Shown here: positions 1 to 64,000 of the stretch, piece by piece
Numbering within the stretch: position 1 is the first letter of the stretch
How the letters are laid out: each line of letters opens with the position of its first letter
Assembly (NCBI RefSeq): GCF_963921235.1
Contig: NC_086107.1
Location: forward strand, 94,056,001-94,120,000
Reading direction: 5' to 3'
Origin: Mobula hypostoma
Taxonomy: Eukaryota
Length of the DNA stretch: 64,000 bases
Made by a program: the position numbers and the translations under genes
The notes under the pieces: generated by a model
What the model was told of the DNA's origin: nothing
What the model saw: only the letters and a program-made list of their open reading frames with translations
Databases searched by the model: none

Positions 1-267
1 AATGATCCACTCTGCCCAACAACCTACCTACTTAACACTAGCCTGATCACAGGACAGTATACAACGACTGATTAGCCTACTAACTGGTGCGCCTTTGGAC
101 TGTGGGAGGAAACCAGAGGACCTGGAGGAAACCCACGCAGTCACACGGGGAGAACGTGCAAACTCCACGCAGGTGGCGGCAGAATGGAACTCCAAACTCC
201 GAAACACCCCAAACCATGATAATGTCGCGCTAACTGCTACGCTACCACAGCGCCCCTATCGGCAGCT

Positions 268-665
268 CCATAAAGCTCAGGTTAGACCACACTTGGGAGT
301 ATTGCATTCAGTTCTGGTCGCCTCATGATAGGAAGGATGTGGAAGCTTTAAGAGTGTGCAGAGAGGATATTTTGTTTCCATACACTCAGAGTCACAGAAC
401 AATACCACACAGAAAACAGGCCCTTCAGCCATGCTGATGAAGAGCAAGTCCCATTTACCAGTGTTTGGCCCATATTCCTCCAAATCCTTTTCTACCTAAT
501 TAGTTATCCAAATGTCTTTTAAATGTTGTACTTCCCTCAACCGGTTCCTCTGGCAGCTCATTCCATATATTCAGCACCCTCTGAGTGAAGACTTGCCCCT
601 CATATTTTTGTTAAATCTTTCCTCTCTCACCTTCAGCCTATGCTCTCTAGATCTCAGTTCCCTTC
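268..665 (+). mobile_element. Degenerate CR1-type LINE 3' fragments (mixed orientation)
   Basis: gttagaccacacttgggagtattgcattcagttctggtcgcc (RPHLEYCxQFWSP-like), followed by an inverted CR1 3' end. Confidence 0.6.
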
Positions 666-677
666 CCTGGGAAAACG

Positions 678-684
678 AGTGTGA

Positions 685-726
<42 letters not shown>
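678..726. repeat. (GT)n microsatellite
   Basis: Direct reading. Confidence 0.95.
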
Positions 727-728
<2 letters not shown>

Positions 729-913
729 AGAGTGTACATGTGTAGCTGTGTTGGCCCCCAAATAATGCAGTCCCCCCCCCCACCCTCCAACGATGTAGCC
801 CTCCTCTGCCCCCGAGCAACGTGGCCCTCCTCTGCCCCGAACGACGCAGCCCCCACTCTGCCACCAAATGATGCAGCCCTCCCCCACTTCTCCAAGGGTG
901 AAGATTCACTCAC

Positions 914-1083
914 CGTCACTCTTCTTCTGCACCTTCTTCTTCTTCTTCAGTCTCTTCAACATGCCCCGAAGGTCAGTGATACCATACTGGAAGGCGATTT
1001 TCTCGTAGTCACACGGCTTGGCATTCTTCAGGATTTCCCAAACATCAACCTCTTCCTTTGAAGGAGCCTCAGTTTTGGCCTCT
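914..1083 (-). CDS. MyBP-C exon, M-domain tri-helix bundle
   Basis: ttttaaaccag|AGAGGCC ... AGTGACG|gtgagt; 170 nt; [56 protein letters not shown]. Confidence 0.95.
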
Positions 1084-4000
1084 CTGGTTTAAAAGTGACA
1101 AAAGCTGGTGAAGTAAATCAGTCTCTCTCTCTCTCTCTCTACTTCCCTCCTTCCCTCTTTCTCTCTCTCTCCCCTTCCCTCCTTCTCTATCTCTCTCTCT
1201 CTACTTCCCTCCTTCCCTCTCTCTCCTTCCCTCCTTCCTTCTCTCTCCTTCCCTCCTTCCCTCTTTCTCTCTCTCTCCCCCCTTCCCTCCTTCTCTCTCC
1301 TTCTCTCTCCCTCTCATCACAAAAGACTGCAGACACTGGAATCTGGATCAACGAAAAACAAGATGAGGAACTTAGTGGGTCTGGCTGCATCTGTGGAAGG
1401 AAGTTCATTTTTCAGTCAATTGAGTTGAGGGATGTCAACCCAAAACATAGACTATTCTTTTTCCAGTCATTTTAAGAGAGAAGGTCCAATTACGAGTTGT
1501 TTCTCCTTAAGCTCCTCTTGTCTCTTTATCTGGCTCAGCATCGAAGTGCGTATAAGAATTCGATCACAGCACAGAGCCAAGCCCATTGGCCCAGGGCGTC
1601 TGTGCTGAACACGGTGAACACATTAACATCATGCTTTACAGCACCAGTGATCAGTAAAAGAACCCTTAGGGGAAAGTGATCATAATATGATCAAATTCTC
1701 CCTGAATGAGGACTGTGGTGGGTTAGTGGGTGGAGGTTTTGATCAGCCTTACTGCTTGGGGAAAGCACCTGTGTTTGTGACTACCTATCACCTACCTTTT
1801 CTTTAGAAGTCCACTGAAATCCAGCTCGCCTGCGTCCTCTTTGGTCTCTCCCCTGCAAGTGAAAGGAGCAAAGGTTCAGCCAACAGTCTACATCATCCCT
1901 GACGCAACGGAATGTGGAAATCTGGAGCAGCGCGCACAAAACGCTGGCGGAACTCAGCAGGTCAGGCAGAGGCAGAATCAGGTTTACTATCACTGGCGTG
2001 TGTGGTGGAATGTGTTGGTTTGCAGTAGCAGTATAGGTGATGTATAGAACAATTACGATAAGAAATATGAACAAAATAAATAAGTAGTGTCAGAAGTGGA
2101 TTAATGTTCACGAGTTCATGAACCGTACAGAAATCCGATGGTGGAGGGGAAGAAGCTGTTCCTGAAACGTGAGCGTGTGTCTTCAGGCTCCTGGCTGGTA
2201 GTAATGAGAAGAGGGTCCTCAAGGATGGATACTGTCTTCTTGAGGCTTTGCCTTTTGAAGACGCCCTCAATTCTATGGAGACTAGTGCCCACGATGGAGC
2301 TGGCAGAACCTAGAATCCTCTGCAGCTTTTTTCGATCCTGTGCAGTGCGCCCCCCGCCCCCCAAAGCCAGACACTGATGTAACCAGTCTCCACGATACAT
2401 CCATGGAGATTTTCTAGAATCTTTAGTGACATACCAGATCTCCTCAAACTCCAAATTAAATCTGTGCAGCATCTGTGGAGGGAAAGGGGCAGTGGTCGTT
2501 TCAATCCTGATGAAGGGTCTCGGCTTGAAACGTCGACCTCTTTTACCTCCACAGATGCCACCCATCTTCCTTGGTCACCTCACCAGCTCTGCCATCCCTC
2601 CAAAGCTCGCCATCTTAATCCAAAGGTGCCAATTCTTTCTTACCCTGAAGTAATGGAAAACACATAACAGGAGGCAGGCCATACCGTCCCAGAAATCTGC
2701 TGCTACACTCCTGGGTCTTAATCTAGAGGCCCACCTGAGTGCATTCCCTCCGTCTCCAAAGATCTCTTGACCTCAGCTTCAGACATACTCAGCGACTGAA
2801 TATTCACAGAGAGTTTAAAGGTTTACAGAGAATGAGGTGAGAATTTTTTTAAAATGAGCTGAAGGTGGGACCAGTGCAGAGGAGTAGCAGATGGTCAGCA
2901 CGGATTTAATGGGTCAAAGGGCCTCTTTCAGTCCTGTGTCTCTCTACGGCGGAAGGAGTTTGAATATTCTTGAGGCAGAGAGCAATAGGAGGCTGAGTGC
3001 AGGGATAGATGCTTGCCAGGGGCAGAGAGGGGTGGCCATCGCCCGGTCCGTCACAGGCACACACTCCCCACCACTGAAAGTATCTACAGGAGCTGCTGCG
3101 TAGAGAGGGAGCATCTGTCACCAAGGATCCCCACCCTCCGGGTCAGGCCATCTTTTCGCTGCTACCATGGGGCAGGAGGTACAGAAGCCTGAAGACCCAC
3201 AAGACCTGGTTCAGGGAAGTATACAGAACAACAGTAGCAACAGAACACTACGGACGCCTCTTGCACTACCATGGACTTGTCCCTGAAGGTCTGCTTTTGC
3301 ACTAAAGCATTGTCTTAAACACCTTTTGTCACTATCTTGTGAAGCTTATGTCTATGTTGCGTAGTTTATGTCTGTACCCACATGGCTGCGAAACAGGTGT
3401 TTCATTGTCCCCGAACCTCACCATACATGTGCACGTGACTAAGAACTTGACTTGAATCTGATCAGCCGTGATTTTATTAGCCGGTTTAGCAGGTTGAGGG
3501 GCAGAGATAAGGCTCTGCTGTGTAATGAACTGAGCTCGAGGCTGTGCGCCTGCTCCGGGCTTCGTGTCTATGGACTCACTTTCATTCTGAATGCTGTCTG
3601 CTTGCCTTTATCATTTGCACGGATTGTGCCTTTTCCCCCTCTCTCTGCGCATTGGATGTCTGTCGGTCTGTTTCTATAACAGGTTCTTGCTTTGAGGCTG
3701 CCTGCAAGCAGACAAATCTCAAGGCTGTATAACTTACACATTCTTTTGATAATTAATGCACTTCGAACTTTGAACTTTGATCGTTAAGTGCATCGCTCCC
3801 AGTTCATATGTAGGCACCTGGTATCAATGGGCGGCACGGCAGCCTATCGGCTATTGTAACGTTTTACGGCACCAGCGGCCCAGGTTCAATTCCCGCCGCT
3901 GTCTGTAAGGAGTTTGTATGTTCTCCCCATGACCACGTGGGTTTCTTCCAGGTGCTCCACTTTCCACCCACATTCCAAAGACGTACAGGTTAGGATTAGT

Positions 4001-7000
4001 AAACTGTGGGCATGACATGTTGGCGCTAGGAGCATGGCAACAGTTGTGGGCTGCCCCCCTCCCCTCCCAGCACACTCTCGGGCTGTGTCGGTCATTGTCG
4101 CAATGGCCCATCTCACTGTATGTTTTGATGTTTTAACGTCATCATCATCATGTGCTGTGTCACATGACATAGGCGATCATGGTCTATCCATGGCCATGAT
4201 TGTTCTTGGCAAACTTATTTACAGAAGTGGTTTGCCATTGCCTTCTTCTGGGCAGTGTCTTTACAAGACAGGTGGCTCCAGCCATTATCGATACTCTTCA
4301 GAGTTTGTCTGCCCAACTTCAGTGGTCACACAACCAGGACTTGTGATGTGTACCGTCTGCTCATACAGCCATCTGCCACCTGCTCCTATGGCTTCACAAG
4401 ACTCTGATCAGGGGGCCAAGGAGGTGCCAAGAGTGTCCTGCAGTCTAGCGGAAGGAAGGAGCGCCTTACCACTCCCTTGGTAGAGACATTTCTCCACCCT
4501 GTCACCCATGTGACAAATAAAGCTAATCCAATTTTGAAAGGGGCAGGAGACAGTGAGATTGCCAAGGTCATCTAACTTGTGCCTTTTAGGGGAGGGCAGC
4601 CACCCATCGAACCAGACACAGGCTGCGGACTGAGAAAACACAGAGAGCTCAGAGGTACTCACGTCCGTTTGAATGCTGTCAGGAGATGGCCAGTCTCTTC
4701 TGCAACTGTGGAGAGATTAGCGAGAACTTAGAGAAGCAGCAGGTCAGAGACAAGCAGCGCGTAGTTATAAAGGGCGGATTTGAAACTAATTGAATCTAGG
4801 CAGGAAGCACGGAGGGCAGTGGCTATAGATGGGTCTTAGAAGGAGATGGAAACAGATTCACTGCTAATAAAATGTTTCAGAGACCCAAGTCAAGAGGGAA
4901 GCAGCTTTTACTCTGGAGATTAAAGATCAAGGATCAACTTTTTTCACCATGTACATGTATTAGGAGTTTGCTGTGGTGTGTTGGCACGACAAGAAAGAAA
5001 AATAACATTTAACAATTATAGAGAATAGAGAATCATACATAAAATAAAGTTAGAGGTTAAAGTACAGAAATGTTATAAAATGTGCATTACACACAAATAC
5101 CACCATGTATTTACAATGATAAACAGCTTTATAAAAAGTGGTTTACAGTCTTTACATTGCAGTGACTGAAGCTATGTAGGAGAGAAGGGTTAGTGTGGGT
5201 TGAAAGATCAGCCCAACATCAATGGGCTGAAGGGCCTGTAGTGCTCTGGAATGTTCTACGTTCTATGAAGGGCTTAAATAGAAAACAGTGAATTGAACAA
5301 GCAAATCCGATTGCTGCTTTAATTTACACTGCAGTATTAGGTCAGCGCGTAAGTGACTGAAAAGTCATTTTAGATTAGGGGTAAAGTGTGCAAAGGAGGG
5401 TCAGAAACAGACCCTGTTCAGGAACAGAGAAGAGTGCTTCAGGAAGAGAAGGAGGGTTTCTTTCGGGGCTGGGAGTGAATTCAAAGGGACCAAATGGCAT
5501 CTTCGACATCTATCTGTAAACCTCAACATTGGGGATGGGGGTTCCTCGTCGATCAGGGAGAAGACCTGACTGGGCACAAACTCGTCCCGGAGGCACGAGG
5601 GATAGCAGGTGCCGGAATTTGAGGCAGCACACAACATGGTGGAGGAACTCAGCAGGCCAGGGAGCATCTGTGGGAAGGAAATGGACAGTCTACCTACCAG
5701 GTTGAGACCCTGCCTCTGGACTCATCTCTTAGATGAGGGAGAGAGAAAGTGTGTGCATGTACGTGTGTGTTTTAGCATCTGCAGAGTAGCTGTAGAGACA
5801 ACAGTTAGGTCAGACTAAGAGATAATAATAACCACTGGGGCTGGGGTCCTGGAAAAGCCCCAAATACCTACTGCGACACAAGATATTCTGCAGATGCTGG
5901 GAACCTTGAGCAAACCACACAAAATGCAAGAGGAACTCAGCAAGTCAGGCACCTTTCATAGATGTTGCCCAGGTATCTCCTGCTGGGAGACCCAGAGACC
6001 AAGGGAACCAGAGGGCATCATCCACGATAACGTTCTTACCTTCAACGTTCAGGTCGAACGCCACACTGTCAAACTGATCTTTCGAGGTCACCTCGCACCT
6101 GTAACTACCTGCACATATCTTGTCAGCTTTCGTGATCTTCATCTCGTACGTGTAGACCTGCGGAGAGGGAGCTGTTACTTGCACTGGTCCCGGCTGCACG
6201 CCCTCCTCCCCGCCGGCTCTCGGGCTGAGACCTCCTGCCTTTCTTCCCAGCACCACCCAGGGCTCCGAACCTCGCAAGTAAGTTCGACCATTTATTTCCC
6301 TGTGTAAGGGCAGCACATTAGCGTAAAGCTGGTACCGTACCAGCAATCACCGTCCAGGGTGGCAACGCTGACAGGCTGTCCAGCACAATTCTCAGGGATT
6401 ACATTTGGCGCAAACAATGCATTTAATAATAGGTTTTGATGTAACATAGAAACATAGAAATCTACAGCACATTACAGGCCCTTCGGCCCACAATGTTGTG
6501 CCGACCATGTAAACTACTCTAGAAACTGCCTAGAATTTCCCTAGCGCATAGACCTCTATTGTTCTAAGCTCCATGTACCTGTCTAAGAGTCTCTTGAAAG
6601 ACCTTATTGTATCCACCTCTACCACCTTTGCTGGCAGTACCTTCCATGCACCCACCACTCTCTGTGTGAAAAACTTACCTCTGACATCCCCCCATCTCAG
6701 CGGGAGGAGAAGATGGTGGCGTGCCTACGTGTGCGCAGCCCTCCAGTGAAAAATGATATCGTATCTGTTAAATAGGGGCCGTGGACAATTCTGATTTGAT
6801 GGAGAATGGGCGTGAAAGCACAGAGGAACATCTGGAGAAATTTCTGAAACGCCTGTTCACTGCTGTCATTATTGTGTGGTCAGGAATCTTTCGACGGGTA
6901 GGCCTCAAAATCCCCGGCCTTGCCTGCTTTTGGCGACTGAGAAGGAGGTCGAATTGTTCGGACAGAGATGGCGCTCAGTACTCGCTGTCGGAGAGCTGAT

Positions 7001-10000
7001 CAGAGCTCGAAGTTTTCGGATGACTGAGAGTCGGATTGTGGTCGGCATGGCAGGGAGAGTTTTTCTTCCTTCTCCCGTCTGCGTGAGATGTGGGACATTT
7101 GAGAAACTTTGAACTTTACTGTGCTCATGGACTTCTTCATCAAGTTATGGTATTGTGCACTGTTGTAACTATATGTTATAATTATGTGGTTTTGTCAGTT
7201 TTTTCAGTCTTGGTCTGTCCTGTGTTTTGTGATATCACACCGGAGGAAGTAATGTATCATTTCTTAATGCATGCATTACTAAATGACAATAAAAGAGGAC
7301 TACATATCTTCATAATCTAAATACTTCCAAGCACCTTAAAACTATGCCTCCTCGTGTTAGCCATTTCAGCCCTGGGGAAAAGCCTCTGGCTGTCCACATG
7401 ATCAATGCCTCTCATCATCTTATACACCTTTATCAGTCACCGCTCATCCTCCGCCGCTCCAAGGAGCGAAGGCCAAGTTCACTCGACCTGTTCTCATAAG
7501 GCATGCTCCCCAATCCAGGCAACGTCCTTGTGAATCTCCTATCATGTACATGTGATAGATAAAACTAGTCTTTCTTTCTTCCTTCCTTTTCTTTGTAGCA
7601 CCTGTGATCACCGGCACCAGCCGAGCCGCCTTCTCCAATGTATATAGAGAAAGGTGCCAGAAAAGGGCCAGTAACATCATGAAGGATCCCACCCACCCTG
7701 CTCAGGGACTGCTCGTCCCACTCCCATCAGGGAGGAGGCTACGTAGCATCCACGCCAGGACCACCAGACTCAAAAACAGCTACTTTCCCCAAGCAGTAAG
7801 GCTGATCTACACCTCCACCACTACTTTATTATTTCCCGCCAGTCACCTTATCTATAGCCTGGCGTCACTTTATGGACATACAATTGATCTATGTGGATGG
7901 GTTATCTTATGTATTTTCTTATTGTTGATTTTTATTAATGTTATTGACTTGTTTATCTTTTGTGGGGTTTTTTTGTGCTGAATCAGATCTGGAGTAACAA
8001 TTATTTTGTTCTTACAGGCAATGACGCTAAACAACCTTGAATGGCGGATTATTGATCTGGGTTCAATTCCAGCACTACCTGCAAGGAGTTTGTATATTCT
8101 CCCCGCGAACCGTATGGTTTCCCTCCAGGTGCTCCGGTTTCCTCGGCTACCTCCATCTCTCCAACACAAGGAGAAAGTATCTCAGACCCACGTGCTCAAT
8201 CCTTCTCAGAATTCCCGTCTCTCAGGAACATTCATTCTCATTTGTCTATCCAGCAAGGCCACTAACCCCCAGAAAGGCTAACTCTTCCTGTCGGGAGAGA
8301 GGGGTGCCGACACAAAGGGACAAAGCACCCCTCCTTGTCCTGTGACTTCAACACATCAGCACACGGCCTCAAGCGAGGTCATTCTGTGCAGAGACCCCAG
8401 ACTCGCGTTTGCCTTTTTGCCAGATTGCTCGCTGAACTGGTTGAGCATCAAGCTTTTCTTAAATGTTTGGCCCATATCCCTCTAAATCCATCCCATGGAT
8501 CAGTGCAACTCTCTTTCAAATGTTGCTATGGAATCATGGAGCACTACAGCACAGAAACAGGCTCTTTGGGCAAGCTAGGCCATCACATACTGTTATTCTG
8601 CTTGGTCTCATCTACTGCAACTGGATCATAGCCCTCCCATCCCTTGTACATCCAAGCATCTCTTAAACATTGAAATCAAACCCACATCCACCACTTCTGC
8701 TGGTAGCTTGTTCCATCCTCTGGTTGAAGAAGCTTCCCCCCCACTCACCCCCAAGATTCTGCGCAGAGGCCCCAGCCTCACCTTTGCATTGCTGTCGAAT
8801 TCCTCCCTGAACTGGTAGACCATCCCGGCCTTGCTCTTCAGATCCAACCATTTGCCCTTGAACCACTTGATGGACGGCTTCTTCAAAAGGCTGGAGGAGT
8901 CCACCTTGGCCAAGAACGTGACGGCTTCACCTGTCAACCAAAAGACAAGAGCTGCCTCAGTCCACACCGCTGTTATTGCCATTGCTTGGGGTACAGAGAA
9001 AGGGGGTAGAAGTTCAGAGGAGATAATAGGAGGACCTTCTTCACCCAGAGTGGTGAGTACCCAGAATGCACTACCATAGAGAGCGGTGGAAGCAGAGTTG
9101 CTGTCAGCAGTTGAGAATTATCTACACAGGGCACTTGAATCATCCCGGCACATGATCCTGGAGATTTCAGCATGGGATCTGGGAATACAGACCCATAATT
9201 CCTTGGAAGTGGCGTCACAGGTAAATAGGGTCATAAAGAAAGCTTTTGGCACATTGGCCTTCATAAATCAATGTATCGAGTACAGGAGATAGGATGTTAT
9301 GCTGAAGTTGTATAAAATGTTGGTGAGGCCTAACTTGGAGCATTCTGTGCAGTTCTGGTAACCACGTACAGGAAAGATGCAAATAAGGTTGAAAGAGTGC
9401 AGAGAAAACGTACAATGATGTTGCTGGGACTCGAGGGCCTGAGTTATAGGGAAAGGCTGAATAGGTTAGGGTTTTATTCCCTGGAGTGAAGGATAATGTG
9501 GGGAGATTTGATAGAGGTTAAACAAAATTATAAGGGGTATAGATGGGTAAATACAAGCAGGCTTTTCGCACTGATGTTGAGTGGGACTAGAACTAGAGGT
9601 CATAGGATAAAGGTGAAAGGTGAAATATTTAAAGGGAACTTGAGGGGAAACGCCTTCACTCAGAGGAGGTGAGAGTGCGGAACGAGCTGCCAGTGGAAGT
9701 GGTGAATGTGGATTCGATTTCAACATTTAAGAGAAGTTTGGACAAGTACATGGATGAGAGGGGTATGGTCCAGGTTCAGGTCAACGGGACGAGGCAGAGT
9801 AGCAGTTCAACATGGACTAGATAGGCCGAAGGGCCTGTATCTGTGCTGAAGTGCTCTATGACTCTATAGGAATAATGCAGATGGATACCCTTGGTATGGC
9901 ATCCAAATGGTGGGCCAAATGGCCGATTCCTAAGTTGTACTATGTATCAATCCTCTAGCACTATGTATCCTCTAAATTTGGTAGTGAATGAGTGGAGTCC

Positions 10001-13000
10001 GAGGGTCCTTCAGAGACTCAGGGCTTTACTTTCTCCATCTCAGCCTCTCATGTGGTCTCATCATCAAAACTTTCCCAAAACCCACCCCCACTATCTCCAC
10101 TGCCTGCCCCATCATCACAGCTCTAAAACAATGTCCTCATCCATGCCTTTTCACCCCCAAGTTTCTCTGCTCCAAACTCCATCCTATCTTCCTACGGTGG
10201 CCATAGGGTTTAGTCAAACCTCATGGATGGTGCAGTCATCCCGACTGGACACACACTGCACGTGTATATTGTTTGGGTGCCTAAGGCTTTCGGACAGTAC
10301 TGTATTTGTCAACGTGGAGCGAAGAGCGAGTTCGTAAATCTGGCGAGAGCAGAGGATGTTGGAATGGTGAGGGTGCCGCGGCAGGGGTGTGGGACAGGTG
10401 GCAGAGAAGGAGGGCCAGTGGCGGGATTTAGCGGGGTGCAGACACACCCAGCCCTGAGAGACACCAGGCAAGGTTATTTGATTCCAAACAATTGGTTTAT
10501 TGATCATTACAGAATGTCTCTCTGGTACTTCCCACTCCCTCCCCTCTCCCTTCCCCTTTTCCCAGCCATGATTCCCCTCTCCCTGTCCCCTTCCCACTCT
10601 CAGTCCACAATAGAGACCCAGATCAGAATCAGGTTTATTACCACTCACATATGTCATTATTTTTGTTTTGCAGGAGCAGTACAGTGCAATACATAAAATT
10701 CCTACAGTACTGTCCTAGCTAGTCTTTTGCACAATACTGTATAAGAGTGGTTATTGTCTGTAAACATCAAGCAAGTGCAAGCTCGGAACCTGATTAAGGA
10801 GATGTGAAAAGATGCCTACTCTGCAGTCACCACTGCTCGTTTTCGAGGCCTCATTAGCACATTGGGCTGTTTCCGTGGTAACAGAGATAACCAGAGCCTT
10901 TGGTTCAGGAGGGGAAGGAGATCCATGTAGGAGGTACTCCTCTAGAGTTGGTGATGTCAGAAGTCACCAATCAGCTGCTGCTCTTCACCTGATTGGCTCA
11001 CTGGGCAAGAGGCTCGGCATTGGTGAAATAGTAACCGGGAAACTTCGATGTAACATCCAATAGTTCAGCAGGAGGGGGAGGAGATAGCCAAGATGGCCCA
11101 GATATCACAGTACAGGCTGTTCAGCCCACAATGTTGCACTAATCTCTTAACCTACTCTTAAGATTATTCTCACTCTTCCCTGCCACATTTTCTTTCATCT
11201 ATCTGCCTGTTAAGTATTGCTAGTGCATCTGCCTCTACCACCACGCCAGCTTATTGTTTCATACACCAACCACTCTCTGCGTTAAAAAACAAACCTCTGA
11301 CATCCCCCTACTTTCCTCCAACGACCTTAAAATTATACCCTTTTATATTAGCCATTTCCACCTGGGAGAAAGGTCTCTAGCTGTCCACTCTATATATGCC
11401 TTTTATCATCTTGTACACCTCTAACTAGTCATCTCTCATCCACCTTTGCTCCAAAGAGGAAAGTCCTAACTTGCTCAACCTATCCTCACAGGACATGCTC
11501 TCTAATCTAGGCAGCATCCTGGTAAATCTCCTCTGCACCCTCTCTAAAGCCTCTGCATCCCTTCTGTATGGGGCACGAAACCACTGCCCAAAGAGCGGCT
11601 ACTCCTGTGATCTTCAATGAGACATGATCTCTAATCCAGGCAGCGGCGCGGCCTCTCCGATGATGAATATCTGTATTTGTCAATTAGGAGGCCGTGCACA
11701 ATTCTGATTTGATGGAGATGGACGTGAGAGCACGGAGGAACATCTGGTGAAACTTCTGAAATGCCTGCTTCGCTGCCACTGCTACTGTGTGATCCGAAAT
11801 CTCCAGAGGGGAAGGCCCCAAATCCTCGGCTTTGCCTGTTGCTTGGCGGCCGGGGCCGGGGTCGAAGCGCTCGGCAGAGACGGTGCTCAGTCCTTGGTGT
11901 CGGAGAGCTCGTCGGAGGCTCGAAGTTTTCGGACAGACTCAGAGTCGGACTGTGGTCAGATGCTTCCAGGATGCTTCACCGGCAAGTTTGCGGTGCTGGA
12001 AGCTCATGGCAGGAAGAGTTTCTTCCTTCTACCGTCTGCGTGAGATGATGGGCTATCGGGACTTTGAGACTTTTTTTTTAACCATACCCATGGTCTGTTC
12101 TTATCAAATTATGGTATTGCTTGGCACTGTTGTAACTATATGTTATAATTATATGGTTTTTGTCAGTTTTAATCTTGGTCTGTCTTGTGTTTCTGTGATA
12201 TCATACCAGAGGAACGTTGTATCATTTTTTAATGCATGCATTTCCAAATGACAATAATGAGTGTCCTTGTAATCTAATCTAATCTAATCTAATCTAATCC
12301 TGGTAAATCTCTTCTGCACCCTCTCTAAAGCCTCCGCATCCCTCCTGTATTGGGGCACGATACCACTGTCAGGAGAGTTGCTGCTCCTATGAACTCCAAT
12401 AAGACATGCTCTCTAATCCAGGCAGCATCCTGGTAAACCTCCTCTCAACCCTCTCTAAATCTTCCACATCCTTCCTATAATGAATGCAATATTCCAAGTA
12501 TGGTCTAACCAAAGGGAAAAGCCCAAGCCCACCCAGACTAATCTTGTGGAAAACACTGGCAGAACAAAAAGGAGGAAGGTGGGTTCTGGAGACAAGATCT
12601 AACCCTCTACTGCAGGTGTTCCCAACCTGGGGTTCACAGACCCCTTGGTTAATGGTAAGGTGCATGCCATAAAAAAGTTAGGAACACCTGCTCCACTGGG
12701 ATTTGGGACAACACAAGAATGCAGGCCCAACGCTCGCTAGGAGATTCCCTGGGCTGACCACACAACGTCAAGTAGCACACTGTTCAAACTGCGAGTGATT
12801 GTAGTTCTTCTTCAGCATTAGTATTTCAAGCAAAGCTGCAATGAGGCAATTCAAAATCCTGGGAAAACCCTGCGGGGTCAGGCAGCATCTGTGGAAGGAA
12901 ATGGACACAGATGTCGCAGGCTGAGACCTTTCATCTGATCTCACCTCTTAGTTGAAGACCTCATTGGGCCAGATGAAGGGTCTCATCCCTTTAGAACAGA

Positions 13001-16000
13001 GATAAGAGAAAATTATTTAGCTGGAGAGTGGTGAATCTGTGGAATTCATTGCCATAGATGGCTGTGGAGGCCCAGTCATTAGGTGCATTTAAAGTGGAAG
13101 TTGACAGGCTCTTGATTAATAATAGCGTCAAAGGCAGGAGAAGGGACTGAAAGGAAAGATAAATCTGCCATGATTGAATGGTGGAGCAGACTTGATAGGC
13201 CAAGTGGCCTAATTCTACTCCAATGCCTTGAAACAAAGCTAAGACGAGGCCACAGAAAACAGTGGAGGAACTTGGTGGGTCAGGCAGTATCTGTGGCGGG
13301 ACGTTTCAGGTCGAGACCCTTCATCTGGAATGATGAATTCCTCATCTAACAGGTGTGTCCAGATGAAGGGTCTCAACCCAAAATATCATCCTCTATAGAT
13401 GCTACCTGACCTGCTGAGTGCCTCCAGCATCCTGTAGGTTTATTCAGAGCTAACACATACATCATTCCCCAACTGACACCGGTGTGTCTCAATTCCTCAC
13501 ACCACCTCATCCAGACCAATGCACTCACTGACCGACACTGTCCTCTCTCACTTCCTCATATTCATTCCATTTCATCCTGTCTCCTAATCCCTCCAAATTC
13601 CTGCTCTTCCCTCTCAACTAACCACGAAGGCACCCAGCTTCCAATCCCTCTTCTTTACTATGGCCATGAAGGAATTCCAATATGGAAGAAAACGTCTAAG
13701 TGGAATAAGCCAAGGGAAGTGGAAGTAGGCACATCGAGTGTCTTTGTCCTTGCCACGTGGAGGTGGCCATTTTGTGAAACTGCTTTGCAACCTCCATTTG
13801 GTGGGCTGTCTTGTGAACAAGTTTTGCGCAAGAATAGCTGGATCAAAGTGGACACATTTGACAATCGCGGCTGTCTATGGACCTTACTGATAATCTGCTG
13901 AACTAGAGATAATTTCCAAACAAAGGAGACTGTTTGAGAGATGTTTGTTGGTAAGAGGGAATTTACAGGTTTATGAATAAGAGCAGTCTGTGTCTGACCT
14001 GAGTTACCCAACCCTAGTGACTGGTTGGTCCGACCTGATTCAGAACAAAGAGATCATTAATTACAGGTTGTTACTTGCAAGAAGGGCAATAAAATGGCGC
14101 TGCCTTAAGGTTGATTCATACTTGTACGTCAAATGTATGCCGTAGGTACGGCGTAGCCGCGTACCCTACGCTGTACTCTACGCCAAAGCCTATGCCGTAT
14201 CCTAACGTGCACCTCTCCCAAAACGTAACTGTGTGTCGTGGCGACGCAGACCGAAACAACTGTGATTGGTCCGCTTGGTAGCATTGCATTTCCTCCTACG
14301 CTGCAATAGCTTCCCATTGGGCGACTGAAGGGCAGGGAAGGAACTCTGGCTGCAATCCCTTCCATAAAGCTTTACAGACCTCCGAAATTATGGAGGACCC
14401 TGTGCTTGATGCCAGTTTGTAGCTAGCTGCTACAGCCTGTTGACTTCCACCTGAAGCTAAAACTCAAATGGTTATTGCCGGTCTCTGAGTACTGTATACT
14501 GTGCATACACTGATGCGAAATAAATGGTTGGAGACGATGAACCAAATCGTCAAATCTACCTGCCGACATCCGAAAATATTTGAAGTGCATTTCCTCGTCC
14601 ATGTCCCTCAGTGGCCGGACAAGCACAGGAAATTCACCCTCCTTTAGTTTCAGTCACCATTGTTTGAAGTTTGAGTTTCTTCGTGTACAGTTTCAACACA
14701 AAGAAACTCAACACAGTGGCATAGAAACCCCACCGCCATCTAGCGTTTTGGCGGTGAATTACAGACACACCAATGCACAAGCATAGATGCTCACAACGGC
14801 ATAGCCCACTTGCGTAGGCTGCGGCGTAAGCTAGTACGCACAAGTATAAATCAGCCTTTACACCAGAGCCAATGGAAAGCTGACACACATTAGCCAGAGA
14901 GGCCAGAGCCAACTAGATTGAAACACAACATTTTTTTATCTGATAAAGAAAGAAAATTAGAATGAAGGGGCTTCAAATCCAAGGCAGCAAGAACTCCAGA
15001 GACTACTGTAACTATCACAAGGAAGACCCCTATACATGGGGGTCTTTCTTGTGATATTTAGTCTCTGAAGAAGGATCAATTGTTTAGCCAACAGGAGATC
15101 CCCTATTTCAAAGTATAATCAATGGTTCAATTTAATATCAGAGAATGTATACAGTATACAACCTGAAATTCTTACTCTTCACAGACATAGAAACATAGAA
15201 ACATAGAAAATAGGTGCAGGAGTAGGCCATTTGGCCCTTCGAGCCTGCACCGCCATTCAGTATGATCATGGCTGATCATCCAACTCAGAACCCTGCACCA
15301 GCCTTCCCTCCATACCCCCTGATCCCTTTAGCCGCAAGGACCATATCTAACTCCCTCTTAAATAGAGCCAATGAACTGGCCTCAACTGTTTCCTGTGGCA
15401 GAGAATTCCACAGATTCATCACTCTCTGTGTGAAGAAGTTTTTCCTCATCTCGGTCCTAAGAGGCTTCCCCTCTATCCTCAAACTGTGACCCCTCGTTCT
15501 GGACTTCCCCAATATCGGGAACAATCTTCCTGCATCTATACATCCACGAAACAGAAGATAACCCCAAAGAATGAATGACAGGAAAAAATGTTGGACCCCT
15601 AAGGCCCCCACCCTCCCAAGCACAAGCATCTAGATCTCCCCCCACCACCCACCAAGCAAGCAACAGCAAAGCCCCCCAAAGACCCCTTGATCTGCAGTCT
15701 AGCAAAAAAAACTACAGTTCATACCCTAGCACTATAAATTCAGTGTTATAAATTGGAGAAATGCTCTGAGCGAGTATTGGAGCAGAGGGCGCAGTGGAAT
15801 TCATGATTTAAGTTGATGGCCTGGGGTCAACACAGTTACACTGATATTTCTGCAGAGAAAATAAAATTCAGTCTTTGAATTGATTAAGAGTTGCATAGTG
15901 AATTGCCTAATCTAGATCAGATGGCGGGGGTGGGGGAGTCAGATCTTGTTTTTATATAACATTCAGTGGTTACCATATAGATTTTTCCTATTGTTTTAGT

Positions 16001-19000
16001 AGGGTTTGTGCTCGTATCTCTGAATCAATGATCAGCCTAATCCAATAACTTAACCGCCACACCATCTCTACCCACCTTAAGCTCTCAACTATTAAGACAA
16101 GTACAGTTTTGTGCAAGAGTCTTGGGCCTGTATAGACAGCTAGGGTGCCTAAGCTGTTTGCACAGTACTGTATTTGTCAATGTGAAGCAGGGAGTGAACT
16201 TGTCAATCCGGCAAGAGCAAAAGACGTTGGGAATAGCGAGAGTGGAGCCCCATGGGAGCAGTGTTGGACAGGTGGCAGAGGAGAAGTGCCCAGGGGTAGG
16301 ATATGGGTGCAGACACCAGGCAATGTTATTTGAGTTCAAACAATTGGGTTATTGATCATTACAGAATGTTTCTCTGGTGCTTCCCACTCCTTCCACTCTC
16401 CCCTTCCCTTTTCCCAACTGTGATTCCCCTCTCCCTTCCCCTTTTCCTAACCATGATTCCTCCCTCGCTGCCCCCTTCCCACTCTCAGTCCACAATAGAG
16501 ACCCATATCAGAATCAGATTTATCATCACTCATATACATCATGAAATTTGTTTTTTTTTGTGGCAGCAGTACAGTGCAATACATAAAATTACTACAGTAC
16601 TGTGCAAAAGTCATAGGCACTCTGTCTATTTATATGTGCACAGTAATGTACATCAACCAAACCTTGTCCCTTATCGTGCACTATTTTCGGGGGCAGAGAT
16701 CAACATTAAGTTCTTCCTGACTTTCTAAAAAACATAGAATACTACAGCGCACAATGTCGTGTCAAACTTTAAACCTACTCTAAGAATAATCAAAGCCCTC
16801 TTTCCTACAGAGCCCTCCTGAATGATCTGGCTGTAAGTTTAGGACACAGCGTATACATCACTGTGGATTTCCCTCCCACCAGCAGAAGGCATTGCACCCT
16901 ACACCCTCCTCCAAACCCCCTGCATAAGCTAACCGCTAACCGCTAACCTCTAACTCCATGAGTTGTTCAACTTCCTCGGCAGACTCACCAGCAATCACAT
17001 TCTTTGTTTCGGGCTTTACAATGAAGAGACCAGTGAGTTGTTGGTGGGCATCCTCAGGGGCCGTATCTGTAAAGAACAAAATATTTCAGGTGCTTTAGAA
17101 TTAAGTCTGGGAACTTTGTATGTACATAATTTAACACAGTCCGCTGAATTAACCCTCTGAAAGTCATAATACACCGTTTACAAAAGAAAACTAGATAAGT
17201 ATCAATAAATATTGTCAGCAAACCCGTACTCTTGCTTTTGGTCTCCTTCGGGTTAAGCTACAGATCAGGAAGGTCAAAGGTAGGGGTTAGCGCCATCTGA
17301 GGTCACATTGGAAACATACAGGTCCTGAAGAAGGGTCTCGGCCTGAAATGTTGACTGTTTCTTCCTTTCCATAGATGCTGCCTGACCTACTGAGTTAACT
17401 AGCATTGTGTGTGTTGATTGGGATGATAGGATAGGCTTGGAATCAAGGATCAACTTTATTCGCCACAGACATTTACACGTATAAATGTGTGTCTGAGTGT
17501 ACTGGAGGCTGAAGAAGACGGCCTGTCTTGGGGTCAGAGGATTGTGTCTGTACGTAGGTGGGATGGAGGGGCGGGACGGGACATGCTTTGTCTCTGTTGT
17601 TTTGCTGCTTGCTGTGTTCTGCATTGTTCTGCCGAGCACTGTGGGCTTGCAATGTTGGTTGGCACCGGAATGTGTGCAGGCCATCCCCAGCTCAGGTGTG
17701 TTGGTTGTTAGCGCAAACAACACATTTCACTGTACATTTTGGCGTACGCATGATAAATAAATTCTAACTTTGATTCTTGAATCTTGAGTGTATTAGGAAC
17801 TTGCTGTGGTTTGTCGGTCAGGGTGCAACATTGAAAACTGGCTGATCAGATTAACAGCCTGGGGAAAGAAACTTCTAAATTTGGTTAGATAATAGAGCTG
17901 AGGTTTAGGTGTAGGTTAAATTTGGTTTTAGATAATTGTATAAAGTAAGGTCTCAGAGTTTTTGTGATCAACAATCTGTTCACCAATGGGCAGATGATAA
18001 AATGGTAATTGAGTTAAATGTCAAATACCAAATGGCACAGAGGGTAGGGCCACTGCCTCACAGAACTAGAGACGCGGGTTTGATCCTGACCTCTGGCGCT
18101 GGCTGTGTGCACGTTCTCCCTGCGACCCCCGTGGGTTTCCACCAAGTGCTCTGGAATCCTCCCACAACCCAATGAAGTACTAGCTGATAGGTAAATTGGC
18201 CACAGCAAATTATCTCGGGAGCAGAGGAGACTTGGTGGGTATAGGGAGAATGAGATGGGATATTTATATTCAATACCGAATATCAAAAAGCCCAGAAAGA
18301 GTGGACGTGGAGAGAAGTTTGTAGAAGAAAAATACTTTTTGTTAATATGCCAGTGTTGGAGGCCATTGGCCAAACATGAGGCTTAGCGGTTAGCATAACG
18401 TTCTATAGCACCGGCTGTAAGATCAAGGTTAAATTCACACCGCTGTCCGCAAGGAGTTTGTACGTTCTCCCCATGACCACTTGGGTTTCCTCCGAGTGCT
18501 CTGGTTTCCTCCCACATTCCAGAGACGTACGGTTGGGGTTCGTGAGTTATGGGCATGCTATATTGTCGCCACATGCATGGCGACACTCATCAGCTGCACC
18601 CAGCACCTTATTAAGACTTTACTCCCTGAGATGTACAAACGTAGAATGAGAGGGAGACCTGGCAGAGCTGTATAAAATCAGGAGGAGCATACACAGGTTG
18701 AATACACACAGTCTTTTTCCCAGGGAAGGGGATTCGAAAACCAGAGGGCGAAAATCTAAAAGGGACCCAAGAAGCAACTTCTTCACACAGAGGGTGGACC
18801 ATATATGGAATAAACTGCCAGAGGAACATACATTTAAAAAGATACTTGGACGCGTACATGGATAGGAAAGTTTTAGAGCAGAGGTTCCCAGCCCTGTTAA
18901 TGCCATAGACCCCTACCACTAACCGAGGACACGCCAAGTTGGGAACCCCTGGTTTAGGGGGATTTTGGACCAAAGGCAAGCAAATCAAGTTAAGTTAGAC

Positions 19001-22000
19001 CGGCTTCTTGGTTGGGATGGATGAGTTGGGCTGTATGACTCTGTGAGTCGACCAGGGTATATACGTGGGCAGCACTGTGGTGTCGCAGTTAACCTAGCGC
19101 TTTGTCGCGCCGGCTGTAAGATCAGGGTTTGATTCCCGCCACTGCCTGCATGGGGGTTTGTACGTTCTCCCCGTGACTGTGTAGGTTTCTTCCGGATGCT
19201 CCGGTTTCCTCCCACGTTCCAAAGGCGTACGGGTAAGGGTGAGCAGTAGTAGTGCGGTCACTCGAGTCGAGTACGATGTTCTCCTATAAGGGGTCATCTG
19301 TCTGTGGGTCTTCAGGTCAAGGCCACACATTCTGGCGCAGCGTGGGCCTGTGATTAGTGGTTGCTCAGAAGGGTTTGCGAGTTGCGGGCACACTATGTCG
19401 GCGCCGGGCTGCCCTGCTGATTCGACTTGGCGCTGACAACACATTTCACTGCATGTCGCGATGTAGGTGTGGCAAATAAAGGTAATCTTTTATTTGTCTG
19501 AGCCCTCTCTTACCCATTTTACGCTGCGTGGAGAGCTTCACGCCGGCCCAGTTGTCACGTAGCTGATGAAGGCCATTTAAATGTAAATGGAAAGATTATG
19601 CAAATCCCTTCTCTCCCGTATGAACTGGGAATGAGCAGCAAATAACAATGTCACTGCACTGAGATGAATTGCCCCGTATTATATGGTGAAACTCAAGTGT
19701 AACCTGTCTCCTGCTCAAATCTATTCAGATTCTCTATTACGCTGGGAAGCAGCCCGAAAACAGAGCAATTGAAGCAGTATGAGAGATCTGAACACTTGGG
19801 TCATATTTTAAATACCTCTCTCTATGCCTTAATTCACAGCAAAATCTATTCAGCAGGCTCTGTGGAGATTGCATCGAGTTGCCCTTTCAAAGGTAAATGA
19901 TTCCAGTGTAATGACAGCATGGTGCTGGGTAAAGCAGGGCAAAGTAAAACAGAATATCTTTGGCAGTCAGAAAGAAAGTCTACTCTGCCACTTCTCACCC
20001 ACCCACTTGAGTCTAAAAGTTATTTATCATCAACGACACCCCCCCCACCGCCCACCAACCGGAGCTACGCCGCCTTCTCGCAGCTCCCACCGGGCAGGGG
20101 GTCGAAGCCCGACGTCCCCACACCACCAGGTTCAAGAACAGCGACTTCCCTTCGGCCACTGGGTTCTGCAAACCCTAAACTCTGCAGTTTAGTAAATGTG
20201 ACCACTCCGGCCACTCGGCACGAAAGTGGGCTCTGCTTTCTTTCTTGTGAAAGCTGCGTCCCCTTATAAATTTTATACATTCCTTGTAAACGCTGCTTAT
20301 CTGATGCTCTGTGTCTGTGAAGCTGCTGCAGGGAGGTTTTTTTTTAATATATTGCACCCACACAGACACATACGTGTGCACATGACAATAAATTCAGCTT
20401 TAAACACTTATTCTCAAACCGACCAGAAAATCCCCAAACACCACCTCGGACTAGCAAACTATGGGCTGGAGGAAGGCAGCAGCAGACGTACAAGCCAAAT
20501 AGAAGATCCCTCAGGAGCAAAAGGCGTCTTTTAACAAGGGGAAGGGGATGGGTGCAGAACAGTAGAACAGTACAGCACAGGAACAGGCCTTTCAGCCCAC
20601 AATGTGGGCTAGTCGGGCAGCACTGATGGAAGGGAATAAACAGTCAATGTTTCGGGCTGAGTTCCTCCAGCAATTCAGAATCAGAATCAGGTTTAATATC
20701 ACTGGCATATGTCACGAGACGTAACATGACATATAATTGCCCAGGCCTGTGCCCTGGAGAGTGAAGACTTTCCAGGCGCAGATCCATGGTCTCGCAAGAC
20801 TAACGGATGCCGTTTCTATGTCATGAAATGTCTTGCTTAGCAGCAGTACATTGCTTTAGTTAAAAAAAAACACTTTAAGCTACACTAAGAAATATAGATA
20901 TGTATGTAAATGAAATTTAACTACTTAACCCGATGAGATCAGAATCGGGTTTAATATCACTGATATGTCGTGAATTATGTTGTTTTGCGATGGCAATACA
21001 TAAAAACTATAAATTACAATATAAATATACGCATATTTAAAAATTCAGTAAGTAGTGCAAAAAGAGACGAAAGTAGTAATGCAGTGTTCATTCAGAAATC
21101 TGATGGGGGGAAGGGGAAATAGATGCTCCAGAATCATTGAGTGTGGGTCTTCAGGCTCCTGTATCTCCTTCTTGATGGTTGCAATGAGACGAGGGCATGA
21201 CCTGGGTGATGGGTGGATGCCAGCTTTCTGAGGCGTCGCCTTTTGAAGGTTCTCGATGCTGGGGAGGCCATGCCGGAGATGGCTGAGTTTGCAACTCTCT
21301 GCAGCTCCTCCTGGCCCTGTGCAGGGGCCCTTCCATACCAGACGGTGATGCAACCAGTTACTCAAGATTTCCAGCATCTGCAGAATCTCTTACGTTTATC
21401 AGCAACGTGGGCATTGGTCCAGATTGTGGGTGATTTAGTGAGACCGAACTGCGGTGCTGAAAGCAGACAGGACTGTCTCACCGGCTGCTGGTCATGAGAT
21501 CCGGACGGCCAGCATGTTACTGGAACTGGCAGAAACCAAGTTCTGTGCAGACTGAACACTTGCAGACGTGCGTGGACGAAGAAAGCCAAAGTTACCTAAC
21601 AGTTGGAAGACCCCAAAGGGTTTCATTCAGGGATTCCACTGTATTATAGTGTGAGATCACCAACCTACGTTCCTCAATGTCCCATAGACAAAATGGGACA
21701 AGAAGCCCAACATGTTCTGGGCAAGCACGATGTGTAATCACGACAGTAATGCGGAAGGGCAATCCCTGAAGGAATTATCATGAGCAAAACATTAAGCTCC
21801 AGACAGTGGCTAAGCCTCTTAGACCATAAACCATAAGATTCAAGATTGTTTAATGTCATTTCCCATACATAAGCATAAGGAGATCAGGAGACTAAGGAGG
21901 AAATAATAAGGCAGACGTACAGTACTGTGCAAAAGTCTTAGACACATATATATAGCTCAGGTGCCTAAGACTTTTGCACGGTACTGTATTTGTCAACGTG

Positions 22001-25000
22001 GAGCGGGAGCAAGTGTGTAAATCTGGCAGGAGGATAGGCTGTTAGGAATGCCGAGGGTGGGGTGCCATGGCATGGGTGTGGGGCAAGTGCCAGGGGCGGG
22101 AGGGGGATGGCGCGGGTGCAGACACACCAGGCAGGGTCACTTGATTCCAATCATTTGGTTTATCGATCATTACAGAATGCCTCTCTGGTGCTTCCCGCTC
22201 CCTCCTCTCTCCCTTCCCCTTTTCCCAACCATGATTCCCCTCTCGCTGCCCCCTTCCCACTCTCCGTCCACAATAGGGACCCTTATCAGAATCAGGTTGT
22301 CATCACTCACATGTGTCATGAAATTTGTTTTTTAGCAGCGGTACAGTGCAATACATAAAATTATTACAGTACTGTGCAAAAGTCTTAGGCACCCCAGCTA
22401 ATATATATATCTCAGATTCTTGCCCAGCTGCTATATATATATCTAAGACTTTTGCACAGTACTGTAGGAACAGAATTATGCCATTTGGCCCATCATGTCT
22501 ATTCCACCATTTTATCATGGTTGATTTATTATCCCTCTTGACACCGTTCTTGCCTTCTCCCCATATATACATAACGTGACATATAATGTGAAAAGAAATT
22601 ATCCCAACAAGCCTAGCAGAACACCACTAGTTATCGGCAACCAACCAGGAAAGGCCCCCTTTATTCCCAATCTTTACCTCCTGCCAGTCAGCCAGTCTTC
22701 TTTCCAAACTAGTATCTGTCTTGAACTACCGAGGGCTCTTATCTTGCTTCACAGCCTCATCTGCATCATCTTGTCAAAGGCCTTTTACAGGAAACAGTGG
22801 TGTGTCTGAGTCTGAGGGTGGACACAAACTGTTCGGGGAGAAGGATGGAGACTCTCCTCAAGTTAGGAATCTTGCAAACACCTTCAAACTTCCAAACTTT
22901 CAGAGGCACAGTTCAAGACTATCAAATACTGAGCACCTCTCTCCATATGGGACTGTCCCACCAGGCCATTCCAGGGGATCTACATCGACTTGCTGTTGTT
23001 GGTGGACCGCCACTGAGCATGGACTGAGGTAAAATGTGTAGGGTCACATACCACCACCAAACGGACTCTGGAAAAACTTCAGGTCCTGAGGATAGTGCAT
23101 CAAAAAATGGTCTGCAATTTCAGCCATTTCAATCTGAACAATTTCATAATGAAATGGAATCACCTAGTGCTTCACACGCCCTCGTCATCAGGTCTCATAC
23201 AGAGAAGTCTAGAAGTCAGTGAATGAACAAAATAGACAATGGGCTCCAGATCAAATCTTACAAACAAAGTCCTGGTGTCCTTCTGAGCCACAGGTCGAAA
23301 TCTCGTTCCACTACTGAGTACACTAGTTAACCTTTGAGTCTTTCATGATCATGACATCAGAACAGACACCAAAATGTTAGTGTACAAAGCAGTGGTAATC
23401 CCAACGCTCCTGTAGGCATCAGAAACCTGGACAACATACCAACGACATCTGAAGGCACTTGAAAATTTCCATCAACGCTGTCTTCGAAACATCTTAAGTA
23501 TTATTGGGAAGATAGAAGAACCAAAGTCAGCGTGCTAAATGAAGCAAAAACAACAAGCATTGAAGCCTACGTCATCAAGAACCAACTAAGGTGGAGCGGT
23601 CATGTTGTTCGGATGAAAGACGAATGCCTGCCGAAACAAATCTTCTACTTCCAGTTTAAAGAAGGCAAACGTAAAAGAGGCGGACAACAGAAGAGATCCA
23701 AAGACATCTTGAAAGCCAATATGAAGAAATGTAACATCGACATCAACAACTGGGAAACCAATACCCAGGACAGGAAACTCTGGCAAGCCATCATCCGAGA
23801 AGGAACAGCAACTTTTGAAGCCAACAGATGTGCAGAATTAGAAGAAAAGAGAAAAAAATGGAAAGAGAGGCAGCAACAACCAAAGCCCGATCTGCCATCT
23901 GGAACTACCTGTCCTGAATGCAGAAGAACTTTCAAAGCCAAGATTGGACTCATAAGCCACTTGAGAGCCCGTAAGTAGATCAACAGAACGAAGACCATCA
24001 TCCTCAACCTCGAGGGATAGCCACGACGACGACACTAGTTAAACTACTTTCTCTCCAAGAAAATTTCTACAGATGTAGCATGTAGAAGTTCTGACTGGTT
24101 ACATCACCAATGCACAAGACTGGAAAAAAAACTTCCAAGGATTGTAGACTCATCTAGTTCCACCATGGGCACCAGCCTCCCCAACACTGAAGACATTTTG
24201 AAAGGATGGTGTCCCAAGAAGGTGGCATGCATCACTGAAGACCCTCGACATTTGGGACATGCCCTCGTCTCATTATTACCACCAGGGAGGAGGGACAGAA
24301 GCTCAGGGACACACACTGAACATTTTAGGAACAATTTCTACCCTTCCACTATCAGATTTCTGAATGGGCGATGAACCCATGAGCACTCCTCACTATTTAG
24401 TCTCTTTTCGCATTAATTTATTTTATTTTTAATCTTTTATTAAATATTCCGTATTTTAACATAAATATATATTATTTTGCTACTGCATAACAACAAATTT
24501 CACAACATGCCAGTGATAATAAACCTGTTTCTGATTGTCTTTTAAAGGTGGGGACGGAGGGAACGTCGACTCAGACCATGAGAGGCCTGCGTCCAGCATT
24601 TTCATGCCTTACGAGGCGCAGATTGGAAGGCTGTTTGGGGCGCCACTCCTCGCACTGACACTAGAGCAATGTGTGGTTAAGTGCCTTGCTCAAGGACACA
24701 AACACGCTGCCACAGCTGAGGCTCAAACTAGCGAGCCTGAGATCACTAGACAAATGCCTTAACCACTTGGCCACGTGCCCAACACAATAAATATTACTTA
24801 GTGTGATTTTGGTCCATACTGGTGTTGTTGATAGTGTAGAAGGCAAGTATTGGAGAGCACGCCTCAGTGAGGAAAAGCTGAGCGAGCTACAGTTTTTCCC
24901 TTTGGAGTGACGGAAGATGAGGAGTGACTTGATGGAGGTGTACAAGACGGTAAGGAGACATAGAAAGAAAAGACAGCTAGCAACCTTCTCCGCCACTGTT

Positions 25001-28000
25001 CCCCCCCCCCCCAACAACCCCCGGGTGGCATGGCCAATAGAGAGGGTGTAATTTTACTGTGATTGGAGAAAAGTACGGGGGGATGTTGGAGCTTTTTGTT
25101 TGACACAGAGAGTGGCGGGTGCGTGGAGTGGTGGTCGCAGAGGCAGATACACTGGGGACATTTAAGAAGCCCTTCAATAGGTACATGGTTGATGGAAAAA
25201 TGGAGGACTATGTAGGAGAAAAGAGTTCGATTGATCTTGGAATGAGTTAAAAGGTCGGCACAACATTATGGGCTGAAGAGTCTGTACTGTGCTGTAGTGT
25301 TCTATGTTCTATGAAACACTGCATCAGGATATGTTCGTTGCTCTGGATTCCAGTGTATGTAGTCACTATATTCTACGTTCCATATCATATGTTTCACTGC
25401 ACACCTGTCTGCTGCCTGAAAGGTCCTCAATGAAATATCCACCCCTTTCAGATCTCGCCAATATTCTCTGTACACCATATGAACTGAAAGCTCACAAAAG
25501 GTACAGACCCAACAGCTGGTAGCCATGGGGTTGACTTTGACTTGGGGTGACTGCGTTGGATCAGACTGCTGGTACTGCTCGCTCCCAATAGAGAGGCTTG
25601 GCAATGAAGTCAATGACATAGGAAAGATCTACTTCAGGAAGGATGTGGAAGTTCTGAAGAGGATGCAGAAGCAGTTTACCAGGATTAGATTAGATTCGCT
25701 TTATTCTATTATTTAGTACAGTATCAGGCCCTTCTGGCCCAACGAGCCAGCACCGCCCACTACACCCATGTGACCAATCAACCGGTACATCCTTGGAATG
25801 TGAGAGGAAACCAGAGCACTTGAAGGAATTCCATGCGGTCACGTGGAGAACATACAAACTCCTTACAGACAACGGCAGGAATTAAACTCTGGCCACAGAT
25901 TGCTGGCTGACGCTGCAGAAAAGCATTACAATTATCACTACACCACCTCACCACCCCACTACACCACCACGCTTTCCAGAGCACTGTCTGGATTAGAGGG
26001 CAGGGGTTCTAACAAGTGGCTGGCCAAACTTCAGCTGTTTTCAGTGGAGTACCGGAGACTGACCTCCAGGAGGACCACAACCTCGTCGTAGGGTTTGGAG
26101 GCTTGTGTGTCTCAATGACCCGGAGAGCTACGTTGGCTGGAGTCAGGACTTTATGCTTTGGTTCTTGGTAGGGCCACCCACCCATGCCAAACAGGTCAAA
26201 GGGTAGAGGCCAGACTAGGAGTGGTCCACTGGTCCTCCAGTTTCGGGGGTTCAGCTCAGGGCTAACAACCTTGACTGTTACGGAAACGGCAATGAAGAAT
26301 CCTTCTACATCTGAGTACGACGGTATTCCTGAGTTTCCACCCGGGACTTGCATGACTGACAGTAGTGAAAACCGAGAGAAAGCTACTGACACGATGAAGG
26401 AAGCCCTGAACACCACCAGAGACGAAGGACCTTCATTGCTGCCCGAAACACCAGCAGTGTATTGAGCAGTAGTTCAGTAAGTAACGGAGACTGAGGAGAG
26501 ACCTGATAGAAGTTTGTAAGATTGAGAAGTACATACCGGACAGCCAGCAACTTTTCCCCAGGGTCAATTGTCTAATATTATAGGGCACACGCTTAAAGTG
26601 AGAGGGGGCAAGTTCAAAGGAGATGTGCAGGGTAAGTTTTTTTTACACATAGAGTGGTCGGAGCTGGAATGTGCTCCCAGAGGTGGTGGTAGAGACAAGT
26701 ACAGCAGAGACACTTAACAGGCTCTCAGACGGGCACATGGATGTGTAGAGAATGGAGGAATATGGATCGTGTGCAGGCAGAAATGATGAGGGTAACTGGG
26801 CTTCATTAGTGAAATTACTTTGACATATGGCAGGCTGAAAGGCCTATTCGTGGATGTACCATTCTAAACCCACTTCTGTTGTCAACACCAGGCACATGCC
26901 AGCCAACACCAGGCACATGCCAGCCATCACCAGGCACATGCCAGCCATCACCAGGCATGTGCCAGCCAACACCAGGCACACCAGGTACGTGCCAGCCATC
27001 ACCCACCACTTGGACTCATCTCTGGCATGGCCGCTGCGAGAAATCACATTGTCCAGTGACAAAACAGAGTGAACAGTATGCTGTGTTGGTCCAAAAACAA
27101 ATGTTTCCACCAATATATTGAAAAAGTTGCAGAGAAAGAGCTGGTATTCAGGGGTTTAGAAGACTTTCTAATCGCACTCAATATAAAAGTTCATGAAGGG
27201 AATCTATGTGATCAACCCAAGTCTAGTCCAACAAGCTCTTCCCACCCCTGTTCCCTCAACATTCGGGTATCATCAGAGAATCATGCAGCAGAGGTGAAGA
27301 CCACTTCAAAGTAAAATCAGCAGGAATTTCCAAAGGTCAGTTGGATAGATATCTGAAATTGGATTAACTGCAGAGGAAAGTGGAGATGTTTTGAAGGGCT
27401 GACATGGAAATGATGGGTAGATTGCCCCCCAACCCCCGCTGCACGATTCTCTAGTCTTGTAATCAATGGAGAAAAATGAATCCAAATGCTTACCATCTTC
27501 AGGGAGTTCAGTGGACTCTTCTGCAGCTTTAAAACAAAGGAAAGTGTTAAATACAGTCAATAATTAATGAACATTCAAGAAACATCAAAGACAATTTCTT
27601 ACATCCAGAAAGGGAAAAGGTTTCATCTGTTGAATTTAGAAGGGGAAATTAACGGAATTATAAAGTATCTTTGTTCCAACTAGTTTAGCAATATTTTATT
27701 TTTCTCTGGGACTGACTACCCAGTCACAATCCAGAAGCATCCCAAGAAAGCATGCACCTTTGCTCCATCCACAACAAGCAGGACTTCCCGGTAGTCAGCC
27801 ATTTTAATTCCAATCCCCATTCCCATTCCGACATGCTGGTCCATTGCCACGATGAGGCCTTCCTCAGGTTGGAGGAGCAACGTCCCATATCCCGCCCGGG
27901 CAGCCTCCAACCTGATGGCATGTTTATCGATTTCTCTAACTTCTGGTAAGTGCTCCCCCTTCCCCCTTCTCTCTTTTCTATTCACCATTCTGGAGTCCCT

Positions 28001-31000
28001 CTTGCTACTTCTCTTCTCCTCCACTACCCATCACCTCCTTCCCCTTCTCCCCATGTCTACTCTCCTGTCCTATCAGATTCTTTCTTCTTCAGCCCTTTAC
28101 CTCTTCCACCTATCACCTCCCAGCTTCCCATTACAGCACCCTTCCCCCACCCATCCACCTTCCCCCTCACCTGGTCTCAGTTATCACCTGTCAGTTCTCC
28201 TCCCCCCCCCACCTTTTTATTCTGTCTTCTGTCCACCTTCCTTTCCAGTCCTGATGAAGGGTACCAGTCTGAAACATCAATTCTTTATTCATTTCAATAG
28301 ATGCTGCGGCATTTTGTGTGTGTTACCATACTCCAAAAGTCAGGAGTGACTGTCAACTCTGAATGGTAGCGCATTCATGACGATTGCTGCCATTACACAA
28401 TGTCCCGCCTCTCTAGCTTCCCCCCCACCAATACACCCCAGTGATTGATCAGGAGGGGACAGGATTCACACAGAGACCACACTCCAGTCCCAAATGTCCA
28501 CAGGGGAAACCTTGTGGGAAGAATCCATCGACACTGCCCTAGGCAATAAGCAGCTACTCAGGGAAAATACCCATGCCATCCATCTGGATAACTGACGCAC
28601 GTCCCCCGTGTTCAGTCATCTTGTCTGCATTGACATAACATATGTTCAATTGACAAGCCTTCAGGACTCAAACTGTTATCGTAGTCTTCCATTCCAAAGA
28701 TCTGGTTAATATTTCTAGAGAGATTTGGTGAGAAATTTCAAAGCAACTTTCTCTCTTCTGTCTTTTAAATATCCTTAGAATTACCATGACCTTAAAAACC
28801 TTAAGCAGCTAACATAATCAAAGATACCACCCACCTTGGCTACTCTCTCTTCTCCACACCCATCCCTCAGGCAGAAGATACAAAAGCCTGAAAGTATGTA
28901 ACATCAATATATATAACCATATAACAATTACAGCACGGAAACAGGCCATCTGCGCCCTTCTGGTCCGTGCCGAACTCTTACTCAAGTTCAATAGATCCAT
29001 TTAATATCAGAGAATGTATACTATATACAACCTGAAATTCTTACTCTTTGCAGACATCCTCAAAACAGAAGAAAAAACCCAAGAGTTAACGCCAGAGAAA
29101 ACATAAGAGCCCCCAAGCCCCCTGCCCCCTCCTCCCACGTACAAACAGCAGCAAGTAGCTTCAACCCTCCCAACTCCACCCACCCCCCTTCTAGCATAAA
29201 GCATCATCATTCCCACCACCCAGCATGCAAGCAACACCAAAGTCTCCAAAGAGAGACCATGGTTGACAGTCCATCAAAAACTAACTGTTCACTCCTTCCA
29301 CAGGGACAGGGGAGATCGCAGTCGCTACTTTGATGTTACGGTCAGTCTGAAGCGTTGCTTTTTATTTCCGGTTCTTTAATTCAAGAATCGGCAAATTGAT
29401 TACCGAGTGCAGAGCCCTCCTACAGCCACTCTCGCCGTCTTCCATGTTCCGGCACCCGCTGCGCTTCAGTACGCAACACCGGCGAGATTTCGCGTCCACA
29501 GGGGCCGGACAAGCCCCGAAGGTGCCTGACTTCAGGCCTAACCAGGACGTGGTAAAACGCAATCGATCAGGTTCAAGGACAACTTGTATTCCACTGATAT
29601 AAGACTATAGAATAGTTCCCTAGTACAATAAAATAGACTCTTGATCTTACAATCTACCTTGTCTACCTACAAGAACTTTCTCTCTAACTAAAACTTTCTT
29701 CGGCATTACTTTTCCCTCGTACTACCTCAATGTATTGTTGTAATGAAGTGGTCTGTATGGATGTCATGTAATACTGTTTTCACTGTACCTCGGTATGTGA
29801 CAATAATAGACCAATTAAAGTCCCAATACTTTTGCCATTAACTTTTTTTTAAGCCATGTTAAGGTCAAACTGTTCTCGAATAATCCTAGGATGTCTTTGG
29901 GTCAGCTTTCCTTGTGGGATTCTGTTAGTTGATCTAACAATCAATAACCCTGTTGAACACAGTTGAGGTCTGTGTGATTCAGAAGACCAACTCCTCATAG
30001 CAGAGACAGAGACATTGGGAATTGTGAAGGATCCTTCTTGGTGGTGTCCCATTTGCATAAGAATATAGGCAATTATGTGCAGGTAATATCTCATCATCAT
30101 GCTCTGCCATTGAATGAGATCTTGGCTATCTTCTGCCCACTGGCCAGAACATTCCACCATGTCACCATAGCCAATGTTATGGCCACACCAACACTGAACA
30201 TACACAATGACTGAGTAATCAGAGGCACAGATCTCCCTAGATTTAGCATCATCTGCAAAACACTTCCCATTGCCTCGACAAAGCAACCCAACATATTCAA
30301 GGACCCCTCCCGTTCCCCTCACCTCTATTGTGTGGAAGAGATAAAAGCTTGTGAACATGTGCCATCTGGCTCAAGTACAGCTTCTTTTCTACTGCTATCT
30401 GCCTCTTGAATGGATCTTTCACACACTAAAAAATAAACTCTTCATTTCCCAATCTACCTGTATTGGTCTAGAGCTGGGGTTCCCAACCTAGCGTCACGGA
30501 CCCCTTGCTAAATGGTGTTGGTCCATGGCATTAAAAAGTTGGGAACCCCGGGTCTAGAGTGACACACACAAAATACTGGTCAGGCAACATCTATGAAAAG
30601 GAACAAAGAGTCGACGTTTCGAGCCTAGACCCTTCACCAGGACAATTGTGTTTACTTGTCTGCCTGCTCAGCACTTTCTCTGTAACAATATATTCTGTCC
30701 TCCTTTCTACTGTCTCGATGTACTTACGTAAGGACTGATCTGACAGGATGGTGTACAAACAAATCTCTTCACTATTTCTCAGTACATCCCAATTCCAATT
30801 TGTTTCCAACTATTCCCAAAGATGAGAATCAACCAGTCTTGCAAAATCTGGTATCCAAAGCTTTCTCAAAATCATGAAGTGTTGTGTTTCAGTAGGAAAA
30901 GAAAGGCAAGCAGAGCAAAGGTCTTACCAGGGGCTGCTACAGGCTTGGTCTTCGCTGCAATGGAAAAACATGATTAATGAACAGATAATACTTTCCTCTG

Positions 31001-34000
31001 GTCAATCCAAGGCAGAGGCTCAAACCAGAATGTTTACAAACCAGGTTCCTTCACTTGCAGCTCAAATTTCTCCTTGGCAGTGCCCAACACCGCCATGTAG
31101 ACCGAGTCATCCTGTTTGTTCAGGTCGTTGATGACCAGCGTGTGCTTCTTGCCCTCGACCTTGATGGTGTACTTGGGGCCGGCTACGAGGTCCTTCCCGC
31201 CCTTCTGCCATTTCACCTTCACGTTGGGCTTGTCCACCTCGGCCACAAACTCCGCTTTCCCTCCGGGTGCCCCCGTCTGGCTCTGGGGCTTCTTAGTGAA
31301 GCCAGCTGGTTGGGGGGAGAAGGAAAAGTCAGAAGTCTCACCAGTGTGGGAAGCGACGGAGAGGAGGCGTGAGCGGGAAGAGAGCAAAGCAAGACAGCAG
31401 CATCATATACTAAAGGTGAACCCTTGATCTCGCAATCTAGCTGCATTTCAGCTGTAACACGACACACAGTGGCCACTTTATTAGGTACAGGAGTGGAATC
31501 CAGTTGGTCTGTTGGTGCTGTAGCCTATTCACTGCAAGCTTCAACATGTTATGCATTCAGAGATACTCTTCTGCACACTGCAGTTGTAACACATCGTTAC
31601 CGTTAGCTTCTTGACAGCTTGAACCAGTCTGGCCATTCTACTCTGACCTCTCTCATTAACAAGGCATTTTCGCCCACAGAACCACCACTCACTGGATGCT
31701 TTTTGTTTATTGCACCATTCTCTGTAAACCCTAGAGACTGTTGTGCATAAAAATCTCAGAAGATCAGCAGTTTCTGAGATACTCAAACCACCCCATCTGG
31801 CACCAACATTCATTCCACAGTCAAAGTCACTTAGACTAAATTTCTTCCCCACTCTGATGTTTGGTCTGAGCAACAACTGAACCTCTTGACCATGTCTGCA
31901 TGCTTTAATGCATTGAGTTTTTCCACATGATTAGCCAATTAGATACGAGGGGTGATTGATAAGTTTGTGGCCTAAGTTAGAAAGAGTCAATTTTAGAAAA
32001 CCTAGCGCATTTATTTTTCAACATAGTCCCCTCCTACATGTACACACTTAGTCCAGCGGTCGTGGAGCATACGATCCCTTCTTTGTAGAAGTGGTCCACA
32101 GCAGGGGTGATTGATAAGTTTGTGGCCTAAGGTAGAAGAAGATGAGTTATTAAATTCAAACTTTCTGCATTATCACTCAAAGAGTTGAACTGCATGTGCA
32201 TGGGGCAAGAGCGTCTTGGACCTCCAGGTGGTCCACGGCAGGGGTGGTTGATAAGTTCGTGGCCTAAGGTAGAAGGAGATGAGTTATACAGCTCTCGTTA
32301 CATACACGTGCAGTTCAACTCTGAGTGAAAATAGAAAGTCTGAAGTTTCTCCTCATCTGCTTCTACTTTAGGCCATGAACTCATCAATCACCCCTGCTGT
32401 GGACCACTTCTGGAGGTCCAAGACGCCGACTTCTACAAAGAAGGGATCCGTATGCTCCACGACCGCTGGACTAAGTGTGTAAATGTAGGAAAAATAAATG
32501 TGCCAGGTTTTCTAAAATTGACTCCTTTTACCTTAGGCCATGAACTTATCAATCACCCCTCGTACTTGCATTAACGATCAGCTGTACAGATGTATCTAAT
32601 AAAGTGAGTGAGTGTAGTATTCTCTGTAGTTTTCCAATGACCTGCTTTGATGAACTGACGAGTGGAATGATCTGCCTTGGTGACAGACGAACAAAAGCTT
32701 TTCACTGCGTCTTGGTGTAAGTCACATTGTAAACTAATTCCAATTCTAATTCCAAATCTTTTCTATCTAATCCCAGGGAATGATACACGCAGACGATACA
32801 AAGACAGGTGGAGGGGCACTACTGGGGAAGCAGGGAATCAGCAGAAGGATTTGGTCAGATTCGGAGAATGCAGTCTCACCCCTCGCTCTCGTCTCCCTAC
32901 CCTCCTTTGCCTCCCTATCTCTCTGCTCTCTACACCCTCCCTCTCTGCTCCATATTCTCTCTTTTTCGTCCTGAATTTTGCACTCTCTCCCTCTCTTCCC
33001 TCCCTCCTTCTCTCCCCTTCTGTCTTCTTTCCCTACCCTTTCACCGTCTCCCTTACCTCTCACCACCCATCCCCTCTCCTCCCCTTCCTCCTTCACTCTC
33101 TCACTTTCTCTCCCCACCCCCTCTCCCGGCACTCCCTCTCTCCTCCATCCTCACTCTCTCCCCCCGTTTCCTTCTCCCTTTCTCCTCCCCGCCCTCCCCT
33201 CACCTCTAAATTTCACCCACTCCACACCTTCCCTCTCTCCTCCATCCTCACTCTGACCCTACTTCCTTCTCCCTCGCTCTCTCTTCTCCCCATCCTCCTT
33301 CTCCTTCACTCTTCCCTCTCTCCTCCACCCTCCTTCTCCTTCCCCTTTCACTCCCTTCCTCTCCTCTCCCCATCCACCCTCTCCTTCCCCAGTCCTCTTC
33401 TCATTAGGAGGGAGGAGAAGATGGCGGCGCGACGCAGCGCGCACGGCCACTTCGGTGGTAATGTCCGTTATCTGTCAAGTAGGGGACTGTGCACAATTCT
33501 GATTTGATGGAGACGGACGTGAGAGTACGGAGGAACATCTGGAAAACTTCTGAAATGCCCGCTTTGCTGCCGCTGCTACTGTGTGGTAACCGGAATCTCC
33601 AGAGCAGAAGGCCCCGAAATCCTCGGCTTTGCGTGTTTCAGCGGCTGGGGCGCGCTCGAAGGCGCTCGGCAGAGGATGGCGCTTGGGAGGCTATATCGGA
33701 GAGGCTGGTTGGAAGCTCGAAGTTTTCGGACGGACGGACTCAGTGTCGGCTGTGGTCAGTTGCTTCCAAGGCATCGGCAAGTTAACGGTGCCTGGAGGTT
33801 TATGGTAGGGAGTTTCTCCCTTTTGCCGCCTGCTATCGGGGACTCGGGAGTCAATCGACTCGGGGACTTTTGAGACTTTATCTACCATGCCCGTGGTTTG
33901 TTCTTCATCAAATTATGGCATTGCTTTGCACTGCTGTAACTATGTGTTATAATTATGTGGTTCTGTCAGTGTTAGTCTTTGGTCTGTCCTGTTTTCTGTG

Positions 34001-37000
34001 ATATCACTCTGGAGAAACATTGTATCATTTCTTAATGCATGTATGCATTTCTAAATAATAAGAGAGGACTGAGTGTTCTCATAATCTAATCTAAAGTATC
34101 ACGCTCTCCCTCTCCCACCCTCTCTCTCACATTCCCCTTTAATTCTTTCCCTCCCCTCCCTCTAACCCCTCCTCCTCCTCTCACTCTCTCCCTTTCTCTT
34201 CCTCTGCTCTCTCCGCCCCCTCATTCTCCCTCCCCTCTCCCTCTAGAGTCACCTCGTGCCCAGGTCAGTTTCAGCCATCACTGAGGATATATTGCTGTGA
34301 CCCAGACGAGGATCAGAAATGGAGTCCGGCTGTCAACTGTGAGCTATCGAGGAGCGAGAACCTATGATTTACGTTCCCTGGTGGATTCTATCTGCAAAGT
34401 GCGTCCTTACTTCAGGCACAGATCTCCATCAACCAAAGGGCAGAGCCAAGTAAAGAACAGATGGCAGCAATCTGGGTACAGTACGTGATTGTTTTTCACT
34501 CTGTCTACCCAGAGCACGGGACAGCAGCAACAACTTGTTAGTGGCTAATGGCTCTCCTCCCTGGCCAGGAATTTCGCCGCTAACGGTACCTCCTGGGATA
34601 AATGCTGTCTCAAGCAGAGAGAAATTTGAGTCCCAAACACAAAATACCCTGAAGTTCTGTCTCGCTCTGATCCAAGCCAAACAGAATCAATAAACACAAG
34701 AGATTTCTGTGGGTGCTGGAAATCTGGAGAAACACGCACAAAATGCTGGGAGAACTCGGCAGGTCAGGCAGCATCCATGGAGAGAAATAAACAGTTGACG
34801 TTTTGGGCTGAGACCCTTCATCAGGATTAGCCTCAGCTCGAAATGTCTATTGTCTATTCCAGCCCATAGATACTGCCTGACTGCTGCGTTGCTCCAGCAG
34901 TTTTTGTGTGATGCTCTAGGTTTGCTGTGTCTGCACAATCTCTCATGTTAAACCCGTGCCCTCTAGTTTTGGACACCTCTACCCTGGGCAAAGACTGTGA
35001 TCATTCACCCTTCTGAGTTTATAACCAGTCTGTAAGGTCACCCCTCACAGTTCTTTGTTTTGGGGAAACTGCCCCAGCCTTTCCAAGTCAAATTGACTTC
35101 TAAAGATTCCTGGAGTAACTGGGTCATACAACACAGAAACAGGCCATTCAGCCCATTGAACCTGTGCTGACCATCAGACATCCATTTACACTAATCCATT
35201 TTATTCTCCCCCATTCCAATCAAATCACCCCAATTCCACCCTTCGCCCATGCACTAGGGGCAATTTACCGACTGGTATCAGATTAGTTTTATTTGTCACA
35301 TGTACGTCGAACATACAGTGAAATGCAACGTTAGCATCACATTAAATCAGCGAGGATGGTGCTGGGCCACGTTTCAACGTAACATGCCTGAAAATTTACG
35401 AACCTGAAACGTGCATCTTTGGAACGTGGGAGGAAGCCCACGCAGTCACAGGGAGAGCGTGCGAACACCACACGGACAGTGCCTGAGCTCAGGATCAAAT
35501 CCAGATCTTTGGATTCTGTAAGGAAGCTGCTCTGCCCCCTTGTGGTGGTGGTTCAGATGTTCAGCTGCTGGGCGAGTGACTCTGAGCCTGCCCGAACCAA
35601 GGTTCGCATCCCAACATGGCCGATTTGATATTTAATTTTTTTTTTAAGTCTAACAAACCAGTCATCAAAAACGATTACCTCAATGCCGAGTAGGCTTTGT
35701 TGTAAAAACCCACCCCGTTCCCTCATGATCTTCAATGGAGAGATCTGCTGTTCTTCCCTGTGGGTCAGCCCACCCAGAGACATGAGCTTGTATCGTACCA
35801 CAGCTGATTGGGTATTTAGTATTTTCTTCAACAAACCAGCCATCAAATGGATGACCTCAACGTTTTTGGGATATAGGTGCACCCAGGGGAGCACACGCAG
35901 TCACGGGGAGAGTGTGCAAACGCCACATAGACAGTGCCTGAGGTCAGGATCGAACCTGAGTCTCTGGAGCTTTGAGGCAGTGGTTTTACCCACCACTCCA
36001 CTGATTCCAGATCTCCCTCAGGCAGTCCATCCTAGAAACCCTTTGCCTCTTGCACAGCACATCTCCAGGCCTGGCAGTCTGCCTCACGATCTGCAAACAG
36101 TTATTAAAAACCTTCAACAGCAGATTAGTTAAGTTGCAGAAAGGAAGTGTGGAAGTGGGAAGTCATTTGGAATAAGACATCTCCCGGTATCCAGTTAACA
36201 TTCTGGAAATTTCTGATCCAGATGGCAATGTGACTGAAGCAAACGATAGCCCTGTGGCCCATAAGGCTTTAATTATAGAACAAAGGCATGCAAAGTGCCT
36301 TATTAGTAGTCGAGGACCTTCCATGTACTCCATAATTAGGACTCTATCTGGGAAACACAAAGATCATAAAATAGATGGGGATCTTGTAAAAGAAAGGAAA
36401 TTTTTCCTACAACACACATAAAAATTGCTGGTGAACTCAGCAGGCCAGGCAGCATCTATAGGAAGAGGTACAGTCGATGTTTCGGGCCAATTTTTCCTAA
36501 ACACTTATGGAATGAACGTACTGGGTTCCAGAAATCTTGCCACGAAAGGATATCGACAGACCCGTACAAGCCCCAATTCCAACCATCACATCTGAACCCA
36601 TCACTTGGATTACCCCCCATAGTCGTGGGGTAATGCAGAGTGAAACAGGCCCTTCAGCCCAATGTTTGGCCCATAGCCTTCTAAACCTTTCCAGTCCATG
36701 CACATGTCCAGTTGTTAGTCTGTCTACCTTAACCACTTCAATCTGGTGGCTTATTCCACATAGGTACCACCCTCTTTGTGAAAAATTTGTCCCTCAAGTT
36801 CCTCTTGAGGGGCAACAATTGGCAGATCAAAAGAAAACTGTTCAACCCCTTTAACCTGTACCAAAATAGAATTTTAAAAATGGTTGATTCATGAACTAAA
36901 TCCACTTCTACCTGTCTTTTCTACATATCCCTTAATATCACCCAACGTGAGACACATAGCACCCAACTATATAACATTGGGAATGGGTTGGCTCTGGTTG

Positions 37001-40000
37001 GATGCATACTGCAGTGACTCCATGCTTAGTACTGTATTGGGGTGAAGAGGGCTTGTTTTGGATCCATTCTTCGTTGCCAAACAGATCAAAAACATGATTA
37101 AAATTGTTACCTTTACAGCAGAGGGCAAGTGCATGTCCACAGGCTCAGGTCTGCTATGATTGGCCGTTATTGGATGAGAATGGATTGGGATTGGCTGTCA
37201 ATGGGTGAGAATAGGTTGGGATTGGCCGTGGCTAAGCTTGATTGAATTGGGATTGGCCTTGCTTGGGTTAGATTGGATTGGGACTGGCCATGGTTGGGTT
37301 GGATTGAATTGGGATTGGTCCTGATTGGGTTGGATTGTATTGGGATTGGCCATGGTTGAGTTGGGACTGCTCATGGTATGGTTGGATTAGCTGTTATCAG
37401 GGTAGGGGTGGAATGGGTTAAATTGGGATTGGCTGATATTGGATCGGCTACAGATTGGTTAATGTCAGGACTGAGCTGGTTGCAGACTGGCCAAATTTGT
37501 TGTCAGACCTTAATTCTATTCCAAGTGGGCCTCTATCCCTTAATACTTCCATCAACATCAGGTTCGCAATTAACTGTTGACCATTCGTGGAAGAGAGTAC
37601 TTAACGTCTACCAACCTGGTTATAGTGGATACGTGGTTTCCATCTGCACTCCTGAAGGACTGGCTCTATTAATTAGAATTTTTTATTTATTTATCTATTC
37701 ATCAGTCTTTCTACCTACCTACCTATTATTTATTGAGATCTAGCGTGGAATAGGCCCTTCCAGCCTTTTGAGCCACACCCCGCCCCCAACAATCCCCCAT
37801 AATCGTAGCATAATCACAGGACAATTTACAGTTAACCTACCAACCGGTACGTCTTCAGAATATGGGAGGAAACCGGAGCACCTGGGGAAACCCATGTGAT
37901 CACAGAGAGAATGTACAAAACCCCTTGTAGGCAGTGGCAGGAAAAAGAACGCTGGTCACCTGTACTGTAAGGCATTGTGCTAACCATTATGTTACCATGC
38001 CGTAATTTCTAGTCCAGGCTCAATAACCAGTATAAATTGCTTCTCTCTGTCTATCTTGTCAGCTCTACTTCATATCCTGAGGGTTTCAAACAAATTTCAT
38101 GGATATGAGAAGTTTAAAGGGATATAAAAAATGATAGAAAAATGGAGGGCTATGTGGGAGGGAAGGTTTAGATTGATCCTAGAGTAAGTCAAAAGGTAGG
38201 GCAACATGGGCCAACGGGCCTACGCTGTTTTGTGATGTTCTACGTCCTACATCGCAAATGCAGGCCAGTGGGACTAGCTCAGGAAGGCAGCTGGTTGGCA
38301 TGGACAAGAAGTGTCGCAGGGTCCAACTGTATCCATGCTATATAACTCTCCGACAAATCATTCCTTATCCACCAGACCCCAGGGAATGCTACCCCCGGTT
38401 GTTAAACCTCTTGAAGTTTAAATTTGGGATCAAGGTATCATTTCTGGAAAAAAATGTGAACTACTCTGTCTGGAATCGAAGTATCCACAGCAAATGAAGT
38501 TTGCTTCAGCAGTACAGTGTAATACATTTAAAAAAACTATAAATTACAGTAGAAGTATATTCATTTAAAATAAGTCATGCAAAAAGAGAGCAAAAGTAAT
38601 GAGGTCATGTTCGTTAGTTGGTTCGTTGTCCATTCAGAAATCTGACCGGGGAGGGGGAGAAGTCGATCCTAAAACGTTGAGTGTGTGGCTTCAGGCTCCT
38701 GTAGCTCCTCCCTGATGGTAGTGATGAGAAGAGGGCATGTCCTGGGTGGTGGGGGTCCTTAAGTACGGTTGCAAAAGTTAGATTTATTCATCACACACAA
38801 TACTGTGCAAACGTCTTAGGGTGCCTAAGACTTTTGCACAGTACTGTAGTAAATTTATGTATTGCTCTGTACTGCTGCCACAAAAAACAAAATTTCATGG
38901 CATATGTGAGTGATGATAAACCTGATTCTGATTTGGGTCTCTGTCGTGGACTGAGAGTGGAAAGGGGGCAGGGAGAGGGGAATTATGATTGGGAAAAGAG
39001 GGAAGGGAGAGGGGAGGGAGTGGGAAGCACCAGAAAGACATTCTGTAATGATCAATAAACCAATTGTTCAGAATCAAATAACCTTGCCTGATGTCTCTGG
39101 GCTGGGTTTGTCTGCACTTGTGCCACACCCCGCCCCGGCACTCCTTCTCTGCCACCTGTCCCACACCCCTCCCGTGATGCTCCACCCTCACCACTCCCAG
39201 TATCCTTTGCTCCCGCCAGATTTACAAGCACGCTGTCTACTCCACATTGACAAATACAGTACCGTGCAAAGGTCTTAGTCACATAAGCTAGGTTGCTTAA
39301 GACTCTTCTACAGTACTGTACATATCGAAACACAGATTGAAATGTGTCTAGCCATAGCTTGGTGAGAGTGATTGAGAAAGACTTGGAAGGTGCTATGAAG
39401 CCTTTAGATTGAGTATCTAATCTTTCCTTCTATATTTCACATCCAGGTTAGGATTTGTTTACACATCCCGAGCTAACCTTGCAAAGTAAGGACACCTCAG
39501 AGAATGTTGAAATGTTGCCCACTCTGGCAGGGCTGGTACCACATCCTGGACACACCAGGGAGGGACGGTAGATCTCCTCCACTGAAGATCATGGGAAAAT
39601 GGGATGGGGTTTTAACAAGGAAACCTACTTGGTGTTGAGGTCACTGTTTTTGATGACAGTTTTGTTCGAGATAAAAAAAAGTTAAATACATCAGCCATTG
39701 TGGGGCGTTAACTCGGGTCACTGGATTGTTTGGGCAAGCTCGGAGTCACTCACCCAGCAACTTATCATCTGCTCTGCCACCACACCACGACCTGAGCAAC
39801 TTCCTCAAAGCTCCAGTGACCCAGCTTCAAACCTAACCTTAGATGCTGTCTGTGTGGAGTTTGCATGCTCTCGCCAAAACTCCATGTGCTTCCTTGGGCT
39901 ACACACATTTCCTTCCATGGACTGTGCGTAGGTATAATGTGGGGAGAGGTGATGAGAACAGGCCGATGGGGGGGTGGAAGTGAATGAAACAGGATTAGTG

Positions 40001-42754
40001 TTGATAGGAGTAGGTGAATGGAGTAGGTTAGGGTTAGGGTTAGGGTTAGGGTTCACCTACTCCTATCAACACTAATCCTGTTTCATTCACTTCCACCCCC
40101 CCATCGGCCTGTTCTCATCACCTCTCCCCACATTATACCTACGCACAGTCCATGGAAGGAAATGTGTGTAGCCCAGGGAAGCACATGGAGTTTTGGCGAG
40201 AGCATGCAAACTCCACACAGATACTCACTCAATGGGTCGAAGGGCCTGATTCCCAGCTGTATAATTTTATAAAACCACTCCAATGTGCATGAGGTGACAG
40301 AGATTCTTCAGAAACCCGTCCAGTGTGAAGTATTACACGTCACGTCACACCTAAACACGTAATTTTCCTAACTCCCGTCAGTCTGACATTCCCTGGCCTG
40401 GAATATCCAACAAGAGATCAAGGAATTCTTTGTGCACAATACTCAGAACAGGACCACCAAGAGATTCTGCAGATGCTGAGAGCAAGAAACACAAGATGCT
40501 GGAGGAACTCAGTGAGTCAGGCAGCATCTATGGAGAGGAATAAGCTGTCAATGTTCTGGGCTGAGACCCTTCCTCAGGACTGGAAAGGAAGGAGGAAGAC
40601 ACCAGAATACAATGGTGGGGGGAAGGGAAGGAATATCAGCTGGCAGGTGAAAGGTGAGACCAGGTGAGGGGAAGGTGGGTGGGTGGGGGAAGGGGGTATG
40701 AAGTAAGAAGCTGGGGGGTGATAAGTAGAAAAGGCAAAGGGCTAAAGAAGAGATCTGATAGGAATGTGAACCCCGGGAGAAGGGGAAGGAGGAGGGGCAC
40801 AGAGGGAGGTTGAAGGGGTGAACAGGGAGCCAGACTGCAGATTGATGAAAGAAAGAGCTGGGGGAGAAATTACTGGAAGTTAAAGAAATCGATGTTCGTG
40901 CTATCAGGTTGCGACCCAGATGGAATACGAGGTTCTGCTCCTCCTTGCTGAGTGTGGCCTCATCGTGGTAGTAGAGGAGCCCCCCGACTGACATGTCGGA
41001 ATGGGAATGAGGAGTAGAATTAAGATGGTTGGCCTCCGGGAAGTCCTGCCTATTGCAGACACTGCAAAGAAGCTTGACAATACTTCCTCCATTCCACATC
41101 AAATATCAGAGAGTAGGGGGGACAGCACCAGGAGCACCGGATAGAGCAGGTGACCCCGGCGGTATATTGCCACTGTGTTAATAACAGCAGCACTCTCACT
41201 GGGTGTACCATGAAGTCCCCTGATGAGGGCTTTGCCAGTGTCCTAGGCCGCGGACCGGTACCAGGCCGCGAGGGAACGATATGAGTCAGCTGCACCTTTC
41301 CTCATTCCCTGTCACGCACTGTTGAACTTGAATATAAGGTTGCCAACTGTCCCGTATTAGCCGGAACATCCCGTATATTGGGCTCAATTGGTCTGTCCCA
41401 TACGGGACCGCCCTTGTCCCGTATTTCCCCCGCTAAGGTAGAGCGTTCCTATGAAACCTTTCGTGCCCAAATGGCGTGAAGCGAAGAAGCAATTACCATT
41501 AATTTATATGGGAAAAATTTTTGAGCGTTCCCAGACCCAAAAAATAACCTACCAAATCATACCAAATAACACATAAAACCGAAAATAAATAACACTAACA
41601 TATAGTGAAAGCCGCAATGATATGATAAATACACAGCCTATATAAAGTAGAAATAATGTATGTACAGTCTAGTCAGGAAGATGAAGGCAAAATCGATTTG
41701 TTGGGGGAAAATATCGGCACGTACGCGCATGTGCACATTACATGCGCACGTACACCCACGCGCACACAGGTGCCCACGCAAGGCTTCATGGTCATGTAGT
41801 CTTTCTTGGGGTAAACACAAGTGTCCCGGGATTTGACTGCTACTTTTGTCCCTTATTTGGGAGTGAGAAAGTTGGCAACCCTAACTGTAAAAGACATGTT
41901 GAGGTGAGTTTAACCCTACTTGGACATCACCCTGCCACCCCCTGGTTGGCCAGTCCGCAAGAATATTGTCAATATTAAACCGGTCCACGGTGCAAAAAAG
42001 GTTGGGGACCCCTGTCCTAGGTTGCTACACTGCTAACTACTGAGGGAGGTGCACCACTAACAGAAAGGGCATCTGTATCCCTACAGTAGTCTTAATGGAT
42101 AACGGAATGCCAATACAGCACCAGCGGCCCAAGATCAATTCCCACAGCCGTCTGTAAGGAGTTTGTATGCTTTCCCTGTGACCGTGTCGGTTTCCTCCGG
42201 GTGCTCCTGTTACCTCCCACATTCCAAAGGCGTTAGTAAGTTGCAGGCATGCTATTTTGATGCGAAACTTGCAGGCTGCCCCCAGAACAACCTCAGACTG
42301 TGTTGGTTGTTGACAATACATTTCATCATATGTTTTGATGTTCCAAGGTTCATGTAACAAACAGGCTAATCTTTTCACCTTTAGAAATAAAGATAAACTT
42401 AGACATATAAATAGAACAACGCGACCAACGGCAACGACCATCTAACAATTCACGAAACTACCTCTTTTATTTCTTTCAAGTATGTTTCTACTAGGATTGG
42501 AACCTGTGATTTACATTTTGATGGGCCGATTGAACAATGTGACACTCTGCTGCCCCTGAGGGAGTTCGGTGAGGTTTGGAGTGGATTGCAAGGCACCAAG
42601 GACCCTGGAGACGAGGTGCGAGCCGGTCATCAACTCCACTTCTCGCCGATCACACGGATTAAAGTTTCAAGCAAGATTGAAATCAACAAAGAAAGGCGAG
42701 TAGGCATTCAGTGCCTTTGTGTGTGTGTGTCTGTCTGTCTGTCTGTCTCTCTCC

Positions 42755-42789
<35 letters not shown>

Positions 42790-43107
42790 AAAAATTTAAA
42801 GGCATCCATTAGTCTTACGAGACCATGGATCTGCGCCTGGAAAATCTTCACTCTCCAGGGCGCAGGCCTGGGCAAGGTTGTATGGAAGACCGGTAGTTGC
42901 CCATGCTGCAAGTCTCCCCTCTCCACGCCACTGATGTTGTCCAAGGGAAGGGCATTAGGACCCATACAGCTTGGCACCGGTGTCGTCGCAGAGCAATGTG
43001 TGGTTAAGTGCCTTGCTCAAGGAAACAACACACTGCCTCGGCTGGGGCTCGAACTCACGACCTTCAGGTCACGAGTCCAATGCCTTAACCACTTGGCCAC
43101 GTGCCCC

Positions 43108-43170
<63 letters not shown>

Positions 43171-43451
43171 GTATATGGTGGTGGCAACCCCGTCATCCGT
43201 TAGTCTCGCGAGACCATGGATCTGCGCCTGGAAAGTCTTGCTTCAGTCTGTGTTGGTAGAGCAGCGTCTGTTGTGGCTGTAGAGGCCCACACGGGAGTGA
43301 CAGTCTCGGCTGCAGCGACTGCACTTGAAGGCGCTGTCCTCCATTGTTGTCTTGGTGCTGTTTTTCCGACGAGTGCGCTTTTCTTCAGCAGCAAGTCTCA
43401 GCTTCTCTTCTCCTCTTTTTAGACCTCTGCGTAGTTCCAGTCTCCAGTGTA

Positions 43452-43485
<34 letters not shown>

Positions 43486-46400
43486 TCAGTGCTGCCAGAG
43501 TCTTAGGTTTTGGGCAAGGTTTATGGACCGGACTCATTTTTCGAGGACTCCACATCTCCTGTTATATGTGTTTCTGGTTACTCTCCTTTTTATTGCTACC
43601 CTGCACCATTTTGATCGGGCTGGGCTGGCTCTGTGGCTCTGTGGCTCTGCACAGGCTCTGCTTCAAGGACTCAGTGGTTTGAGGGTAGAGGCAAGCAGAG
43701 GAGGATGGGAGAGAGGCAGAGGAGGAGACAGAAGGGGAGAGAAAAAGAGAGGCAGAGGCGAAAAGGGAAAGACTGGGCAGCAGGGAGGTGGGCACAGAAA
43801 CAGAGACCGAGAGAAAGCGGTCGGCAGAAAGATGAGCAAAGAGAAGCAGAAAGTTTACTTGCACAGGGAGAGACAAGAAAAGCCACCCTTGAGACTGTCA
43901 GAGGAACGTGGAGAGGGGCAGCCAAAAACTGTGACCTGTGTCTAAGGTCACGGCAAGGCAGGTGTAGAGGGAGAGGAGCTGTGTGCTTGAACTGTCCATG
44001 TAACGGAGAAAGGCATAACAGATGGGAATTTAGATGTTGAACATGCTATTCATGGTGCAGAGTTTTGTCCTGAATCTTGTTCGTTGGTCTATTTGCCAAG
44101 GACCGAGCAGATTGTGGTCACCACTGCTGGTCTGCTGGATGAAGTACACCAGGTAGTCTGGCAGGTATGGTATCTGTGGTCACTCCTTTTAGGGAAAAGC
44201 AGAGTCTGCTTGCACTCCCCTCTCCCCACCACCCCCCCCCCACGCCACCCCCCCGTTGGACTCAAGCCTGCTCAATAAGATGAAATGAGACCCTGCCGAA
44301 ATCTGCAACCACCCCTCAGCCAGGAAACCTAACACGCCAGCACACGGGTTTCGAAATAGTTGGGAGGCTGTTTTAAGACACCTTCCACACCAGGCGTTAT
44401 TTTCAGCCAGCTCCTTCTGATATCTTGCTGCCCGTGTTAACCCCTTGGTGGGGAGGCTGGGGGAGAGGGGAGCAGGGTTTTGGATCCCCGGACTAAAATT
44501 GGAGAACCGAGGCATTTCCTTCCGACACAGGGCTGATCGGTTTTCTCTGGTACTTGACGCACAGGGCTGGGTCATAAAGTCACAGACCATTCGGCCCATC
44601 TAGATTGTGCTGAACTATTAATGTGCCCAGGCTAGGGTTAATAAAAAAGGGGGCAACCTGCTGAACTATGCATTAGAAATAAGTGCATTTTCCCTCCCCC
44701 TCCCTCTTCTATTCTCTGGCCTCTTACCTCTTCTCAACTGCCTGTCACCTCCTCCTTCCCTTTCTCTTGTGGTCCACTTTCCTCTCCTATCAGATTCTTT
44801 CCTCTCCAGCCCTTTACTCTTCCAACTCACCTGGCTTCACCTGTCACCTTCCCGCTATCCTCCTTCCTCCCACCCACCCCCCACCTTTTTATTCTGTCGT
44901 CTTCCTTCTTCCTTTCCCTGTCCTGGAGAAGGGTCTCGGGCCAAAACATCAACTGTTTATGCAGTTCCATAGATGCTGCCTGGCCTGCTGAGCTCCTCCA
45001 GCATTTTGTGTGTGTGCTGCTGACTCTCCACCCTATCTGGGTCTCCCGTCATCTTAACAGGAGAACCTCCATCAGGTCTCCTGTCAGCCCAACACTCCAG
45101 GGAAGACAACCCAAGTTTGTCCAACCGCTCCTTACAGCACATGCTCTCTAGACTAGGCAGCATCCTAGTGAATCCCTTCTGCACAGCCGCCCCCCCCGTC
45201 CCATCCTTCCTGTAACGGGCGACCAGAACTACGTGTAACTACTGAAACACAGAAAAACACAGCAGCCAATTTGTACATGGTGAAGTATGAGCACACACTG
45301 GGCCAGTGATACTGTGAATACTGGCAAGGATCCCAAGGTTACCCTGTTCACCTACGTAGTGTCATGGGATCAGTATGTGGGACTGAGAAAGCTATTAGGA
45401 GGATTGAAAGGTCACGCCATAAATGGTAAAAGTTCAACAAGAAGTGGGAAGATGAAATAACTTTTTATAGCCAGTCGCTAAGATGTGGCATGTTGCATTC
45501 CACGTGGCTGGTGAAATGATATTGGGCATATACTGTATGTGACCAAAAATTTCCCTTCTACAGTAAGAGGCAAACTCAAAGACATCCAGGTCCGTGGTTG
45601 GGATAACCACAGCAAAGGCCAAAGATAAGCCTGAGAGCAAGGTGCGTCATGACGACCGCAAAAAGGCACCAACCCACATCTAAATTCAAAGTAATTTTGT
45701 TATCAGCCCATGTATATGTCACCATATACCACCCTGGGGTTCATTCAGGACATTCACAGTAGAACAGAGAACTACAATAGAATTAGTGAAAAACACTGAT
45801 AAACAACCAAAGTGCAAAAGAAATCAGATAGTGCAAATAGAAAAAAAATGTACATAAATAGATAGATAGATAGGTTGCTAGGTAGGTAGGTGGATAGATT
45901 GATTGATAAGTGGTGGAAGGGTAGATAGGTAGGTATATAGGTAGGTAGGGAGACAGACAGATAGATACTGTATACAGATAAGGACAGATGGGCAGATTGA
46001 TACTACTGAGAACAGAGTCCTTGAAAGTGAGTCCATAGACTGTGGGCATCCTCGGCTCCAGAAACTCCCTGGTGATGTCACTCATTGGCACGAGTTTCCT
46101 AGCGAGCTTGCAAAACCTTTCCCGCTGCATTGTTAACACGGTTGAGTTGAAACATACCTCGGAGGGGAACAGGGAGGTCATATTAGGGAACCGTCTGGTG
46201 GTGGGGGATTCAGAATTCCAGTTTCTGTATCACACACATACATCGAAACACACAGTAAGATGTGTCACTTGCATTAACAACCAACACGCCCACGCTACGC
46301 TGCTGGGGGCAGCCCGCAGTTGTCGCCACGCCTTCCGGGGCTCATGTGGCAAGAAGTCCTGTGACCTACAAAGAGGGTCGACTGGGTCTCAGTTATTCAT

Positions 46401-48467
46401 TATACAAGACCATAGATCACAGCAGTGGTCACATCTCATAAAAGCAGCCTACTGGTGGCAAAGGTCCTTGGGTCTGAGGTTACGGAAAGCCTGTGGTACT
46501 TGAGGATGGGTTCGATTCCTGAAAGTACTGATATTATCTTTCCCCTTTTCAGAACCGCTGGGCACCATCACATTACTCAGCAGCTCTGTCTGAGCACCTT
46601 CACTCCTTATAGAAGGGGAATTAGTCATGGCCAAGGCTGATACTTAATACCTCAACCTGACAGTTTTGTGCCTCATCAGCAATTGGGGACAAGAATAAAC
46701 TCGGGTCCCACAGCGTAAACTTTAACTTTAAAAGAAAAGTTCTCTCTGCTCAATCCTCACAACGTTCCCTTTTGAGTTCTGGAATGGCTCCTTAGCACAA
46801 CAAGGTGGAACATTGACCTCACAAAGTGCCTCGTTGTGACCTTGCACCCTTATTGTTTGCCTGCTCTGCACTTTCTCCACAGCTGTTACACTTTATTCTG
46901 CATTGTCATTGTTTGACCTTGTACGACCTCAATGCAACCTTTGTAATGAATTGATCTGTATGGATAGTACACTCAGTGACCTCTTAATCATGTATGCCCC
47001 GTTCCACGGAGAGCATGTTCATGGTCTTCTGCTGCTGTCACCCATCCACTTCAAGGTTCAACTTGTTGTACATTCAGAGATGGCTTTCTGCACGCCACCA
47101 TTACTATCGCCTTCCTGCCAGCTTGAACCAGGCTGGCCTTTCTCCTCTGACCTCTCTCATCACAAAACTGCTTCTTACTGGATTTTTTTTCTCTGTTTTT
47201 CACACCACTCTGTAAACGTTAGGGACTGCAGTGCACGAAAATCCCAGGAGATCGGCAGTTTATGAGATACTCAAACCACCCCGTCTGGCACCAACAATCA
47301 CTCCACGGTCAAAGTCGCTCAGATCAAATTTCTTCCCCATTCTGATGTTTGGTCTGAACAACAACTGAACCTCTTGACCATGAGTGCATGCTTTAATGCA
47401 TTGAGTTGCTGCCACATGATTGGCTAATGAAATATTTGCATTAACGAGCAGGTGTACAGGTGTAAGAGGCCACTGTGTGTATATGGATGGTACAAGACAA
47501 GTTTTCCACTGTCCCTTGGTATATGAGACAACAATAAACCAATTTACCAATTTCACCATCAGATTAACACAAAAAAAATCTGGAATTATATTCTTACTTA
47601 GAAATCTTCCTAACTTGCTGATGAAGGGTTTCAACCCAAAATGTCAACTGTTTATTCTTCTCTATAGATGCTGTTTGACTTCCCAATTTCCTCCAGCATT
47701 TTGTGTTTGTTGCTCAGGATTTCCAGCACCTGCAGAATTCCTTGACCCCTTGTTTTCTTACACAGGACAGACCAGCATCAAATACTAACGCAACACAGAA
47801 ATTATCTTGCAGCCAGGTTTATGAGATGGGGCAGTGCAAAGGGGCACTGCGTGAAAATCAAGGTACTCGCAGATGCTGGAAACTCGAAGTAAAATCAGGT
47901 AATGTAAGAAACACTCAGCAGGTCAGGCAGCATATGTGGAGAAATTCAACTGTTCAGGTTGAAGACCATATTTTAGGGCTGGGCACAACAGAGGGAGAGA
48001 AAGAAAACTGTTCCTTTCTCTCTCAGTTCTGATCGGGAACATGAACTGTTTCTGTCTCCAGAGCATTTGCAAGGGAACCGCTTTCCCAAACAGCGCCGAT
48101 TCTGCCGGGTCATTTCCACCCCCCACCAATATTCACCCCTCTGAAAACTCTCCAGTGGATCTCCTTCCAGTCAAAAAGGCGACGCCAAACGCGCCCTCCA
48201 CCCATTCGCGCTCCCAATGCAGTCTACAATCTCACCCCTCGCTTCTCTGCTGAATCCAAGTGCTTTGAGTTTAAAACGGGCAAAAGGCATCCTCGAGTAA
48301 TTTTGCTTTCCCGCTACAAAAAAAAACGAACTTGCATCGCCCAAAAAATGTTTAATTTGTGAGTGTAAATCAGAGTTCATGGGAGATAAACTGATCCTTT
48401 GGTCTGCGGCGGTTAATGTGAAGGAGGGAGGCTGCGAGTCCCTACCTGGTTTCTTCGGCTCCGGCAT
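914..48467 (-). CDS. Myosin-binding protein C family gene, 5' part (C0, PA linker, C1, M-domain); 10 coding exons, continues beyond window start; paralog unresolved (MYBPC3-like architecture)
   Basis: join(48446-48467,31042-31305,30928-30954,27494-27526,16989-17066,8782-8930,6040-6157,4663-4705,1796-1852,914-1083) gives an open frame [17 protein letters not shown]...KWFKGKW...YRCEV...[11 protein letters not shown]...[21 protein letters not shown]. All introns are GT-AG with matching phases, and the motifs are diagnostic of MyBP-C. Confidence 0.95.
1122..1315. repeat. CT-rich low-complexity tract
   Basis: Nearly pure pyrimidine on + strand. Confidence 0.9.
1796..1852 (-). CDS. MyBP-C exon, M-domain ([19 protein letters not shown])
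   Basis: cacttgcag|GGGAGAG ... AAGAAAAG|gtaggt; 57 nt, phase 2-2. Confidence 0.93.
2503..2538 (+). ncRNA. Minimal type-I hammerhead-like motif in a Penelope-derived repeat
   Basis: aatc CTGATGA agg-gtctcgg-ctt GAAA CGTC gacc; core intact, stem I partly degenerate. Confidence 0.55.
4663..4705 (-). CDS. MyBP-C exon, M-domain start ([15 protein letters not shown])
   Basis: ctctccacag|TTGCAG ... AAACGGAC|gtgagt; 43 nt, phase 1-2; matches the LLSAFRRT / LESFKRT motif. Confidence 0.9.
6040..6157 (-). CDS. MyBP-C exon, C1 second half
   Basis: ctctccgcag|GTCTAC ... GTTGAAG|gtaaga; 118 nt; [39 protein letters not shown]. Confidence 0.95.
6443..7540 (-). mobile_element. CR1 LINE 3' end, interrupted by a younger repeat at about 6700-7320
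   Basis: (acatagaa) tail repeats at 6444-6460, then typical CR1 3' sequence on the minus strand that resumes at 7321. Confidence 0.7.
6700..7320 (+). mobile_element. ~620-690 bp non-autonomous retroelement family, copy 1
   Basis: Starts gggaggagaagatgg and ends cataatctaa; similar along its length to 11640-12298 and 33408-34094. Confidence 0.7.
7600..8045 (+). mobile_element. Rex1/L2-type LINE 3' fragment
   Basis: ORF 7604 [48 protein letters not shown] is the C-terminal motif of fish non-LTR RT proteins. Confidence 0.75.
8782..8930 (-). CDS. MyBP-C exon, C1 first half
   Basis: ttgacag|GTGAAGCC ... GCAAAG|gtgagg; 149 nt; [36 protein letters not shown]... Confidence 0.95.
9170..9870 (+). 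mobile_element. CR1 LINE 3' fragment
   Basis: [40 protein letters not shown]-terminus with stops; ends in ctctatgactctat tail. Confidence 0.85.
10255..10742. mobile_element. Tc1-type composite MITE, copy 1
   Basis: CAGTACTGT/AAAAGTCTTAGGCAC-type termini and an internal sequence shared with the copies at 16103, 21920, 38800 and 62367. Confidence 0.7.
11640..12298 (+). mobile_element. Non-autonomous retroelement family, copy 2, with (ATCTA)n tail
   Basis: Similar to 6700-7320; ends aatctaatctaatctaatctaatctaatc. Confidence 0.7.
12613..12690. mobile_element. ~78-bp hAT MITE
   Basis: TIRs caggtgttcccaac / gttaggaacacctg; 8-bp flanks ctctactg / ctccactg. Confidence 0.75.
14108..14857 (-). mobile_element. 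PIF/Harbinger deletion derivative
   Basis: 18-bp TIRs AGGTTGATTCATACTTGT / ACAAGTATAAATCAGCCT (2 mismatches); TTA on both flanks; transposase remnant [35 protein letters not shown]. Confidence 0.85.
15185..15540 (-). mobile_element. Well-preserved CR1 LINE 3' end
   Basis: (CATAGAAA)n tail; ORF ...[36 protein letters not shown]. Confidence 0.85.
16103..16650. mobile_element. Tc1-type composite MITE, copy 2
   Basis: Same termini and body as 21920-22464. Confidence 0.7.
16989..17066 (-). CDS. MyBP-C exon, linker end and C1 start ([26 protein letters not shown])
   Basis: ttgttctttacag|ATACGG ... ATTGCTG|gtgagt; 78 nt; GLFxxKP strand-A motif of C1. Confidence 0.9.
18030..19490. mobile_element. 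Cluster of tRNA-derived SINEs, a CR1 fragment and a small hAT MITE (~18878-18952)
   Basis: Repeated ggttcaattccc...ggagtttgtacgttctccccgtgac...gggtttcctcc...cccacattcc SINE core. Confidence 0.65.
19508..19900 (-). promoter_or_regulatory. Candidate internal promoter / alternative first exon
   Basis: Non-repeat island. The minus strand reads cagcgtaaaATGG|gtaaga (ATG at 19517-19515). E-box CAGTTG 19549-19554, CATTTAAATG 19574-19583, octamer ATGCAAAT 19598-19605. Confidence 0.4.
21920..22464. mobile_element. Tc1-type composite MITE, best-preserved copy
   Basis: TA|CAGTACTGTGCAAAAGTCTTAG ... CTAAGACTTTTGCACAGTACTG|TA; each end is itself a small palindrome (21920-21986, 22367-22464). Confidence 0.85.
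23331..24031 (+). mobile_element. 5'-truncated RTE-clade LINE with TSD
   Basis: ORF 23532-23978 [37 protein letters not shown]; (GAC)n tail; 11-bp direct repeat ACACTAGTTAA at 23320-23330 and 24032-24042. Confidence 0.9.
26065..26470 (+). mobile_element. Probable RTE (Expander/Rex3-like) 5'-region derivative inserted in a CR1 fragment
   Basis: Interrupts a CR1 fragment (ggagtaccggagactga / acggagactgaggagagacctg). Sequence style resembles RTE 5'UTRs (from memory, not searched). Confidence 0.4.
26884..27003. repeat. 21-bp minisatellite (CACCAGGCACATGCCAGCCAW), about 5 copies
   Basis: Direct reading. Confidence 0.9.
27494..27526 (-). CDS. MyBP-C 33-nt micro-exon, linker ([11 protein letters not shown])
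   Basis: cctttgttttaaag|CTGCAGAAGAGTCCACTGAACTCCCTGAAGATG|gtaagc; phase 1-1; lies in non-repeat sequence. Confidence 0.7.
27750..28325 (+). mobile_element. Penelope-like element 3' end (GIY-YIG C-terminus + terminal repeat)
   Basis: [28 protein letters not shown]...LRLEEQ...[22 protein letters not shown]...GAAA motif at 28251-28274. Confidence 0.8.
30474..30551. mobile_element. 78-bp hAT MITE
   Basis: TIRs ctggggttcccaac / gttgggaaccccgg; perfect 8-bp TSD GTCTAGAG (30466-30473, 30552-30559). Confidence 0.85.
30928..30954 (-). CDS. MyBP-C 27-nt micro-exon, Pro/Ala linker (AKTKPVAAP)
   Basis: tgtttttccattgcag|CGAAGACCAAGCCTGTAGCAGCCCCTG|gtaaga; phase 1-1; 87-nt intron after exon 2. Confidence 0.8.
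31042..31305 (-). CDS. MyBP-C exon 2, C0 Ig domain
   Basis: ccaaccag|CTGGCTTCACTAAG ... GAACCTG|gtttgt; 264 nt; [40 protein letters not shown]...HTLVINDL...KFELQVKEP, colinear with the cardiac C0 domain. Confidence 0.93.
31463..32616 (-). mobile_element. Tc1-like non-autonomous element (transposase N-terminal remnant)
   Basis: TIR cagtggccactttattaggtaca / tgtatctaataaagtg; ORF 31541-31876 [38 protein letters not shown]. Confidence 0.85.
31946..32562. mobile_element. Mariner-type MITE nested in the Tc1 element
   Basis: TA|CGAGGGGTGATTGATAAGTT ... AACTTATCAATCACCCCTCG|TA; long subterminal inverted arms. Confidence 0.9.
32875..34245. repeat. Polypyrimidine low-complexity tract split by a retroelement
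   Basis: C/T-only stretches at 32875-33403 and 34100-34245. Confidence 0.85.
33408..34094 (+). mobile_element. Non-autonomous retroelement family, copy 3
   Basis: gggaggagaagatggcggcgcgacgcagcg ... ataatctaatctaa. Confidence 0.7.
34700..34945. mobile_element. Palindromic mini-element built from two inverted Penelope terminal repeats
   Basis: tgctggaaatct..gcaggtcaggcagcatc..gacgttttgggctgagacccttcatcagga, then the inverted copy ..ctcgaaatgtc..atagatactgcctgac..ctccagca. Confidence 0.65.
37155..37395. repeat. Degenerate ~30-bp tandem repeat rich in GATTGG
   Basis: gggattggcc/gggactggcc-like units recur with ~30-nt period. Confidence 0.75.
38800..39320. mobile_element. Tc1-type composite MITE, copy 4 (reverse orientation)
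   Basis: Reverse complement of the 21920-22464 body; palindromic ends. Confidence 0.75.
39849..40221. repeat. 170-bp inverted repeat with a 33-bp loop containing (TTAGGG)4
   Basis: Arms 39849-40018 and 40052-40221, one mismatch found by eye; TTAGGG x4 at 40028-40051. Confidence 0.95.
40460..41160 (-). mobile_element. Penelope-like element 3' end
   Basis: ORF 40548-41102 [52 protein letters not shown]; terminal repeat with a degenerate hammerhead motif at ~40545-40581. Confidence 0.8.
41335..41883. mobile_element. hAT (Blackjack-type) MITE nested in a Charlie-type hAT element (~41248-42014)
   Basis: TIRs TAAGGTTGCCAAC / GTTGGCAACCCTA; host right end ccggtccacggtgcaaaaaaggttggggacccctg. Confidence 0.7.
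42800..43105 (+). mobile_element. Short RTE-associated/SINE-like repeat
   Basis: ggcatccattagtcttacgagaccatggatctgcgcctgg...ccttaaccacttggccac. Near-identical inverted copy at 62876-63140; fragments at 20745-20812, 24660-24780 and 43195-43237. Confidence 0.65.
43111..43162. repeat. (CA)n microsatellite
   Basis: Direct reading. Confidence 0.95.
43240..43445 (-). mobile_element. RTE LINE 3' fragment
   Basis: [52 protein letters not shown]-terminal zinc-finger-like motif. Confidence 0.8.
44680..45020 (+). mobile_element. Penelope-like terminal repeat
   Basis: Same pyrimidine-rich body and ...gaagggtctcgggccaaaacatcaac...atagatgctgcctggcctgctgag end as 27950-28325. Confidence 0.7.
46968..47480 (-). 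mobile_element. Tc1-like non-autonomous element, copy 2
   Basis: [33 protein letters not shown]; tacactcagtgacc / ggccactgtgtgta ends. Confidence 0.8.
48446..48467 (-). CDS. MyBP-C exon 1 (MPEPKKP, phase 1)
   Basis: ATG CCG GAG CCG AAG AAA CCA G|gtaggg. Resembles the MPEPGKKP first exon of cardiac MyBP-C and lies in a GC-rich unique segment. Confidence 0.85.
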
Positions 48468-48680
48468 CTGTCCCTCCCGAGAGTCCCGCTCCCACTGTGC
48501 GGTGCGCTGTCGCTGAGGCGCCGGGAGATAAGGTGCTCCCCGCCAGAGAGAGGCTCCCGGACACTTGATACCTCGGCTGGGCGCTGGCAGAGGGCAGGGC
48601 GGCCGTCTCTCGGGAGAGGGGCCAGCGGGGAGCGATCAGCGCCAAGCAACCTGCTAGACTGGGTCAGGGACTGGGACAGG
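48468..48680 (-). promoter_or_regulatory. Putative 5'UTR/proximal promoter of the MyBP-C gene
   Basis: CpG-rich unique segment directly upstream of the ATG. AGATAA (GATA) at 48526-48531; CACTTGA (= TCAAGTG, NKX2-5-type element) at 48562-48568. Confidence 0.5.
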
Positions 48681-49430
48681 GTCAGGGAGGGGAGGGGAGG
48701 GGAGGAAAGAAAGGGAGGTGGCTTTAGAGAAGGAGGGAGGAAGAAGCGGGGAGGTGAGTCCGCGATTTGGGAGAAAGGAGAGAGGGGAATATGAGAAAGA
48801 GGGAAGGAGGGAGAGAGCGGGGTGGAGGGCGAAGGAGAGAGGAATGGAGGGAGGGAAGGAGACAGGGAAGGATGGAGGAAAGATGAGAAAATGTGGGAGA
48901 TCAGACAACAGGGAGTAAGAGGGAAGGAGAAGGGGAATGAGAGAGAGAGAGAGAGGGGGAAGGTAAGCGAGAGGGGGAGATGGGAGGTAAAGAGAGGGAA
49001 GGAGGAAGGAGGGAGGGAGGGATGGAAGGAGAGAGGGAGGGGGTAAAGTGAGAGAGAATGGGGGACAGAAGGAGAAGGAAGGAGAGAAGTGAGAGGGAAG
49101 GAAGGAGAGAAGAAGAGAGGAGGAAGGAACAAGAGAGAGATGGAGGAAGGGAAGGTAAAGGAGAAAGAGGGAGGGGAAGGCTGAGGAGGGAGGAAAGGGT
49201 GAGGGAGGGAGGATGAGAGTGAGAGAAGATGGCAGTAGAAAGATATGGAGGGAAAGTTGTGAGGGGAAGAGAGAGAGGGTGGGAGGAAGGATGAAAGGGT
49301 GGAGAAGAGGGGATGAGTGAAAATAGAAAATTTGGAATGAAATGTGAAGATGAAAAAAGGGGAAGGAGAGAGGAAGGGGATGGTGGGAAGGAGGGGCACG
49401 GAAAAAGAGGAGGGAGGGAGGGGCAGAGAA
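48680..49430. repeat. ~750-bp polypurine (GA-rich) tract upstream of exon 1
   Basis: Almost only G/A on + strand. Confidence 0.9.
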
Positions 49431-50944
49431 GTGTCAGAGCTCTGGGATAGTGGATGCGGAAAGGATGATTCCTATCATAGGAGTGTCTAATACACAGCCT
49501 AAAATAGAGGGGTGTCCTTTTAGAATGGGTCTGTGGAATTCGTTACTACCGGCTGCTGTGGAGGCCAAGTCTTTATGTGTATTTAAGGTAGAGGTTGATA
49601 CATTCTTGATTGGTCAGGGCATGAAGAGATACAGGTGGAAGGCAGGAGATTGGGGCTGAGAGGAAAAATAGATCAGCCATGATGAAATGGTGGAGTAGAC
49701 TCGATGGGCCAAATGGCCTAATTCTGCTCCAATATCGTATGTTCTTATGGGATAAATTGTGATGGGGGAGGTGACCAAGGGAAGTGAGAGTGTGCTAGAT
49801 GGATGGAAATACAGAGAATAACAACATATTCTGCATTGTGTTATTGCTTTACCCTTGTTCTTCCTCAATGTAGTGATTACCTACCTGGATGGTACACAAA
49901 ACAAAATTACTCTCTGTGTACATGTGACAATAATAAACCATTTGCCACTTACAAGGGTGGGAATCACTTGCTCCAATTACGATGGGCCATGAAGAGATCA
50001 ATAGGTTCAATTTAATGTCAGAGAAATGTGTACAATATACATCCTGAAATTCTTTTTCTTCGCAAACATGCACGAAAACTGAGGAGTGCCCCAAAGAAAG
50101 AATGACAGTTAAATGTTAGAACCCGTTTGAAATGCAGTGCATCATCACTAGTTGCATCTCCGTCTTGGTGCTACTGCACAAGATTGGAAAAAGCTGCAGA
50201 GGGTTCTAAACTCAGTCAGCTCCACCACGGACACTAGCCTCCCCACCTTTGAGGACATCTGCAATAGACAGTCCCTCAAGAAGGCAGCATCCATCATTAA
50301 GGATCCTCACCTGGCATGAACCCTGCAGGCCTCTGTGATGAGCCATAGAGTGTTGGGCTTCTAGGTTTCCAAAGAATCTGCATTTACTGATTGTTAACTA
50401 GAGTTGTTAAGCCCTTGCGTTCTCTGTTTAATCTTGTCAAGTTTATCGTGACTGGCGCGGGTTTTCCGCATTCTGTGATTACGTAAAGCGGCCTACCAAC
50501 TAGCGCTCATGTGGGACCCTCGTGTGGAGATTGATTTGTCTCATGGTGTCACTCAGTTCTGCCATTGATGTTTTGTGTAAACTCTTGTTTACGTCTCTAC
50601 ATGGGAGTCTGCCATTCCTCCACACTTGGGTTCAGTCGTTGCCACTCACCAAGACAGAAGGACCCCCATGGTCAATGGACCCAGTGCAGCACCTTCTGAG
50701 TGCAGATGTTGCCCCTGGAGATTCCCCTTAAATATTTCCTCTTCCACTCTCAGCCTATGACCTCTAGTTTCCTTCTCACCCAGCCTACGGGGGGGGCATG
50801 GTAGCACGGTGGTTAGTGCAACGCTCTTACAGCCCAAGCAACCCAGGTTCAATTCCCACCTCTGCCTGTGTGGAGTTTGTACGTTCTCCCCGTGACCGCC
50901 TGGGTTTCCTTCGGGTGCTCGGTTTTCCTCCCACATTCCAAACG

Positions 50945-51586
50945 TACTTTATACTTTATTGTCGCCAAACAATTGATACTAGAGCGTACAATCATCACAG
51001 CGATATTTGATTCCGCGCTTCCCGCTCCCTGGAGTACAAATCGATAGTAAATATTAAAAATTTAAATTATAAATCATAAATAGAAAATAGAAAAATGGAA
51101 AGTTAGGTAGTGCAAAAAAACTGAGAGGCAGGTCCGGATATTTGGAGGGTGCGGCCCAGATCCAGGTCAGGATCCGTTCAGCAGTCTTATCACAGTTGGA
51201 AAGAAGCTGTTCCCAAATCTGGCCATACAAGTCTTCAAGCTCCTGAGCCTTTTCCCGGAGGGAAGAGGGACAAAAAGTGTGTTGGCTGGGTGGGTCGTGT
51301 CCTTGATTATCCTGGGAGCACTGCTCCGACAGCGTGGAGTGTAAAGTGAGTCCAAGGACGGAAGATTGGTTTGTGTGATGTGCTGCACCGTGTTCACGAT
51401 CTTCTGCAGCTTCTTCCGGTCTTGGACAGGACAACTTCCATACCAGGTTGTGATGCACCCTGGGAGAATGCTTTCTACAGTGCATCTATAAAAATTAGTG
51501 GGGGGTTTAGGGGACAGGCCAAATTTCTTTAGTTTTCTCAGGAAGTAAAGGCACTGGTAGGCCTTCTTGGCAGTGGACTCTGCTTG
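50945..51586 (-). mobile_element. Rex1/L2-type LINE 3' fragment inserted in a tRNA-SINE
   Basis: ORF 51167 IIKDTTHPANTLFVPLPSGKRLRSLKT..RFGNSFFPTVIRLLN; the SINE (50790-50945) resumes at ~51587. Confidence 0.8.
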
Positions 51587-53349
51587 TATGGCATGTTCGG
51601 GTTAGTAGGTTATTTGGTCACACGGGTGTGATTGGACGATGTGGGCTTTCTGGACTGCAAGGGCCTGTTACTGTGCCGTATCTCTAAATAAAATGACATA
51701 AATACGTTGCAGTTCATTTTTCACCCTATTGGAAGCCTATGCCTTTTGCCCGATGCATTTGTCATCCATCTTTCCATCTCCACGTGTCTCTATTTATTTT
51801 TGACCATAACACTCAGGCCATTCAGCCCAACAAATCTCTCCACCATTCTATCACGGCTGATTTATTATTCCTTTCAACCCCATTCTCCTGCCTTTTCCCT
51901 GTAATCTTTGACACCCTGTCCATCAGAGGACTGACCTTAAAATACTACTACTGGTTTATAAAGCACTGAATGCTCTCGGGTCAAAATACATCTCCAATCT
52001 CTTGCTGCTTTTTGGACCTTCCTGAGCTCTCACTTCACCTGGGGCGAGTCTGCTTACCGTCCCCAGGGTCAAAACTAAACATGGTGAAGCAGCTTTTAGT
52101 TACAATGCTCCACATATCTGGAATAACCTTCCAGAGGATCTGAAGTCTGCCCCAACTTTAAGCTCCTTTAAATCGAGGCTTAAAACTTTCCTTTCCACTG
52201 TAGCTTTTAATTAGAATCTCCCGCACTGCAACTTCTATTTCTTTATTTTTATGTGTGATTTCATTCTCTTTATATTGTCTGAAATTTGAGGTTTGAATTT
52301 TATATCTTGTTTTATATAAAATAGTGAACTGCCTTGTGTTTGAAAAGTGTTATACAAATAAGCTTGCCCTTACTAATCAAGAACCTATCAATTTCCACTT
52401 TAAATGCTCCCAAAGACTTGGCCTCCACAGCTATGTGTGGCAATGAATTCCACAAATTCACAGCCCTCAGGCTAAAGAAATTCTTCCTCATCTCTGTTCT
52501 AAGTGAACGTCCGTCTCTTCTGATGCTGTACCCTCTGGTCCTAGACTCCCCCATTATAGGAAATATCCTTTCCACGTCTATTCTATTATATCATCATCAT
52601 CATTATGAGCCATGTCCTATGACATCATCATTATGTGCCGTGTCACCTGAGATGGATGATCATGGTCTGTCCATGACCATGACTGTTCTTGGCAAATTTT
52701 TCTACAGAAGTAACTTGCCATTGCCTTCTTCTGGACAGTGTCCTTACAAGACAGGTGACTCCAGCCATTATCAATACTCTTTGGAGACTCTTTGCTTGGT
52801 GTCAGTCATGGCTTAACCAGGACTTGTGATAGGGACCAGCTGCTCATACAGCCATTCACCACCTGCTCCCGTAGCTTCACATGACCCAGATGATAAGCAG
52901 GCGCTACACATTGACCTGCAGGCTGGTGGAGGGAAGGAGCACTTTACATCTCTCTATCTAGGCCTTTCAATATTTGATAGATTTCTCCTGCTTTCTCCCT
53001 GTAACCTCTGACACCCTTACCAATCAAGAATCTATCAGCCGCCATTTTAAATATACCCAATGACTTGGCCTCCACAGCCATCTGTGGCAATGAATTCCAC
53101 AGATTCATTGCCTTGAATCATTAAAGTGCAATATAACCGCAAGTCCCTTCCACTAAATAATAATTTGGATTTGATCCAAGGTGTCCCTGACCCTGGCACC
53201 CAGGAAGGAACATGCCATCCAGGAATCTCATTCTCGTTCACAGAGTCTCCTGTCTGTTCCCCTAAACACTGAATCCTCTATTATCACAGCTCTCATCTTC
53301 TCCCTCCTTCCCTTCAAAAGCACAGAGCCAGGCCCAGTGCCAGAGAATT

Positions 53350-54120
53350 GAGTTGACTTTATTTCTTACGTCTTTCATATACGTATGGAGTAAAAATCTT
53401 TACATTACATCTCCATCTGAATGTGCAATGTGCTAATTATACTAATTGGTAATAAATAGTATGTACAGTAAGATATACAACGGAACAGTCAATATAGCTT
53501 AGAAATAAAATTGTGTCAGCGTGAATTAATCAGTCTGATGGCCGGTGGAAGAAGCTGTCTCTGAGCCTATTGGTCCTGGCTTTAATGCTGCGGTACCGTT
53601 TCCCGGATGGTAGCAGATGGAACAGTTTGTGGTTGGACTGACTCAGGTCCCAATGATCCTTCAGGCCCTTTTTATACACCTGTCTCTGTAAATGTCCTGA
53701 ATAGTGGGGAGTTCACATCTACAGATGTGCTGGGCTGTCTACACCACTCTCTACAGAGTCCTGCGATTGAGGGAAGTACAGTTCCCATATCAGGCAGTGA
53801 TGCAGCCAGTCAGGATGCTCTCAACTGTGCCCTTATAGAAAGTTCTTAGGGCTTGTGGGCCCATACCAAACTTCTTCAACCATCTGAGGTGAAAGAAGCA
53901 CTGTTGTGCCTTTTTCACCACACAGCCAGTACGTGCAAACCACGAGAGATCCTCGGTGATGTTTATGCCGAGGAACTTAAAGTTGTTCACCTCTCAACTC
54001 CAGATCCATTGATGTCAATAGGAGTGAGCCGGTCTCCATTCCTCCTGTAGTCCACAACCAACTCCTTTGTTTTTGCGACGTTGAGGGAGAGGTTGTTTTC
54101 TTGACACCACTGTGTCAGGT
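53350..54120 (-). mobile_element. Rex1/L2-type LINE RT fragment
   Basis: WCQENNLSLNVAKTKELVVDYR; FKFLGINITEDLSW..KKAQQ..LRTFYKGTVESILTGCITA. Confidence 0.85.
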
Positions 54121-55367
54121 GAATCATTAAAGTGCGATCACAAGTCCCTGTAAATGACTGAGACAAGATAAGGGAATCCAGGATAAAGAAGCTCACCCCA
54201 GCCACCAACTAGATCATGGATTTAACATTCCTATACAGAACCCGGATCCATCCCGAAAGGCAAGCATTATCATCGATCTCAAGTTTATCATGGACTCGCA
54301 GGGTCACAGCTCAATTGGTCTGAAGTCACAAGTCCAGACTGACTTAATCCTATCTCCCCTCAGCCCAAAGGCCACTGACAGGGGCTTGCTAGAGTCTCAT
54401 GTCCTGGGCCAGTCTTTCAAATTGTCCCCGGGTGTAGCCCACCTTCTTGGTGTAACCCTTCCTCTCCCAGGATGAGGCCTTTGGAACTTCTACTGGTGTT
54501 TCTGTAGCTCTGGGCTTTTACAGGATGGGGTTGCTAGCCCACACCCAGCCTTGCTCCTTTCACAGCCAGGCTTGACGTCCATGGTGGAACTACAAATCCA
54601 GACTAAGTAGGCAGGTTATTTTCCCCCAGAAAATCCTCACATCCTTCCCAGTAAATCCTCTTTGATTTGATTCAATATGACACAAACGATGAATTTCAAT
54701 GTGCGTTTTGATGTTTCAATGTATATGTGACAAATAACGCTATTTTTAAAATTCATTGGTGACTTTTACAACAAAATGACGGCTGTGGTACCTGAGAATT
54801 CCAGGATTTATTTAATCATTTGAAATTGCATCCCCCTGTGCTACCAAAGAATTTGTACTTACGTCAACAATCAACAGCCCAGGTACTTGATACTGAAAGG
54901 CAATTTAACCAGTACTACTTAACTCCTGATATGTGCAGTCATTCCACAGGTGACTCATATCAGTTTTTAATCGTTGCATGTTCTCTTATCAATTTTTACA
55001 GAAAGAATTCAGTCTGGGTGCACGATGGCTCGGTACGGCAACTGTTCTGCCCGTGATTGCAAGAGATTGCAGAGAGTCGTGGGCACTGCTCAGGGCATCA
55101 CAGGAACCAGCCTCCTCTCCCTGGGCTCTGTCTACACTTCTTTCTGATTCAGCAAAATCAAAGACCTCAGACATTCTCTTGTCTCCCCCACTTCCACAGG
55201 CAGAAGATGCGAAAGCTTTGCCACGACCACAAGAAATTGCAGAGCGTTGTGGACACAGCTCTGCACACTACACAGATACCAATCGCCCCTCTGCGGACTC
55301 TGTCTATACTTGTCGCTATCTGGGCAAAGCACCCAACTTAATCGAAGATCCTCCCCATCCAGGACAA

Positions 55368-55880
55368 TAGACAACAGACAATAGGTGCAGGAGTAGGCCA
55401 TTCGGCCCTTCGAGCCAGCACCACCATTCACTGTGATCATGGCTGATCATCCATAATCAGTACCCTGTTCCTACCTTCTCCCCATAACCCTTGACTCCGC
55501 TATCTTTAAGAGCTCTATCTAACTCTTTCTTGAGAGAATCCAGAGAATTGGCCTCCACTGCCTTCTGAGACAGAGCATTCCACAGATCCACAACCCTCTG
55601 TGTGAAAAGGTTTTTCCTCAACTCCGTTCTAAATTGTCTACCCCTTATTCTTAAACTGTGGCCTTTGGCTCTGGGCTCCCCCAACGTCGGGAACATGTTT
55701 CCTGCCTCTAGCGTGTCAAATCCCTTAATAATCTTATATGTTTCAATCTGATCCCCTCTCATCCTTCTAAATTACAGTGTATACAAGCCCAGTCGCTCCA
55801 ATCTTTCAACATATGACATTCCTGCCATCCCTGGAATTAACCCAGTGAACCTACGCTGCACTCCCTCCATAGCAAGAATG
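55368..55880 (-). mobile_element. CR1 LINE 3' end
   Basis: MRGDQIETYKIIKGFD..RTELRKNLFTQRVVDLWNAL; (agacaat) tail. Confidence 0.85.
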
Positions 55881-56309
55881 TCTCAATCTCTCTTCTCCCT
55901 CTTTGAAAGCAAGGACAGAAGATAGCCTGAGAGCCCATAGCACCAGGCTCTAAAACAGGTTCTGTGTCACTGCTATCTTGAATAGACATCTCATATGAAC
56001 AGTACAGCACAGTACAGGCCCTTCAGCCCACCAATTTGTGCTGACCCTTTAAGCTACTTCAAGATCAATCTAACATAGCCCTCCATTTTTCTTTCATCCA
56101 TGTGCCTATCTAAGGGTCTCGTAAACGTCCCTAAAAAAAACTGTCTCTACCACCCCCCCACATGTATTAAAAAAAACGGTCTCTGACCTCCCCCTATACT
56201 TTCCTACAATCACCTTAAAAATATGTCCACTTGTATTAGCCAATGATCCCCCAGGGAAAAAAAGCTGGCTGTCCACTCTATGCCCTCATTATCTTACACA
56301 CCTCTGATC

Positions 56310-57310
56310 AAAAAGTTACAGAACCTGGGCCTCTGTACCTCCACCTGCATCTGGATCCTTGACTTCCTAACCAGAAGACCACAATCTGTGCTGATTGGAA
56401 ATTAAATCTCTAGCTCACTGACAATCAATACTGGCACTCCACAGGGGTGTGTGCTTAGCCCATTACTCTACTCTCTCTACACCCATGACTGTGTGCCCAG
56501 GTGCAGCTCAAACATCATCTATAAACTTGCCAATGATACAACCATAGTAGGCAGATTTTCAGGTGGAGACGAGAGGGCGTACAGGAGTGAGATATACCAG
56601 CTAGTTGAGTGGTGTCGCAGCAACAAGCTCGCACTCAATGTCAGTAAGACGAGAGAGGGGATTGTGGACCAGGAAGGGTAAGACAAAGGAACACAAACCA
56701 ACCCTCATGGAGGGATCAGAAGTGGAGAGAGTGGGCAATTTCAAGTTCCTGGGTGCAAAGATCCCTGAGGTCCTAATCTGGTTGCAACAACTTTGATGCA
56801 GCTATAAAGAAGGCAAGACAGTGGCTATTTCATTAGCAGTTTGAAGAGATTTGGTTTGTCAACTAAAACACTCGAAAACTTCTACAAATGTACCATGAAG
56901 AGCGTTCTTACTGGCTGCATCACTGTCTGGTATGGGGCAGGAGGATTGGCTACTGCACAAGGTTGAGATAAGTTACAGAAACTTGTAAAACTAGTCAGCT
57001 CTATCATGGGTACCAGCCCCTGTAGAATCCAAGACATCTTGAAGGAGTGGTGCCTTAAGAAGGCGGTGTCTATCATTAAGGACCCCCACCACCCAGGACA
57101 TGCCCTCTTCACACTCTGTATCTCATCGGGAAGGAGGTACAGAAACCTCACTACTTTTTTATTTTGCACTACTGATTTTAACTTAGCTACTTAATATATA
57201 CATACTTAATATAACAAATTTTTCTCTATATTTATTTATCATGTATTTCATTGTACTGCTGCCGTAAAGTTTCATGACATATGCCGGTGATATTAAATGG
57301 GATTCTAACT
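56310..57310 (+). mobile_element. Rex1/L2-type LINE RT fragment
   Basis: GTPQGCVLSPLLYSLYTHDC..IYKLANDTTIVG (degenerate YADD), frameshifted. Confidence 0.85.
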
Positions 57311-57477
57311 CAATCAAGAACCTCCCATCCCCTTCACTCCAAAGAGAAAAGCCTGAGCTCGCTCAACCTTTTCTCATAAGATACATTCTCTAATCCAATC
57401 AGCATCCTGATAAATCTCCTCTGCACCCTCTCTAAAGTTTTCACATCCTTCCTATAATGAGGTGACAAGAACTGAAG

Positions 57478-57990
57478 TCAAGTCAAGTCACTTTTTATTG
57501 TCATTTCGACCATGACTGCTGGTACAGTACACAGTAAAAACGAGACAACGTTTTTCAGGACCATGATGCTACATGAACAATACAAAAACTACACTGAACT
57601 ACGTAAAACAACACAGAACTACACTAGACTACAGACCTACCCAGGACTGCATAAAGTGCACAAAACAGTGCAGGCACTACAATAAATAATAAACAAGAGA
57701 ATAGGCACAGTAGAGGGCAGTAGGTTGGTGTCAGTCCAGGCTCTGGGTATTGTGGAGTCTGATGGCTTGGGGGAAGAAACTGTTACATAGTCTGGTCGTG
57801 TGAGCCCGAATACTTCGGTGCCTTTTGCCAGATGGCAGGAGGGAGAAGAGTTCGTATGAGGGGTGTGTGGGGTCCTTCATAATGCTGTTTGCTTTACGGA
57901 TGCAGTGTGTGGTGTAAATGTCTCTAATGGTGGGAAGAGAGACCCCGATGATCTTCTCAGCTGACCTCACTATCCGCTGCAGGGTCTTGT
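57478..57990 (-). mobile_element. Rex1/L2-type LINE 3' end with (CAAGT)n tail
   Basis: KTLQRIVRSAEKIIGVSLP..KDPTHPSYELFSLLPSGKR..LCNSFFPQAIRL. Confidence 0.85.
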
Positions 57991-57994
57991 GACC

Positions 57995-58989
57995 TTCCAA
58001 GTGTGGACTAACCAGGGTTTTATAGAACTACAACATTATCTTGCAGCTCTTGATCTCAGTTCCCTGACTAATGAAGGCCAGCACCCTAGATGTATTTTTC
58101 ACCACCCTATCAACTTGTGCAGCAACTCTGAGGGATCTATGGATGTGCAGCCTAAGATCTCTCTGTTCCTCCACACTGCTGAGAACCCTGCCATTTACCC
58201 GGCACTTTTCCTTCAAGTTCAACCTTCCAAAGTGAATCACTTCACACATTTTCAGTTTAAACTTCATCTGTTTCTTCTCAGCCCAGCTCTGCATCCTACC
58301 AATGCACCATTATAACCTACGGCAATCTTCTACGCTATCCACAACACCAACAACCTTCATGTCCTCCGCATACTTACTAAACCACACTTCCACTTCTCAT
58401 TCAAGTCACGTATAAAAGTCACAGAGAGCAGGGGTCCCTGCAGAATCCTCTGGTATAATTCCTGTGGCTAGTGAGGATTTCACAGATCTTTGCTAATGTT
58501 GCAGCAATCTCACAGAATATTCCACCGGCCCAGCGGACTCATCTATCTTAAAGTTTTTCAGAAGTTCCAGCACCTCCTATTTCTTAATGCCAACATGCTC
58601 CAGCCTATCAGCTTGTTCTGTGCTGATCGCACATTCATCAAGGTCTTTCTCAGTGGGGAAACTGAATCAAAGTATTCATTAAGGACCTCCCTTACCTCCT
58701 CTGACCCCAGGCTCACTCTCCTATCACAGCTCGGTCCTCCCCTCACGCTCACCGTCCTCCTGTTCTTCACGTACATGTAGAATGCTTTGGGATTTTCCTT
58801 AATCCCACTCATGTCCCTTCCTAGCTCTCCTAAATCCCTTCTTAAGCTCCTTCCCGACTACGTCATAACTCTCAAAGCCTCTCTGGTCAACCATGGTCCC
58901 TTCACTTTACAATCTTCTCCCTGCCTCAGTGGGACCAATTTATCCAGAACCCCATGGAAGAATTCCCGAAACAACCTCCACATTTCCAT
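57995..58989 (-). mobile_element. Degenerate CR1 ORF2 fragments
   Basis: WAEKKQMKFKLKMCEVIHFGR..EQRDL; IKENPKAFYMYVKNRR..EVLNEYFDSV. Confidence 0.8.
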
Positions 58990-59097
58990 CTAAAAACTCA
59001 AACACGAGGAATTCTGCAGATGCTGGAAATTCAAGCAACACACATCAAAGTTGCTGGTGAACGCAACAGGCCAGGCAGCATCTCTAGGAAGAGGTAC

Positions 59098-59133
59098 AGT
59101 CGACGTTTCAGGCCGAGACCCTTCGTCAGGACT
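59098..59133 (-). ncRNA. Minimal type-I hammerhead ribozyme motif (intact core)
   Basis: Minus strand AGUC CUGACGA AGG-GUCUCGG-CCU GAA ACGU C/ GACU: stem I AGUC:GACU, stem II AGG:CCU, palindromic ACGU stem III, GUC triplet. Confidence 0.8.
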
Positions 59134-60058
59134 AACTGAAGGAAGAGCTAGTAAGAGATTTAAAAGTGGGAGGGGGAGGGGGAGATCCAAAATGATAGGA
59201 GAAGACAGGAGGGGGAGGGATGGAGCCAAGAGCTGGACAGGTGATTGGCAGAAGGGATATGAGAGGATCATGGGACAGGAGGTCCGGGAAGAAAGACAAG
59301 GGGGGGGGAACCCAGAGGATGGGCAAGGGGTATAGTCAGAGGGACAGAGGGAGAAAAAGGAGAGAAATAGAAAGAATGTGAGTATATAATGAATAAATAA
59401 CAGATGGGGTACGAGGGGGAGGTGGGGCACTAGCGGAAGTTAGAGAAGTCAATGTTCATGCCATCAGGTTGGAAGCTACCCAGATGGAATATAAGGTGTT
59501 GTTCCTCCAACCTGCGTGTGGCTTCATCTTTACAGTAGAGGAATTAAAATGTGAACACCTATGCTCTGTCCGCCAGAGAAAGCAGGATCTCCCAGTGGCC
59601 ACACATTTTAATTCCACATCCCATTCCCATTCTGACATGTCTATCCACGGCCTCTTCTACTGTAAAGATGAAGCCACACTCAAGTTGGAGGAACAACACC
59701 TTATATTCCATCTGGGTAGCCTCCAACCTGATGGCATGAACATTGACTTCTCTAACTTCCGTAAATGCCCCTCCTCCCCCTCGTACCCCATCCGTTATTT
59801 ATTTATATACACACTTTCTTTTTCTCTCTCCTTTTTCCCCCTCTGTCCCTCTGACTATACCCCTTGCCCATCCTCTGGGCTTCCCCCCCCCCTTTTCCTT
59901 CTCCCTGGGCCTCCTGTCCCATGATCCTCTCATATCCCTTCTGCCAATCACCTGTCCAGCTCTTGGCTCCATCCCTCCCCCTCCTGTCTTCTCCTATCAT
60001 TTTGGATCTCCCCCTCCCCCTCCCACTTTCAAATCTCTTACTAGCTCTTCTTTCAGTT

Positions 60059-60094
60059 TGTCCTGATGAAGGATCTTGGCCCGAAACATCGACT
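60059..60094 (+). ncRNA. Minimal type-I hammerhead motif, variant copy
   Basis: tgtc CTGATGA agg-atcttgg-ccc GAAA CATC gact; stem III palindrome broken. Confidence 0.55.
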
Positions 60095-60449
60095 CTACCT
60101 CTTCCTAGAGATGCTGCCTGGCCTGCTGTGTTCACCAGCAACTTTGATGTGTGTTGCCCACATTTCCATTATGTATTTTCCTAAGAACATGGGTTCCCGG
60201 TTTACCTACCTAGTACTATCAAAGGTTCAATTTAATGTCAGAGAAATGTATACAATATACATCCTGAAATGGTTTTTCTTCGCAAAATGCATCATGATTT
60301 CTTCACATCATGATTTTCCCTGATTAAATACTTCCCCATACTGTCTGCTCCTATCCCTGTCCAATGGCTGCCCTAAAGCTCAGGGACTGTAGTCACTGTC
60401 TCCAAAATGCTCACCCACTGAGAGATCTGATATCTGACCTGGTTCAACG

Positions 60450-61070
60450 TCTAGTAGCACATCCAGTACCAGACCCTCTACAGTTTGCCTACCAACCTCA
60501 GGTGGGAGAGGATGATGCCATCATCTACCTGTTGCAGGGAGTTCACTCTCATTTGGATGACACTGGTGGCATTGTGAGAATCACGTTTTTTTGATTTCTC
60601 TAGTACCTTCAATACAATCCAGCCATTTCTTCTGAGAGTGAAGCTGCAAAGGATGGACGTAGATAAACCCACTAGTTCCTGGATTGCTGACTACCTGACA
60701 GATAGACCCCAGTTTGTACGGCTGGGTAGTTGTCTGTCTGAGATGGAGGTGAGTGGCACTGGAGCCCCACAAGGGATTGTCCTGTCTCTGTTTCTGTTCA
60801 TATGTACGCCTCAGGCTTTCAGCACAAACCTGAGTCTAGTCACTTGCAGAAGTTCTCAGATGACTCTGCAGTGGTTGGGTATGTCAGAAATGGGCAAGAG
60901 TCGGAGTACAGAGGACTGGTGGACAAGTTGGTGGAGTGGTGCAGCCAAAACCTGAATGTGGCCAAAACCAGGGAGATGATGATTGATAGAGGATCTCTAT
61001 ACGTTCTTGGAGAAGAAGTTACAGTGGTGGGAGAGTACAAATAGTTGGATGTTTACCTCAACAACAGATT
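60450..61070 (+). mobile_element. Rex1/Babar-type LINE RT fragment
   Basis: DPLQFAYQPQVGEDDAIIYLLQ..HLD; WIADYLTDRPQFVRL..TGAPQGIVLS; HLQKFSDDSAVVG. Confidence 0.85.
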
Positions 61071-61264
61071 TATTATTATTAGTGGTAGTAGTAGTAATAG
61101 TAGAAGTAGTATTAATAGTAGTTGTAGTGGTAGTAGTAATAGTAGCAATAGTAGTGGTAATAATAGTAGTAGTAATAGTAGCAACAGTAGTGGTAGTAGT
61201 GGTAATAATAGTAGTAGTAGTAGTAATAGTAGTAGTAGTAGTAGTAGTAATAGTAGTAGTAGTA
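61071..61264. repeat. Imperfect (AGT/AAT)n trinucleotide repeat
   Basis: Direct reading. Confidence 0.95.
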
Positions 61265-62366
61265 TGGTCTCATCTTTAGTCAGTCTTGTCAGAAATCCTT
61301 CCTGGACACACCTTACAAATTCTGCCCCATCTAAACCTCTTACACTACGAGGTGCCAATCAATAATGGGGAAGTTGAAATCACCTGTGACAACAATTCTG
61401 TTATTTTTGCCCCTTTCTGAAATGCGGCTCCCAACGTGTACCTTAGTGGTAAAGAACGAACTTTAGATTTCCCGGCCTATCTTGTGTGGCCCCTTGCACT
61501 TCATTTGTCTATCTTCTCTGCAATTCCTCTGTTACTGTACCCACCACATTCTGCATTCTGTTTTCTTTTTACTGCTTCGATGTACGTACTGAAGTCTGGA
61601 ATGATCTGACCGGCTAGCATGCAAGCAAGCTACTTCACTGAATTGGTATCCAATATCCACGCAGGGACTTGAATGAGGATTTGCTTCTAGTCGGCCCATG
61701 GCAGTGCCTATACTTCATTAGGAGTCCGAGAAGACTAGGTTCCTCAGACTCCACAGGCTCTAGCAGAAGTCTACAGGTGTACCATGGAGAGCTTTCAGAC
61801 TGGCTGCACCACTGTCTGGTAGCTGAGGGACCAGTGCACAGGTTCGGTAAAAGCTGCAAAGGGTTGTAATCTCATCCAGCTCCATCATGGGCACCAGCCT
61901 CCCCTGCATCAACACCATCTTCAGGAGGCAGTGCCACAAGAAACTGGCATCAGTCATGAAGGACTCCCACTACCCAGGACACACCCTCTTCTCATTGTTG
62001 CCTTCAAGGATGAGGTCCAGGAGCCTGAAGATGCACACTGAGCACTTTAGGAACATCCTCCCCTCTGCTCTCAGATTTATGAATGGTCCATGAACCCATG
62101 AACACTACCTCCTTATCTTGCCCCATTTTTGTCCTACCTATTTACCTATTGTTTATTTCTTATTGTAAATTATAGTGATTTTTACATTTTGCACTGTATT
62201 GCTGCTGCAAAACAACAGATTTCAGGTCACATCAGCGATAATAAACCTGATTCTGATTCTGATCCGATTTAAACGGATTTAACTCGGGCAGCCCATGTCA
62301 TAGTTTTCAAATCCTAACCACGTTCTGCCTTCTCCATTCTTATTACTGTCTCAGTGCTCTTACGTA

Positions 62367-62870
62367 CAGCACTATGCAAAAGTCTTGGGAACGTATATAT
62401 AGCTGGGGTGGCTGAGACTTGCACAGTGCTGTAGTGATTTTATGTATTGCTCTGTTCTGTTGCCACAAGAAAAAAACAAATTTCATGACACATGTAAGTG
62501 ATGATAAACCTGATTCTGATGTGGGTCTCTATTGTGGACTGAGAGTGGGAAGGGGGCAGGGAGAGGGGAATCACGGTTGGGAAAAGGGGAAGGGAGAGGA
62601 GAGGGAGCGGGAAGCACCAGAGAGACATTCGGTAATGATCAATAAACCAATTGTTTGCAATCAGATAGCCTTGCCTGGTGTCTGCACCTGCACCACCACC
62701 CCCCTGGCCCTGGCACTCCATCTCTGCCAGCTACCCCTTAGTGCCCCACCCTCCCCATTCCCGATATCCTTTGCTCCCGCCAGATTTACAAACTTGCTCT
62801 CCACTCCACAATGGCAAATATAGTACTGTGCGAAAGTCTTAGGCACCATATTCATGTCCCTAAGAGTTTT
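62367..62870. mobile_element. Tc1-type composite MITE, copy 5 (a further terminus at ~63140-63163 beyond an inserted repeat)
   Basis: Reverse-orientation body as at 38800. Confidence 0.7.
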
Positions 62871-63377
62871 GTCGCATGGCCAAGTGGTTAAGGCATCGGT
62901 CTAGTGATCTGAAGGTCGCTGTCCTTGAGCAAGGCACTTAACCACACATTGCTCTGCGATGACACTGGTGCCAAGCTGTATGGATCCTAATGCCCTTCCC
63001 TTGGACAACATTGGTGGCGTGGAGAGGGGAAACTTGCAGCATGGGCAACTGCCAGTCTTCCATACAACCTTGCCCAGGCCTGCGTCCTGGAAACCTTCCA
63101 AGGCGCAAATCCATGGTCTCACGAGAGTAACGGATGCCCAAAAAGAGTTTTGCACAGTACTGTATGGCACAATCAGTCTGGATAGCACATAAACAAAGGC
63201 TGTTCATTGTGGTGTTGTACACTAATACTTAATACCCCTGTCTGTCATTAATCTATACTCAGTGGTCACTTTACTAGCTAGGCCTGTACACCTGCTCATT
63301 AATGTAAATATCTAATCAACCAATCAAGTGGCAGCAACTCAATGCATAAAAGCACGCTGACATGGTCAAGAGGTTCA

Positions 63378-64000
63378 AGTTAAGAGCCCAAGGTATTACA
63401 GGAAAGATACTAGCATGATAGAGCATTGGCTGATTGGCGGGAAGCAGAGTGGGAATAAAGGGTTGGCTGCTGGTAACTCGAGGTGTTCCAAAGGGGTCTG
63501 TGTTGGGACCAATACTATTTACATTATATTTCAATGATTTCGATGACGGAATTGATGGCTTTGTGGCCAAGTTTATGGTTGATATGAAGATAGGTGGGAG
63601 GGCACTTAGTTTAGAGGAAGCAGAGAGACTACAGGAGACAGATTAGGAGACTGGGCAAAGAAGTGGCAGATGGAATACAGTGTCGAGAAGTGTATGGTCA
63701 TGTACTTTGGTAGAAGAAATGAAAGGGTTAGCTATTTCCTAAATGGAGTGAAAAATTCTTCAAAACCTGAGGTGCAAAGGGACCTTGGCGTCCTTGTGCA
63801 AGATTCACTAAAGGTAAATTTGTAGGTTTGTTGGGTGGAGAGGAAAGCAAATGCAATGCTAGCAGTCATTTCAGGAGGACTAGAATATAACAGCAAGGAT
63901 ATAAGTCTTGAAGCACTGATGAGACCTCACTTGGACTATTGTTAGTAGTTTTTGGGCCTCTTATCTAAGAAGGGATGTGTTGACATTGGAGAAGGTTCAA
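63378..64000 (+). mobile_element. CR1 LINE RT fragment
   Basis: GWLLVTRGVPKGSVLGPILFTLYFNDFDDGIDGFVAKFMVDMKIGG. Confidence 0.85.

Follow-up and report, generated by a model that had tools for sequence, protein, structure and literature searches.

The C0 immunoglobulin (Ig) domain is described, in the available text of two papers (PMC3069465, PMC9272480), as a cardiac-specific domain in MyBP-C (myosin-binding protein C), studied for hypertrophic cardiomyopathy, and the accessible parts of PMC9272480 and PMC7721898 state that the skeletal MyBP-C isoforms are without it. A 64-kb stretch of DNA from the ray Mobula hypostoma, referred to below as the window, contains a MyBP-C gene in which a C0 domain of the cardiac type precedes an M-domain of skeletal appearance. 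This raises two questions: which paralogue the gene represents, and how it came to carry C0.

Gene structure in the window

In a six-frame reading, the MyBP-C gene was found on the minus strand, running from 48467 to 914 in ten exons. The frame of 320 codons is open, without stops, and all nine introns of the model have GT-AG ends. The encoded order is MPEPKKP, the C0 Ig domain, a linker, C1 and the M-domain, which was read as a stretch of 52 residues. The ATG start codon at 48467 and position 914, where the window's last exon stops, are exactly the ends given for this part of the gene by an earlier, sequence-only reading. Three small exons absent from that reading (30954-30928, 27526-27494 and 17066-16989) were added by reading the introns and by tblastn with an ortholog, and complete the frame. 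The exons, all on the minus strand, are:

48446..48467, minus: exon 1, coding part, MPEPKKP plus one base, phase 1 donor; same start in orthologs P0001-P0003 and P0005-P0010
31042..31305, minus: exon 2, 264 nt, encoding the immunoglobulin I-set domain C0, phase 1-1; profile, structure and a run X1 contig with 0 differences
30928..30954, minus: exon 3, Pro/Ala linker micro-exon of 27 nt, AKTKPVAAP; joined to both neighbouring exons in run X1
27494..27526, minus: exon 4, 33-nt linker micro-exon, 11 residues; joint 27526/30928 in runs X1 and X2, joint 17066/27494 in X1, X2 and X3
16989..17066, minus: exon 5, end of the linker and first C1 strands; reading frame, tblastn and run contigs
8782..8930, minus: exon 6, middle of C1, KWFKGKW; reading frame and tblastn
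6040..6157, minus: exon 7, end of C1; reading frame and tblastn
4663..4705, minus: exon 8, start of the M-domain, ending in LLTAFKRT; reading frame
1796..1852, minus: exon 9, M-domain, 19 residues; reading frame
914..1083, minus: exon 10, M-domain tri-helix bundle (THB); Pfam THB, E 2.6e-24

The open frame, the GT-AG introns and the C0 profile score bear out the MPEPKKP exon and the complete C0 exon that the sequence-only reading had recognized. C1 and the tri-helix bundle are seen in the window itself; the part of the gene encoding C2-C10 lies below position 914, beyond the window, and these domains are seen in orthologs only, the closest full-length one (P0001) being 88% identical to the window protein over C1 and the M-domain.

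Identity and fold of the C0 domain

The best single-domain PDB sequence matches of the C0 exon are human cardiac C0 structures (6cxi_M, E 1.9e-18; 2k1m, E 2.1e-18). In the 6cxi alignment, query residues 2-86 align without gaps to human residues 12-96, and the ray and human domains are 42% identical. On a profile made from 15 cardiac-type C0 domains the ray C0 scores 110 bits, with no internal Ig domain exceeding 53 bits in four control proteins. A single-sequence AlphaFold model (pLDDT 38) was set aside; the model used, calculated from a 40-row alignment, has a pLDDT of 96.8. Its top Foldseek match is C0 2k1m (TM 0.89), and titin Ig domains score almost equally, so the modelled fold shows only an intact I-set Ig domain. 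A search of the ESM Atlas returned generic Ig or IGFN1-like clusters only.

Across seven elasmobranch sequences the domain is 78-92% identical, with no insertion or deletion. A search with the C0 exon yielded, among 55 candidates, 10 proteins, each from a shark or ray and 84-92% identical; NCBI gives nine of them the name 'myosin binding protein Ca' or 'fast-type-like'. We take 'Ca' to be the name of zebrafish mybpc2a.

Paralogue assignment

Phylogenetic trees were calculated with C0 and the linker excluded. The C1-C10 alignment consists of 29 chosen rows and 1066 columns, with orthologs standing in for C2-C10 of the window protein; the trees are without mammalian skeletal sequences, and clades are labelled by the names that fish, amphibian, reptile and bird records carry in their source. 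The window protein and four elasmobranch proteins group together (100/100), the window protein pairing with a stingray record (99/95), and this group is sister to six bony-vertebrate fast-type rows (100/99). The cardiac (100/99) and slow (100/100) clades are separate from the fast clade, and the slow clade holds chondrichthyan members of its own; a separate slow-type gene is also present in rays, as seen in protein records. When the window protein is the sole row of its elasmobranch group (196 columns, C1 and M-domain), it again falls in the fast clade (99/98). The trees, a check that the sequence-only reading had proposed, place the window protein in the fast MYBPC2 clade, not with MYBPC3.

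A divergent chondrichthyan MYBPC3, one of the identities suggested by the sequence-only reading, might be drawn to MYBPC2 in such trees. Its C0, the fairly long elasmobranch stem branch (0.21 in the C1-C10 tree) and the finding that the best 120 of 2700 and the best 120 of 2314 matches contain no named chondrichthyan cardiac-type record, maybe an effect of score cut-offs, are all in keeping with that idea, and its short M-domain and insert-free C5 are common in non-mammalian cardiac records and hence do not exclude it. Against it, the approximately unbiased (AU) test rejects joining the elasmobranch group to the cardiac clade on C1-C10 (15 rows, LG+G4 quick tree; p 3.7e-11), on C7-C10 with a mixture model (p 0.005) and with the window protein only (196 columns; p 0.041). 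P0001 shows 69-70% identity with the fast-type proteins of lungfish, coelacanth, gar and reedfish versus about 60% with cardiac-type ones (best 120 of 2700). Percent identity alone cannot settle orthology: over C1 and the M-domain, several cardiac records (up to 61.5%) rank above the fast-type ones of amniotes (53-56%). We consider a divergent MYBPC3 very improbable. Identity as MYBPC1 was likewise rejected by AU tests, with p 3.5e-103 on C1-C10 and 0.031 for the window protein.

The sequence-only reading had also considered a full-length member of the lineage that gave MyBP-H. According to the available text of PMC11461142, MyBP-H is a fourth early clade, whose N-terminal domains are thought to have been lost; a full-length survivor is thus conceivable. 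In the C7-C10 tree of orthologs, fast-type and elasmobranch proteins group at 100/100, but five MyBP-H-like proteins, labelled by architecture only, form a clade apart (97/96), and joining the elasmobranch genes to them is rejected (p 0.0012). Rooting this tree on the distant P0243 places an unsupported root inside the cardiac rows. That the window gene belongs to the MyBP-H lineage, or is a fourth MyBP-C paralogue, is to us hardly credible.

We put the probability that the window gene is the 5' third of a MYBPC2 (fast-skeletal MyBP-C) ortholog at about 95%. The remaining suggestion of the sequence-only reading, a MYBPC2-like paralogue with an ancestral C0, is the one that the C0-free trees and AU tests support.

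Three further MyBP-Cs are deep-branching (P0149, P0172 and P0365, one of them named Lampetra), and C0 is present in both of those whose N-terminus is known; the MYBPC2 clade has P0149 as a weakly supported sister (88/87).

M-domain and insert patterns

The M-domain motif that had been read as skeletal-type is indeed present in the window, but it is not diagnostic of skeletal isoforms outside mammals: GELDFSxLL(K/R) occurs in 40 of 42 cardiac-named records picked from the best-120 lists, and the exact 11-residue string of the window in one of the 42 (lungfish). A long phosphorylation-type insert after the FRR motif was found in five of 32 pattern-parsed cardiac-named records, and the C5 insert in three of the ten cardiac-clade rows aligned and in none of seven elasmobranch orthologs. 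As many non-mammalian cardiac records are also without them, absent M-domain and C5 inserts are a weak test against MYBPC3. Both the M-domain motif and the C5 insert were rejected as paralogue diagnostics, their patterns occurring in non-mammalian cardiac records; MYBPC3 proteins outside mammals commonly have a 'skeletal-looking' M-domain, and orthology rests on the trees. The window M-domain has no cardiac insert and no protein kinase A (PKA) consensus site. Strings of the type (R/K)(R/K)x(S/T) are absent from it, the only two in the protein being inside Ig domains.

C0 in other MyBP-C proteins

Among 12 full-length elasmobranch MYBPC2 ortholog records, C0 is present in nine, at 107-113 bits; two start inside C0 and one lacks exactly C0. 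Neither best-120 list contains a chimaera fast-type record, maybe an effect of score cut-offs. The profile found no C0 in any of 94 annotated bony-vertebrate fast-type records, classed by name or by exclusion, 22 of which begin with residues other than MP and may lack their 5' end. Absences of this kind are from annotated protein records, not genomes, and all C0 counts are of annotated isoform representatives, which are non-independent.

Slow-type proteins also carry the domain. P0152, a slow-type protein from the cluster representatives, begins with C0, and its C1, C2 and C3 best match slow-type structures. Residues 15-420 of P0152 were used as a search query and the N-terminal parts of the best 120 of 2314 matches were scored on the C0 profile; the query region contained C0, so these counts are biased upward. 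Within the best 120, intact C0 domains of more than 100 bits were found in all 14 chondrichthyan slow-type records (12 species, including a chimaera), in four of four sturgeon records and in three of three lungfish records; the C0-bearing records are P0152 and P0272-P0291. None of five coelacanth and none of 20 bird or alligator slow-type records in the same set of 120 scored as having C0. All 20 amphibian slow-type records of this set have a gapped C0 remnant of 23-49 bits, while 500 shuffles each of two amphibian records gave best scores of 9.3 and 8.9 bits. From these scores, the amphibian MYBPC1 C0 is apparently a domain decaying into a linker while still being translated. The remnant (P0305, P0331, P0342 and 17 more) is Thr/Val-rich and strongest in the caecilian.

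A MyBP-C of Lampetra planeri has a C0 of 113 bits. As the domain is also on slow-type and lamprey records, C0 does not define MYBPC3. Fast and slow C0-bearing records both occur in Narcine, Heterodontus, Heptranchias, Stegostoma and Pristiophorus, their C0 domains being 48-53% alike. The intact slow-type C0 of cartilaginous fishes, sturgeon and lungfish is closer to cardiac C0 (mean 60%) than the fast-type C0 is (48%).

Retention or transfer of C0

By profile score, C0 is shown on members of all three MyBP-C paralogues and on a lamprey gene, which makes an ancestral C0 with repeated loss the simplest history wherever the root lies. On these comparisons, C0 was very probably present before the paralogues split and has been retained in ray MYBPC2. 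Separate losses would have removed it from the MYBPC2 of bony vertebrates and from several lineages of MYBPC1, and in amphibians it would be decaying; its being a single, frame-preserving exon of 264 nt may have eased the losses. The lamprey-rooted tree joins fast with cardiac proteins (100/99), and several independent losses of C0 are therefore needed. The idea in the sequence-only reading that C0 was lost in skeletal isoforms, rather than gained in the cardiac one, is strengthened by the MYBPC1 and lamprey records.

The exon could instead have reached MYBPC2 later, in the elasmobranch stem, through exon shuffling or ectopic gene conversion with MYBPC3 or MYBPC1 as donor. In a C0-only tree of 86 columns, too short to decide between transfer and retention, the elasmobranch fast C0 is nested among cardiac C0s as sister to the coelacanth cardiac C0 (97/96), as a transfer from MYBPC3 would have it; cardiac monophyly (p 0.19) and nesting with the chondrichthyan slow C0 (p 0.098) are both compatible with the AU test, and the absence of C0 from the bony-vertebrate fast-type records would also fit a transfer. 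However, C0 on chondrichthyan, sturgeon and lungfish MYBPC1 and on the lamprey gene predates the paralogues, and no transfer is needed. The split of the C0-only tree into cardiac plus fast versus slow plus lamprey (93/99) agrees with the C1-C10 tree, the elasmobranch fast C0 shares only 48-53% identity with the slow C0 of the same species and 37-57% with bony cardiac C0s, and its position after a phase-1 exon 1 is unchanged. Later transfer is improbable in our judgement, and ancestral retention is preferred.

The C0 of the coelacanth cardiac-type protein P0041 (residues 8-95) shares a TAKEKFEL ending with the elasmobranch MYBPC2 C0, unlike other cardiac C0s. The two may group through noise in so short an alignment, because both keep ancestral states, or through an ancient exon exchange or gene conversion.

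Transcripts and skipping of the C0 exon

Contigs of four of 16 sequencing runs, which are RNA by guess and carry no tissue label, were compared with positions 16800-31500. A contig of run X1 (914 nt, depth 1030) spans the C0 exon with 0 differences; its match extends six bases beyond the C0 acceptor, as expected of the end of exon 1, the compared stretch having stopped short of that exon. The joints 31042/30954, 30928/27526 and 27494/17066 are present in X1 at the same depth, with one synonymous letter differing beside the first of them; this run may derive from the same species or sample. Run X2 contains the joints 30928/27526 and 27494/17066, and run X3, from another organism, the C0 exon with 13 differences and the joint 27494/17066. 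These joints cross canonical introns and the contigs therefore represent spliced transcripts, in which the C0 exon is joined to the downstream linker and C1 exons.

Were the exon a non-functional relic, or a prediction artefact outside the transcript, one might expect ortholog records such as P0012 (below) that do without it, and the runs are contigs of presumed RNA; but the zero-difference X1 contig with its joints over three introns, the occurrence of the exon and one joint in run X3, and the indel-free conservation among seven elasmobranchs leave this reading next to no probability.

With a length of 264 nt and phase 1 on either side, the C0 exon can be skipped in frame. In the Rhinoraja isoform X2 record (P0012, a skate), the exon-1 peptide is joined straight to the linker, without C0. 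Regulated skipping of the exon is a tentative proposal, to which we give somewhat less than an even chance. Differences in contig depth in run X2 were not taken as evidence of skipping, nor was the lack of matching words in run X16 taken as tissue specificity. P0168, a cardiac-clade protein and sister to Xenopus MYBPC3, has an N-terminus without C0 and is a possible C0-skipped cardiac isoform.

Skipping would have a wider role if cartilaginous fishes had no conventional C0-bearing MYBPC3 in use, and C0-bearing MYBPC1 or MYBPC2 isoforms, switched by C0-exon skipping, served heart and skeletal muscle. A model for this is the replacement of the lost TNNI3 by TNNI5 in shark hearts (PMC9825255, available text). 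The sole hint is that neither best-120 list contains a named chondrichthyan cardiac-type record. P0215, a fragment with the C5 insert that lies inside the cardiac clade, its position there without resolution, speaks against it. So do the mybpc3 annotations that presumably exist in sharks, and we find such an arrangement improbable.

Proposed function of the ray C0

According to the accessible text of PMC7721898 and PMC3069465, C8-C10 of MyBP-C bind the thick-filament rod and the N-terminal domains contact myosin; the latter paper, in its available part, reports that human C0 binds the regulatory light chain via a basic surface that requires R35 and K87. In the ray C0 a lysine occupies the positions of both human R35 and K87, W42 and Y79 are kept, and the net charge is +6; in the binding patch a glutamine takes the place of human R17. 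If the ray protein works as human cardiac MyBP-C does, C8-C10 would hold it on the thick filament and C0, basic and N-terminal, would be an extra contact for the regulatory light chain of myosin, actin or both, ahead of C1 and the M-domain. Such binding is somewhat favoured by the likeness to the human domain. The contact would stand outside the PKA switch of the mammalian heart: because the M-domain is without a PKA consensus site, tuning is likelier to be by exon inclusion than by adrenergic phosphorylation.

Comparison with known systems

The ray gene resembles fast-skeletal MyBP-C (MYBPC2, zebrafish mybpc2a/b) in being its ortholog by tree, in its short M-domain without the cardiac insert, and in having orthologs without the C5 insert; it differs in its intact C0, found in none of the 94 bony-vertebrate fast-type records. 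With the C0 of cardiac MYBPC3 (2K1M, 6CXI) it shares position, length, I-set fold and a basic patch (equivalents of K35, K87 and K89), but the ray domain is on another paralogue, shows 42% identity and the R17 to Q replacement with respect to human C0, and precedes an M-domain without PKA consensus.

A parallel is offered by the N-terminal extension of troponin I (TNNI3/TNNI5; Joyce et al., PMC9825255, available text), also a 'cardiac-unique' module that is probably ancestral once cartilaginous fishes are sampled. It concerns a different protein family, and that study, in its accessible part, had synteny and heart expression, whereas the ray MyBP-C is known from sequence comparison. Shaffer and Gillis (2010), as paraphrased in the available text of PMC9272480, regard cardiac MyBP-C as the ancestral form, which likewise implies that C0 could be ancestral; as paraphrased there, however, fast groups with slow and C0 is absent from both, while here C0 is on both and fast groups with cardiac.

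The proteins are already in public annotation as fast-type or slow-type; their domain content and its evolutionary reading appear to be unreported. A full-text literature search, with most subscription journals and supplements outside its scope, found no report of C0 on a non-cardiac paralogue; an alignment in Shaffer and Gillis, a paper covered through its paraphrase, or elsewhere could already show it. A ray MYBPC2 with an intact, transcribed C0 overturns the commonly repeated statement that the domain is heart-specific for non-mammalian vertebrates. If C0 is ancestral on the skeletal paralogues of sharks, rays, sturgeons and lungfishes, the question becomes why it was repeatedly lost from skeletal isoforms, not what the heart gained. 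Natural test proteins are at hand in the ray MYBPC2, with C0 before an M-domain lacking a PKA site, and in proteins whose C0 is intact, decayed (as in amphibian MYBPC1) or absent, a graded series.

Surroundings of the gene

We take the neighbourhood of human MYBPC2 to be SPIB/POLD1. Upstream of the ray gene, at 48.7-64 kb, there are 73 open frames of at least 70 amino acids, only four of which have Pfam matches (three reverse transcriptases and one ALKBH8_N on an apparent retroelement fragment); no neighbouring gene and no ETS-type motif were found in this interval. Interspersed repeats and retroelement fragments are dense in 48700-64000 and in the introns. Other features of the window are:

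56406-56678, 60578-60952 and 63434-63643: reverse-transcriptase matches (Pfam)
about 48800-49450: pyrimidine-rich tract just upstream of exon 1
26883-26980, 37158-37385 and 61080-61264: tandem repeats
39849-40221: near-perfect inverted repeat in intron 1, with 170-nt arms, 99% complementary and 33 nt apart
40026-40053: telomere-type (GGTTAG)n run between the arms of the inverted repeat

The inverted repeat in intron 1 reflects either a fold-back event in the recent past or an error of assembly.

What the first reader, a model, noticed from the sequence alone, without database searches (positions are those of the whole stretch)
39849..40221. Near-perfect 170-bp palindrome with a telomere seed (TTAGGG)4 in its loop
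Seen: an old, diverged SINE segment (39849-40018) is duplicated in inverted orientation (40052-40221) with one mismatch, so the event is much younger than the SINE. The 33-nt spacer is TGGAGTAGG followed by exactly four TTAGGG. The repeats start after TAGG and run into the TT that begins the right arm, giving microhomology at both junctions. SINE-like 3' sequence resumes after 40221. Bases 40030-40051 are AGGG(TTAGGG)3, the canonical telomeric G-quadruplex 22-mer. Established: short interstitial telomeric repeats arise at repaired double-strand breaks. Inference: a germline break was extended by telomerase and then resolved by fold-back or template-switch synthesis. The result is a cruciform-prone site with a G4/i-motif loop and a 170-bp dsRNA stem in the pre-mRNA.
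Basis: partly seen in the sequence, partly recalled or inferred. Interest (0 to 1): 0.7.

Follow-up and report, generated by a model that had tools for sequence, protein, structure and literature searches.

The report
Telomere-repeat repair scar with fold-back copy
Inside a heart-muscle gene intron, four telomere repeats and a mirror-image copy of the neighbouring 170 bases were inserted recently, and two related species lack them; this is a neat but known kind of scar left when a broken chromosome is repaired.

Summary
It lies in intron 1 of a MYBPC3-like gene on the minus strand. Single contigs from 2 of 3 related organisms laid bridge an empty site, with 16 letters where the window has 205 (the third is broken there). 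Telomeric repeats plus inverted arm are therefore a derived, lineage-specific insertion. Own-species contigs, possibly from the source sample, break where a real inverted duplication predicts. The arm starts inside a SINE, has no target-site duplication and is not multi-copy, so it is not a transposon. Best mechanism (0.55): telomerase extends the left broken end, the new 3' end folds back on 2 nt of microhomology, copies 170 nt and is end-joined. Capture of telomeric DNA or a two-step history remain open. Precedent: 3 of 66 horse interstitial telomeric loci carry inversions or inverted duplications, one including a SINE piece. Corrections: the pre-mRNA loop is C-rich, and a 33-nt spacer weakens the cruciform claim. 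The scan's earlier notes show no identical case, only loose analogues.

The parts
39790..39848 (+). 5' part of the old SINE copy, outside the duplicated arm (start approximate)
   Evidence: nhmmer hits to window paralogues begin at 39791-39806; alignment A1
39849..40018 (+). Left arm: the ancestral SINE-derived sequence, template of the copy; carries the derived T at 39894
   Evidence: Matched by orthologous contigs of organisms B and C up to 40017; C at 39894 in 3 of 3 relatives
40019..40027 (+). 9-nt non-telomeric part of the loop, probably retained ancestral DNA up to the break
   Evidence: Sequence. Fits within the 16 letters that relatives hold here, but those letters were not shown: inferred
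40028..40051 (+). (TTAGGG)4, G-strand pointing away from the left flank; in register 40026-40053
   Evidence: cannot fit in the 16-letter empty site together with the ancestral letters
40052..40221 (-). Right arm: new inverted copy of 39849-40018, starting with TT complementary to AA at 40017-40018; keeps the ancestral base at the mismatch
   Evidence: absent from bridging contigs of organisms B and C
40222..40222 (+). One T that neither continues the template (C expected) nor is matched by the relatives' contigs: likely non-templated base at the outer joint
   Evidence: template continuation; relatives' alignments resume at 40223 in both bridging contigs
40223..40265 (+). Ancestral SINE 3' end resumes (end approximate)
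31307..48445 (-). Host intron 1 (17.1 kb) of a MYBPC3-like gene, between the ATG exon (ATG at 48467) and the C0-domain exon
   Evidence: C0 match to cardiac MyBP-C residues 12-96; GT donor and AG acceptor in compatible phase; no transcript data

Best explanation
A one-off germline double-strand-break repair scar: a short interstitial telomeric sequence (ITS) inserted together with a local inverted duplication. Proposed order: (1) a break in the 3' part of an old SINE; (2) telomerase extends the left 3' end by about 24-26 nt, too little to become a telomere; (3) the new single-stranded end, finishing in TT, folds back over a 33-nt loop onto AA at 40017-40018 and a polymerase copies 170 nt of its own strand; (4) the copy is displaced and joined to the right end without homology, with one extra base and about 4-6 ancestral bases lost. 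Shown: the anatomy, the empty site, the net gain of 189 nt, which arm is new, and non-mobility. Inferred: telomerase, the order, and a single event. No function is proposed; it is most likely a tolerated intronic scar that forms a long RNA hairpin when the gene is transcribed. Confidence that it is a real, derived ITS-plus-inverted-duplication scar by some repair route is about 0.93; the figure below is for this route.
For: Empty site: organism B record 23 (one 1102-nt contig) matches 39249-40017 and 40223-40455, and organism C record 30 (1023 nt) matches 39298-40017 and 40223-40451; each has 16 letters between, against 205 in the window. These are two separate studies. Polarity: the G-strand runs away from the left flank, and the left flank is the part copied, as fold-back of the extended end requires (a 50% coincidence at one locus). 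The inner joint has 2 nt of inverted microhomology plus a G.T wobble; the outer joint shows none. That asymmetry matches yeast local foldback insertions, where one end is primed and the other ligated (41-nt loop, 10 to over 150 bp; PMC11724301, abstract and passages). Human fold-back junctions carry 2-8 bp of microhomology versus 134 of 1,000 simulated ones with 2 bp or more (PMC3907307, passages). A short telomerase product that fails to load shelterin is predicted to end as an interstitial insertion (bioRxiv 2022.10.31.514589, passage). Own-species contigs start at 39895 and at 40192, the two places predicted for k=31 by a real duplication with a real mismatch; the arm contig has depth 30.8 against 18.1 and 18.7 for the flanks.
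Against: Two nt of microhomology is weak: 19 such AA sites lie within 330 nt upstream. The priming end would be TT, not telomerase's usual pause at GGTTAG (recalled), so trimming is needed. The 16 ancestral letters were not shown, so in-register bases at the break are unverified. The loop itself was not read letter by letter in any run. The own-species contig over the outer joint has 30 letters on the arm side, one short of the tool's 31-letter rule for bridging, and that run may be the source sample. The third relative (organism E) gave no contig across the site. No TERC fragment is present to fingerprint telomerase. One locus cannot separate one event from two.
Confidence: 0.55

Rival explanations
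1. One repair event without telomerase: the telomeric 24-mer was captured or copied from telomeric DNA or from reverse-transcribed TERRA during template-switching repair (polymerase-theta or MMBIR type), and a further switch copied the left flank in reverse from the same strand or the sister chromatid.
For: TERRA-derived insertion is proposed as an alternative for ITS (PMC7215372 section 12). Inserted DNA at yeast breaks often comes from telomeric regions (PMC11724301 passages). No TERC fragment here. The single arm mismatch could reflect copying from another allele.
Against: Needs two template switches rather than one. Polarity and in-register GG fit telomerase. 60% of informative horse ITS have 2 or more in-register bases against at most 6.25% expected.
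Confidence: 0.2
2. Two separate events. Either the inverted duplication formed first as a tighter palindrome that broke at its tip and was patched with telomeric repeats, which lengthened the spacer and stabilised it; or the ITS came first and a later break or stall at it caused the fold-back.
For: Tight palindromes are cut at short loops and longer spacers are much more stable (PMC8053094 passages), so survivors would be enriched for patched tips. The empty site only dates both parts to after the split from organism B.
Against: The TT that ends the telomeric register is also the first two bases of the arm, which ties the two parts together (chance about 1 in 16). Two rare events at one spot within a short interval (arms differ at 1 of 170) are less parsimonious. 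No intermediate allele was seen, but only one own-species sample was laid.
Confidence: 0.17
3. Assembly or read artefact (fold-back chimera).
For: Palindromes are a known long-read artefact (recalled). The supporting run may be the source sample, its library type is not on record, and no listed contig spans the whole structure.
Against: The contig containing the outer joint has 0 differences and the same depth as the left flank (18.7 versus 18.1). The arm contig is 1.67 times deeper and begins exactly after the mismatch. The right arm keeps the ancestral base while the left arm has the derived one, which a chimeric copy of one molecule would not give. Sequence resumes in the correct orthologous flank.
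Confidence: 0.03
4. A mobile unit: a MITE, a SINE with a telomeric tail, or a Penelope-type inverted insertion.
For: The window has other inverted pairs from repeats, and a Penelope-like fragment (name recalled) starts about 240 nt to the right.
Against: The left arm is ancestral at this site, so only one arm is new. The arm starts about 50 nt inside the SINE. No target-site duplication of 3 nt or more was found. Depth over the arm's distal part (39914-39997) is 31-38 in the own-species run and 2-9 in relatives, against thousands over the SINE core.
Confidence: 0.02

Closest known systems
Short ITS with complex rearrangement, horse genome (Santagostino et al. 2020, PMC7215372, Fig. 4b-c and Table 5; read: abstract, sections 12 and 14, part 1 of figure legends and tables, passages; figures and supplement not seen)
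   Same: Short perfect telomeric tract absent from orthologous sites, small deletion, inverted duplication of flanking DNA. In Fig. 4c the duplicated piece includes part of an old SINE (Mir) and small random insertions. 3 of 66 loci are of this class.
   Different: Here a non-mammalian vertebrate (cartilaginous fish by recalled repeat families, not tested) and a simpler two-junction anatomy with the tract in the loop. The legends do not say whether the horse repeats sit between the arms, and no fold-back primed by the repeats is proposed in the parts read.
Local foldback inverted insertions at DSBs in yeast (Yu et al. 2024, PMC11724301; read: abstract and passages)
   Same: Break-adjacent DNA copied in reverse through a loop of a few tens of nt, then the copy is ligated to the other end; sizes up to over 150 bp.
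   Different: There the primer is a 10-bp native inverted microhomology and most copies are 5-34 bp; here the priming end is newly added telomeric repeat with 2 nt of pairing, and the product is a germline allele.
Human inverted duplications formed by fold-back (Hermetz et al. 2014, PMC3907307; read: passages)
   Same: Unduplicated spacer as fold-back loop, 2-8 bp inverted microhomology.
   Different: Spacers of 766-70,466 bp, large duplications with terminal deletion through a dicentric, and the telomere added at the far end. Here the spacer is 33 nt, the arm 170 nt, the chromosome is intact and the repeats are in the loop.
TERC-ITS of rodents and horse (Nergadze et al. 2007, PMC2246262; read: passages)
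   Same: Telomeric repeats inserted with extra templated sequence at a break.
   Different: The extra sequence there is reverse-transcribed telomerase RNA; here it is the local genomic flank.

Membership tests
Short ITS (Giulotto/Nergadze definition) | At least four telomeric repeats, at most one mismatch per unit, at a non-terminal site | tested here: met
   Four perfect units inside an intron; criterion from PMC7215372 section 14
Short ITS (Giulotto/Nergadze definition) | Orthologous empty site in related species | tested here: met
   Bridging contigs with 16 letters instead of 205 in 2 of 3 relatives laid; the third has no contig across the site
Short ITS (Giulotto/Nergadze definition) | [quoted passage not shown] | tested here: inconclusive
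   GG in register in the window, but the relatives' 16 letters were not displayed
Short ITS, complex-rearrangement subclass | End-joining-type changes at the site, including inverted duplication of the flank | tested here: met
   170-nt inverted copy, net gain 189 nt, probable 4-6 nt loss and 1 added base
Local foldback inversion at a DSB | Inverted microhomology at the priming junction with an unduplicated loop | tested here: met
   TT/AA plus one wobble, 33-nt loop; weak, at the lower end of the 2-8 bp range
Local foldback inversion at a DSB | Second junction formed by end-joining rather than continued templating | tested here: met
   Base 40222 is not the template continuation; both relatives' alignments resume at 40223 and do not extend into the arm
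Local foldback inversion at a DSB | Dependence on polymerase delta and NHEJ or alt-EJ; telomerase as the source of the repeats | not testable with these tools
   Needs genetics
TERC-ITS | Co-inserted fragment of telomerase RNA | tested here: not met
   The co-inserted 170 nt is a copy of the adjacent flank; no Rfam match in the window at gathering score; this species' TERC was not available for comparison with the 9-nt loop part
MITE or other mobile inverted-repeat element | Both arms inserted together, target-site duplication, many copies | tested here: not met
   Left arm ancestral, distal arm not high-copy at 85% likeness; no TSD
Large inv-dup-del (breakage-fusion-bridge type) | kb-scale spacer, large duplication, terminal deletion | tested here: not met
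   33-nt spacer, 170-nt arm, orthologous right flank retained

The most novel reading that the evidence does not exclude
This locus is one member of a recurrent germline repair route, telomerase-primed fold-back. An abortive neotelomere supplies the single-stranded 3' end that loops back and seeds an inverted duplication, so telomerase would be a source of new palindromes and long intronic dsRNA hairpins. Such loci would share a fixed signature: G-strand pointing toward the new arm, tract in register with the arm's first bases, blunt outer joint.
Probability: 0.2. Interest if true: 0.6.

Novelty: new member of a known kind. Interest (0 to 1): 0.3.

Why it matters
As a single locus it matters modestly. 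It is a clean, polarised example with an empty site that extends break-associated telomeric insertion with inverted duplication beyond the mammals covered in the papers read, and its two junctions suggest an order of events. If the signature recurs genome-wide with fixed polarity, it would be direct genomic evidence that telomerase, rather than captured telomeric DNA, makes these insertions, a question the ITS papers leave open. It would also show a route that creates palindromes in vertebrate germlines. No effect on the MYBPC3-like host gene is shown.

Tried and rejected
No whole genome is held, so the genome-wide search for inverted repeats with telomeric spacers could not be run; in the window there is one case. 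No RNA holder was listed: no information on expression or editing. Organism E gave only separate pieces (39811-39924, 40253-40437) and no cover across the site. I first guessed a 6-nt microhomology at the outer joint from paralogous SINE ends; rejected because both relatives' contigs resume at 40223 and do not extend into the arm. A 7-nt telomere-complementary word at 39832-39838, 10 nt outside the arm, was considered as an annealing site; the word is not enriched (12 found, 8.3 expected) and priming there would copy the wrong direction. Rfam found nothing in the window. Pfam gave no family for the two Penelope-like frames, so that name is recalled. Zygosity: the arm contig's depth (30.8) is nearer the homozygous prediction (33.1) than the heterozygous one (23.9), but the tool warns that contig depth is no copy number and that contigs do not show absence, so this is a hint only. 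Literature: one search for telomeric repeats + palindrome + foldback + telomere addition + spacer returned 0 papers; one for interstitial telomeric + shark/ray/chondrichthyes showed only cytogenetic titles among the 20 of 1,645 listed (listing only). These do not establish absence from print. The horse paper's supplementary PDF was listed but not read and may hold junction sequences that bear on precedent. Scan notes: none telomeric among 215 notes on this genome, none nearby or in relatives.
Full report
Observation. The structure is as described. Arms 39849-40018 and 40052-40221 are 170 nt with one mismatch, at 39894/40176, and the 33-nt spacer is 9 nt plus four perfect TTAGGG. The tract is in register from 40026 to 40053, is the only one in the window, and contains the 22-mer G-quadruplex motif at 40030-40051. 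Both strands fold into the full hairpin far beyond shuffles (z -41 and -46).

Setting. An exon at 31.03-31.31 kb on the minus strand matches residues 12-96, the C0 domain, of cardiac myosin-binding protein C. An ATG exon at 48467 with a GT donor at 48445 joins the acceptor ending at 31306 in phase. The site is therefore in a 17.1-kb first intron, assuming no unseen exon between, and the pre-mRNA is the minus strand, so its loop is (CCCUAA)4. The arm comes from an old SINE: homology to window paralogues starts at about 39791-39806, identity to 7 paralogues is 51-64% over the core columns, and the SINE-like 3' motif resumes after the right arm. The family name (V-SINE/HE1-like) and the host lineage (cartilaginous fish) are recalled from repeat content, not tested.

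Empty site. The run search listed 23 runs; I laid 4 on 39200-40455. Organism B record 23 is one contig matching 39249-40017 (16 differences) and 40223-40455 (2 differences, 1 gap) with 16 letters between. Organism C record 30 matches 39298-40017 and 40223-40451, also with 16 letters between. The window has 205, a net gain of 189. Organism E has no contig across the site. All three relatives have C at 39894, the state of the right arm, so the new copy keeps the ancestral base and the original has changed since, or another allele served as template. The 16 letters were not displayed, so the exact break and the loss (4-6 nt if the 9-nt loop part is ancestral) are inferred. A and B differ at 18 of 1,002 aligned bases (1.8%). 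A duplication as old as their split would give about 3 arm differences and 1 is seen, so the point estimate is a third of that age, with a wide interval (0.01-1.8, capped at 1 by the empty site). Conversion between the arms would bias this young.

Real or artefact. In the own-species run, which may be the source sample and so is not independent, contigs cover 39247-39866 (depth 18.1), 39895-40017 (depth 30.8, with 25 further letters not shown) and 40192-40455 (depth 18.7), all with 0 differences. A k=31 graph of the window predicts segment starts at 39895 and 40192 and about 1.8-fold depth for the arm record. The outer-joint contig has only 30 letters on the arm side, one short of the tool's bridging rule, and the loop was not read. 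Still, the joint is present at flank depth and the two arms differ in an evolutionarily sensible way, so an artefact is unlikely.

Not mobile. Only the right arm is new, the arm begins inside the SINE, there is no target-site duplication, and the distal arm is not high-copy: depth 31-38 in the own run and 2-9 in relatives, against 5,000-11,000 over the SINE core.

Mechanism. The G-strand points away from the left flank, and the left flank is what was copied, as expected if the extended left end folded back on itself. The inner joint has TT/AA plus a wobble. The outer joint has no homology and one base that is neither template continuation nor matched by relatives. Priming needs pairing and ligation does not, which favours fold-back from the telomeric end over synthesis from the right end. 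This is the geometry of yeast local foldback insertions (PMC11724301, abstract and passages), and 2 nt is within the 2-8 bp range of human fold-back junctions (PMC3907307, passages). A telomerase product too short for shelterin is expected to be end-joined as an interstitial insert (bioRxiv 2022.10.31.514589, passage). Against this: 2 nt is weak, with 19 candidate sites nearby; in-register ancestral bases are unverified; there is no TERC fragment; and one locus cannot exclude capture of telomeric DNA or TERRA cDNA (PMC7215372 section 12) or two successive events. I put 0.55 on this route, 0.2 on capture, 0.17 on two events and 0.05 on artefact or mobile element.

Consequences. A 170-bp RNA stem with one C.A mismatch is predicted in the intron but untested. 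The G-quadruplex motif is on the template DNA strand only. In yeast, 9-12 bp spacers cut break formation by about 80%, and strong fork arrest is placed at spacers under 9 bp (PMC8053094, passages), so a 33-nt spacer is more likely to hairpin in single-stranded DNA than to extrude as a cruciform. This fits its survival.

Known comparison. It meets the short-ITS definition and has an empty site. In horse, 3 of 66 informative ITS came with inversions or inverted duplications, and Fig. 4c describes a small deletion, an inverted duplication including part of a Mir SINE and small random insertions (PMC7215372, passages, legends and tables; figures and supplement not seen). It is not a TERC-ITS (PMC2246262, passages) and not a large inv-dup-del. 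PMC13065848 (passages) shows fold-back synthesis at dysfunctional telomeres in somatic cells, a looser parallel. A search for the exact combination returned no paper, which does not prove absence. Earlier scan notes hold no identical case; the nearest are a diatom repeat hairpin with a telomeric patch at its tip and a viral palindrome with a telomere-like centre, both unchecked.

Verdict. Real, derived and well explained as a repair scar: a new member of a known kind, interest 0.3.

Noticed in passing
window 59024-59542 / 59653-60168: Inverted pair at 92% identity with a 110-nt non-telomeric spacer, homologous to the fragment at 40457-41129; looks like a Penelope-type inverted insertion (name recalled; Pfam gave no hit).
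   Followed up: partly
window 40440-41100: Old Penelope-like fragment about 240 nt right of the palindrome; 20 matches listed in the window at E up to 1e-3, itself included; no sign that it took part in the event.
   Followed up: partly
window 31944-32564: 620-nt internally repetitive palindromic element with 90-98% identical sub-arms, MITE- or foldback-like, about 640 nt upstream of the C0 exon.
   Followed up: no
window 34720-34923: Head-to-head pair of the Penelope-like terminal repeat forming a 70% self-complementary hairpin.
   Followed up: no
window 21918-22466, 16131-16634, 38797-38847, 39242-39322: Very abundant small inverted-repeat family; summed contig depth above 60,000 at 39242-39283 in all four runs.
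   Followed up: no
window 39832-39838: 7-nt word complementary to the telomeric G-strand, 10 nt outside the arm's outer end; not enriched in the window.
   Followed up: yes
window 39921-39927: Organism C carries 19- and 7-nt extra stretches inside the arm region that the window and organism B lack, so the SINE copy was already changing by indels before the duplication.
   Followed up: no
window 61080-61264: About 62 copies of a degenerate TAG/TAA trinucleotide repeat.
   Followed up: no
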